From NCBI RefSeq assembly GCF_963676685.1, contig NC_092351.1:63364001-63428000 (forward strand): a stretch of DNA of 64,000 nt. The letters are read 5' to 3'. A program made the position numbers and the translations under genes. Of the stretch, positions 1 through 64,000 are shown piece by piece. Each line of letters begins with the position of its first letter. The first letter of the stretch is position 1. Below the pieces are notes generated by a model, which was not told where the DNA came from, made no database searches, and was given only the letters and a program-made list of their open reading frames with translations. The DNA comes from Mytilus edulis (Eukaryota).

Positions 1-247
1 CATTTTGCCTTGCAACAGGCCACCTACGGACCCCTCAAAGAGTTGTCGCAAGGGTTCATAACGTGCAAAGAGCGTGGCACTCGCTTTACACGAAACATCG
101 GATTTAACGTCCCCATTCCGACCGGACGTGACTGCGAACTTGATACATCCCGCGCAGCCAAACGGACGCCCCATTTCAGCAAGCGTTTTACTGCCGGTCG
201 GGAGAAGACCAAGTGACCATATTTCTATTCATCAGACACCCTTGGGG
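1..247 (-). mobile_element. SINE family S1, copy 1 (5' half; runs off window edge)
   Basis: Near-identical to 540-785; ends at the family head CCCCAAGGGTG on the minus strand. Confidence 0.9.
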
Positions 248-361
248 CTGTTATATATTTGAAATGAAAGATTAAATCACAGAAAATGAGTCGAGTCAGT
301 TGTGGTCGATGTACAAAGGAAAGGAAGGAAGGTGTTCAAACAATCTTTCTAACATTTACAT

Positions 362-785
362 TGATTGATTGATTGTTGGTTGCTTAACGTCCAGTGGCAA
401 ATATTTCATGCATATTCAGGACGAGAACAAGTTCACAATAAATACAATAGGTAGGTTGTTGTAATAGAGGCCATCGAGAATGATGGTCGGGGGAAATTTG
501 GACTGCCACTGGAAAATGAGGGTATATTGGATAGACAGAAATTTTGCCTTGCAACAGGCCACCTACGGACCCCTCAAAAAGTTGTTGCAAGGGTTCTTAA
601 CGTGCAAAGAGCGTGGCACTCTCTTTACACGAGGCATCGGATTTAACGTCCCCTTCTGACGGACGTGACTGCGAACTTGATACATCCCGCACAGCCAAAC
701 GGACGCCCCACTTCAGCAAGCGTTTTACTGCCGGTCGGGAGAAGACCAAGTGACCATATTTCTATACCCCAGTCACCCTTGGGGA
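362..785 (-). mobile_element. SINE family S1, copy 2, full length
   Basis: (CAAT)n tail on the minus strand; 14-bp TSD tctaacatttacat at 348-361 and 786-799. Central GACGTTAAATCCGA...GCACGTTAAGAACCC resembles the Deu/Nin SINE domain. Confidence 0.92.
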
Positions 786-1189
786 TCTAACATTTACATG
801 AAATGTTTATGTTGAACTGTTTAGTCGGTATGAATCGTGCTTTTGACTTCACAAAGAATCACCGAAAACACATTATTGTACTTTAAAATGAAAAAAATTG
901 ACTGTGCGTACGTAAATTAGTTTAGTATATAAAGTGAGCAGATATTTCTGACTAGTAACATATAAGTTAAGGTAAAGCTAGGATCATGTATTGCAAGTGA
1001 TTTGATCGATCAATGGCCACGTCTATTTTAGGGAATATGATAAAATATGAAAATAAATAGAAGTCCTCCTCATTTTTACGGAAATGTTGTTTACCGTGCA
1101 CGGAAATTTAGAAACAATCCTGGTAAACTTATCCATCCTTTAAATAAACTTATTCTAAAAGGTTACCAAATCAACACTGTAATTAGACG

Positions 1190-1502
1190 AGGATTATAAT
1201 TCAATACGACAGACGTGCGTTTCATCTACATTAGACTCATCAGTGACGCTCAGATCAAAATAGTTATAAAACCAAACAATTAAAAAGTTGGAGAGCATTG
1301 AGGACCAGAAAGTCCAAAAAATTGTGCCAAATACGGCTAAGGTAATCTATTCCTGGGATAAGAAAGTCCTTAGTTTTTAGAAAAAAATCAATGTTTTGTA
1401 ACAGGAAATTTATAAAAATGACCATATAATTGACATCCATGTCAACACCGAAGTGCTGACTACTGGGCCGGTGATACCCTCGGGGACGAAACGTCCACCA
1501 GC
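1190..1502 (-). mobile_element. Retrozyme-like repeat (hammerhead-containing non-autonomous retroelement), near-monomer
   Basis: Contains a type I hammerhead on the minus strand; its 1190-1222 end matches the fragment at 3080-3115 in inverted orientation. Resembles mussel non-LTR retrozyme monomers (recalled, not searched). Confidence 0.75.
1206..1249 (-). ncRNA. Type I hammerhead ribozyme (slightly decayed)
   Basis: Minus strand reads gcgtca-CTGATGA-gtct aatgt agat-GAAA-cgcacg-TC-tgtcgt: intact core and stems I, II and III. Predicted GUC cleavage between 1212 and 1211. Confidence 0.85.
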
Positions 1503-1599
1503 ATATACACATCCACTGATCTACAATATGTCGATACCTGTATCTTGGCATTGCACAAGGTCATGTTTTTCATTTGATGTTGGATGCGTACTGATTGAT

Positions 1600-2113
1600 G
1601 ATTTAGTCTTAGATGCATGATTTTTTTAAAAGTTGTTAGTGACTTTGAACTCTCAAGTACCCGACCATTCCACTGTATTTGTAGTATTTGTATGTTCATC
1701 CATCTGATGAGTTTAGCCTTTTTTTACCTGATTTGAATAGTTCGTTCGTATGTTTGTACTGTTATACCACTGTCCCATGTTATGGTAGGTTATGATTCCG
1801 CTAACATGTTTAACACCGCCACATTCTGTATGTATCCGCCTGTTCCAATTCAAGAGCCTGTAATTCATTGGTTGTCGTTTGTTTATGTATTACATATTTA
1901 TTTTTGTTCATTTTTTGTACATACAATAGGCCGTTAGTTTTCTCTGAATTGTTATACAATTTCATTTCGGGGCCTTTTTATACCTGACTATGCGGTATTG
2001 GCTTTGTTCATTGTTGAAGGCCGTACGATGACCTATAGTTGTTAACTATGTGTCATTTGAACTCTCGTGGGGAGTAGCCTCATTGGTAATCATACCACAT
2101 CTTCTTTTTTATA
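1600..2113 (+). repeat. Penelope-like (Naiad-related) 3'-end family B fragment
   Basis: catgtttaacaccgcc...gcctgttccaattcaagagcctg is homologous to the reverse complement of the Naiad 3' UTR at 5940-5990; ends in the recurrent cataccacatcttctttttt tail. Confidence 0.65.
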
Positions 2114-2402
2114 TTCAAGATTAAACAAGGTAAATTAGTATTAGTTACAAACACATATCGTTAACCCTACATTTTTGTTTGATAAGCATTAAACCACTCT
2201 GATAATGTTTTCTTATCACGTGCATTAATAAACAAGCAGCGTTCATTCGTATATATTGTTATTTGCCAAATCAAATAAACGCAAAATTGACGAATATCTT
2301 GATATAACAAACATGATTTAGCCCACTGTTGAAATTTTACTCGTCCAATGTACCACCAGATTTACGTATGCTTATATCGATCCAACAAGTCCATCCACAA
2401 CA

Positions 2403-2541
2403 GTGCCTTTTATAGCTGACTTTGTAGCATTTGCTTTGCTCATTGTTGATGGCTTTACGGTGACCTATAGTTATTCATTTCTGTGCCATTTGGTCGCTTA
2501 TGGAAAGTTGTTTCATCGGCAATCATATACATCTTTTTATA
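2403..2541 (+). repeat. Family B 3'-end fragment
   Basis: Diverged copy of 1970-2113. Confidence 0.6.
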
Positions 2542-3079
2542 AAGATATTGGAACGATCCAGCAGGGTCATCCCCCAGGTAAACATGTTGTATCGATCGAA
2601 ACATACATACACCTTAGGGTTTTGTTTCGTTACAATTTGTTTATACGTATAATAATATATTCACTGTTCATTCTTATTCCTCTTTTGATGGTTTTAAACA
2701 GGAATATAGCTGCAACTGCGCATGCATGTAGTTTTATAGTAGATAATTTGCTGTTTATTTCAACATGGTTGACTTTTTATTTCATTAGGTAGGGCGAAAT
2801 ATATGTCACGGTCTATGCATGCGCTGTATTTAAAGAAAACTTGTTTGCTGCAATCATTGGCTGCTGGATTTCTATTACTGTCATATAAACTCAGTATGTC
2901 TGATTAAGTTGCTCATGTCAATAAACCAGAACTATTAACATCTGTAAATCAATCTAGCTGTGAAACAAAGTTAAAATAACCATTTCTTTGGGTAATGCTT
3001 GCACAAAATCAAAAAGATATTACAGTTGTTTTGCTTCTGTGATTGATAAAATCTTACTAATGAAAACTAACCTTTGTTT

Positions 3080-3132
3080 ACGAAACGCGCGTCTGGCGTA
3101 CTAAATTATAATCCTGGTACCTTTGATAACTA
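3080..3132 (+). repeat. Retrozyme fragment with 3' half of hammerhead
   Basis: acGAAACGCGCGTCtggcgta (palindromic stem III plus stem I 3' strand), followed by sequence matching 1190-1205 inverted. Confidence 0.75.
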
Positions 3133-4217
3133 TATCTTTGAACTTACCTTGAAGTTCAGTAGTTTTTGTAATACTTTTTTCTAATTATCGGGTCTATAAT
3201 TGAAAACTTATCTATCTTATTTTGAACCTTGTGTAAACACTTTTCTTAAAACATAGCATATACCAAAAAAAAAAAGAATAAAAGGATATTCTCAAGGCTT
3301 GGGGCTCGATTTGTCAAAGTTCACAAATTAATTTTTTTAGCAAGATTGAAACTATTAAGTACACTCGTCTAAAAATAACTTGGAGATTTCATGAATTAAA
3401 CAAGCATTTTTGAATACAGATGAAATGGCAGTTATAATTTGGAAAGAGGAAGGGGCTATTTCAGTTTGACAAGACCTTTTAAGAGACCTAAACGTTTTGA
3501 AAAGGACAGATCAATTGCTCAACCACGTTGTCTATTTTGTAAAGATTTTATTACCTGTCATTACCATTCATTAGTACCAATCGATATGTTACACTGTTGT
3601 CTTCATGTGATACTTAGAAATCGAAACTGCTAATCAAAGTTTAAGTCGAATTACATTTGTAAGCTACACAAAATTATAAAAGTATGTTTAGTATGTCATA
3701 TTTGATTACTTAATCGTAGGAGACGGAACTTTTAAAACTTCCTCGAGTTCAGTATTTTTACAAATCGTGATCAGATAAAGGCTGGCGATATTTCGATGGT
3801 AGACAGGAAGAAAATAGATCAGAAATATTACAAGTGTTTACCAGATGATCTGTCCGAGATGTAATTCCGGTTTATTCATAAACAGTCATTTACTTCAGTG
3901 AACATTTGCTGTCGTATTAAAAAATGTAATATTGTGTGTAAATTTTCGTGGTTTATTTGGCTACCAATAGCTCTAGGGTTACCCCAAAATGCTGATTTTC
4001 GAAATCAATTTTTTTTAGTTTAATGGGTTTATTTTACATGTCCAACAATTTGTTGCAAGTACAAAAAAGTAGCAGAATTAATTTGTTTGTCATTTTGTTC
4101 TGTCCAAAAATGTAATTTTTTTCCAGAAACAGTACCTAAAAGGCTGGCAAAAATCAGATATTTTGGCATAACATCTGTCAATTATTTCTGTTGTGTGTTT
4201 TAGTCTTTACAGGATTG

Positions 4218-4397
4218 CAAAAGAGGGACAAAAAAATACCAGATGGACAGTCAAACTCACAGATCGGAAATAAACAGAAAACGTCATGGTTAAAAAAGAA
4301 AGAAACAACCAGACAAATAATAGTACACAAGACACAACATTGAAAACTAAGCAACACAAACCCCATCAAATCATTGGGGTGATCTTAGTTGCTCCGC
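4218..4397 (-). repeat. Penelope-like 3'-end family C fragment
   Basis: Diverged copy of 40032-40217. Confidence 0.6.
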
Positions 4398-5239
4398 AAC
4401 CTATTGTGGAACTCTATCCACCAGTGTATTGTTGATCATGTTAATGAGACGGGTTAAGTTATAGTCTTTTTCTTGTTCCTAAAACTGTACGTCCCTAGAA
4501 ATTCGGCAGTTCATTAGTTTTCAAACAAGAACTGAGGGTAAAAGACAGTTGCCCAATACTATAGACTAAAGATAGGGAAATATGAAGTATACGGAAGGGT
4601 CGTGAAAATGCATCAGAATAAAAAAGGTAAAAAAATGTGTTGGTGCCAATTTTTTGTAATCGGTCAACCGGTTTAAAACTTTATGATCATTTAAATTTCA
4701 AACATTTTGTCGTTTTCCATGCGAGAATACAATTATAATATATTGGTCAATTTAAAAACCAAATATTTCTAAAAGGTAAGAAATATGTCATTTGTATCAT
4801 CAATATTTAAAAAAAAAATCAAAACAATCAGAATCTTGGTTAAAAAGAACTAATGTGTTTACGGCATCTTTTAATAAATTGCCACTGTTTTTGCATAGAT
4901 ATCAAATTGTTTGGCATTCAAAATAGGCCCTTTTAGATACATACAATTTTAAAGTAGAAAATCAGCAGTTAAGGCATAAATAAATTTCTTAGCCATTACT
5001 TTTAAATGTCAAGTCACAGTAACAGTCATAAACTTCAGTGAACATTTGCTGTAGAAACATCACTGTTAGATTAATTGCTAATTTGTTTACTGTTTCTTAC
5101 CTTTAACAAATGTTTCGCCTAAATAAAAATATGATGTTTTTGATTTTGCTAGATAAACGGCTAAATTTTGCGTTGTTTAGGAAATCTAAATGATTATTCC
5201 TTTTGACCAGTTCTTTTTTTTCACGAATCAGTTTCATTC

Positions 5240-5300
5240 AACGAAGGACGCCAAGTGATGAGAAAATCTCACTTGGCCCTTCGGGTCAGGTGAGCTAAAA
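5240..5300 (-). mobile_element. Helentron/HINE-like non-autonomous terminus
   Basis: Minus strand ttttagctcacctgacccgaagggccaagtgag...tcatcacttggcgtcc: T-run start and short subterminal inverted repeat typical of Helentron-associated elements. Confidence 0.5.
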
Positions 5301-6221
5301 GAGTTCAATATTGTCTTACACACATCATAGTGTTATTGTTGGTAGTTTGATAAATATGAGGTCCGTGAACAAACACGTTTCATGTATAATTTCTCTATGT
5401 TAGGAAGTGTGATTTGACATTTTTTGGCATGTTTGAACTCAATAGCGTAGCCTTTTCATCTTTTTTTTTTATGTAAAATTGGAATAGAAAGTGAAAAAGC
5501 CTTGTTGAGGCCTCGAAATTGAAAGTATTATCCTTTTCCTTTATCAAAATATTGTTAATCAATTAAAAGTCACCAAACAAATAATCTTGCTTTGGAACTG
5601 GTTGTTATCAAAGGGAAACAATTCAATCTCAATCTCAATGTGTTTAAATCCAAGGAGAGATACATCTTGTTACACGAAGGGGTAGCTCATCCACTATAAA
5701 ATTGAGAATGGAAATGGGGAATGTGTCAAAGAGACAACAACCCGACCAAATAAAAAACAACAACAGCAGAGGTTCACCAACAGGTCTTCAATGTAGCGAG
5801 AAATTCCCGCACCTGGAGGCGTCCTTCAGCTGGCCCCTAAACATATATATACTAGTCCAGTGATAATGAACGCCATACTAATTTCCAAATTGTACACAAG
5901 AAACTAAAATTAAAATAATACAAGACTAACAAAGGCCAGAGGCTCCTGACTTGGGACAGGCGCAAAAATGCGGCGGGGTTAAACATGTTTGTGAGATCTC
6001 AACCCTCCCCCTATACCTCTAACCAATGTAGTAAAGTAAACGCATAACAATACGCACATTAAAATTCAGTTCAAGAGAAATCCGAGTCTGATGTCAAAAG
6101 ATGTAACCAAAGAAAATAAACAAAATGACAATAATACATAAATAACAACAGACTACTAGCAGTTAACTGACATGCCAGCTCCAGACTTCAATTAAACTGA
6201 CTGAAAGATTATGATTTCATC

Positions 6222-6282
6222 ATATGAACATCAGGCACAATCCTTCCCGTTAGGGGTTTAGTATCATACCATCATAACATAT
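6222..6282 (-). promoter_or_regulatory. Type II SECIS element in Naiad 3' UTR
   Basis: Minus strand atatg-tt-ATGAT-ggtatgatact-AAA-ccc ctaac ggg-a-aggattgtgcc-TGAT-gtt-catat: AUGA/GA core, 11-bp helix II (10 of 11 paired including GU), apical AAA, mini-stem and lower helix. Confidence 0.8.
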
Positions 6283-6337
6283 ATGAGAAGAACATAACCC
6301 GTGTCATGCCAACAACTGTATTTTAGAATAAATGTGT

Positions 6338-7393
6338 TTAGTTCCGATGCAAAGACCTTATCAGTGACTCAATATTAACGCCAAAATATGCAATCTTTAA
6401 TGACTTGACAACAGTATCGTAATTATATCCCTTCTTAATAAGTCTATTCAAAGGTTTTGTAAGTTTCTGAGGTGAATACTGACACCTTTGTGCTTTATAA
6501 AGAATATTACCATAAAAAATTGGATGTGAAATACCTGAACGTATTAGAAGTCTGCATGTTGAGCTATATTTACGAATGATGTCTTTATACCGATGATAAA
6601 ATTTAGTAAATGTTTTGACTAGTTTGTGATATCGAAAACCCTGGTGTAATAATTTTTCAGTAATACATAAATTTCTCTCGTTAAAATCGAAAACATTGTT
6701 ACATACACGGGCGAATCGTACAAGTTGAGATATATAAACACCGTAAGATGGTGACAAGGGAACGTCACCATCTAAAAACGGATAATTAACGATAGGAAAT
6801 GAAAAATCATCCCTTTTATCATAAATTTTAGTATTCAGCTTTCCATTAGTGATATAGATATCAAGATCGAGAAAAGGGCAGTGGTCATTGTTAGTATTAG
6901 CTTTATTTAAAGTAAGTTCAACAGGATAAATTTCATTAATATACATACTGAAGTCGTCATTATTGAGAGCCAAAATATCATCCAAATATCTAAAAGTATT
7001 ATTAAATTTGTTTATCAGATGTTGTTTCGATGGGTCTTTGCTTATTTTTGTCATAAATTGTAACTCATAACAATACAAAAACAGGTCCGCAATAAGTGGT
7101 GCACAGTTAGTCCCCATTGGAATTCCGATAATCTGACGATATACGGAATCTCCAAAGCGAACAAAAATATTATCTAGTAAAAATTCAAGGGCATGTATAG
7201 TATCAAAGCATGTCCACTTAACATAGTTTTTTTGTTTATTGCTACTAAAAAATGACCTAAAAGAGTTTGAACATATATATTCACATTCTGATTTTTTGAA
7301 TGCCCATTTAATTAGGTATGTGAATGTTTTCTTAATGAGAATGTGAGGCAATGTGGTATACAGGGTAGAAAAATCAAAACTTTGAACAGATTC
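6338..7393 (-). CDS. Penelope-like reverse transcriptase (N-terminally truncated, no C-terminal GIY-YIG)
   Basis: Uninterrupted frame with FDFSTLYT, QIIGIPMGTNCAP, RYLDDIL, PFLDL and SYGVYISQLVRFARVC. The ORF ends without an endonuclease, as expected for the domain-permuted Naiad clade. Confidence 0.9.
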   Translation of the reverse strand, partial: ESVQSFDFSTLYTTLPHILIKKTFTYLIKWAFKKSECEYICSNSFRSFFSSNKQKNYVKWTCFDTIHALEFLLDNIFVRFGDSVYRQIIGIPMGTNCAPLIADLFLYCYELQFMTKISKDPSKQHLINKFNNTFRYLDDILALNNDDFSMYINEIYPVELTLNKANTNNDHCPFLDLDIYITNGKLNTKIYDKRDDFSFPIVNYPFLDGDVPLSPSYGVYISQLVRFARVCNNVFDFNERNLCITEKLLHQGFRYHKLVKTFTKFYHRYKDIIRKYSSTCRLLIRSGISHPIFYGNILYKAQRCQYSPQKLTKPLNRLIKKGYNYDTVVKSLKIAYFGVNIESLIRSLHRN

Positions 7394-7507
7394 AGTTAAC
7401 TGACATGCCAGCTCCAGACTTCAATTAAACTGACTGAAAGATTATGATTTCATCATATGAACATCAGGCACAATCCTTCCCGTTAGGGGTTTAGTATCAT
7501 ACCATCA
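7393..7507 (-). repeat. pLTR-like duplication of SECIS-containing 3' UTR segment
   Basis: 115 bp identical by eye to 6160-6274. Confidence 0.9.
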
Positions 7508-9221
7508 CTATAGTCTATTTTTAAAACATCTTTTAGATATTTATTTTGCTTTACCAAATTGTTTTATAATTAATTCATCACTTGGTGCTCGCTAAGTAAA
7601 CTTTATTAAAAACCCTGAGAATGTATTTGCTATGCAATTTTTGTGGTTTTGTGAAAAGATAGTTTGAATTGTGTGCATTGATGCCATATAGTTGATAGTA
7701 ACAAATACGCATGGGAGTTCAAAAACGAGATGTGTGAAACAAAAATGGCCATTTATATTAAAGCAAAAAAACCTGACTCGTATTTTTTGCATATAGGAGA
7801 CAAATCAGGTTGTTTAATATAATTTGTCGAATGATGGGTTGTTAATGGGTGCGAGTCATTGTGACACTTTAAAAGGGTTGGACAGAATTATGGGAACTAT
7901 GGAATAAGAGGACTAGAAATGAGAATTTGATGGATGAAAGTTTGAGGCAGGGTGGTCTTAATCGTGAGAAAAGTTTGATAAAACAGGGATAATTCATGTA
8001 GATGAAAAAATAAGAGTGCAGAGGAACAGAATATGGAGTGAAGTAGGAGTTTGGGGAGGGAACTGGGAATCAATTCCCTGTGTCAGCCAAATAACTGAAA
8101 GCCATTAAAAAAATAAAGGAGTGGGGTCTGACATGTATGTAAAAGGATCAATTATGCAGGGGATGCAGACCACAGATTGGTCTAATTTGACAACTGATAA
8201 ATAAAAATACGATGGATGCCGAATGTGATAGCACTATCTAAATAAAATAAATAAAAACAATATACATTTTTTTTCAATAAGTACAATTTTTATTATGTAG
8301 ACCTAAAGTAGAGAAATGAAGCATTGAATGACTCTAATAATTGATCACGCATCTGGCAGAGCACAGCTTCCCATGGTCGGACTGAATGTCAGTTCACAAA
8401 CTTCTCAATCATTCAATGTTGTCACCAACCATATACAGTATTAGCGTTGACAGCCCTTGAAAAGCGCCATTGACTGCTTTCAATCAAACAACAGATGGAA
8501 GTTTGTAACCAACAATATTTTCAAACAACTTATCTAAAATGAGTACTAGTAAGTCTTTCAACAAAGGTTATAAATGATAAGCAACGATGCAAATATTGAA
8601 TTTTAGAACATATATAATTATCTTTAACAATGAATTCAAAACAGCAATATCTATATTATTTAACAAATATGTACTAAATAGTGTCATGTAAATCGTTAAA
8701 TATAGAAACACGCAATTTCTATTTTAAAAAAGGGAAAAAACAATTACATGACAATCCTGTCTTCCAAATGAATTTAAAAACATTTTGTTTTTATAAACAA
8801 TCATAACCAATTAAAAAAAAGAATAAACACACATACACACTGAAAATAACATGACTTGTGTGTATGTTGCAACAACTTTATTGTTGATAAACAACTGTCA
8901 ACCTGTACCAGAAACAAACAATGGTTTGGAACAAACTATACACTACGAACGACAACTCGACCTAGAATGTTACTCACATTTGTTAATAATTTGTAAACAA
9001 ACATCGATTTACAAAAAAAGCGGTAATATGTAGCAATTAATAACAATCAGAATGCTGTAGTAATGATCATCAGGATATTAATCTGGCTTGCCGCTCGGAG
9101 ATGCCGATAAGTGATATTTTACAAAATCATGTTTTCAGGGGACGTGATGAATTGTCCTTGCCAAAATTACAAATAATTCAGGTATCTAACATTTCTAACA
9201 TATATTGATACCACGATAATT

Positions 9222-10203
9222 ATAGGTTTCATAACGAGTGAGAATTAGATATCGATTGATATCAACTCGAGTTATTTAATTTCAATAATAATAAACGAGC
9301 CTACGGCGAGTTTATTATTATTGAAATCAAGCGATATCTAATTCTCACAAGTTGTTAAACCTATTTCTCTTATGGCAAAAAGTTGTATGTGCGTGGCTTA
9401 TTTGTTGCGAGTTGTGTTGCTAAGGCCGTTTTTCTTTGCAACGCGTACTGATCTTTCTCTTATGGTTGGGGCCTGTTATCTAATTTGTAACAAGTGTATT
9501 GACACGTTATTTCTACAATAATAAACAAATAACTCACTTGTTGCGCCTTAAAATCTTCTTTTTATCAGATTTTATTACATTCTGAAGCGGCACAGAAGCC
9601 AGAAAACGCCCGGTGTTTATGTATGACACCGGAAGCATACCTATGACGTCACGTAGTGTAGGGACCAAAGAAGATAACATCTTTTCGCGGAATTTTCTGT
9701 AATGAAGATTTTACACTGAAATTGTGATTGAAATTTAATTATGAACTTGTTTTGCATTAGAATAGAGATAACTGTATTGGTATTTGAAGCTTTGCGGACG
9801 TCCATCGGTAGTTTCACTGTCGCATACATAGGGAAATTGAAATTGGAAATTGTGCCAGATATAATGCCCTTTGCTCCGTTACATAACCGTACACGGGTTC
9901 CTTTCTTTATTTCTTCGTCCATGATAAGATTTGTATTAGATAATGCAGACTATAAAGCAGACGAAAATCGCGAAAACCGGAAGTAAACAATCAGTTGTCA
10001 AGAAAAAAAGTAGTCCCGGCATGACCTTTTCCAGTGAACAATGACCTGATCAACGGCCAATGAAAATATTGGAAATTTACGAGATAAGCCAATCAAATTA
10101 ACGTAATTTTGATATCACTTTTTCATATCACTCTCCGTACGGTGTGATACGAAAAATATCTATTCACGTGGGAGTTAGATAACAGGCCCCAACCATAAGA
10201 GAA
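9222..10203. mobile_element. Non-autonomous palindromic DNA element (Crypton-associated type suspected)
   Basis: Long imperfect hairpin 9222-9364; perfect 29-bp inverted repeat 9455-9483 / 10175-10203; no coding capacity. Confidence 0.5.
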
Positions 10204-10706
10204 TACATTGATAATACTGCCTTGTTAAATATACCTTATTGTCAAAGAATGCAGCAATTATTCTGTTGTCAACGGCCAAAGAAAAAATCGGGATGATCAA
10301 ACATGGAATTCCGGAAATTGACCGTCTCCAAAAATATTAAATTCTAAAATTGAGTTATCGTCCTTTTCGCGCCAGACGACTATTGAAAAGGCTAAATAGC
10401 ATACCCGTAAATGTGCATGCTACCCCATTTCCTTTCTCAATTTTATTGTAATCATTTACTGAGTATTTATGTTAACAATTTGGTTGCTGTATTTGCATTT
10501 TGAGAACTTCGATTTAAATCTATACACATATACACTTCTGTAGTATAAAAACCGGCCTTATTTTAAATAGTGATTGCAGGTTATATGATTTTGATGTTCG
10601 TTCCTGGTAAAAGGGTTGTTGTACAATGTTAACAAAATAAAAAAAAAATCAAGACAAGTCTTTAAACTGATTAAACAGTTATGTCTGTAGTAGATAATTG
10701 ATAAGC

Positions 10707-10780
10707 AGTAGTGGATTCGGAAACGATAATCAACGAGCGACGTCAGTCGCGAGTTGATTACCGATTCCGAATCCACCACT
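10707..10780 (+). repeat. 74-bp hairpin with CGAG/CGAG apex
   Basis: agtagtggattcggaaacgataatcaac-GA-gcgac gtca gtcgc-GA-gttgattaccgattccgaatccaccact; perfect 22-bp inverted copy of the left arm at 12307-12328. Confidence 0.9.
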
Positions 10781-11205
10781 TCTTATCAATTTTCTTACTT
10801 AAACCAGTGATTTTGATTTTTGTTTACTCGGAACCTAATAAAATGTATCCCTTACGAACCACAAAATCTCAATCATTTTTTTCAAATAAAATGATTGAAT
10901 ATTGACTTTTCGAAGTGATTTGTGTTTTCTATGGATGGATTATTTCAAAGGTGAAATCAAAATAAAATGTTCCCAAATTAATTTTATTGTTTGAATCAAA
11001 TAAATACACGAATTGTAAGAACAAAATTGAAGTTACAAATAATCATTATAAATCAAAAACGATTATATTTTAATCACTATGTAATAATATAGCCATCGCT
11101 TTGTAATGATAATTGCAATTTAAAAAGTTTTGAACTAACCCCTTAAAGGAAAATGTATAAATGTACGAGTTCGAGTAAAAACAGCTCATCAAAAATTGTG
11201 TAACA

Positions 11206-11505
11206 ATGGAATCGGACGATGAAAATATATTTATAACTCAGTCAAAGTTCTGTGATAATTATACTAAAAGTTCTGAGGATTTAAGTGGCAATTTTTTTTT
11301 ATGTATGAGGATATATCATCAGCTTCTGAAAATGAAGCTACTCTTTTCAAAATCCGATTTATGAGGATATATCGTCTGCGTCAGATGAAGAGTTAATGTG
11401 CACTTTAGTAGATCGTGTAACCTCTGACTTACGTAATAAGCCAGGATCATCAAGGTTGAGCAAGATTGTTTCCGACAACAAAATAGAGGAACTTTCTGTT
11501 AGGAG
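11206..11505 (+). pseudogene. Probable first exon of a Crypton-type recombinase gene (acidic N-terminus)
   Basis: ATG-initiated MESDDENIFITQ..., YEDISSAS twice, ...SSRLSKIVSDNKIEELSVRR ending at a phase-2 GT donor; internal frameshifts. Fits the usual lead-in to the STKKKIKWA motif at 14651. Confidence 0.45.
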
Positions 11506-11862
11506 GTCAGTAATTTATATTCCTTTTTGTGTAACATATATTATTTTCAAATTACCCCCCCCCCCTTTTTTCTTTTGTATTCATTAAGAATATTACAAGA
11601 TTACACTTGAAAGACCCCTTTCCGTTCTAAACCTAATGAGGATTAAAATTTTGAGAAACGAGTCCAGAATAAGTGATATAAATATGTTTGCCTGTCATTT
11701 TGGTGCAAATTATTAAGATATTTATGTCTATAAAGATCTCTAAATGAAGGAAAATGGATGAAAAAAGTTATATAAAAAACTCACTCAATAAGTTCCGAGT
11801 TGCATGACTGTTATGAAAGATTCGCTAAAAAAACCGTTTAAAACTGAATTTTCAGCGTGTCT

Positions 11863-12280
11863 ATAAAAAGGGAAAGTGTGGTATGATTGCAAATGAGACA
11901 ACTCTCCACAAGAGTCCAAAATGACACACGAATTAACAACTATACAGGTCACCGTACGGCCTCCGACAATGAGCAAAGCCCATACCGCATACTATCGTTG
12001 TTCGTCTTAACTTAACAACTACACAGAAATATGAAAAGCCATAATTGGGAAAACTTAAAAAAGTACCCCAAATAACTAAAAAATAAACGGAATATATAAA
12101 AAAAGAAGATGTGGTATGATTGCCAATGAGACAATTATCCACAAAAGACCAAAATGACACAGACATTAACAACCATAGGTCACCGTACGTCCTTCAACAA
12201 TAAGCATAGCCCATACCACATAGTCAGCTATAATAGGTCTCGATAAGACAATGTAAAACAATTCAAACGAGAAAACTAAT
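11863..12280 (-). repeat. Two adjacent family B 3'-end fragments
   Basis: gtggtatgattgc(a/c)aatgagacaa...ggtcaccgtacg motif starting near 11863 and near 12095; reverse complement of 1930-2113. Confidence 0.7.
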
Positions 12281-13634
12281 GGAACATTACTTTTTGATTG
12301 TCCAACTATCGTTTCCGAATCCACTACTTTTTTTTACTTCTAACAAAAATTGATGTATTGGTAACATAAACTTAGCCCTGAGCCCAAAAGGAAATGTATA
12401 TATTTAATTGTATTTAACACGAAAAACGATATACCTATTCAACCTGTTATTCTTCCACCTTTCCGTATGAAAAATAAGGAAATGTAATATAATTGCCAAT
12501 GAGACAACTATTTTTCAGAAATGTAAAAAAGTGAATGGAATCAAATTAAGGGTAACTGTTAAACCTTCAACAATAAGAAGAATCTTTACCGTACAGTTTA
12601 TCCTTAAAAAATCCGACGTGAAATCCGACCCTCTCCATACTCTGTATGTAATTTTTTAAAGGCAGTGGCTTGTTTGCCGGCTCTGCCCTCTAGTTTACCG
12701 GCTCTGATTAAAATAAACTGATTCAAACCGGCACAGTAACCTATTTCTATAGAAATGGCTACTTTCCTGGCACCAGCAGTACAGTGAATTCTTTTTGTAT
12801 GTTCTATGTGAAGAGTGAAATTAAATATTTACTTTAGAAAAAGAACTACGAAAATGTGCGCTGTCAACAGAATAGAATCAAATTATACACCTTTGGCTCC
12901 TGTAACTGTATATGAAAATACTGAAAACCATTTCATTCAGATTTTGGACGCAATCAAATTTTTTTTTTTATGTAATACATGTTCACTATAAGGTTTGGGA
13001 GAAAATAGATTCAGAATATTTTCTTTGCCATCTGGCTGCATTAAAAAATATTTTTTTCATCATATTGGGGAACAGAATGTTTTGGGTATTAATTTGTTGT
13101 TTTTTTGGGGGGGGGCGTAACCGCTCCACCCCACCCCCATCAGAAGTTAAATGGTCGTTCATTTATAGGCATCATTAGTAAACATTCAAATCAAGGTCTT
13201 TAATTTTGGGCTGATATGTAGAAAATCACTCAAGTTAACATATCTAATTTTACTAATAAGTTATCATTTGACATGCAAAAAAAAATCCTTTCGTTCGGGA
13301 TAAATCTTAACTTATTAATAAGTAGTTTTATGCATATTATCCCTGGTATGTATATCAAAGCAAGTAAAGTAAAGTATCTAATTTAATTTCGGGTTACATA
13401 TATACACAATAACAAGGAAAATGTAGTCCACGCTATAGTATCATAATTATATACACTTGTTTACAATTTTGGAACATCGTAGGTGTGTTCGAATAATAAT
13501 TGTCACTTTAAATTCACCTAGTATACTAGTCTATCTTAGTTATCAAAAGAATTGATTTAAGACAATTGAAAGACGAGATTTTATTAATAACATTTTATTT
13601 CAAAAATCATATTTCTTAACTAACAATTCAAAAA

Positions 13635-14176
13635 TCATCTTCGCTAGCCAAGGGTTACGATCCATTCCCGCTCTCTTCACCCTTGGCGGATTGAGATAAA
13701 ATTTCGGAGACACAAGGTAAGGATTTTTATTGGTTGCAGTCAAAACTCGCTGCATCCAATCAAAATGCGCATATAACATGATCACGTGTAAATGTAGAAA
13801 GTGTTTGTAAACAATTGCCACGTGTTTTTTGTGCAACAAGTCTTTACATTCCTAAACATACTATAGTTAGTGCAAACTTGAATGTTTTTAATCAACAAAT
13901 AGAAGTTCCTGTGTATGTTTCATGCACAAATGCATGAATGTTGACGTATGTTTTCATTTCCGGCTTTACCAAGTGTGTAGAATCTAGACGCTACCATGTT
14001 TTTACCTCCAAATTGAAGAGTTCAAGTGCTACCATTGGTCAAGAATAATGTATTCGGAATTGGCGTGATTTTTATCTTCCGATAGATGGCGCACCATTGT
14101 TATCACAAATGTTGGCTCAATCCGCCAAGGGTGAAGAGAGCGGGAGTGGATCGTAACCCTTGGCTAGCGAAGATGA
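13635..14176. mobile_element. MITE with 61-bp TIRs
   Basis: 13635-13695 is the reverse complement of 14116-14176 with one mismatch; flanked by duplicated tcaaaaa(tc), a 7-9 bp TSD depending on boundary choice. Confidence 0.88.
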
Positions 14177-14650
14177 TCAAAAATCGATATCAGAAATTAA
14201 ATTTTTCAAACTTCACACATGCTTTGGTAAATATTTTGAATACCTTTGCAGATTTTTGAATACTTAATTCTCATCTTCGAAATTAAATGCCGACTTTTTT
14301 GTCTTTATTTTCCGCAAAATATATAATTGACCCTTGTGTTCAATAAGGCAATAGATCTAACTTTCCAATTTGGAAAGATTATTGTAATCATATTTATTTG
14401 CTTCGTAAATGATTTCTTTTCCTTTTTTAATTGAACTGTATTTTCTAGCTTTAATATTTTATTATAAATTTGGGTTCAAATTTGTGTCTTGTTTCTTTTT
14501 TCAACTAGTATATTATACCATACAAAAAAGAAATGAACCACCCCTTCAAATTGAAATCCGAATATCAATTGTATGATAAGAAATGTACAATGATAAAAAT
14601 ACCTGATAAATAAATATTTCACAATCAAAATTTCGTTTTTTTTTAATTTA

Positions 14651-15360
14651 GCTGACAGCACTAAAAAGAAAATTAAATGGGCATATAATCTGTTCAATAC
14701 CTGGAAAACCCAAAGAAATGCTATAACCGTGGCTGATCTCCTTCTTAATATAAGTATTATTTCGTAAGATCTAGAAGTCATGACAAAGGACCAATTGTGT
14801 TTTGCTATCTCTAGGTTCATATGTGAGATAAAAAAAGAAAATGGAGCCCTTTATGAAATTTTGATAAACCTACAGTTATATTTAGAAGGAAAGGGGAAAT
14901 ATTTCAAGTTTTTAAACATGTTAAACGAAGATTGTTTTGTCCAAATTAAGAACACACTTGATCACACGATGAAAGAACGAGCAAGAGCTGGGTAAGGAAC
15001 ACACAAGAAAAAAGCACAGGAAATTTCTTACCATGAAGAAAATATGCTATGGGAGAAAGGAGTTTTAGGAAATAGTACCCCTCTAAATCTTCTTGATACT
15101 ACTATTTATTTATTTGGCCTACATTTCGCACTTCGTGCTGGAAAGGAGCTTCGAGATCTACGAATTGAAAACAGTCAAATATCAGAGCACACAGACACCA
15201 ATGGTGACTCCTACCTGGTATACAGAGAGGATGTTTCTAAGTCTAACAAAGGCGGGTTAAAATCTAGAAAGTGCAAACAAAAGGTAGTTTTTGCGTATGA
15301 GAACAAAGAAAATCCTGAGAGATGTATTGTTAAATTTTATACAGACTATATATCTCATTG
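14651..15360 (+). pseudogene. Crypton tyrosine recombinase (DUF3504/ZMYM-like) exon, inactivated
   Basis: One frame: STKKKIKWAYNLFNTW...LCFAISRFICEIKKENG...EENMLWEKGVLGNSTP...FGLHFALRAGKELRDLR...YREDVSKSNKGGL...NPERCIVKFY. In-frame TAA at 14765 and 14993; GT donor at 15361; downstream catalytic exon not seen. Confidence 0.85.
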
Positions 15361-15907
15361 GTCATTTTTTTCAGTGTACATTACTTATTCTATACTTTGG
15401 ACTTTAATAAATAAAATGTTTGGGGTTTTTTTTAAATGAAAAACAATGTTAGTTTGATGTTTTTTTCTAAGATCCAAGATTTTATAAATAATCAAATTAT
15501 TAGAAATCCAAATTACTTTTGATTTAAATAATTCAATTGGATATTTTTATTTATCAGACTTTAATTTAAAATGAGGTAGAATTACAAAAAAAACCTTGCT
15601 TGTAAATTTATTAATATTCGTTATCATTTAAGCATGTAAATTTAACACAAGTGTTGCAGTTCTTTTCAGGATGTGCATTTTGTTTTGTTACTTCTATTTC
15701 ATTTTGTTTTTTGGAATAAATATTATACAGTTTTTGTATTTTTGCAGCCTTTTCAAGAAGTGAATTTATATATACTACAATATGGCTCATTATTTTATAT
15801 TTTAAGCATGTTTAAACGTCTTCAGAAACATGGGCAAATTCACAAAATTACAAAAAGACGAGAAATATCTCTGTTAACAGTTCTTATACAATTAGAAGAG
15901 TACAGCA

Positions 15908-16060
15908 AATGCAAGAGAGAGGCGAAAGACATCAAAGGGATATCCAAACTCATAAGTCAAAAAATAAACTTACAATGCCACGGCAAAAATTGAAAAAAAA
16001 AGACAAACAACAGTTTACAAATTACAACATAGACATGCAACTTAAAAATGAGCAGCTTGA
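15908..16060 (-). repeat. Family C 3'-end fragment
   Basis: Diverged copy of 40032-40180. Confidence 0.5.
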
Positions 16061-16567
16061 AACAGAAATGCACTGTTTGTCAAAAAGATAATGTATGTGT
16101 ATATTGTTTTCATGATGTATAAAACATGTAAAATCCCGGAGAGTAGAAACGTTTAAAATAATCATGCAAAAAAATGTAGGTAACAAAGTTATCATTAAAA
16201 TAGTTTAAATGTTTGGGTAAATGTCAGGACACACAACAACAATGAAAGAATTAGAAGGAGACCGTAGAAGTAGCTACAGCTGTGAGAACGAGGCAGACAT
16301 GTTTGGAGTACAGCTTTTGAAGGACAAAGTAGAGGCTATGGCCTATAAAAAACCCAAACCTAGGACTTTCAGCAAATACCAAACTGAGGACAGATTAATA
16401 AAAACAGAGAGAATGAAAAAAAGTAGACTGATAAAAGAGCTCACCAGAATTGGTGGAAAGTTACAAACACATGATAAAGAACCTGTGGAGTGTCTTTTTA
16501 TTATTAAGAACAAAGCTACAAACAGGTTTAAATATGTGGGCTTTGGAGATGTGTGTGACAATTTTGA

Positions 16568-16998
16568 TTGATTGATTGATTGTTGGTTGCTTAACGTCCA
16601 GTGGCAAATAGTTCATGCATATTCAGGACGTGAACAAGTTCACAATAAATACAATAGGTAGGTCTTGTCATAATAGAGGCCATTTTGGGATGATGGTCGG
16701 GGAAATTTGGACTGCCACTGGAAAATGAGGGTATATTGGATAGGGACAGAAATTTGGCCTTGCAACAGGCCACCTAAGGGCCCTCAAAGAGTTGTTGCAA
16801 GGGTTCTTAACGTGCAAAGAGCGTGACACTCTCTTAACACGAGACATCGGATTTAAGGTTTCCATTCTGACCGGACGTGACTGCGAACTTAATACATCCC
16901 GCACAGCCAAACGGACGCCCCACTTCGGCAAGCGTTTTACTGCCGGTCGGGAAAAGACCAAGTGACCATATTTCTATTCCCCAGTCACCCTAGGGGGA
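16568..16998 (-). mobile_element. SINE family S1, copy 3, full length
   Basis: 12-bp TSD tgacaattttga at 16556-16567 and 16999-17010. Confidence 0.92.
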
Positions 16999-17576
16999 TG
17001 ACAATTTTGAGAATGGCTTGCCATTAACCAAACATATTTCAAAGTGCCGAAAATATACTTTTCCGGAACAGGGTTACTTTCCAAACACAGATGAAGTAGA
17101 CAAAGAAATTGAACAGCTGAAAGTATTCATTTTGGGTTTATTGCCACACAAAATCTACCAACAACATCTAGCAGTAGCAACATGACTCTCTGTGATTTGC
17201 AGAAGAAAAGAATCAATGCCATGGAAATAAAGGATTCGGAAACTGTAAACATTAAAAGGTGAGACCTTTCACAAGTATTGGATGTGTAAATTTGTACAAA
17301 GTACATAATAATATGTAGCAGCCATATTCTTTTTTGAAGGGAAGCTTGAATTTCATTGAGATTCTAGATTTTTTTTTAACCAGTGTATAAATGTTTGATA
17401 TTATCTTTCTTTGTATTAAGTGTGATATGCTAATGTTATTTTGTAATATTTACAGAAAGAGGGAACTGTTTAGCCAGAAGGCCAGAGAAAGAGGAGCGAG
17501 GGGAGGAGGGAGACAATAATTAAAAGAGCAAGTTCATGGGACCTCTTATCATAAAGAAAATTGATAGTATTAATTA

Positions 17577-17812
17577 TAAAAAAGAAGATGTGGTATGATT
17601 GCCAATGAAACAACTGTCCACAAGACATTAACAACTTTAGGTCACTGTACGGTCTTCAACAATGAGCAAAGCCTATACCACATAGTCAGCTTTAAAAGTC
17701 CCTGATATGACAATGTAAAACAATTCAAACGAGAAAACTAACGGCCCTATTTATAAGGGGAACGAAAAACAAAAATGTAACACACAAACAAACGACAACG
17801 ACAATTACAGGC
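17577..17812 (-). repeat. Family B 3'-end fragment
   Basis: Matches 12095-12280 and the reverse complement of 1855-2113. Confidence 0.7.
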
Positions 17813-18435
17813 TTAAGTTTATTTGATACTTGTGGTAAAACCTTCATGTTACAGACTTTCAACAAACAATCAATGATAAGTTGAACAGACGAGACATTTC
17901 AGCGTGTGCACTCCTGATATATAAACTGAGACATTTTTTTAGCAAAACCTATTCACTATTTAACATCTTAAGCATCAAGTTGCTTACATACCTTGAATTT
18001 GATTAGGAGTGTATTGGGTTAAAATGCCAGGCAGATGTTGAAGTGATACACTATGATTCTTAAGCATGTTTAAGCATTATCCTTTTTTCAGAATATCGAG
18101 TGAATCTGAGAGTGAATCAGATAGTGCCATAAACAAAAGGCTAAAGAAGGCAAATCGAGGTAGAGGAAGAGGAAAAGGCGCACTCAATGGAAAAGGAAGT
18201 GGAAAGACGTCTCAAAGCAGACCGTAATTTGAGTCATCATTATACACAAGTTATAAAAAACGACAATACTGATTGTGTAGGTTATATAATGACTATTGAT
18301 TACACTTTTATGTTGTATTTCCCCCCAATTAAATTAATAAGCAATACATTTAAAGTGTAGATTAGGTATCATTTTGATTGATTGCTTCCTGTACATCACA
18401 AACACCTTTTGCTTAGATTCCCTGTTTACCTTTAG

Positions 18436-18560
18436 AAATTGCAATTGGTATTTGCTGCTTTTCTGCTCAGCCAACACCATATAGCAGTATGAAATAAGTC
18501 TGGGTGGATTTGCATCATGCTAACATATAGAAAGGAAATAACTGCTTGCACATTAAGAAT
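18436..18560 (+). repeat. Old Meta-domain SINE fragment
   Basis: aattggtatttgctgcttttctgctcagc resembles the MetaSINE central domain. Confidence 0.4.
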
Positions 18561-20244
18561 CCAGCTCAATGTGTCATTCTATTCCAAGGAAGGGTATATA
18601 TATTAGTTTATCAACATGTTTTTATTCTTAAATATGCCTATAAATCAATTTGACACTGGACATTAATAAGACATCAATCTAATGTGCTGTTTGCAATTGA
18701 TGTCTGCATATATTCAAAATACAACCATCACCCTTTCAATGTCTTTGAACATGATGAAGGAAAAAGGTCTCAAATATGTATTTAAAAAATAATTTTGTGT
18801 CAATAGTGCTATGTTATCACAAAGACTGATCAAGGTCTCTGGTAGCAACCAATGTATCCAATACTTAGTGTTGAAATCTTCTCTTTCAGAACTGAAGCTA
18901 ATGTACTTGAACAACATGTAGAAGAAGAATTAAGTGATGAAATACCAATGATCATCCATGACAGCAAAAGGTATATAACAGTGATTTCAAGAGCTGTTGA
19001 GTTAGTTGTAAAAAAAGGGGGGGGGGGGGTTCACGTGTTGTGCCATATCTCAGAAACATTGTTGCATTGAAGTATACACACTTGTAAGTTATATCAATCT
19101 GATGATATGTATACTATTTCGTGATGATTCTCTATTTTATTTTAGAGTTATTGTTTTTTTTTGGGGAAAAAAGGGGGATGTGTTTTCACATGTCGCGGTG
19201 TATCTCAGAAACTATTTATGATTATTGCATAAAAGATTGAAACTGACAATCATTATGACTCAGTCTGTACAGCAAACATATATATTGGTTTTAACATATT
19301 TTAACATTGGTCATACTTATTTTTATTAACTAAAACATGTAAAAGGAACAATGTACCCAAGGCAGGAACCAGCAATGACCATGAGGATAGTTTAAATGTA
19401 CATTCTTCATTTTCAAGTTGAATTCTAACATGTTTATATTGAGTTGTAAAATTAACTTTCCCAACACTGGCAACTGATACTTACTTGCATGTTATTTTTA
19501 TATTTTCATTGGAATATTCTCCCCATTATTTTTAAAATATACAAAATTTCCAAATGACAGCACAAACTTCAATATGAAACATTGTACTATAAAATCTGTC
19601 AAATATCACCATGACACCCTAGGGAGAATGCTGCATTGCTTATATGTAACTTTAGAAAAAATCAACTATGTCATTCCTTGTGAAATTGTAAGCCAAGCTC
19701 AACTAAAAAAAAAAAGAGTCAGTTTTTTTTTCTGTGTGTTTTTTTTTTATCTACATTTAATGTTTAATTTGAAAAAGAAACTGATCCCATTGAATGCAAG
19801 ATAAAACATTTCATTTCATGATGCCTAATAAATTTAATCACAGGGTTGCATTTGAATTAATTAAAGCATGTAGCCTGTCGTGACCATTTCTTAAAAGAAA
19901 AACATTGTTCTGTATTGTTCAAAGCATGAAGAATTTACTTTATGTACTTACTACTGTTAACTTGCATGGATTTGTTACTACTAACAACACGAACAAAGCA
20001 TGAAATAATTTTCCTGTACATTACACATTTGTAGGTTACCTTTATTAGGTAAAACCATATTTTCAATAACATTTACTATACTCAGGGATACTTTTAGTAT
20101 TCAAAATATTTAAATACATATTGATTTATTTTTTTTGACAAGGTAATCCTTGAAAATTCTTTTCAAATGCAAATTTAGTGTCCTGAAATTTTGCAAAAAC
20201 CAACATCGAAGTATATATCTTAAAGCTGTAATTTTTTTCTCTTG

Positions 20245-20345
20245 GTGATGAGTTTGATCTCTGACCAGGTCAAAGCAAAGGGTTCAAAATTGATATTTGC
20301 TATTTCTCAAGCAGAAACAAGACATTAGTATGCTGGGCACTGTTG
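20245..20345 (+). repeat. Old tRNA-derived Meta-domain SINE fragment
   Basis: Decayed B-box gagtttgatctc followed by ggtcaaa...aaaattgatatttgctatttctc, similar to 18443 onward. Confidence 0.4.
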
Positions 20346-21399
20346 TCATAAGAAAAAGATCCACTTCTACCTAATGAGTTAGAAAAAGAGTCCCGCAATT
20401 GAATCTTGACCTATTTACAAAAATCATTTGTGCAAGTAAAGACTTATCAATTTATCATTTAAAAGATAACATGCTTCTGAAAAATGGTGGTTGGGGGGGG
20501 GGGGGGTATTTTGTGGATGTTACCTTTTTTTATAAAACACATACTGTGTTCTTGGAAAAGGTGAAGATTTGGAAGGTCACACACTCCAAAGGAAAAAAAG
20601 TCACAATATATAATATTATTTATAAGAAGTATGTTGGAATGAAGTCATTTTGTAAAAATATGAAATAAATAATTAAAAAATTACGAAAACTTATTTTTTT
20701 TATAAATGAATAAACAAACAAAACGAATAAATATAACTAGTAAAAGTGAAATAAATTATGTATTTCTTCAAAACAAACAGAAAAAAAAATATTGTTTCCT
20801 TTTCTTTCATGATGAGCCCTAGTTGTATTATATGGATATGGCTTCCTACCAATAGAAGACGGATGTGAAAGGTCTACAAAATAGGGAAAGGTGCAACAAG
20901 AAGCCACTAATGAATCTCAACAGTCACTATCGATAAATTTTAAAATTACGTAGCTATTATTAATGGGGATGATTCATTTGTTTATCATGAAATTCAATGA
21001 AGGATTCTCATGATATTGGTAAACCCAGCTTTTAAAAATCACAATAACATAAGGTAAAACAATATTATAGATTTTTTTTTACTTTGACTCAAATTACAGT
21101 AGAATATAAGAATTCATTCACTCTCCTATAAAAGAAAAACATAATTTCAAGTGTTCTCAAATCAAGAATGGAAGTCATTAAAAGCGGTTCCAAATTTTGC
21201 TATCAGAGATACATGTATACCAAACATACTACCAGAAAAACAATAGGACAGAGCGATCCATCACTGAATACAGAGGGTCCATTACAACTTCACTGCAGGA
21301 TCAAATTCCAACTCCTGTCTTCGTCACAACCATGATCACAAGTAGTATCAGCATATTAAGGTACAAATCCAGCAGAATTCAGCATAACAACATTGCTTT

Positions 21400-21545
21400 A
21401 TAAGAATGGACACAATGCTGAGAACAGAATGCTGTTTTCTGTAGTTCTAACAGTTTACGACGTCTAGCTAAAGCAAATACCCTTGATATGGATGGTACTT
21501 TCTTTATAGCTCCATCTCATTTTAAACAGCTGTACACCATCCGAC
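21400..21545 (+). pseudogene. Mutator (MULE) transposase fragment
   Basis: 21440-21541 translates CSSNSLRRLAKANTLDMDGTFFIAPSHFKQLYTI, matching the DGTF...P..F.QLYTI motif at the first catalytic Asp. Confidence 0.7.
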
Positions 21546-21859
21546 AGAGAGTAGTTGTTTCGCCGTTTACATATAAGTAGAGTTAATCCAAAATTAACAA
21601 GGACTTTTCACTCACATTGTCCATCTCATTCATTAAACTCTATAAACTTATTCCTACAGATGGTATATGAAGATATTGTTGGTGAAAAAGTTGAGACAAT
21701 GACAGTTGTACATAAATCTACAAATCGAGAAAAGTTAACCAAAAATGACCAATTAAAGCATTCTGTATTGTATAGCTGGTCACACCATTCGTGCCCTTCA
21801 AAAGAGATACACCAGGTACTCTACTGAGAAGTTGAAGTTAAAAATCATACAAGATCAAC

Positions 21860-22080
21860 TCGAGACAGGCATAAACATGCGACGCGGTTAAACATGTTTT
21901 TTGATATCTCAACTCTCCGCCTTTCCCTTTGGTCAATGTAAAAAAAAACACATACACACACACACAGTAAAACTAAGTACAAAAGTCCGATGCCGATGTC
22001 AGAATAGGTAACAACAGAAACTTAACAAAAAGACAATGATACATAAATTAACAAAGGACTACTAGCAGTTACTGACATGC
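21860..22080 (-). repeat. Diverged Naiad 3' UTR fragment
   Basis: Colinear with 5955-6175 (ggttaaacatgttt...gactactagcagtta(a)ctgacatgc). Confidence 0.7.
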
Positions 22081-23347
22081 ATGTCTTCCAATTCCTCTAT
22101 TATTGTTGTGGCTATGAGAATTTAGATCTGTTGCCAAGAGGAAAAACAAATCATAATGAAATTCGATGATGAAAAGTACAGTGTAGGTATCAACAACCTG
22201 TCAGCATACAAGACTACGGGAAAGTTCACCTGTAAACAGGAAAGATAGTACCTGCTTCTGTGATGTCGTACACCAGTGGTGTAAATGACTTAATTATACT
22301 TCACGGGAATAACTTAACCCGAATAATATATGCAGCAAGTACGAACACCCATGGTGCGCATGCATAATTGATATCGACATATTAAATACTGATTAGCTCT
22401 TAGTTAATGAACTAAACATTTTTTTTTTCATTTTCACCATATAAGAATGTTTTCACCTAGCTGTATGTTTTTGTATGTAATATTTAAATTATGATCAGTT
22501 CATTATTTAAGACTTGTCTATGCATTATAAAGTGAAAACAAATCTAAATATATTTTGTATTGTGATTTCTTTATTCGAAAGAGCTATACCTAGAAAATGA
22601 GGAAAATGTACAGCCTCTGTAAATACCAGAACCAATTCAGACTTCAGAAACATTTGGCTTCAACAAAGCAACTGGACAATATGAGTGTGAAACATTCTTC
22701 ATAGAAATCAGCAATTATGCCATAAAGGGTATGCAAATCAAAACTTTACATGATCGACTAGTAAAAACTTAGTTCAGCTCAGTTAGTGACCATATATTTA
22801 TAAATCTCAATGGCTTCTCTTAGACTGTGGTAACAAGTGTAAATACGTTTTTGACACAGTTCGCGACAAGGACCTCGTCATAACATACATATTTGAATTG
22901 CTTTGGTCAAATGGTTTGTAGTCAAATTTTGGTATAATAATCATCGTGGGATTGAAACTGAATCGTATGTCATAACAATTTTACATTTAAAAAGAAAGTG
23001 TCCATCATTATGTTTTACCCATCTTACATGTCCTAAGCATTGGTCTACAAACATGTACATGTCAAACGAATAAGGATTTTCTTAGATGTGTGTAGTCTTG
23101 GTGTTGCCTCTTATTCTCCTTTATTGCTTACTGCTTGTGCTTCCCAACATTTAATAGATATAAACATGAAAAAATAGAAAGCATTTAATTTTTGCGTTTG
23201 TTTGTACACGGAGGAATTGATAGATTCAGTAGGCTCATAGTTTTCTTTACCATTTCAACAAACAACAAACCTGTAACGTTTCATCATTCCTTCTAAACAG
23301 CTGTTGATACATACCTTTAAAAGTAAGAACCGACAGAGAAGCTAGAT

Positions 23348-23558
23348 GTGGCAACTGCCATTACCTTTCAAAAAGAGCCTTACGTAGGAAGTGTCTTACG
23401 ATTCAAGAGAGTTTACAACCAAAGAATTGAACGCCTTTCGCTAGAAATGAATCTTGGTTGCACAAACAATTATTATGACTTGTTCACTTTTCTGGAAAGG
23501 AATGGCATTCTTAATTTGGAAAGTGAAATTCGTATATGATCACTACATTGCTTGCCAC
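23348..23558 (+). pseudogene. Integrase-core (IS3EU-like) transposase fragment
   Basis: VYNQRIERLSLEMNLGCTNNYYDLFTFLERNGILNLESEIRI*SLH resembles the HNQRIERLW...YY.LF..LE..G.L motif of eukaryotic IS3-like integrase-core proteins. Confidence 0.55.
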
Positions 23559-23990
23559 ATCCCCAAGGGTGACTGGGGAATAGAAATATGGTCGCTTGGT
23601 CTTCTTCCGACCGGCAGTAAAACGCTTGCCGAAGTGGGGCGTCCGTTTGGCTGTGCGGGATGTATCAAGTTCGCAGTCACGTCCGGTCAGATTGGGGACG
23701 TTAAATCCGATGCCTCGTGTAAAGAGAGTGCCACGCTCTTTGCACGTTAAGAACCCTTGCAACAACTCATTGAGGGGTCCGTAGGTGGCCTGTTGCAAGG
23801 CAAAACTTCTGTCTCTATCCAATATACCCTCATTGTCCAGTTGCAGTCCAAATTTCCCCGACCGTCATCCAGAATGGCCTCTATTGTGACAAGACCTACC
23901 TATTGTATTTATTGTGAACTTGTTCTCGTCCTGAATATGCATGAAATATTTGCCACTGGACGTTAAGCAACCAACAATCAATCAATCAAT
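23559..23990 (+). mobile_element. SINE family S1, copy 4, full length
   Basis: 13-bp TSD cattgcttgccac at 23546-23558 and 23991-24003; (CAAT)n tail. Confidence 0.92.
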
Positions 23991-24399
23991 CATTGCTTGC
24001 CACCACTTTATGAGGACAGTAAAAACCCGGAAGTTGCTGTTGTTCAGGAGAACAGGAAGAAGTATACGAAGATGCCCGGGAATACGTCCAACACGGTGAG
24101 GGATCCTCAAGACATGGAATATGAGCTAGAAGAAAATGGGGATATCGTTATGAAAATGGGGCCAAAGAAAGACGTTTCATTTTAAACATTTGTAATGGAT
24201 ATTTTATATTTAAATTTATTGTGTATATTTATTCCTTGAAACGGTCTCCTCTTTTACTGTAGTAGTAATCAAATCATCAAATTTATACTAATGAATGTAG
24301 CGAGAACTTGTCAACCTGTCACTCTTGTTAATATTTCTTTTGATAAGCATGGGACAATTTTTAAATATTTCAATGATTTTTTTCACATGCATTCTATTC

Positions 24400-25059
24400 C
24401 TGCAATTTATGTTTTTGATCTCAACTCTGTCACAGGACCTTTAAAGAAGAAATTGATATTTGTGGTGGACAATGGAATGGACCTTCTGAGGCACCAGCCA
24501 ATTCTGTTGTTCGAATGCTCTTAGTGAGACAAATTAAATTTAATAGAAATCCTGCTGAAAGGCCTAATTCCTCCGAAAATCTTTGTTAAGTAGACATGAT
24601 CGATTCTTATTTGTTCCCAAAAACCCCAAACTGGTCATTTATTAAATATGGAATGCATGGCAGATGAAGTCATGTTTTAAGTATGGAGATTTTTTAAGTT
24701 TCACGAAGATGAACTAAATCATTTTCTGAAATTTTCAGAACTTGAAAATGGCAGTCAGTCGGATTTTTTGAAAAAAGACTATCCTTTACTTTACAAATAA
24801 TCTGCCTAACCTGAAATCAACAACATAAATGTGCACGATCATATATTGAAGACTACACTATCATTTATGCAACTCTGTTTATGATAAAGTTCGGACAATA
24901 TTTTCTAAATGCCTCACAACCTAAGTAAATCGATATGTTGAAGAACCATTGCCTGATTTTAAGCGTTGGATTTAAAGCGGTGTTTTACACTACATGTGTT
25001 TTGGGTCGCGACAGCAAGTATATTCGGTAATATGGATTGAGAAGAATTGAATCTTGGAT

Positions 25060-25095
<36 letters not shown>

Positions 25096-25620
25096 GATAA
25101 GAGAAAAAAAACATTTTATTGCAGCTGATGAAATCAAGAAACGATGGAAAGATCATGAACTATTCAAAAAGTCTCTTGCACACCTTTAAAAAATTGCAAA
25201 AAACATATATATCATATATGCCAACAAATACACAAAAACAGATCTCATGCAGCAAATAGCCGAAAAGAAACTGCATTCCATCGGTAAAAGAAATATTGTA
25301 TTTCAATTTAAGAAATGGTGCAGTCGATGTAAGCGAACTTTCATACTTTTCCATATTTACGCGTCGTAGCATTCTAAAATGTCACATTTTAAATTATGGT
25401 GGTACAAAGCAGGAACTGATTGTGAGAGTTGTTCTTCTTCGACATACAAGACAATATTTGATTTTGGAATCAATAATAAGCAAATTTTCCCGAGGAGCAG
25501 AAATGACTGTTAGTATCATAATTTGGCAGAGAAGACATCATAACAGAATAACCCCTATCTACCGTCCAAAACAGTTTTCTAGTATCAAAAACAGACCGAC
25601 AAGTAAAAGGATTTAATTTA
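24400..25620 (+). pseudogene. Heavily decayed transposase-like gene (possibly Zator-related) with SAP-like segment
   Basis: LIFVVDNG then, after a frameshift, SEAPANSVVRMLLVR; later LKCHILNYGGTKQELIVRVVLLR (SAP-like). Many disruptions. Confidence 0.25.
25062..25094 (+). repeat. G33 homopolymer
   Basis: Direct reading. Confidence 0.95.
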
Positions 25621-26275
25621 TTAACTTTTAGATCAATGGAAAAGGGTGTTTGGCTCTAGTATGGTTTACTTGTATGCATAACTTCTATGTTCTAAGTTAC
25701 AAAGTATACCAAATACAAATGTATCTAACAAAATTTGTACCTTTTGTTGCTGACTTAATTAATATATTTGTACAAAAATATGTCATTAAAACAAAATACT
25801 TTTAGTACGTTTAAAATTTGAAACTTATTAGGATTTATACAATTTGGTTAATATTTGATATTATTGTAAATGCAGTAGTTATGACGTACCTATTGTTAAC
25901 AAAAGATGCCATCACCCAGCAGAGTACAACAACTACAGTTTTGATGACTCGGGCATATAAATGAAAAATTAGGCGAATTAAGCACTAAAAAAAATATAGG
26001 TTCTTTTGACAACTCTCAGTTACAACTCAAATGACACTTAAGAAACGAATGAAATTTTCGACAAATACTATACTAGGGAATTGCCAATTGAGCTTCGATG
26101 ACACATGTGAACGATGCATAGGAAGTTTTAGCAGGTCGAACGATGTTGAACTGCATACTATTCAAAACGATTTATTGAAGGGCTTAACACCTTTGTTAAT
26201 AATTGCTAACTTTCTCACTTAATTGTATGCTGTATCGATATGTGTAAGGCACATAACGATACATGTGTGCGAAGA

Positions 26276-26360
26276 GGCTATAGTTGTTAATGTCTGTGTT
26301 ATTTTGGTCTCTTGTGGACAGTTGTCTCTTTGGCAATCATACACATCTTCTTTTTTATAT
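26276..26360 (+). repeat. Family B 3'-end fragment
   Basis: Matches 2032-2113. Confidence 0.65.
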
Positions 26361-27539
26361 TTACCAGTCAAAAAAGATTTATATTAGTTATATAATCTAG
26401 ATAATAAATTACAGGTCATATAAAGAAATAAAGGAATCAATTGATCTGGTAGTCTTATATAACCATGCTAATCACACTAATAATCAACATATAGTCGGAA
26501 AGCACCAATAGAGCTGTACTATGATTGGCAATTTATGTATTCACAACAGTATAATACGTATCATAGGTAATATAACGATTATTATTACACTGGTAAAATA
26601 ATGTATATGTCTATTGTTTAATTATTATATGTACATGTCAATTAAGAAATAGTACTCCATGATTTTTTTAAACAGATTGTAAAAGAATTCGAAATGATGA
26701 AACCCGACCTAAAGAAGGATGTACTCCTAGATAGATGTTCTGGCATTTCATGTTTTAGGGTAATGATCAGGTACATACACATTTATGTTTATACACAGCT
26801 ATTTTTTTTAATTCATGTCAGTCTTGATAGTGTTTGTATTAGAATTGAATTGTTCTTATATTCCTAGCAAAATCTAACATTGTCTTTGGTACATTTAGTA
26901 AAGGCTAAACCAGATCTGAACAACTTTCAGTATAAATGTATATTTTTAAGTTTCATTTAAGGGTATCTTTGAATATCTATTGGAAATTTTTACCTTACAA
27001 ATAAGATGATTTTTCAGAATTTTTTTATGATACTTCTAAATATTGCAAATAAAAACAAAACCATTTCGTCATTTTATCTGTAATATCATGTATACAGTGA
27101 AAAGGGGGAGTGGTCAGCAATAAAACCATAATAAGTATATTGCGTTATAGTTTTCTTAAAAGACTAAATTTCAGTTTTGTGTATGCATTTTTTATAAGAC
27201 AGTGACAATGAGGAAAACCTGAACACAGATCAGGAACTGATTAAGATTGTTGATCAAATTGAGGCAAAGATAAAATTTAAAACATCAAAGAAGGAACAGA
27301 ATGATCTAATTGCAAAAGTAGATGTAAGTAAATATATATGGATATTATTAAGTAGCTTATTGGAACTAGTTGGTTAAATGTCACTGATGCTCTAGTATCC
27401 TTTGAAAAAAAATCATAAATTGCAGAATATGTCCGACTGTTAATCTTGAATAACAAATCAAAAAGTTCAAGCGGCTGGGTCAGCCAGGATTAGCGATGAG
27501 GTGTATTGTATTGAATTTGTAAGATTTTTTTTTTTAATG

Positions 27540-27774
27540 TGAACTGAATTTTAATGTGCGCATTGTTATGCGTTTACTTTTCTACATTGGCTAGAGGTAT
27601 AGGGGGAGGGTTGAGATCTCACAAACATGTTTAACCCCGCCGCATTTTTGCGCCTGTCCCAAGTCAGGAGCCTCTGGCCTTTGTTAGTCTTGTATTATTT
27701 TAATTTAGTTTCTTGTGTACAATTTGGAAATTAGTATGGCGTTCATTATCACTGAACTAGTATTTATTTGTTTA
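27540..27774 (+). repeat. Naiad 3' UTR fragment, left part (split by CACTA element)
   Basis: Reverse complement of 5838-6072. Confidence 0.9.
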
Positions 27775-28244
27775 CACTACAAACTCCTCAGAGTCTGAAT
27801 TGACCAGTTTTTGTGCTCGACCAGTAAAATCGAGCACACATTTTACTCGACTAGTCTCGACATTGTCTCGACTGTACTTAACTGTACTTAAGTGTACTCG
27901 ACTAGGTCTCGACTTTACTTAATTAGTCTGATTCAGTACTTGATGATCTTTGTGTAGTCTGAAATGGTCTTGACCAAGACTCGACCTGTCTCGACCTGTC
28001 TTGACTAGTCTCGACCTGTCTCGACTAGTCTCGACTCAGTCTCAATCAGTCTCGACCTGTCTCGACTAGTCTTGACCTTCAAATTTAGTTTTGACTGGTG
28101 TAAATCAGCCCATCTAACTAAATTAAATATTGATCTTACAAAATTCAAGCTTATAAGGTAGTTTGATTTATTGCTGTGAAATGAAAGAATTTAATTTTAC
28201 AATATGTAAAAAAAAAATTATTATTTAAAGATTCAGATAGGCAT

Positions 28245-28990
28245 CTTTAATTTTTTTTATAACTTTTTCAAACCAACTTGGATTTTCATCAAACTATGCA
28301 GCTATCTTACATATATGTCAAGCTTACTGAATCCCATTTCATTTAGTTTTTTGTTGTATTGCTGTCAAATTTAAAAATTAATTTAATCTAGGTATAAAAA
28401 GCTAGGATTTGCAATTCGGACAAAATAGAGATAGTACACTTTAATTTTTTTAATAACTTTTTCAAATCAACTTGGATTTTCATCAAACTATGCAGCTATC
28501 TTAAATGTATACTAAGCTTACTAAATCCCAGGTCATTTTGTTTTTTATTGTATTGCTGTCAAATTTAAGAATTAAATTAATCTAGGTAAAAAAATCTAGA
28601 ATTTGCAGTTCGAACAAAATAGAGATAGTACACTTTAATTTTTTTTATAACTTTTTAAATTCAACTTGGATTTTATTGAAACTATATAGCTACCTTGGTG
28701 ATGTATTCTTCTTACTGAATCCCAGGTTGTTATAAAGTTTGTTGTATTGCTGTCAAATTTAAGAATTAATTTAATCTAGGTAAAAAAAAAGCTAGGATTT
28801 GCAGTTTTGACAAAATAGAGATGGTACACTTTAATTTTTTTCATTACTTTTCCAAATCAACTTAGATTTTCATCAAACTCTACAAATATCTTTGCAATAT
28901 ATTGATCTTACTGAATCATAGGTTGTTATTTTGTTTGGTGTATTTCTGTCAAATTTAAGAATTTAATTAACCTAGGTGAAAAAGCTACGA
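28245..28990 (+). repeat. 194-bp tandem repeat, ~3.8 units (left arm)
   Basis: Unit starts at 28245, 28439, 28633 and 28829. Confidence 0.9.
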
Positions 28991-29389
28991 TATTAGAAAT
29001 ATATCTTTTCTCATAATTTGGGAAAAAGTATACATAGAATTTTTATATAATTCCTTTAATGTTTTATTCCTTTTGATATACACTATATAAATATATCAAA
29101 AAGGGATGAAACATTAGAAATTATTAAAATAGTTCTTCTGATTTGTGGTGATTTATAAAGCAATACCTTCTGCTTGGGGCAAACTTATTAAAAAGATCAC
29201 ATCTACCAGAGAGTTTTAAATTCTAAATAACATTTATTCAAAGTTGCAACATCCTGTTAAATCTAAATCGCAGGGCTTTTAATTCACTAGATAAGTAATA
29301 CACGAGTTTAAGAAAAGTAGGGCTTTCTTTTTACCTGTAAAACTCACGTGTACTGATGTAATTAAATCATGTATAGTGTCATGTCATTA

Positions 29390-30684
29390 AATTTGACAAA
29401 AAAATATTTTAAAACTTCATAACAACCTGGGATTTAGTAAGATCACCAAGGTAGCTATATAGTTTTAATAAAATCCAAGTTGATTTGAAAAAGTTATTAA
29501 AAAAATTAAAGTGTACTATCTCTATTTTGTTCGAACTGCAAATTCTAGCTTTTTTGACCTAGATTAATTTAATTCTTAAATTTGACAGCAATACAACAAA
29601 AAACAAAATGACCTGGGATTTAGTAAGCATAGTATACATCTAAGATAGCTTCATAGTTTGATGCAAATCCAAGTTGATTTGAAAAAGTTATAAAAAAAAT
29701 TAAAGTGTACTATCTCTATTTTGTTCGAACTGCAAATTCTAGCTTTTTTTGACCTAGATTAATTTAATTCTTAAATTTGACAGCAATACAACAAAAAACA
29801 AAATGACCTGGGATTTAGTAAGCTTAGTATACATCTAAGATAGCTGCATAGTTTGATGCAAATCCAAGTTGATTTGAAAAAGTTATTAAAAAAATTAAAG
29901 TGTACTATCTCTATTTTGTCCGAATTGCAAATCCTAGCTTTTTGTACCAAGATTACTTTAATTCTTAAATTTTACAGCAATACAACAAAAAACTAAATGA
30001 AATGGGATTCAGTAAGCTTGATATATATGTAAGATAGCTGCATAGTTTGATGAAAATCCAAGTTGATTTGAAAAAGTTATTAAAAAAATTAAAGTGTACT
30101 ACAAATGTATCTCTATTTTGTCTGAATTGCAAATTCTAGCTTTTTATACCAAGATTACTTTAATTCTTAAATTTTACAGCAATACAACAAAAAACTAAAT
30201 GAAATGGGATTCAGTAAGCTTGATATATATGTAAGATAGCTGCATAGTTTGATGCAAATCCAAGTTGGTTTGAAAAAGTTATTAAAAAAATTAAAGTGTA
30301 CTATCTCTATTTTGTCCGAATTGCAAATCCTAGCTTTTTGTACCAAGATTACTTTAATTCTTAAATTTTACAGCAATACAACAAAAAACTAAATGAAATG
30401 GGATTCAGTAAGCTTGATATATATGTAAGATAGCTGCATAGTTTGATGAAAATCCAAGTTGATTTGAAAAAGTTATTAAAAAAATTAAAGTGTACTATCT
30501 CTATTTTGTCCGAATTGCAAATCTTAGCTTTTTGTACCAAGAATACTTTAATTCTTAAATTTTACAGCAATACAACAAAAAACTAAATGAAATGGGATTC
30601 AGTAAGCTTGATATATATGTAAGATAGCTGCATAGTTTGATGAAAATTTAAGTTGGTTTGAAAAAGTTATAAAAAAAATTAAAG
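29390..30684 (-). repeat. 194-bp tandem repeat, ~6.5 units (right arm, inverted)
   Basis: Anchor gtgtacta at 29511, 29705, 29900, 30094, 30296 and 30490; one unit carries an 8-bp insertion. Confidence 0.9.
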
Positions 30685-31143
30685 ATGCCTATCTGAATCT
30701 TTATATAATAATTTTTTTTTACACATTGTAAAATTAAATTCTTTCATTTCACAGCAATAAATCAAACTACCTAATAAGCTTGAATTTTGTAAGATCAATA
30801 TTTAATTTAGTTAGATGGGCTGATTTACACCAGTCAAAACTAAATTTGAAGGTCAAGACTAGTCGAGACAGGTCGAGACTGATTGAGACTGAGTCGAGAC
30901 TAGTCGAGACAGGTCGAGACTAGTCAAGACAGGTCGAGACAGGTCGAGTCTTGGTCAAGACCATTTCAGACTACACAAAGATCATCAAGTACTGAATCAG
31001 ACTAATTAAGTAAAGTCGAGACCTAGTCGAGTACACTTAAGTACAGTCGAGACAATGTCGAGACTAGTCGAGTAAAATGTGTGCTCGATTTTACTGGTCG
31101 AGCAAAAAAACTGGTCAATTCAGACTCTGAGGAGTTTGTAGTG

Positions 31144-31285
31144 TTAGAGGCCAGTTGAAGGACGCTCCAGGTGTGGGAATTTCTCGCTACATTGCAGACC
31201 TGTTGGTGACCTTCTGCTGTTGTTTTTTTTCTATGGTTTGGTTGTTGTCTCTTCGGCACATTCCCCATTTCCATTCTCAATTTTT
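31144..31285 (+). repeat. Naiad 3' UTR fragment, right part
   Basis: Reverse complement of 5697-5840; directly continues 27774. Confidence 0.9.
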
Positions 31286-33003
31286 TCAACACTGAACACA
31301 GGCTCATACCAAAAAGCTAGCCACAACGGGCCCCAAAACGACCAGAGCAAAACAACAGGAAATTTTATTTCGTTCTAGCAATTTGAATCTAATTTTATTG
31401 ATAAATACCTTGGCAAATGAAAATAAGAATGTTTTTTTTTATTATTAGATCTACTGTTGGACATGTTGGAAGAGGAGGAAAAAGGAGGGGTACAAGAGGC
31501 ACAAAGGGAAGAGGGAGAAAGAGAAAGCAAGAGAGCTAAAAATACTGTCAACACTAATATATTTTATATACTTAATTTGAAAGCTTTTCATTTGAACAAC
31601 TGAAAATTGAGAGAAAACTTGAAAACACCAAATAGAAAATTAAGAATGTTAATTCCTTTTTAAATGACTTGTCATAGCACTGGTACATATTGCCTGAAGA
31701 CATGAAAGATAGATACAGTAATTGAAAATTTGGCTGGAAAACATTCTTTTATTTTTGATAGTTTCACCATTTGCAAGTGTCATTTCTCAAGAACTATTAA
31801 TATTATATATATATAACTCAAAAGTTCCTTTTTACATTTGCTTTTTTTTCAGCAGTTCTGACTCGGATAAAGAGGAGAGTGATGATGACAATAAAGAAGA
31901 AGTAAGGTAATGACAGAGTTACACTACTGCTATAACGAATGTTTTAACTAGATTATGGAAAAGGCAACTCCTCTCCTAAATCATGTATGTGGTTGGCACT
32001 TTCATTGAACAAAAATATCATCTGGTCAATGTTTTTAAATTTGGTACATTTGAATATAAATAAGATGTGATATGAGAGCCAATGAGGCAACTCTCTTTTC
32101 AAGACACAAGTACATGTATTTTCAATTAGCAGTTATACCCAAAGTACAGTCTTCAACACTGAACACAGGCTCACACCAAATAGCTAGCTACAAAGAGAGA
32201 TTTTGTTAAAATTTTAAGTATTCAATGGTTACAAAGATTACTTTTTTAAAGGGCACTAGCTGTCAAATTCATGTTCATCCATTCAACTCAAACATTCGTA
32301 CTATATTTAGTAAATATACTAAAAGGTTTTTCCAAATTACAAAAAGTCTACAAGAAAGTATTACAAAGCACATAGGCATAGAAATACATCAAGATTCTGC
32401 CTGCATTTAAGACCAGACACCATGTTATTATATTTCTGAAAATATTCGATGGTCATATGGCCTGACATAAGCATATATATACACGTGCAAGTACGAGCAA
32501 TGGTAAATAATACATGAAGCCTAGATTTTCAAATATTCTTATATGAGTTAATTATTAATGTGATGCATTTGTAAAATATTTGTTGCAGTTACATACATAA
32601 CATATTAGTTGTGAAATTCAAATATAAACAGTACATCATATAATAAGAATGGATAATGTAATTTTGATATACTTATATCTTATACTCTTACAGAAGTGAA
32701 GACAGTCATGATGAAGACTTCAATGACTTAAGTCCTCTTCTTTCACTAGACTCATCTTTGTTAAGGTAAGCATATAAAAATTAGGACTATTGTGAAAGAA
32801 CTTTTGTTCTTGGTGTTCAAATGTTTGGTTTTTTATAGTTTGATCAAATCACAAATTCAAGTTTATAAGTAGGTTTCCAAAATTTGAAACCCCAGGAACT
32901 AACGTAATTTGAGTAAACCATGGAAATTGATACACACAGAGAAAAGTACCTTTTGAAATGATTGAGGGTCACCAATGTTGATAAAATTGCTTAAACTATT
33001 TAA

Positions 33004-35652
33004 ACCGTCGTGCCTATTCCAAAACCAAGTAAAGATCATACGGATCCTATTAATTATCGACCAATTGCTCTTACCAGTTGTGTCTGTAAAACACTCGAAC
33101 CGATGGTCAATGATCGCCTTGTTTGGTTCTTGGAATCCAATGGGCTTTTAGCCAATATCCAGTGTGGATTTTGACAAGGACGAAGTACTCTTGATCATCT
33201 TGTTCGATTCGAATCATTTGTCCGTAATGGTTTTGCGAGAAAAAAAACATGTGGTGTCGGTCTTTTTCGACCTTGAGAAGGCCTATGATACTGCATGGAA
33301 ATATGGTATTTTTAAAGATCTATTTGATATTGGGTTAAAAGGCAACATGCCTAATTTTATTTCTAATTTTCTCACTAACAGACAATTTAATGTTAGAGTT
33401 AATTCGACCATGTCTGATCTGTATGATCAAGAGATGGGTGTCCCTCAGGGCAGTATTTTATCTGTGACATTATTTAGTCTTAAAATCAACAGCCTTGTTA
33501 AAGTTTTAAAAAGTAATATTGAAGGTTCATTGTACGTTGATGATTTTTTAATATGTTTCAGAGGTAAAAATATGAACAACATAGAAAGACAATAACAACT
33601 ATGTCTTGGAAGAATTGAAAAATGGGCCTCGGAAAATGGTTTTAAATTTTCCACGTCTAAAACGGTCGGGATTCATTTTTGTAACAAAAGGAAATTGCAT
33701 CTTGATCCAGAACTCACTTTGTACGGCAACCCAATTAAAATGGTTGATGAAACCAAATTTCTTGGGATAATTTTCGTTAAAAAGTTAACCTTTCTACCCC
33801 ATATCAAAATGTTAAAATCGAGATGTTTAAAAGCTTTTATAGATATTTTAAAAGTTGTCGGCAGCACTGACTGGGGTGCTGATCGCAACATTTTACTTAA
33901 TTTATATAGATCTCTAGTTAGATCTAAACTAGATTATGGCTCTATAGTGTATGGCTCTGTAAGGAAGTCCTACATACAGATTCTCGATGCTGTGCATCAC
34001 CAAGGTTTGCGTCTCTGTCTTGGCGCATTCAAAACCTCACCAGTTGAGAGTCTGTATGTAGAGGCTGATGAGCACTCACTCTCTGACAGACGTTTGAAGC
34101 TTGGACTTCAATATGCTGTCAAACTAAAAGCCTATTCAGATAATCCTGCCTACAGTTGTGTTTTTAATCCGATTTATGAAGATATTTTTGCAAAACATGA
34201 AAATAAAATTCCTCCGTTAGGTATACGTTTAAAACCACATTTAGCTTCTTTTGATTTAAAATCTGTTGCTCAAGTTAAAATTTGCAAATGTCCTCCATGG
34301 GAACTTCCCAAACCAAAAATGATATTTGATCTCCGTGAACACAATAAAAATAAAACAAATCCTCTTTTAATTCAGCAACACTATGCTGAAATTAAAGCCA
34401 ATTATCCAGATTTTTCAACTGTCTATACTGATGGATCAAAAGATGGCGACAGAGTTGCATCTGCTGCTGTCTTCAGGGACAGAGCTGCAACTCTCCGTTT
34501 GCCATCTGATGCATCCATCTTTACTGCTGAAGCAGAAGCAATAATTTTAGCTTTGAAATTTATTGCTTCTTCAGATAAATCCAAATTTATTATATGTTCG
34601 GATTCACTTTCATGCTTACAAGCTATACGAAATACTAAAATTAAAAACCCAACAATTCTCAAAATTTTATATGTAATGAGGAATTTAAAAATTCTTATGA
34701 AAGACATAATATTTCTATGGGTTCCGAGTCATGTTGGAATCCTTGGAAACACGGCTGTAGACCTTGAGGCAAAGAATGCCCTGGGTGACCCTCTATCTAA
34801 CTGTGATATACCATATACTGATTTTAAATATAATATTATAGAATATGTTTTTGATATATTGAAAAATAAATGGAGTAAAAAAGATGATAATAAATTGCAT
34901 GAAATTAAACCTTATTTAGGCAAACCTTTTAATAATATTATGTGCAGAAAAGATCAGTGTGTTATTACTAGATGTCGTATTGGTAATTCTAGAGTAACAC
35001 ACGAGTATCTTTTATTGATTGATTGATTGTTGGTTGCTTAACGTCCAGTGGCAAATATTTCATGCATATTCAGGACGAGAACAAGTTCACAATAAATACA
35101 ATAGGTAGGTTGTTGTAATAGAGGCCATCTAGGATGATAGTCGGGGAAATTTGGACTGCCACTGGAAAATGAGGGTATATTCGATAGGGACAGAAATTTT
35201 GCCTTGCAACAGGCCACCTACGGACCCCTCAAAGAGTTGGTGCAAGGGTTCTTAACGTGCAAAGAGCGTGGCACTCTCTTTACACGAGGCATCGGATTTA
35301 ACGTCCCCTTCTGGCGGACGTGACTGCGAACTTGATACATCCCGCACAGCCAAATGGACGCCCCACTTCGGCAAGCGTTTTACTGCCGGTCGGGAGAAGA
35401 CCAAGTGACCATATTTCTATTCCCCAGTCACCCTTGGGGATTGAGTATCTTTTAAAAAATGAAGATGAACCACAATGTGTTCCTTGCAACTGCAAGTATA
35501 CTATTAAACATGTTTTAATTAATTGTATTGACTTTGCTGACATTCGTAAGAATCATTTCAATGTCAATAATATGTATGATTTATTCAATAATGTTCCATT
35601 TACAAATATTGTTGCATTTTTAAAAGAAATTGGAATTTATTATAGAATATAA
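33004..35652 (+). pseudogene. LINE ORF2: RT, RNase H, zinc knuckle
   Basis: NYRPIALTS, FFDLEKAYD, GVPQGSILS, LYVDD, KFLG; RNase H YTDGSK, SDSLS, WVPSHVGI. After SINE removal: HEYLLKNEDEPQCVPCNCKYTIKHVLINC. Stops at 33172 and 33593; frameshift near 33240. Confidence 0.92.
35015..35442 (-). mobile_element. SINE family S1, copy 5, inserted in LINE ORF2
   Basis: 12-bp TSD gagtatctttta at 35003-35014 and 35443-35454. Confidence 0.93.
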
Positions 35653-36162
35653 AAATGTTATATTTAAATCGTTTTTAAATTTTTATCACGTTATTTTACT
35701 GTTGATTTTTATTTGTATATAATCAATTTGCTTTAGTCAAGAATTTTAGTATATTGAAGGACTTTTTGTCTTATTTTAAAAATATGCTTTAAATTGTAAC
35801 AAATTTCGAATTAGCTCTCGCCGCGATATAGCCTTTTTGTGCTAATGCGGCGTAAAGCAACCAACAATCAACTATTTATATGAGAAGCCATTGGTTTCTT
35901 TTCAGCCTTCAACATTTGAGAAAAAGCCATACCAAAATAAAATATTATAGCTATAGCAGGACCTTGAAAACATGAAACTATAGAAACATATACAACTGTC
36001 TTGACCCCCCCCCCCCCAAAAAAAACTAATAAAAAAGCATTGAATTTAATGTCACATTTAACATGGTTAACATTTAACAGTTGTCATGGTTGTTATAAAT
36101 TAATTTTCATTTTTTTTCAGTGAGGCAACAATTCTGATGAAAGAATACAGTTTTAATCTAGA

Positions 36163-36570
36163 TTGATTGATTCTTGGTTGCTTAACATCCAGTGGCAAAT
36201 ATTTCATGCATATTCAGGACGAGAACAAGTTCACAATAAATACAATAGGTAGGCTGGTACAATAGAGACCATCTGGGATGATGGTCGGGGAAATTTGGAC
36301 TGCCACTGGAAAATGAGGGTATATTGGATAGGGACAGACATTTTGCCTTGCAGCAGGCCACCTACGGACCCCTCAAATAGTTGTTGCAAGGGTTCTTAAC
36401 GTCAAAGAGCGTTGCACTCTCTTTACACGAGACATCGGATTTAACGTCCACCTTCTGACCGGACGTAACTGCGAACTTGATACATCCCGCACAGCCAAAC
36501 GGACGCCCCACTTCGGCAAGCGTTTTACTGCCGGTCGGGAGAAGACCAAGTGACCATATTTCTATTCCCC
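36163..36570 (-). mobile_element. SINE family S1, copy 6 (first ~15 nt missing)
   Basis: Flanked by a 35-bp direct repeat (36128-36162 / 36571-36605, 3 mismatches). Confidence 0.9.
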
Positions 36571-36700
36571 ACAATGCTGATAAAAAAATACAGTTTTAAT
36601 CTAGAAGAAGATCAGGTAACATGTTTAATAAATAACTGTATAAAATAATATGTATATATTTCAAATCAGTACATTCTCTTAAATTACAAGAAGTATATAT

Positions 36701-36808
36701 TAGGATGGTATTAAATACTTCAGAAGATAATTATTTGTTACACTTGAATACGGATTGTAGACGCTACTCGACTCTAATGTCCATCTACATGCGTGTTACT
36801 TAATTTCA
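36701..36808 (+). repeat. ~108-bp dispersed repeat, copy 1
   Basis: Direct copy at 48317-48425 (taggatggtattaaa...gtgttacttaatttca). Confidence 0.8.
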
Positions 36809-37908
36809 TTTTTCAACGACTGACTTTCACGTAAGTAGAACGTGAAATATTTCTCATGAATTACGCGTATAATCTCGAGTAACTTAAAATTCCCGTGAAC
36901 AAATGCATCTGTGTGCCGCAATTGCACATAATTTCGTATAAAACATATACATGTACGGGTATTCTATATTGTAAACAAAGCAATAAAAAGTCCTGAAAAA
37001 TTACTAATGAACAGACAGAGAGGTTTGCACCATTCACATAACCAATAAAAGATAGGAGCTAGAGGTTATATGTTCCATGTTCATTAAGACAGTAGACATA
37101 ACGTAAACAGCCTGTTCCAGCAAATGTTACCCCCTTAAGGTGAAGCTACTGAGGAAAAGATTCGCTGTCGTTTTATCTAATCAATCAGGTGACGATACTT
37201 TGAGTTATGATCTTCGCAATCCAGCCTTGTCCTATTAGAGGCCTTACGCATTTCAATTTACGCAAAGACCTTCTATCTCATCACCTTTAGTATATGTCGA
37301 GGATGTTAGCTTCACTGGGCGAAGAAAATCGACAAAAAGGGTAAACTAAACATTCTAAAGAAACACGAGACAAGAAAAACAATAAAAAGGGAAATCAACA
37401 AGAGAACTGATCAAGGAAAATGAAGATGAAGAACGAAGTTCTGAAATACTTGGTTAAAACAAACAAATCAAAGTATCATGGAAATTGTGATTTAGCCAAT
37501 TTTGTAGCTAGTCGGACATTTTTTCTGGCCACACTTTCAGTATTTGTTTTGTTATTTTAATTTTCGTAATCTCATTGTAAAATTCGATAATTATTTTGGT
37601 ATTCCAATTGATGTAAAAATTCAAATGTAAAATGATATTATGCTATTGACAATTTGAATAATTGATGTTTTATATAAACAATTATATTGCTGGGTAATCA
37701 GATCATTACAACCGCTATTCAATTTCTTTGGTCAGTACTGTCTGTTAAGGAGATGTTTATATATGGTGAGAAACTGGTTACTTTTTCAATTGAAGTGCAA
37801 TCGTCTCTGATTTTGGACTATGTATGATGAACGATATGCATTATTATTTGCCTAATGCCTCCGAAAACCTTGTGTTAAGTAGACATGATTAATTCTTATT
37901 TGTTCCCA

Positions 37909-39449
37909 AAAATATTATTTCTTTCAGAAGAATTTATAAATTCCTCATTACATATAAAATTTTGAGAATTGTTGGTTTTTAATTTTAGTATGAATAGTTT
38001 TAGCATGAAAGTGAATCCGAACATATAATAAATTTGGATTTATCTGAAGAAGCAACAAATTTGAAAGCCAAAATTATTGCTTCTGCTTCAGCAGTAAAGA
38101 TGGATGCATCAGATGGCAAACGGAGAGTTGCAGCTCTGTCCCTGAAGACAGCAGCAGATGCAACTGTGTCACCATCTTTTGATCCATCAGTAAAGACAGT
38201 TGGACAATCTAGATAATCGGCTTTAATTTCAGCATAGTGTTGCTGAATTAAAAGAGGATTTGTTTTATTTTTATTGTGTTCACGGAGATCAAATATCATT
38301 TTTGATTTTGGAAGTTCCCATGGAGGACATTTGCAAGTTTTAAATTAATCAACAGATTTTAAATCAAAAGAAGCTAAATGTGGTTTTAAACGTATACCTA
38401 ACGAAGAAATTTTATTTTCATGTTTTGCAAAAATATCTTCATAAATCGGATTAAAAACACAGCTGTAGGCAGGATTATCTGAATAGGCTTTTAGTTTGAC
38501 AGCATATTGAAGTCCAAGCTTCCAACGTCTGTCAGAGAGTGAGTGCTCATTAGCCTCTACATACAGACTCTCAACTGGTGAGGTTTTAAATGCGCCAAGA
38601 CAGAGACGCAAACCTCGGTGATGCACAGCATCGAAAATCTGTATGTAGGATTTCCTTGCAGAGCCATACACTATAGAGCCATAATCTAGAGATCTATATA
38701 AATTAAGTAAAATGTTGCGATCAGCACCCCAGTTAGTGCTGCCGACAACTTTTAAAATATCTAAAGCTTTTAAACATCTCGATTTTAACATTTTGATATG
38801 GGGTAGAAAGGTTAACTTTTTAACGAAAATTATCCCAAGAAATTTGGTTTCATCAACCATTTTAATTGGGATGCCGTACAAAGTGAGTTCTGGATCAAGA
38901 TGCAATTTCCTTTTGTTACAAAAATGCATCCCGACCGTTTTTGTCGTGGAAAATTTAAAACCATTTTTCGAGGCCCATTTTTCAATTCTTCCAAGACATA
39001 ATTGTAATTGTCTTTCTATGTTTATTCATATTTTTGCCTCTGTAACATATTAAAAAATCATCAACGTACAATGAACCTTCAATATTACTTTTTAAAACTT
39101 CAACAAGGCTGTTGGTTTTAAGACTAAATAATGTAATAGATAAAATACTCCCCTCTCTTGATCATACAGATCAGACATGGTCGAATTAACTCTAACATTA
39201 AATTGTCTGTTAGAGAGAAAAATAGAAATAAAATGAGGCATATTGCCTTTCAACCCCATATCAAATAGATCTTTGAAAATACCATATTTCCATGCAGTAT
39301 CATAGGCCTTCTCAAGGTCGAAAAAGACCGACACCACATGTTCATTTTTCGCAAAACCATTACGGACAAATGATTCGAATCGAACAAGATGACCAAGAGT
39401 ACTGCGGCCCTGTCGGAATCCACACTGGATATTGGCTAATAGCCCTTTG
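37909..39449 (-). pseudogene. Second, internally decayed copy of the I/Nimb-like LINE
   Basis: Reverse complement of ~33135-34715 with substitutions, frameshifts and a 15-bp deletion (RSLDYG versus RSLVRSKLDYG). Confidence 0.92.
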
Positions 39450-39457
39450 ACTATTCC

Positions 39458-39635
39458 AATTACACAAGAAGTGACAATGGATTTTTGCCTGATTTTATTA
39501 CAGTCCAGAAGAAAAAGGCTACAAAACTACATGTGCAGCAAAGATGATGTGTGGAAAAACTGTGGGAAATCTTACTGATGAGATAAAGATAAAATCTGAT
39601 TTAGTGTATGATAAGCATTCAGGGGAATTTTAATT
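39458..39635 (+). pseudogene. P-element/THAP9-like transposase fragment
   Basis: ILTDEIKIKSDLVYDKHSGEF resembles the DEMKIK.xLVYD...G motif around the first catalytic Asp. Confidence 0.5.
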
Positions 39636-40031
39636 ATTGCATCACAGAGAATCCATTTTTAGAGATGGCAGGAAAATCTCCTTTGTGTCGGATGTTCCCT
39701 ATTCGGTGTACGATAATGTGTATATTTAGGTGTATTAATTTTAATTTTACAAAATGTTCGAGGGGATCGCTCTTGAAACCTGAACAGTATATATCTGTCG
39801 TAATTAGACAGTAGGATCGTATAATTTTGGTTCAACAATCCGCTGATTCCGGTTAAAGTCTGTAGGTGTGTGATCTTGACGGGCATAATTCACGTCAATG
39901 CAGAAGTTAGTATATGCGTGTGTGAAGTGCTATGTTGCAGGCTACAGGTCACACTTATAAATATTATATATATCATTGACATTCATATTGATAAATGACA
40001 TGATTATACGTCAATAAGAACCCAACGACAT

Positions 40032-40364
40032 AAAAGAGGGACGAAAGATACCAAAGGGACAGTCAAACTCATAAATCTAAAACAAACTGACAACGCCATG
40101 GCTAAAAATGAAAAAGACAAACAGAAAAACAATAGTACACACGACACAACATAGAAAACTAAAGAATAAACAACACGAACCCCACCAAAAACTAGGGGGT
40201 GATCTCAGGTGCTCCGGAAGGGTAAGCAGATCCTGCTCCACATGTGGCACCCGTCGTGTTGCTTATGTGATTACAAATCCGGTAAATAGTCTAATTCGGT
40301 AGGTCATATTCATGAAATATTCACCATTTGGAACTCTTGGTTTAATAGCTTCCTTGTGAGCAGT
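40032..40364 (-). repeat. Penelope-like (Naiad-related) family C 3' end
   Basis: Minus strand begins LLTRKLLNQEFQMV, homologous to ITEKLLHQGFRYH of the RT at 6338-7393, then the family C UTR. Confidence 0.7.
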
Positions 40365-41955
40365 TAAAGAGCATAAAGAGGGTAACAATTAGTCTTTAAC
40401 AATGGACAAAATAAATAAGTAAAGACAACTGTTGAGAGTATTAACATATCGACTCAGTCAGATATTTTTCAACATATATGGTTTTACACATGCAGTGAAA
40501 CATACACAAATAAATTGGGATTGTTTTTTTATTTTGTACTGTTACACCACTGTTTCCAAGGGTTACATGCTCAAAACATGTCCCATATTGTGTGTGCCTG
40601 TAGTCAAGTGGTTGTCTATGGTTTATGTCTGCCATGTCTGGGTTTTTTTTAATTGTTTTGGTATAAGCAAGACCAGTAGTTTTCAGTTCCAATTGTTTTT
40701 GATTCCTGACATCATTTCATTTTAAATATAGAAAAATAATATATAATAACTAATAGTATATACTGTGTTAATCTAATACAGGTATTTGTCACCAATAGGG
40801 GACCACTGACCATCTGAGAGGGGACACGCTTTGGTCAAGCTCAAGTGGTTCTCTCTAAAATCAACAAATCAAGACCACAACACATTCATACTCGATAACA
40901 ATTACCTTTCTAATAATTTCTGTTCATCTTCAACATGTCAGACAATAACTCATTTTAACCAATTTGCATGAAAATTTGGTACATATGAGACCAAAATGAC
41001 ACAAAAATTAACAACTATAGGTGACCGTACGGCCTTCAACAATAAGCAAAGCAAATAACATTCTTTGCATTATGATAACTATTGAGGTGTACATGATTTC
41101 TGTATAATTTTATGAAAATGTATCAAGCTCAACTTCTTGAAAAGTTTAACCTTCAATTGATGCTTTTTGTAAATATCAGTTGCTTTTAAAATAAAAAAAT
41201 CAAGGGTTAAATTTTGTTTCAAATTTCCATTCAAATCTAAGAAAAAACTTAAAATCTCTTTTACGTCAATGTCTCCCCTTTTTAATTGTTTTTTTTTCAT
41301 CTACATGATGGAAATTCCATCACTCCAGTTTTTGTGTGCATAGATAACAAGGCACTCTTTCAACCACTCTGATTTACAAGAACAAGCCCTGTCTGAACCC
41401 TATACACTATTATTACAAGGAGATGAAAATATACAAAATAACTCTAAAACTGCCTATCGCTTCTATTGTCGCCTTAATAATCCTTTAGAGCCACCAACAC
41501 AGAATATGTACCATATACCAACCGCGACATTCTGATGCAATTTAAACATTTGCTTCAGACCTAGATACAAATTTAGTTCATGATATGTTTGTTATCCCAA
41601 ATTCACTTCACTATTTAAGAGATCTGGAAACCTTAGTAACTGCAGACTTTCATCAAATCTGTAGTATTGCTTCATTTGATACTGACTGTATATATATTAT
41701 AAACAACACCGTATTTTACCTCAGCGCCAATCATATTGAAGAAATTCTCTGTTACACAAGTTTTATCAGGTATTATACTTATAGAAGTATACCTTATTTT
41801 TTATTCTCACTGGATGAATCATGTTTTAAAATCCATTGGGATCTACATGCTGATAATTTACCTGAATGCATTTATAATTTTTGGTATGACATTTAAAGTT
41901 TTTCATTGCTATTCAAAACAAATCTATACATTTTATATATATCTGGAAACTGCAG

Positions 41956-42340
41956 ATGACAAGCCCGGTACAGATACTCCAACGCTATAGGGACGTTGTG
42001 GAAGAAAAACTCAATGTTAAACAGAAAATTGAGAAACTGCAGAGGGAGTTGGTAGCCCTTGACCAGAAGGAAAACTTTCTAAAAGACACCCTTCTTAATC
42101 AATCGAGTAAATCACCAAGCCAACGTCTCCCAATTCTTCCTGGTTCTTCCTTCGGCCAACTGATGATATTACAGTTGAGAGGTACTGTACACCTTCACAG
42201 CTCCACAGTGTTAACTATAACATGTTAGCAGTAAAAAAATCGACAGGAAACAAACCCATTTAATATTCTTTGTGGTGCATCTGTAACTGGTGGAACTGTA
42301 AACATTAACTTTTTTCCGGAAAAAGAAAATTTGAGTCATC
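41956..42340 (+). pseudogene. Terminal exon-like remnant (coiled coil plus GASVTGGTVNINF tail)
   Basis: Follows a CAG acceptor; KQKIEKLQRELVALDQKE coil; tail motif resembles C-termini of Crypton-type proteins (weak). Confidence 0.3.
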
Positions 42341-42678
42341 ACAGGAATAGACATTTTCAAACCAACTTTACTATTGTTAATGTTATATTAAATTTAGTTA
42401 TGTTTTAAAAATAATATAATTACAATACTTTTTTTGTATTTTATTTAATTTAGTGACCAGCAACCAACATTAGAGGAACCATATATAGGAATCACTGTTC
42501 ATCCTGCTTTTCAACACATAACTTCTGTCAATCTAATATCTTAAGATATTTGGTATATGAAAAGCTTTATTATGGTGAGGTACAAAGTATTTTTTTCAAA
42601 ATTAAACTGTCATTAAAAAGAAGAGAGTACATCAAGTTGGCAGCAACACATACACTTTTGTTCAGTTGGTTAATAAAT

Positions 42679-42857
42679 GTATTAAGAAATAGGTGTTTTT
42701 ATAATGGCCCTGTTATATGTCCTCGTTCAGTAATAATGGCCTCGGAAGTCTGTAATGGCCCTCGGCGTTGCCTCGGGCCATTACAGACTTCCTCGACCAT
42801 TATTACAGACCTTGGACATATAACAGGGCCATTATAAAAACACCCATTCATTAATAC
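42679..42857 (-). repeat. ~180-bp hairpin with three CGAG/CGAG-type internal mismatches
   Basis: Arms 42692-42764 and 42772-42844; CTCG opposite CTCG at 42761/42772 and 42741/42792, CTCG/CTTG at 42722/42811. Confidence 0.92.
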
Positions 42858-44074
42858 TATAATTATACATTATCTGCATGCATACAACATGTATTTTTAT
42901 TGAGAACTATGTATGTATGTTGCTTTTTTATCGACATTGTACTAAACAGTTGCATTAATGCATCAATGCACTTCTATTTACAAAAAGAAATAGTCATTAG
43001 GTATCAAATGTATGAGTGTTCAATTTATATAAACTACAAGATAACTAACTGCAATATAATGTAATGTGCTTTTCAAATCTGTTTTGTTAGATCTCAATTT
43101 TGATCAATTGTATTGATAATTTAAATGTGCTACCTACTGAAGAGTCCTGAGCACACATGGTCTTTTATTAATGTTTATATACAGGACGAAACTTGCAAGG
43201 CCAAACAGACTTCCAAAACCCCCAAATTTTATATTAGTTTTTAAAATCAATTTCTCAATAACAAGGATCATTTGTATCCCCATCTTAATTTAAATTAATT
43301 CTTCAACTCAAATCCTGCACTGCTTTCCATGTATGCAATTCACTTTTACAACCCCTACAGAAAATCAATGGATATTCAATTTAAATAATGTCAACAAGGC
43401 CTTGGAAGTCTAGGTAAAACAAGTAAAAATAAAAGGATATAACTAAAAATAAACAAAAACCAAAGAGTATATATACTGTACTACTCAACTGACCTATCAA
43501 TATATATTCATGATAGCAACAACCATGGAACATTCTTCATCTGAAAACACTCTAAATCATAGATTCACACAAAAAAATATCCTGCTCATCAAAACTGGGA
43601 AAATCTAAATTAATAAATTACTATCCACACTCATCAGTGTCCAAACTTGTATATATATATAAGCATCATATTAGGGGAGTTGATACATATAAAATCTACC
43701 CAATGACTGCTATATTACTTCATTTGCTCGGACTGTATAATTGTCTCTTCTAACTAGCAACGACAAAAACATTTACCATCCAGGTAAAATAATTTTGTCG
43801 TTACTAGTATACATACATCATCAATCTATTTACGTCTTTGTTGTAAGACGATAACATCCCGATTGAATTTATATCAATAAATATATCAATTAAAGAGTTT
43901 AAATATAATAACCACATTAAAAAGCCATTTAAATATCAAAACAATTGATCTTAAATTGGGTCACACAGGTAAATAATTTTGTCGTTGCTAGTGTCAAGCG
44001 TTCCACAAAAAAAATGAACGAAAATAGCTGAGGGCAACTAGATTTATAACTTGCTACAAAACTATCAAACTTTA

Positions 44075-44246
44075 ATCTCTAAGGGTGACTGGGGAATAGA
44101 AATATGGTCACTTGGTCTTCTTCCGACCGGCAGTAAAACGCTTGCCGAATGGGGCGTCCGTTTGGCTGTGCGGGATGTCAAGTTCGCAGTCACGTCCGGT
44201 CAGATTGGGGACGTTAAATCCGATGCCTCGTGTAAAGAGAGTGCCA
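44075..44246 (+). mobile_element. SINE family S1, copy 7 (5' part only)
   Basis: Matches 23559-23733 with small deletions. Confidence 0.88.
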
Positions 44247-44414
44247 TCTTAGAATCAATGTAACAAACCTAAGACGTCAGTCTATAAAAAAAGTATTTTA
44301 TAGAGCGTTGCACTGGTGGCCCAAAACAAAAAGATTACTGGCCATCAATAAAACCCCTTTTAACGAACAAAGGTCTAGTAGTCAGTTTGACAACTATATT
44401 GTATTGTGTAATGA

Positions 44415-44545
44415 TCAAAACATCATAAATGATCAAGCTACTGTGGCAGAAATTTTTAATGATTATTTTGTAAATGTAGCCTAAGACATTGGTAATGAAA
44501 CTTGTGAGGAAGATGAAAACCATCCAAGTATCAAACTATTATAGA
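44415..44545 (+). pseudogene. CR1/L2-group LINE ORF2 linker fragment
   Basis: QNIINDQATVAEIFNDYFVNVA*DIG...HPSIK. Confidence 0.55.
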
Positions 44546-44890
44546 AAACTGTCATATAGACGGTAGTGTGACGAAAAAGAGAGGATGGTCGGGTAACTGG
44601 GGGAACTAGAAATGCCTGAACCCGACGACAACGAATGAAAGTGATGGCAATTTCCTTATATATCCTCCAAGTATTGTTAAGTTTCATGAATCAGGTAGCG
44701 TTGTACTGAGAATGCTCCTGGTCACATAAATTATAAGTGGATCCTTGAGTAGTCTATAACTAAAAGATACTCGAAGTCAATGATAAGTTCAACTTGTATT
44801 AAAAAGACATGTATAATATACGCAATTTAACAATGCATAGTAAACGGAGGGTATTACAATGAATTCGCCCTAGAGACTACAAAACTTTTT

Positions 44891-45305
44891 ACCCCTAGGG
44901 TGACTGGGGAATAGAAATATGGTCACCTGGTCTTCTCTCGACCGACAGTAAAACGTTTGCCAGAGTGGGGCGTCCGTTTGGCTGTATCAAGTTCACAGTC
45001 ACGTCCGGTCAGAATGGGGACGTTAAATCCGATGCCTCGTATAGAGGAAGTGCCACGCTCTTTGCACGTTAAGAACCCTTACAACAACTTATTGAGGGGT
45101 CCGTAGGTGGCCTGTTGCAAGGCTAAATTTCTGTCACTATCCAAAATACCCTCATTTTCCAGTGGCAGTCCAAATTTCCCCATCAACCAAGATGGCCTCT
45201 GTTATGACAAGACCTACCTATTGTATTTATTGTGAACTTGTTCTGTTCCTGAATATGCATGAAACATTTGCCACTGGACGTTAAGCAACCAACAATCAAT
45301 CAATC
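44891..45305 (+). mobile_element. SINE family S1, copy 8
   Basis: Full-length match with small deletions; no clear TSD. Confidence 0.9.
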
Positions 45306-47199
45306 TTGACTTCTTACTGACTAAAATAAAGCCGAACCCCCCTATTTATACTCCCCAATAAACCTGAATAATCATCAAACACTTAACGTCATTAACCAAT
45401 GAAAAAGTGACACATATACTGGTATGGCTAGTAGGGCACCTAGAAGGGCTCTGCAAACTAGGTCAACAAAACAGGAGATGTCTGTGATTAAAAGTTAAAT
45501 TACAGTTATGAAACAAAGAACAATTTTTAAAAACAGTGGGTTGACTTATTATAATTGACAAACTTATATATGAATTGTTAACCCCACCTTTCAAAGAGCA
45601 AAGTAAATGATATAACTGTAAATACATACAAATACATATAAAATCTTTAAAAGGGGGAGAATACCAAAATACAATATTCACTTCACAGCCCCCTTCTTAG
45701 CCCTGAACTTCCACTGTTCAGCAAGAAAAATAACACAATTAAAAGGAATATGATACCTGATGCTCAGGGATCTCCATGGATGAAAATTGAACGATGGAGG
45801 AACTTTCACCATTACAAACCGTGTCTACGCTGAACAGTGTAGCGCGATCGGAAGTATTTTATCCCTCCATACAAGGAATGGTGAACTTGCTTATTCATTG
45901 CTTACACTTATTTAAATTATATTTATTTGAATTTTCATTATAGAATTAGAAGTATCAATATTTTCATTTAGTGCCGTTTTTAACCATTCAAATGCCAAGT
46001 CTTCGTGGTCCCTCCTTAGTCGAGAATTACCAAAAGCTGTCATGAAGGTCCACATGTAGATTTCTTGTATTTTTGGTAATTGTTATGGGGGTTAAAAATC
46101 ATATGATGTGGAGCGTAATTTTCATGGACACTGTCAAATTCAGAATCCATTACCGGTATGGCTGATATGCATCAACAACAAATCGATTCGTACGGGTTAT
46201 GTAAAAGGTTAAAGAGATTTGTAAAGCAAACGTTGACAAATGAAAAGGTTTTTAATGACTTTATCTGGCAAATTGATGCTGTGCAACATGCATCTTTCGA
46301 GTCTGAATAGAAACCGGAAACGCGGATGTATCAATTTGATTGTAATATACGAAATGAATTCGGAATTACGATACGATATTTCTTTACAGGAAATATTTAA
46401 GTTTTTACTTTTAAACTTTAAGTTTAACAACAACAAAAAAATCTAGAAAAACATGATAAACCAAAAATAGATCTAGAAAAACATGATAAACCCTTGTTTT
46501 ACATGTATACTTACATGTACAGGTACAAGCAAAATATAAAAAGTTCCATATAAAAAAAAACTGTCATAAAAAAACATCCATGCATATATAACAAACAAAA
46601 TAAGTCCTTCGCTACTCTACAGGTTCGACCACAGCTTCCGTTTTGCGTAATGCTTCCGCATGTTCACATAGTTCTTCTTCCATATGGCTTATGAAGTCAC
46701 GCCAATCAAAACTTCTTGGGTCGTAATGTGTGGATGTGGCACATTTATGTTCCCTTCTCACAGACGAGACTCCATCCCTGCTTGATCGGATCGTTATAAG
46801 GGATAAATTCACAATCTCCACACTGTCAATGTGTGAATCTCCCACTGGTTCTGGTACATGTATCTAAATCAGAGTTATACACGTCATCCGCCTCTAGGGT
46901 ATTGCTTCCTGAAGCACCGTGACCGACACCCGCCTGTGCAGACTCCATATCAAACTCAGAGGCATCCTCCTGCAGAACCACCTCATCCACAGACTCGGGG
47001 ACCTCAGGGACTTCTAGACCCATGCACATTATCCTCTTTAGCTCTCTTTAACTTCTTTTAAAAACAAACAAAAAGATATGTCAAGTAAATTTGACAATAC
47101 GGGTGACAATGCATCTCAACTGTAAACGAAATTGCGCTTAATTGCAAACAACATGTTCTGAAATAAAATGTTATACTATTTTATCATTGAACGCTGATC

Positions 47200-48080
47200 A
47201 GAGTCTATAGAAAGTATAATTTCTGCAACCAACATAGAACCAGTTGTTATCCATCATATGATTCAGATTGAAACACCATAAGCGGAACCATAATGTACAT
47301 CTGTCGCATTTTAGCATGTCACTTAATACATCTGGCATGTTACAAATGCAGTGCGGTTTCAGTTTTATATCTTGGCATCTAACACTAGACCCAGGTTTGT
47401 GTGGAATGTGTGGAACAGATGTAATATCGTCTTGCCTAAAACAGTACAGCAAGTGAAGAATTTGACTAAGGTCGAAGTTAGCAGGGGTTCGTGTTGTTTA
47501 TTCTTTAGTTTTCTATGTTGTGTCGTGTATGCTGTTGTTTGTTTGTCTTTTTCATTTTAAGCCATGGCGTTGTCAGTTTGTTTTAGATTTATGAGTTTGA
47601 CTGTCCCTTTGGTATCTTTCGTCCCTCTTTTAGCAGATAGGTCACCTTGGTTTCTATTATGACAAATCTCTACCAAGAATGCAATTCACCTAACACCATA
47701 GTCAACGCTGTTTCTTTGCTGCTCAATTAATGGTATGTTAATATTGAGCAGATTATCCGTGTGATCGTTCACTGCTGCAAGTTAAACTTATAAGGATGGC
47801 GATAATGCCTCTCGTGTACTTCGCATGCTGCCAATAAGGTAAATTAATTGACTGCCAACTGACTTATATGACAAGACCCATATATCTTTTCCCTCGTAGT
47901 GTATTTCAGCTGAAATAGGCTGGTTGGAATTTTTTTCCTGCGTAGTAATACCATGTGTTGGCTTTTTCTTCAAAAATGGAGATAGGACTCTTGACCCAAA
48001 ACCATTTTTGTTCCTTCACATTAGTCACTGATAAGCTTCTGTGCATTGTTCAGTTACGGACAGTTTCTATAGCCATTGAC
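47200..48080 (-). pseudogene. Decayed Ulp1-like cysteine protease + PHD finger (transposon-associated)
   Basis: GQWL...NAQKLI, IWVLS, LSPSL, EQQRNSVDYGVR, then HCICNMPD...MLKCDRCTLWF...C; interrupted by a family C fragment. Confidence 0.6.
47483..47630 (+). repeat. Family C 3'-end fragment
   Basis: Reverse complement of 40032-40183. Confidence 0.85.
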
Positions 48081-48316
48081 CGCTGACACAGTGGTTCCTT
48101 TGGTTCAACAGACTCTTCTTTCAATCTCAGCCAATAGTTCTCCTTTTACTAACTGGACGATTTGATCTAGGCTGCAAGATTCTTCAATGACAGTTGCATC
48201 AGCTCTATCAATAGCAGCTTCCCTAAACTGGTAGTAGAACATAGGTTTTTAAATCACACTTGCCTCTGTTAATTTCTGTTACATAAAAGGCTGCCCAGCA
48301 ATTTGAACAAACGTTT

Positions 48317-48425
48317 TAGGATGGTATTAAACACTTCAGAGGATAATTATTTGTTACACCTGAATACGGATTGTAGACGCTTACTGGACCCTTATGTCCA
48401 TCTACATGCGTGTTACTTAATTTCA
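48317..48425 (+). repeat. ~108-bp dispersed repeat, copy 2
   Basis: Direct copy of 36701-36808. Confidence 0.8.
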
Positions 48426-48870
48426 ATATTGAGAAGAATCCTGTGGAACTCATATAAAATATTTCAAAATGCCAGTATTTTACCTTGTCGCTTATTTTGC
48501 AATAATAAAAACATCGCAATCATTCTGAATTTACAATAAAATTTTCTAAAATTATTAAGTTACACAAATAAAAAAAATTAAGTTTACTCCTCTTTAAATA
48601 CAGAAGCCTATGCCAAAGGATAAACTAACATCATGAACGAGAAACAAAAATGTCAAAAGGTCACTATCTCTATTTTATCTCGTGAAGATTTATGATAGAT
48701 TACGATAATAAAGACAATAAGACTGTATATATATGAATAATTAACCTAAGGTGATCTACTTTGGTCAGTTTCTTTAGTCTGTATGCACGTGAAGTAAATT
48801 TGAAGAAAAAAAATGTTATGAAGCAGACACACATCTATCTACTATACTAGATATAAAATAGATATATAAA

Positions 48871-48930
48871 GGTCGGTCTCTGATGAGGGTTTATCTGGGA
48901 ATATTCCCGAAATAACCCGAAACATTGCAT
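48871..48930 (+). ncRNA. Hammerhead core remnant with extended stem II
   Basis: CTGATGA-gggtttatct gggaatattccc gaaataaccc-GAAAC (48880-48923); stems I and III not recoverable. Confidence 0.5.
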
Positions 48931-48984
48931 ATAAAATTTTAAAGAATTCAGCAATAAAAAGTACGTAGTGTCAGGTCAGAAATA

Positions 48985-49400
48985 TTGATACCATACTATA
49001 CATAAGTGGGTGTGTGGTCATTTTATAAAAATAAAATGCTAGACTTGGACAACTACGTAAACATCTAGTTGTTCGAGGATAAAATAACAATATCATTAAT
49101 ACAGCTTTCGAAAGAGCACACAAAACTAGTCGCCAAGAACTTCTAGAGTACAAGGATAAGAATTAAAAAAAAATCAGCAGAACACCTCTTGTACTCACTT
49201 ATCATCCTGCTTTTAACATGTGTCATTCACTGTTCAGAAGCATTGCAAAATTATAGAAAATGACTCAAATCTATAGAACGTACTCTCCTCACCACCAGTC
49301 ATGGCCTTCAGAAGACCTTAAAATATGCGAAATATGCGTGACAAATTAGTGACATCTGTATTAGCAAAACAGCCTACTCCATATCCAAAGCTGCCAATAG
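48985..49400 (+). pseudogene. Penelope-like ORF fragment (RT thumb/linker)
   Basis: LRKHLVVRG*NNNIINTAFERAHKTSRQELLEYK...RTPLVLTYHP...MAFRRP*NMR..DKLV motifs. Confidence 0.7.
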
Positions 49401-49917
49401 AAGCAGTTCTTTCATCAGCTCTGTTTCCGTAAGTTAACAAAATTATACCATCTACTCAAATTCAACTGTAAAACGGAGAACTCAATTTATATATTAACAC
49501 GTAACACTTGTGGCATTCACTATGTGGGAGAAACAATGTGTGACGAAGTCTAAAAAGTGTGGTACTGTGTGTACTGGGGTATTATGTTCGTGCGATGGTT
49601 ATGTTATAATCTCCACTCGATACAGTATAAGTTTTTCTCTTTACGTTTACCCAACACAGACGATGAATGCCAAGTACATGCACTTTTTACAAGATAATCC
49701 AGTGGTTATGGTAACGTGTAAGTCCTGGACACCTTGGTCACATAAAAGTTTATGGATCCCTGTATAGTTAGACAATTTGCTTAAATAAATCACACTGTAA
49801 GGTTGATATTTGTATTAGCATCAAACATATAACAAAGTTCACAATACTAACAGATAGTAAAAGATATTCCACTCCGAAGACTTTATACTACAACTTAACT
49901 TCTCGACTAACTACTCA

Positions 49918-50285
49918 AAAACGCTTGCCGAAGTGGGGCGTCCGTTTGGCTGTGCGGGATGTATCAAGTTCGCAGTCACGTCCGGTCAGAAGGGGGATGT
50001 TAAATCCGATGCCTCGTGTAAAGAGAGTGCCACGCTCTTTGCACGTTAAGAACCCTTGCAACAACTCTTTTGAGGGGTCCGTAGGTGGCCTGTTGCAAGG
50101 CAAAATTTCTGTCCCTATCCAAGATACCCTCATTTTCCAGTGGCAGTCTAAATTTCCCCGACCATCATCCCAAATGGCCTCTATCGTATCAACCTACCTA
50201 TTGTATTTATTGTGAACTTGTTCTCGTCCTGAATATGCATGAAATATTTGCCACTGGACGTTAAGCAACCAACAATCAATCAATC
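49918..50285 (+). mobile_element. SINE family S1, copy 9 (5'-truncated)
   Basis: Matches 23619-23990. Confidence 0.9.
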
Positions 50286-51879
50286 TGATTCTCCGACCCT
50301 CATTTATGACTCTCTCCTTTTATACCACAACTCCATTCTAGATCTTTCCAATAATCTGATGAAATATGTAAACTAAACGATAATAAACTCTCTGATGAAA
50401 TGTTTCTGATGTAACACTTGTATATGAAATATAACACTAGGGCATCAGTAATAGGGCACTAGGGCGAATGACATAAATAAACATCTGGCATAAGCCATTA
50501 CCCTAAATACGTGGTTAGTCACAAAAGGAATGATCCTGATGAAATCATGAAAATGCTGACTATAAGAGTCAAGTAAATGATGATAACATATCTAGATGAA
50601 TTATGAAACATTGCTGAGGACAAAATTCATCACAAATGGTATAATTCCATATTCGCCCCAAATAACCATCGTTCATGGTACAAAACCAACAAAAACTACT
50701 CCCACAAGTCATCTTCGCTCAAAGAAACATCCCTTTTGATAATGTTTCTTTCCAAGTCATAGAAGTCAAAACCGAGCTGTCGGAATCCACGGCGAGAAGA
50801 TAGAGAAAATGTTGGACTCACGAGCTCCACACGTTACGAAAAGGATACAGGAAAGAGAAAGAATAAATGAATACACCACATCGTTCTTTTATCTTGTAAT
50901 ATTGGCCAATGGATGTTGCAACTCTAACCACTAATTTGATAAATAATCTTGAAAGGCATTCAAGTTATGAATTATTTACGGGGTAGCAACATGTACATTG
51001 AACTGCAAAATTTTCTTATAATCTACATCCGATATCACCTGGTCATGTGCACGTCAGATAAAGCTAATTTGTCTTAACGAAATGTTGTTATTTTCTCGTT
51101 TTGAAAATATTTTAAATATCGTAATATGTGCTTATTAAATAGTGTTAAAATTACATTGTTAGACACTCTTTATTTGTATTTATGAATCATTTAAAATAAT
51201 ATGTGCACTGATAAATCCACGCGCTCTCAGTTGTGTATGTCATGTGTTGCTATTTATAGGCACGTATATACCAATTGATGTATGTATATCATACAGTGAC
51301 GAATCAAAAATACAAAGTACAACAGATTAATGTATCACAAACCTTTAGCCATCGGTAAACGACAAAATCTGCGCATGTTCATGAGGGGGATGCATGACTT
51401 AACTCATTTTAATACTTCCTTGAGGAATTACATTTCTGAAGTAACAGCAACGTCAAAATAACTTACGTTGGCAGAAATATTTTTGTTGGTATTTGAACAC
51501 GAACTGGCAAGGAGGATGTGGCGTAAATCCGACTCCGTACTTAAAGGTAAATCAGCGAACTTTGATACAACCCTTGGTAAAACCGGGTACTTTCAGGTGA
51601 CAATAGACTTGCCTCAAATAGATCGTTACTGTCGTTTTTCTGTGGTCTTTTTTTTTTGTTATTTTGTAAGATCGTAAATCTCACTTTTTAAAGCAATTCT
51701 TTCGTCAGTTAATTGTGGATTTCTTTGTACTGCGAATTAATTCAAGAAAATTGATCTCCGTTCGAAATTCAATGTTGAATGTCTAACGGACCTAACTAAC
51801 CTTGGTAATCGTTGTATGGCTGCTAAGAAGCAGTATGCTAGCGCCTTAAATTTGTCATTTTCTCAACGAATGCTGAAAT

Positions 51880-52388
51880 GGTAAACGGACAGAAAGTCAC
51901 AGGACAAAAAGTCACAGGACATAAAGTCACAAATTTGATAGGACAAAAAGTCACAGGACAAAAAGTCACAAATAATTTGTTGACAATTGATTGAATATAC
52001 GAGAGAAAGATCTTGAAATATTTTCTTTTTGTAACATATATTTATTTCTAAGTTTAGGCAATTGTTCATAAGCCTTGATAAATGAAAATCTATTAAAATT
52101 AATCATACAAAGGACATATTTCTTGGCAGAATGAAGCCATTTAGGTAATTAGCCACTGTGCAATTTTGTTTTCATAACAATTATTTGATCATAATTGATA
52201 TTTTTTTTAACACATTTTGAATTACAAAGTTGCTTCATATAAAATAGTTCAAGAAAAAACAAAAAAAATATTAAAAAAAATAGTGTAATCTTGTTCAAAG
52301 AAAAATAATCTCAAAACTGAATTGTGACTTTTTGTCCTGTGACTTTTTGTCTGTGACTTTTTGTCCTGTGACTTTCTGTCCTACATTC
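51880..52388. mobile_element. Mutator-like MITE with 15-bp subterminal repeats
   Basis: GGACAAAAAGTCACA arrays in inverted orientation at the two ends; 8-bp TSD gctgaaat (51872-51879, 52389-52396). Confidence 0.85.
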
Positions 52389-53034
52389 GCTGAAATATAT
52401 GCTATTGAAGGTCATGGTTATTGAGATCTAGACACTTTTTCATACTTTTTTAAACTGGAATTCAACAAATATGACCAAACATTACCCTATTTGATCGTCG
52501 AACAACGGAAAAATAATTAACGTTGTACATAGGAAATAGTGGTCTATAGAAATTCGTACATTGTTTATTGTCCCGTGTGCCTATGGTTAAGCATGTCAAT
52601 TTTTGTAACGTATTGAACTCACGCAGGTTACTTCCTTCCTGAATCTTAGCATAAACTGATGAATTTCCATCTTATATTAATTGCATGTATCTCAAACCCT
52701 AAATTTTCTGCCTGCTTGAACCCTTCAACTATAATATCGCTTTTCAACGTCTGGCTAAAGAATGACAAATTTTTAAGACATGACGTATTAATCAGCAGTT
52801 ACATAAACAGTAAGGAAACCGTTCCAACTGTTATCTATTATTAACACGTAACAAAAAATAATATTCAAAGTAAATCCATTATGTTGTAATATTACCAGTA
52901 CGAAAAACATGACCCGTACTCCAACCGGACATGAACAGTACTTTTAAAAACCGTACTTTTTTATACGATTGGACTTTTCTATGAATTGATCATTAAAATT
53001 TGCCGTAAACCGGCTCGAGATATTTAAATGAGCA

Positions 53035-53250
53035 GGAGTCCAGTTCATAAAGTCCAACTGGACTTTTTAAAAGGCCGGCTGGCATTTCGAAACGTCCAGC
53101 TGGCCTTTTAAAAAAGTAAGGCTCAATATTATCCAGCTGGCATTTCTGGCCAAAATGTTCTCAACAAAGTCCAACTGAACTCTATAAAGTCCGGCTGGAC
53201 TTACAAAAGTCTATATATAGACATGCTAAAGGTCAGCTGGACTTTTAAAA
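53035..53250. repeat. Array of palindromic GTCCAGCTGGAC-like motifs
   Basis: About 8 variants (near 53038, 53051, 53072, 53094, 53131, 53169, 53189, 53231); probable transposon subterminal repeats. Confidence 0.6.
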
Positions 53251-53472
53251 GATGATTATGATTCATATTATTTAGCAGTATGACTTATTGGACCTACAAA
53301 TATAAATACTCAGAAATGCAACCAAGGCTTGAAAATTAAACAACACGCGACAAATATCAATATTATAATTCTCGCTTCCAACAAATGCTGACATACAGGA
53401 TTTACAACAATTTTACTGCCAAGAATTTCAGACATCATATGATTGACAGGCTGTTACATTAACACTTATATT

Positions 53473-53823
53473 TGTTATATTTCTTATTTTGCAAATTCGG
53501 AATTTCAAAATATATCTATAACATCTAAGAAAATATTTGTTGTTTCATGTATATTGAAATCGTACCGATGCAGGATTGATCTCCAGAACAGAAATATTTG
53601 CGTATTACGTAATAGCAAGAAACATTTAATATATTACAGCTGGACATTATCTATATATGATGAACTATAAATATTGTGAAATATATTGTATGCATTTATA
53701 TGAAATTGTATTATAGAGTTGCCATGAGATCTCAGTTGTAATAAAATATAGTTATTTTGGAATTCTTCGTTTTTACCAGGCCAGCTAAGTCCAGATGACA
53801 TAGGCTGAAAGTCAAGTACGACA
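53473..53823 (+). repeat. 5' LTR (rearranged: inverted head, ~835-bp deletion)
   Basis: 53473-53523 is the reverse complement of 60370-60420; 53527-53823 matches 61255-61552. Confidence 0.9.
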
Positions 53824-53825
53824 TT

Positions 53826-53839
53826 TGGAGGAGGTACCC
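53826..53839 (+). promoter_or_regulatory. Primer binding site, tRNA-Cys-like
   Basis: TGGAGGAGGTACCC 2 nt after the LTR end; complement ...GGGTACCTCC-T-CCA has a U discriminator and a Cys-like acceptor stem. Confidence 0.6.
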
Positions 53840-53874
53840 AAAAATCCCGGCTAGTCCCCGAGAATACAGAACAA

Positions 53875-55056
53875 ATGCCTGCACCACTCAATAGCGGTAG
53901 TAACTACTTTTTAAGATCAGCACCAACAACTACAGAAACAGACACTGGAGCTACAGGCACAGCAGATACGAGCACAGGTACAACAGCAACAAGCACAATA
54001 ACAACAGCGTCAAGCACAATAACAACAGCGTCACGCACAGGGGTAACAGCGTCAACCAGTACAAGTACAACAGTTGCAACAGCAAATACTGTCAACAACA
54101 CAGAAGCAGTGTGACCAGTAATTATGCCAGGGGGTATAACTTTAGACAAGTTTAATGAGGAAGAAATAGCAGGTCAGTGGTGGACATTTTTCATGCAATG
54201 GTGTATGCTAAACAACATTGTAGGGAATAATATTTGCTCAACTTTTCCATTCAAGTTAGCTAAAGGTGCGCCATTGTTGTGGTATAACAGCTTAACAGAT
54301 ACGGTGAAAAACAACATCCAACAGCTGAAGGCGGAGTTCCTGAAAAGGTTTTCAAATCAAAGTACCATGTTTGATGTAGGGCTGTTTCGAATCAAACAAC
54401 TACAGGATGAGACGGTGGACGATTTTTTCGTCCGGTTACAGACAGAGATGAAGGGTGCAGTTATTCCAGAAAACATCGTGGTCGGAATGGTTATTCAAGC
54501 ACTTAATGGGAAAATTGGCGAGAAGGTTTACTCAAGAGTTCCCCAACCATTAACACTGACGGAGGTAAGAGAAGCAGCGTTGCAAGCAGAGCGAGCTGTC
54601 AAACTAAATTCAGAAGACCATGGTGAATCTATAGCGGATCTTCAGACGATGCTAGAGAATATGAGTACAACGTTGATGGCAATTGGAACAGGGCAGCAGC
54701 AGCAGCAACAACAACAGCAGCATCATCAGCAGTATCAACAGCAGCAGCATCAGCAGCAGTATCAGCAGCAGTATCAACAGCAGAACCAGCAACACAGAGA
54801 GTACGACGGCGGTTACAACAGTGGACAGAGTCGACAATCAAGACAGACCATCAGGGAGGAGGATAAAGTCTGCTATAATTGCGGTACGTTGTGTAAGCGT
54901 AGTAAAAGGTGCCCTGCTTTTGATAAAATATGCCATAAATGTAAAAAACAAGGTCACTTTGGTAGAGTTTGTATTAATAGTAGAAGCCAAGAAAGATATA
55001 GAAATGATAGGGGTACTTATAATCATAATAATAATTTTCAAAAACGTGGGTTTTAG
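53875..55056 (+). CDS. gag: Gag (Thr-rich N-terminus, polyQ, two zinc-knuckle-like motifs); in-frame TGA at 54112
   Basis: ORFs at 53875 and 54124 share a frame; capsid-like WY...LK..FL.RF...Q...ETV..F; CYNCG...CPA...CHKCKKQGHFGRVC. Confidence 0.85.
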
Positions 55057-55094
55057 GGATTCGCGCCTATCCGTAGGCGTCAGTCTGAGGATAG

Positions 55095-58000
55095 GCACAA
55101 AGGCAGATCTTATGCAGAGGTAAAAATACTACTGTTGTAGATGTGCAAGGCAGAACAACGCACAGCCTTGTAGACACAGGCGCACAAATTACATGTTGCA
55201 GCTCAGATTTTTTCAATAAATTGCCCTTTAAAGATAATAAGCTTTGCAAATCTGAGTATTTTAACATAACAGGTGTTGGAGGTACACGTTCACGGGTATT
55301 AGGCAAAATTTTATTACCACTGTCATTTAAAGGCACTGTATTTCAACAGTACGTACATGTAATTGAAGGTCTGCAGCATTCTTTGATTATAGGAGTAGAT
55401 TTCATGTTGTCACATAAAGTTAAAATAGATTTTGACACACAAACATTATGTTTTAAAGACAATGAACAAGAAATCTGCACTTTAAAAGCTAATACTGGAC
55501 TTGCAAGGTCATTGTTAACTGTAACTATACCCCCACAACATGAGACTAATATTAGCATAAAAATTTCAAAACGAAATTCAGGGGATATAGTTCTTTTAGA
55601 ACCAAATGATGAAATACAAGGTTTAAATCTGATGAGTGCAAAGTGTTTGGTTAAAATTAACAAAGGAAAAGCAGTCATTAGAGTTTTGAACCCTACAAAG
55701 AAATCAGTTACAATTCATGCAAGTAAAGTTTTAGCAACTGTGTCAGACATTGAAATAGAGTCAATACAAGAGTTAAATGATGCACCTACAAATGATGCTA
55801 ACATACATGCAATAGATACAGAAAATAACAAAACGAAAACACGCATTGATTTTGATTTAAAGAATTCTGACTTAACACAAGAGCAAAAACAAAAGCTTTT
55901 TACATTTTTGAATGGTAATAGAGATGTTTTCGCTACAAGTCTTTCAGAGTTAGGTCATTCAAAAATATACAAACACAAAATAGAGACATACAGAGACGCA
56001 AAACCAGTGAAAAGACCATTCTACCACCAGTCGCCGCCTGTTGAAAAGGAAATTAGCAGACATGTCGAAGAGATGGAACGACACAACCTGATAAAGCCAT
56101 CAAATAGTGAGTACCATTCTCCCGTGGTTCTTGTGAAAAAGAAACAGTCAGGGCAATGGATATTTTGTTGTGATTATCGTTTGCTCAACAAGCAAACAAT
56201 TCCTATGTCCTTTCCATTGCCTAGGCTTGAATGTGTCTTTGATACATTAGGAGAATCACAAGCAAATATATTCTCATCACTTGATCTTTATAGTGGCTTC
56301 CATCAAATTGAGATGGACGAGGAAACAAGGCACAAATCTGCATTCATTACACGAAATGGTGTTAATGAATGGCTTCGTTTACCTTTCGGTCTCAGAAACT
56401 CTCCTGTCAGTTTTCAGATGATCATGACTCAAGTGCTCAGAGGGTTAAATTGGAAATTTGTGTTGGTCTATGTCGATGACATTCTTATCTTTAGTAAAAC
56501 TTTTGAGGAGCATCTTAGGCATCTAGAACAAGTATTTAACAGACTCCGAGACGCAAATCTTACATTGAAACCAACCAAATGTGAGTTTGCAGTCAAAGAA
56601 GTCAAATACTTAGGTCACATCCTATCAAAACACGGAGTTCAGGTGGATCCATCTAAAACGGATGCGGTTAGTTCATTTCCGGTTCCTAAAAATCAAAAAC
56701 AGGTTAAATCTTTTCTGGGTATGTGTAGTTACTATCGGAAGTTCGTTGATTCTTTTGCTAACATTGCTTCTCCTTTGAATGCTTTATTGAGAAAGGATTT
56801 TGAAAAGAAATTTCATTGGACTTCGATATGTCAAGAAGCTTTTGACAAGCTCAAAAAGGCTTTATTATCAGCACAGATCTTGGCATATCCTGATATGAAC
56901 AAACCTTTTATGCTAACTTGTGATGCTAGCTAGTAGTACGGCAATTGGGTTTGTTCTAGGTCAATTAGATAGTCAAGGTCGAGAGCATGTCATAGCTTAT
57001 GGAGGTAGAAGTTTGTCTAGGGCAGAACGAATCTGGTGCACCACAGAACAAGAATGTTTAGCTGTTCTAGAGGGTGTCAAACATTTTCGTGCTTATTTGA
57101 CTCGTCGATTCAGAATTTTCACAGATCACAAGGCTCTTAAATATTTGATGGATCAAAAGGTTGCAGTCGGTAAATTAGGTCGTTGGGCTCTTAAATTACA
57201 GGACTTCAACTTTGATATCGTTCACAAACCAGGTAAAAACAATGAGGTGGCAGATGCTCTCAGCAGACGCACATATACTGAAGTGGCTGATGAAAATAAA
57301 ACATCGCCAGTGAAAGTGTTTGTTGCAAATGCAAATGAAAATGAGTTTCTGTCAGATACAATTGAGGTTAATGCTTGTGAGACAGATCTAGAGGTAGACA
57401 ATAAAGGAGACGAGGACTTGGAGAGTGTAGAGCTCGAATTATTTTATGGAGACTATACACTTCTTGCTCCTCTAGATCCTGAAGTCGTCAATAGTGAGTT
57501 ATTGGACATTCCTGCTGTAGGTCAGTTACAACAAGTTGACCCAGATTTTCAGGATATGTTTAATTACTTGCAAAATGACGTTTTACCTCAAAGTGAAAAG
57601 GTTCGACAAAAAGTTCTAGCAGAATCTCAAGATTACTCAGTTTGTGATGGTGTTTTGTATAAATGGTTTCAAAAGAGGTTTAAAACGAGTCCAGATGAAA
57701 AGTACATTAAACAATTATGTCTTCCATTAGCTCTCAGACGTCATGCTTTGCTAGCTTATCATGACTTGAATTATGGTGGTGCACACTTAGGACAGGGTTT
57801 TGGCTGCTTTGAGACAAAAATATTTTTGGCCAAAAATGCACCAAACAGTCAAAGACCATGTTCTTTCTTGTGACAGGTGTCAACGAATTAAGGTTGACCA
57901 TACACGCAAAAATCCACCTTTAAATCCTTTGCCAGTGGTAGGTCCATTTGATCGATGGCATATGGATTTCTTAAAGCTGAGCAAGACAAACAAAGGTGAA

Positions 58001-59149
58001 ACATACTTGCTCGTTTTGGTTGATAGTTGTAGTAAGTGGGTTGAAGCATTTGCTATGAAAACACAAGAGGCTTCTGAAGTTGCAAAGGTCTTGTTCAAAG
58101 AGGTTTTCTCTAGATTTGGCGCAGCAAGGTTTTTGGTTAGTGATCGTGGAAAAAGCTTCATGAATAATTTAGTTCTGTCGTTATGTGAGATATTTGATGT
58201 TACAAGATATCATACTAGCTCGTACCATCCTCAAACAAATGGGTTAGTAGAAAGGTGCAACTCAACTCTGATAAAGTCTTTCAGAGCATACTGTGATAAG
58301 GCTCAAAATAATTGGCCCGATAAATTACCCGGAATTTTAATGGCTTTACGCAATTCTCCTTCAACTCAATCAACTGAGTTTTCTCCCTTTCATTTGCTGT
58401 TTGGTAGAGAAATGAATCTACCTTTTGACACTTCTGTTACACCTAAACAGAATTTATCATCAGATGCCAAGCTTCAAATGGAAGAAGTTCTATCAAATCT
58501 AAAGATCACACAAGATCTTGCCACTAAAAATATGTTAGAAAAACAGTTAAAATCTAAAGAGCGATACGACCGAAATTCAAAAATTCCACAATTTAAAGTA
58601 AGGGATTTAGTTTTACTTCGGCAACATGTGGTTCCCGTCGGTCGCTCACCGAAATTGGTAGATAAGTACAAAGGGCCTTATTACATAACTGAGTTGGGAC
58701 CAAAGTACACATACAAATTGAGAATGTGCAGCACTAATAAAGAGGTAAAATCGATGATCAATGCAAAAGAAATAATCCTTTACAAGGATCCAAGAGATCA
58801 TCAGCTGCAACCCAATGAGGTGGTACAAAGTCAAGCTAATAATGCTGATAGGGTAGATCAGCATGATCAAAGTGATGAGAATGTGCCTCAAGCACAAAAT
58901 AGGGAGAATGAAACCACTGATGGTAATGATGATCAGGTAGAAGATCATCAGTTTTATAAAGCGGAAAAACTTTTGAAGTTAAAGCGCTTACAAGGTAAAC
59001 GACATTTCCTTGTAAAATGGGCGGACGGCTCAAAACCCACATGGGAACCAGAAGAATATGTTTCAGAACATTTAATCAGAGTATATTTCAGCACACATAC
59101 AAATACAGGAGCTAAACGAAAGAGAAAAACATGCATACGGCAAAACTAG
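55095..59149 (+). pseudogene. pol: Pol: protease, RT, RNase H, integrase, chromodomain; frameshifted
   Basis: LVDTGA, LPFGL, YVDDIL, TCDAS, FTDH, H-H-CC, WHMDF, SDRG, GLVER, KYKGPY, FLVKW...TWEPEE. 4-bp duplication near 56930 and a frameshift near 57795. Confidence 0.95.
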
Positions 59150-60354
59150 TCACACAAAACTATTAAAGTATTTTTCATTCCTTGAAATAACAGAAAAAAT
59201 ATATAATAAAGCACATTAGCATATACACATTTTTTTTCTTTTGCACCAGTGCTGAAGTCTTTGAATTGTTTTTATAGTGTTATTCTCGAGATTAAATCTT
59301 TTAGGAACTTTAGATTGTTTTCAAAAACCATCAATTATTTATTCAAAATTGTGGTGTTTTGTTACCCTTGACAGATTTATATCTGTTGTCTAATAGTGCT
59401 AAGAGTATGCGCATGCTCATCTAACAACTCATCACACATTTTTTTTTCATTTTTACATGTTAAGGTTAAATAACACTTAGAAACTTTTCACTGATGACAG
59501 TTTTTTTTTATGGTGTTAATATTTTCTTGAATGATACAGACTGAAAGCCAAAGCATAAAGAGAAAGTACACACACATTGTGGACAGTTTTTTACGAAGAG
59601 TCTTGAAGTACGTTTTTTGTTTAATTTATTTGTATATAATATGATAATTTTCTTATATTTTTGTGGTTCAAAGCTAGAACATTTACTTCAACACTTGTTA
59701 TTTTACAGTAAAAAGAAAGCAACATGTGCGTTTGTACCTTCTTTTATTTTTGCAAGCCGCGACGGCTTTTCCTTCCGAGCCATTGGTTCTATAATTTTGA
59801 GCAACAATGCTAATATTCAACTGACTATTTTATTTCGGTTTAGTTTGGTTGATTTTTTTTTTTTTTGGCAAACTGCGTGTAGAACCAAATTTAAATTTGT
59901 TTTCACAAAACAAAACAAAAATTCCGTGGATAGTACATGTGTTACAGTACCAGTCCTTATTCTGCCTCTGTGTCCATCCTATTTTACTATTAAACCTCAA
60001 TGTATTTATAACATTGTATTGACAAAAGTGAGTAAACTGTCAAATGTCAGATTTCACCATACCCATGTCCAGCAATGCAGAGTATGAGTTTTTAAATTAT
60101 TTTATATATTGGCTTAAATTCAACAAACTCACGATATTGTTTTCAAAGATAAATGGCATTTATTCAGCACCTATTAATGTGGCTCAATGAGCATACTACC
60201 TTACACAACAGTAGCAGAAAACAATAGAACATTATATTTGTGACAATGTATATATATTTTATGAGTGTATATAAAATTGATTAACTTGATTTTCTAATCT
60301 TATATGTCTTATATTTGTAGTTGATGTTATGTGGCTTTGGGGTCAAAGCCAATT

Positions 60355-60369
60355 AAGGCAGAGGGGAGA
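60355..60369 (+). promoter_or_regulatory. Polypurine tract
   Basis: aaggcagaggggaga immediately before the LTR TG. Confidence 0.85.
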
Positions 60370-61552
60370 TGTTATAGATATATTTTGAAATTCCGAATTT
60401 GCAAAATAAGAAATATAACAGCTTTGCAAACTTTCTTTTATTAAATATTTTATTTTTTATTCTCAAAATGAATTTGTAAAAGTGGACAATTTAGAAGAAA
60501 ATAGATTTTACAGATATTTGACAAATATTGATAATTATTCATTCATTAATTATACATGCTATATTTTGAATAAAAGAAAGAGTGTAGGCAATTAGGCCTA
60601 TTGTCAAAATTACAAAGATTGTCGCAACATAGGTATACGAAAATCAATAATTTAGATTAAAGTGTCAGCTTGGTTGACAAGACAAAATTATGAGTGACCA
60701 ATTAAAATGTTGTGGTCAGCTACGAAATTATGTAACGATAATTTTCATTGGTAAAACGAAGAAAACCTGGGATCTCTAAGCACGTGAGCAACGACCTTTT
60801 TAAGCTAGTGTTTTGGGCTATTCGTCAGTTGCCATGAGATCTCAGTTGTAATAAAATATAGTTATTTTGGAATTCTTCGTTTTTACCAGGTAATTCATTA
60901 TTAATATTTTAAAGCATTCTTTTTATGAAAATTACATTTCACATTTACTTTTAATTAAGTTTTATTTATTTAGTTCTATTTATTTAAAATGAGCGTTTTT
61001 AGTTTATTACATTACGATTAAATAGATGATTTTTTAAGTGAAATATACAGTAAACATAAATTCCGTAAATGTTATTTATTTCATTAATTTTCATTATTAC
61101 ATGCAAATTTGTTTACAGGAGATCTGTGAATTTGACGCATAATTTATTCGTAGTAAAGTTAAATTCTGTTATTTGGTTATATTTAATATTCAACGAAGTT
61201 TAAAGAAATCTTTGTTTGTCACTTTGGTTTACCTTGACAACGCAACAGAACACAAAGAAAATATTTGTTGTTTCATGTATATTGAAATCGTACCGATGCA
61301 GGATTGATCTCCAGAACAGAAATATTTGCGTATTACGTAATATTAAGAAACATTTAATATATTACAGCTGGACATTATCCATATATGATGAACTATAAAT
61401 ATTGTGAAATATATTGTATGCATTTATATGAAATTGTATTATAGAGTTGCCATGAGATCTCAGTTGTAATAAAATATAGTTATTTTGGAATTCTTCGTTT
61501 TTACCAGGCCAGCTAAAGTCCAGATGACATAGGCTGAAAGTCAAGTACGACA
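60370..61552 (+). repeat. 3' LTR (1183 bp)
   Basis: TGTT...GACA, follows the PPT, followed by the TSD; internal 64-bp duplication. Confidence 0.92.
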
Positions 61553-62049
61553 TATTTCTCAAAAGTTCTCAAATCACATTTTAATAATGTCAACTATATA
61601 GTTCAATTATTTTGCTATTTCAAAGCTTTTCTAGCATAGCCAACTGCCTCTGTGACTCCTTTATTGAGTTCCTCCTCAGAAGGTTGGGTTTTCTGGTTTA
61701 TTTTGCACCATCCCCTAACATAATCTGAAAATACAAAAATAGATTGCATTATGCATCTGTGCTGGTTATTTCTTTTTTTGTACGGACTCAAAAGCAAGAA
61801 GAGTTACGTACATGAAAAATATACAAAGCTTAATTCTTATTCTTAAAAATTGTGGTTTGTCTAAATAATCTGAAGGTATAGCCTCTTGTATACTTAAACT
61901 TTTGATAAATATGTCAAAAGTATTTGCATAAGGGAAAATACTGCCAAACAGATTTGGAAACTGCTTCCCTGACTGTTAAAAACGATAACTTTCAAGGGCA
62001 GTATCATATATTTCATAATAAAATTAAAATAAGGAAGTTACTGTTGAGA

Positions 62050-62800
62050 CACACATTCAAGATAATCCAGTTTACAGATTTAGTGTATAATTCATCAATT
62101 AGTTTCCCCCAAGGTAGCTTAATAGTTTCTCTTAACCTTCTAAATTTCTCATCATAAATTCTCCAAGGTTCATCTCCATATAAATCATACATCTCCCTAA
62201 TATTATGAACATACTGAAGTAAATGCCTTGCTTCCTCAGGGCATTTCTCAATGTAAATATCTGAAAAAAAACTAAATATGCAGATGTCCACTGTTTAATG
62301 GAAAGTGGAGGTTTGTTTGACCTTCAGTTGTTGTACAAAGAAAATTTTCCGTTACTTACCAATAAACTGAATGGGTCCTCTACATAAGAAGACGTTAAAC
62401 TATTCATATTAATGAATTCATCTGACCATATTTTCTCTTTAATTTTTTGTGAAACAGTGGCCCCCAATGGGATGCCATCTGATACTTGAATTTTAAGTGA
62501 ATTTTCACTTGAATTATGTGTGTTGACTGGCGGCTCACCTGAAAAAAAGTGTTTCAACGACAGTTTGGATATCAAATTCTTTAGAAGTGCTGCATGTCGG
62601 GTTTAAGACTGATGTAGTTGTATCATCAGGTGCCACTGTGCATGTAGGATTTACATGTATTTGTGTTGTGCTCTCCTCAGATGCTGCTGATGTAGGATTA
62701 GGAGCTGATACTGTGCATGAAACTGGATCAATGTTAACGTTCTGTGTAGATGTTGGTATCTGAATCGTTCCATGTAGCTGATTTTGTGAAACATCTGTAT
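62050..62800 (-). pseudogene. DIRS/Ngaro-like ORF1 (gag) remnant
   Basis: PLGATVSQKIKEKIWSDEFI...KQWTSA...IYIEKCPEEARHLLQYVHNIREM...WRIYDEKFRRLRE...LPW; stop and frameshift; no RT or YR downstream. Confidence 0.65.
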
Positions 62801-62845
62801 CTACATGTATATCAGCCTCAATATTTACACTGCTATACTGAAAAA

Positions 62846-63062
62846 TACACTAGTCAAACTGACTAGCTTACCTAGTCAAATTGACTGTCCACAGGATGAC
62901 TATGTCAAAAGTCAATTGACTTATTATTTTTGTATATTAACTAGCTTTGCTAGTCATTCTGACTTTGTTAAAATAGTTTTTGTACTAGACCAATAGTCAA
63001 GTCTACTTATTATCCTAGTCAAGTTATCTCTTGCTGCGAACGCAGCCTGACTAGGCAGTCCA
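62846..63062. repeat. Cluster of (ta)gtca/tgac(ta) short repeats
   Basis: Many ctagtca/tgacta motifs in both orientations after cactagtc; probable CMC-type subterminal region. Confidence 0.45.
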
Positions 63063-64000
63063 TAAGATAATGCATGTTCCATATGCATTTCCTCATTCTC
63101 AAGAGCGTCCAGTGAAGAGAGAAAAGGATTTGACTGCAAAATCTAAACATAGGCTTAACGAAATCAATCAGAAATAAACTTCAGGGAACGACTGACAATT
63201 AAAGAAAACATGTCCTCGGTTGATAATTGTCTCATTTATATTATACCAAATTTCTCAATTATGTACTTCTTGTTGATTTTATAAACCTGTTCACATTTGT
63301 GTATTTTTTTTATTTTTTTTTGTGTTACCTATTTTAGAACACTAACATTAAGAATAGTAAATAAAAATACTCTAAACAAAACAAAACATTTAATATCATT
63401 TATTTTGATAATTCTGGTCCAAACTTGGTCATCAATTGTTCTTGGTCCTACCAATACTTCTTGGACTGTTTGGAATTCATCCCTGCTTCCCAGATCTGCA
63501 AAATACAGAGATAGAATGTAAGATGTGAATAGAATTATATATCCGATAGTGAAGTGTGTAATGAAACTTTAGACGGACTCATTTTTTTTATGTCAGCCAG
63601 GTACAACACAATGATGTACTCAGTAGTGATCATTTCATTATGCCATATACACGCCACTTCCTGTTTCTGACCTAATATTTTTGAAATATTCAACTTTTTG
63701 GTTGTTTCTTTCAAAGTACATGTACATGAGCAGCAATGAATTACAGACAACAAATAATTATTATGCATTTTTATGAAATATACAACACAAGTGCACTTCT
63801 CAGCAGAAGAACTGGCTCAAGACAGCAGATGCATCTTTCCAATCCTAAAGGAACGAAGATTCCTTGTGTCGTAAAAATATAAGTTGTTTCAGTTTGAATT
63901 TTGCATTTAAAAAACTAAAGGTTAACTGAATTCATTTTTCGGTTCTTTATTTTCAAATGTCCATTTAATTTGACTTCAGTTTTATTTTCAATATTTTCTG

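Follow-up and report, generated by a model that had tools for sequence, protein, structure and literature searches.

The three long hairpins in a 64 kb window of Mytilus edulis DNA (the whole stretch analysed here, numbered from its first base) are each the terminus of a separate family of CryptonA, the transposons that carry a DUF3504 tyrosine recombinase. Each hairpin, together with the far end of its element, is likely to form a folded single-stranded recombination site for the tyrosine recombinase of its own family, much as in an integron cassette, a reading built on sequence comparison. According to a 2026 review, Crypton transposition is not demonstrated and a double-stranded circle is assumed (PMC13565253). 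The three elements, F1, F2 and F3, and their parts are as follows.

9220 to 10203, minus strand (gene sense): F1, a non-autonomous deletion derivative of a DUF3504 Crypton, exact limits
9220 to 9225, plus strand: six-base spacer of F1, on the arm predicted to be cut, fixed by empty alleles
9226 to 9360, GA strand plus: F1 hairpin
9361 to 9375, plus strand: F1 four-base spacer (9361–9364) and 11 bases pairing with the far end (9365–9375)
10193 to 10203, plus strand: F1 far end with terminal AA, by sequence the reverse complement of 9365–9375
10687 to 15369, plus strand: F2, an intron-containing DUF3504 Crypton represented by its 5' part, 87–95% identical to L081 and L082 in collinear alignment
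10687 to 10809, GA strand plus: F2 terminal structure, with 6-nt spacer 10687–10692, hairpin to 10794, 4-nt spacer 10795–10798 and far-end partner 10799–10809
11206 to 11505, plus strand: probable first exon of the F2 recombinase, frameshifted (tblastn, L081 frame, 91% over part), its limits read from sequence
14652 to 15360, plus strand: frameshifted exon of the F2 recombinase that includes DUF3504 and the first catalytic arginine, 87% to L081
42158 to 42861, plus strand: F3, the 3' 700 bp of another DUF3504 Crypton with the hairpin at its 3' end, 97–98% to L085–L087
42664 to 42861, GA strand minus: F3 terminal structure, with 6-nt spacer 42861–42856, 4-nt spacer 42680–42677 and far-end partner 42676–42664

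All three elements are dispersed and multi-copy, with non-autonomous derivatives. The limits of F1 are fixed by empty alleles that join 9219 to 10204; its hairpin lies at the 3' end of the element (gene sense minus), one or both of its ends are common to 25 loci, and both ends are 90–97% identical to L136, a copy that bears DUF3504. About 20 nt of the inner arm are gone from the F1 hairpin in the window. The window copy of F2 ends early at about 15369, without the last exon and the far end, and L081 has that last exon, with H-x-x-R, H and Y. The window copy of F3 is without its 5' part, and in its relatives L085–L087 DUF3504 lies roughly 1 kb away from the hairpin; the 6-nt spacer assigned to F3 is based on conservation among copies.

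The identity of the elements as Cryptons is carried by the recombinase. Pfam PF12012 (DUF3504) matches the window at 14996–15436 (E 2.9e-22) and is present in full copies of all three families, as expected from the first-pass annotation, which had placed the hairpins with Crypton tyrosine recombinases. That annotation had also read them as possible sites of a single recombinase encoded downstream of the second hairpin, which does not hold: the exons in the window go with hairpin 2 only, the recombinase gene lies inside each element, and the three families have their own genes elsewhere in the genome. The catalytic R, H-x-x-R, H/W and Y motifs are kept in many copies, with the window copy frameshifted and truncated; L119 and L152 are among the copies whose recombinase frame is naturally open. 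A structure model of the recombinase matches the QRICH1, Cre, XerA and VchIntIA folds, the best match being QRICH1, a Crypton-derived protein. The DUF3504 recombinase is the only protein recognised, other coding content having been searched in part. Relatives were absent from viral contigs (0 among 122 pattern matches); metagenome contigs yielded 38, of which 5 carry the strict GA/GA hairpin, most contigs being too short for both ends.

A gap-free scan of the window returned these three hairpins as its only long ones. Their apices lie where they had been reported, with GA/GA at 9297–98/9308–09 and 10735–36/10751–52 on the plus strand in hairpins 1 and 2, and TC/TC at 42762–63/42773–74 on the plus strand in hairpin 3, equivalent to GA/GA on the minus strand. 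The stem limits first assigned to them were too short, hairpin 2 beginning at 10687. Further GA/GA or decayed AA/GA steps are found in the lower stems of hairpins 1 and 3, and hairpin 3 has three GA/GA-type steps. Two more small GA/GA hairpins, at 27853 and 31045, are part of an unrelated foldback repeat. Nearest-neighbour DNA energies from ViennaRNA gave a mixed result, with the GA strand not consistently preferred across the hairpins (for hairpin 2, -27.4 kcal/mol on the GA strand versus -29.3 kcal/mol on the complement). The ViennaRNA DNA parameters may not handle sheared G-A pairs well, and folding energies were set aside as an uninformative test of strand preference.

The association between mismatch, strand and recombinase extends well beyond the window. 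GA/GA hairpins co-locate with the recombinase: among 100 DUF3504 regions 40 contain one, compared with 2 of 40 regions chosen at random. Because the DUF3504 regions include family copies and are not independent, the Fisher p of 1.4e-5 exaggerates this difference. In hairpins from the 100 DUF3504 regions, GA/GA and its TC/TC mirror account for 72 of the 2x2 mismatches and the next class for 6, which bears out the proposed enrichment. After redundancy is removed, GA/GA makes up 28 of 73 such mismatches, a single class out of 42 possible, and 27 of these 28 steps have a pyrimidine-GA-purine context on both arms. A terminal hairpin is found in 19 of 24 multi-copy families, at one end only, either 5' or 3' of the gene, and none within the 10 kb examined in the other five. 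An element built as a whole palindrome or with MITE-like terminal inverted repeats was rejected for the same reason, the hairpin being present at one end only. The GA strand is the strand that reads from the hairpin end inward; in 21 of 23 places it is set by the hairpin end and not by the direction of the gene. The arms covary while GA/GA stays fixed, a check proposed in the first-pass annotation: both partners have changed in 19 of 73 pairs (0 of 500 shuffles). Templated changes are seen in these palindromes, where the L203 apex has been perfected and that of L170 inverted, and arm covariation could also arise by templated repair within the palindrome.

The relationship between the two ends gives the hairpin its probable meaning. 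The far end is an inverted repeat of 10–22 bases located just inside the hairpin, and joined ends would therefore lengthen the stem. This match extends to at least 11 of 12 bases in 14 of 18 families, versus 2 of 306 for a null built with the ends of other families; the test covered all 18 families, including 6 with bulged stems missed by the hairpin scanner, and family G fails it with 8 of 12 bases. For F2, the hairpin served to predict the far end, which then turned up at the boundary common to L327 and L328. Far ends mostly end in AA, and the base that follows differs by family and target. Since the stem of the hairpin is completed by the opposite end of the element, the recombinase probably acts on folded single-stranded DNA and exchanges one strand only. 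The geometry fits the attC-like folded site suggested in the first-pass annotation even more closely than that annotation could show, the hairpin at one end being completed by the other.

The joint of the two ends would fall inside an asymmetric spacer of 6 nt versus 4 nt. By count, the spacer is exactly 6 versus 4 in 9 of 19 families (8 here and 1 from another organism) and inexact in 10, of which 6 are compatible if 2–3 flanking T/A bases are taken as target preference; in families F2, R and N the 6/4 spacer fits by eye only, and K gives +1. A natural head-to-tail junction in L214 shows the same +2. In F1 the six-base spacer is kept in 37 of 39 anchor matches and in all 19 loci picked by the far end. 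Empty alleles were found in 4 of 4 contig sets, without target duplication, and direct repeats at both ends did not exceed the 2–3 bp overlap expected by chance (38 F1 and 22 F3 flank rows, and empty alleles); target duplication was ruled out by these empty alleles and flanks. The targets look like a recombinase site in which two arms flank a free 6-bp spacer, TAW^N6^WTA, with T at target +8 in 85% of 41 F1 flanks and 87% of 23 F3 flanks. The 6-nt spacer of the element always stays at the hairpin end, which is what a single-strand exchange predicts, and it follows the far end in 0 of 41 F1 and 0 of 23 F3 cases. The first-pass annotation had proposed a search for circles joined at the hairpin; no such junction was found among the joints in the best 15 of 62 rows from four contig sets, in contigs that drop rare forms, and the loci examined for F1 and F3 contain no tail-to-head joint.

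From this anatomy we propose a mechanism. The GA strand would leave as a single-stranded circle that joins the far end to the hairpin and folds into a long stem. At the base of this stem, an outer binding arm ending in AA would be followed by the spacer, with 6 nt on the cut arm facing 4 nt, and by an inner binding arm. The recombinase would cut after the AA of the folded strand and after the TAW of the double-stranded target; one strand would be exchanged and the junction resolved by replication, as with integron cassettes. Sheared G-A pairs would let the GA strand fold well, whereas the TC/TC complement would fold worse, and the 6/4 asymmetry would keep a second cut out of register.

The same features may be read in other ways. 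The site could act as double-stranded DNA, with both strands exchanged without homology, as in Tn916/Tn1549; the second arm would then be an inverted accessory binding site, and GA/GA would only interrupt a dangerous perfect palindrome. The target consensus is similar to the TTTT-n6-AAAA of Tn1549 (PMC5871717), arm-motif copies recur close to far ends, two copies have integrated into the second arm of a related hairpin in its double-stranded form, and the standing Crypton model is a double-stranded circle (PMC13565253). Yet two exchanges with unlike spacers should leave about half of the copies with the spacer at the far end or lost from the hairpin end, and this was seen in 0 of 41 and 0 of 23; every exception at the head was traced to the opposite arm or to sister subfamilies. 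Any mismatch would do to break a palindrome, yet 27 of the 28 GA/GA steps keep the sheared-pair context and a fixed strand. We consider this double-stranded route unlikely.

Rather less probable is a role of the folded strand as a copy-out signal. It would start, stop or prime strand-displacement synthesis and so give a circle of one strand, as strand-biased SE elements or Helitrons do, and integration would follow via a double-stranded circle with biased resolution. Strand polarity fits this equally well, SEs with tyrosine recombinases make a circle of one strand (PMC9345347), and an active CryptonF gained copies despite clean excisions (PMC9977147), but the pairing of the far end with bases inside the hairpin and the unvarying 6/4 spacing right at the joint are left unexplained. 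At the excision step, the copy-out reading overlaps with the folded-site mechanism. We give very little credence to a function of the hairpins at the RNA level, or to their having arisen neutrally by template switching where elements end. Tandem GA is stable in RNA too, and the changes in L203 and L170 indicate that templated events do happen. A hairpin at a 5' end has GA on the sense strand, whereas one at a 3' end has it on the antisense strand. No single transcript could exploit both, and an mRNA-level role was rejected on this strand rule. Templated repair should remove mismatches and even out the 6/4 asymmetry, yet both are kept in many families and in other organisms.

On balance, we lean towards the broader proposal that animal CryptonA are self-mobilising, integron-cassette-like transposons, and would be the first eukaryotic tyrosine-recombinase system to recombine a structure-coded folded single strand into a degenerate double-stranded TAW^N6^WTA target by single exchange, with GA/GA as the strand selector, a 6-versus-4 spacer and a site sequence that can change almost freely. 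If true, this would explain how a poorly understood group of animal transposons moves and offers a possible eukaryotic parallel to integrons. The anatomy specifies the substrates, the cut site, the target and the strand exactly, so that they can be tested directly, and it supplies a rule for annotating CryptonA ends, which had eluded previous studies. There would also be implications for how the domesticated DUF3504 genes (ZMYM, QRICH1, KCTD1) came by their DNA-binding ancestry, and a scarless integrase programmed by structure might be developed from these elements.

Like the elements described here, published CryptonA (PMC3212892; Glomhopper, PMC13465315; Eulor5/6 and salmon CryptonA-N, PMC5753468) encode one DUF3504 tyrosine recombinase with R-H-R-Y, have non-autonomous derivatives with both ends in common, and cause no target duplication. 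Animal Cryptons have been described as lacking terminal repeats (Kojima and Jurka 2011, PMC3212892) and Glomhopper as having no detectable repeats (PMC13465315); self-complementary regions are reported in Eulor families (PMC9710123). What sets the Mytilus elements apart from published CryptonA is a one-sided hairpin with its GA/GA steps, a completing far end, the 6/4 spacer and targets of defined form. We found no published description of GA/GA Crypton hairpins, and Repbase entries or a Kojima review may mention terminal inverted repeats. CryptonF, CryptonS and Starships are likewise eukaryotic tyrosine-recombinase DNA transposons with clean excision, but in those elements (PMC9977147, PMC3212892) a 4–6 bp target motif ends up on both sides, a direct repeat absent here.

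Among bacterial systems, Tn916/Tn1549 use a similarly AT-rich target, in which two arms flank a free 6-bp centre and homology is not needed, but differ in a double-stranded circle, a variable coupling sequence and exchange of both strands (PMC5871717); the spacer of the Cryptons does not vary, is encoded by the element and stays on the same side in every case. CTX phage integration via XerCD also joins a folded single strand to a double-stranded site by one exchange, whereas it depends on host XerCD and a fixed dif site (PMC4792948), and Cryptons encode their enzyme and have many degenerate targets. The closest likeness is to integrons, where a single strand of attC is cleaved at the foot of the stem, within the R' box, with one exchange and replicative resolution (PMC5027507, PMC4792948). 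Cryptons are eukaryotic, carry their own recombinase in each element and have no integron platform (intI, attI, promoter) or promoter array, the Crypton recombinase being a DUF3504 protein within the element, and the conserved AAC/GTT crossover triplet and RYYYAAC core of attC are absent from Crypton far ends, where the base after the cut varies. Like Cryptons, integron cassettes carry the bulk of the hairpin at one end, with the arm that completes it at the opposite end, and have a crossover on the 5' arm of one strand at the stem base after AA (predicted here), a fixed shape with little sequence conservation, and the polar products expected of one strand exchange. The strand marker differs, being tandem GA/GA in the mechanism proposed for Cryptons and extrahelical bases on the uncut arm in attC.

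The three long hairpins at 9222-9364, 10707-10780 and 42679-42857 carry the GA/GA apices ascribed to them in the first-pass annotation. A gap-free scan of the window detects no further long hairpins. The feature itself is real, and the hairpins are almost certainly CryptonA termini. Searching the 1.37 Gb genome with each hairpin and scoring 40 of 556, 548 and 152 candidates, respectively, revealed dispersed copies of 85-98% identity, in which similarity stops sharply just beyond the hairpin on one side and continues on the other. Each hairpin terminates a separate Crypton family (F1, F2 and F3, in window order). The link to Cryptons proposed earlier holds; the single recombinase that was to serve all three hairpins gives way to three families and three enzymes.

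Crypton elements ending in the three hairpins (window coordinates)
9220-10203: F1, derived by deletion from a DUF3504 element, as judged from its full copy L136
From 10687, cut off at 15369: F2, collinear with the copies at loci L081 and L082; contains the window's exons
42158-42861: F3, the 3' part of an element 3.9 kb long; DUF3504 is present in the full copies

F1 and F2 are arranged head to head. Exon 14996-15436 carries DUF3504, and L081 retains the last recombinase exon with H-x-x-R, H and Y. Alleles without F1 are present in contigs of four public runs: in three runs the empty-allele joint connects 9217 with 10202 and leaves 3 bases ambiguous, and in two it connects 9219 with 10205 and includes one other base. 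These joints set the limits of F1 at 9220-10203, with no target duplication. A far more abundant repeat is nested within F1 at about 9490-9823 (its contig depth reaches 68,000, against roughly 3,000 at the F1 ends) and is missing from L136. The far end of F1, the end opposite the hairpin, is repeated internally in inverted orientation at 9455-9483, and many F1 copies share this repeat; it is possibly a second pairing partner or a nested-insertion remnant. At L022 (G000:C1:92935185-92937150), seven F3 3' ends stand in tandem with a 294-bp period, every hairpin end abutting an AT-rich site within the following unit.

Other repeats share the window. A foldback element at 27820-31130 has 336-nt arms (99% identical) and inner 194-bp tandem arrays. 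Two small GA/GA hairpins (27853 and 31045), from which the Crypton end layout is absent, are formed by its 10-bp GTCGAGAC-type units. An LTR retrotransposon at 53527-61516, presumably Gypsy-like, has 262-nt repeats that are 99% identical and gag/pol-like frames interrupted by stops or shifts. At 33152-39526 a single reverse transcriptase-RNase H element has left two remnants in inverted orientation, with arms of up to 688 nt (96%). A minus-strand reverse-transcriptase-like frame of 360 aa at 6338-7420, which we take to be Penelope-like, is flanked by identical 115-bp direct repeats (6160-6274 and 7393-7507).

GA/GA hairpins are not confined to these three DUF3504 families. We fetched 10 kb around 100 of 150 listed DUF3504 matches, a set that excludes small contigs and many near-identical rows, together with 40 random control regions. 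The predicted enrichment was found: strict GA/GA in a long hairpin occurs in 40/100 DUF3504 regions versus 2/40 random ones (Fisher p 1.4e-5, inflated because copies are related). With five earlier regions, the set comprises 24 multi-copy families and 18 singletons; within the 10 kb, a terminal hairpin was found in 19 of the 24 families and not in the other 5. In a non-redundant count, GA/GA accounts for 28 of 73 two-by-two mismatches, and the next class, AA/GA (11), would be the expected outcome of CpG decay of CGA. Tandem GA steps obey a pyrimidine-GA-purine context rule, and 27 of the 28 GA/GA steps have this context on both arms. Such steps are reported to stack unusually strongly in DNA (PMC8163305). 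At 21 of 23 places the strand bearing the GA/GA apex (GA strand) runs from the hairpin end into the element, being the sense strand at 5' ends and the antisense strand at 3' ends; neither of the two exceptions is a terminal hairpin of the element concerned. Family B has, beside its terminal hairpin, an extra GA/GA hairpin (L126/L127, 6101-6220, oriented) that looks to be within an intron of the recombinase gene.

The anticipated arm covariation is visible in six F3-related hairpins, where 19/73 pairs changed on both sides with the apex fixed, more than in any of the 500 shuffles or any slid control, a count that relatedness and palindrome-internal repair can inflate. The apex is inverted in one family V copy (L170 6780-6900, oriented, compared with L188) and perfected in one family J copy (L203 8735-8817); both are templated rearrangements within palindromes.

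The far end, read inward, repeats the sequence immediately internal to the hairpin at 11-12 of 12 positions in 14/18 families, a match that other families' ends reach in 2/306 comparisons; three families match at 10 of 12 and family G at 8 of 12. The F2 far end was predicted from its hairpin and then located at a boundary common to two other copies. Joined ends therefore extend the stem, with the joint near its base on the 5' arm of the GA strand. A spacer of 6 bases on the cut arm and 4 on the uncut arm separates the far-end pairing from the inner stem. This 6/4 layout is exact by count in 9 of 19 counted (F1, F3, H, D, E, Q, S, W and one other-organism family) and compatible in six further families, which also conserve 2-3 flanking T/A bases; F2, R and N fit by eye, and family K gives +1. 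A natural head-to-tail joint (L214) likewise has a surplus of two. A strict GA/GA hairpin lies 5' of the gene in 5/38 metagenome loci, and the layout is visible in L289, L292, L296, L297, L299, L301, L304 and L315.

Target flanks show TA at -3/-2 followed by a free 6-bp stretch (39-41 F1 and 23-33 F3 ends), with T at +8 in 85% of F1 and 87% of F3 flanks, this T being missing at the window's own F1 site. The pattern suggests a weak two-armed target site. Insertion takes place at one edge of its spacer. The element's own 6-nt spacer stays at the hairpin end in 37/39 F1, 30/33 F3, 9/10 S and 7/8 C anchor matches, and in 19/19 F1 loci selected through their far end; the remaining matches represent either the opposite arm, read on the other strand, or diverged relatives. 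After the far end it was found in 0/41 F1, 0/23 F3 and 0/17 S cases, and once in 8 for family C, one base out of register. A two-strand exchange across unlike spacers would leave about half the copies reversed unless repair were strongly biased; the observed polarity is what one-strand exchange followed by replication would give. In the cases of L128 (element ends) and L266 (1180-1560), a copy has inserted into a related hairpin, in its second arm, the uncut one; this arm is therefore usable as a double-stranded target.

We regard a folded single-strand, one-exchange mechanism as rather probable. The GA strand would form a single-stranded circle and fold into two binding arms with the 6/4 spacer; the folded site would be cut after AA and recombined with a single strand of a double-stranded target. 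GA/GA would serve strand choice, and the 6/4 asymmetry would block a second cut. Catalytic residues are retained in many copies, and the fold of one recombinase model (mean pLDDT 65, core >80) matches QRICH1, Cre, XerA, Tn1549 Int and VchIntIA. Against the mechanism, ViennaRNA energies do not consistently favour the GA strand, and no circle junction was seen among the joints listed for contigs of the four public runs (15 of 62 rows), nor any F1 or F3 tail-to-head joint in the fetched loci. What is put forward is a directly testable model of CryptonA end recombination.

Animal Cryptons have been reported without terminal repeats (PMC3212892), as have fungal CryptonA elements in an account with no occurrence of hairpin or palindrome (PMC13465315), and the Crypton mechanism has been described as undemonstrated (PMC13565253). 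This end structure was not described in the literature that we searched; a description may exist in Repbase, subscription journals or supplements. Eulor5/6 are classed among Cryptons (PMC5753468), and Eulors are reported to have self-complementary regions (PMC9710123). An active CryptonF uses a 5-bp matched target (PMC9977147), and bacterial tyrosine recombinases produce one-strand circles (PMC9345347). The putative two-armed target resembles that of Tn1549 (PMC5871717). In integron cassettes, cleavage of the folded bottom strand takes place in the R' box; unpaired features pick the strand and prevent a second exchange, and the junction is resolved by replication (PMC5027507, PMC4792948). The proposed Crypton site would share this layout.
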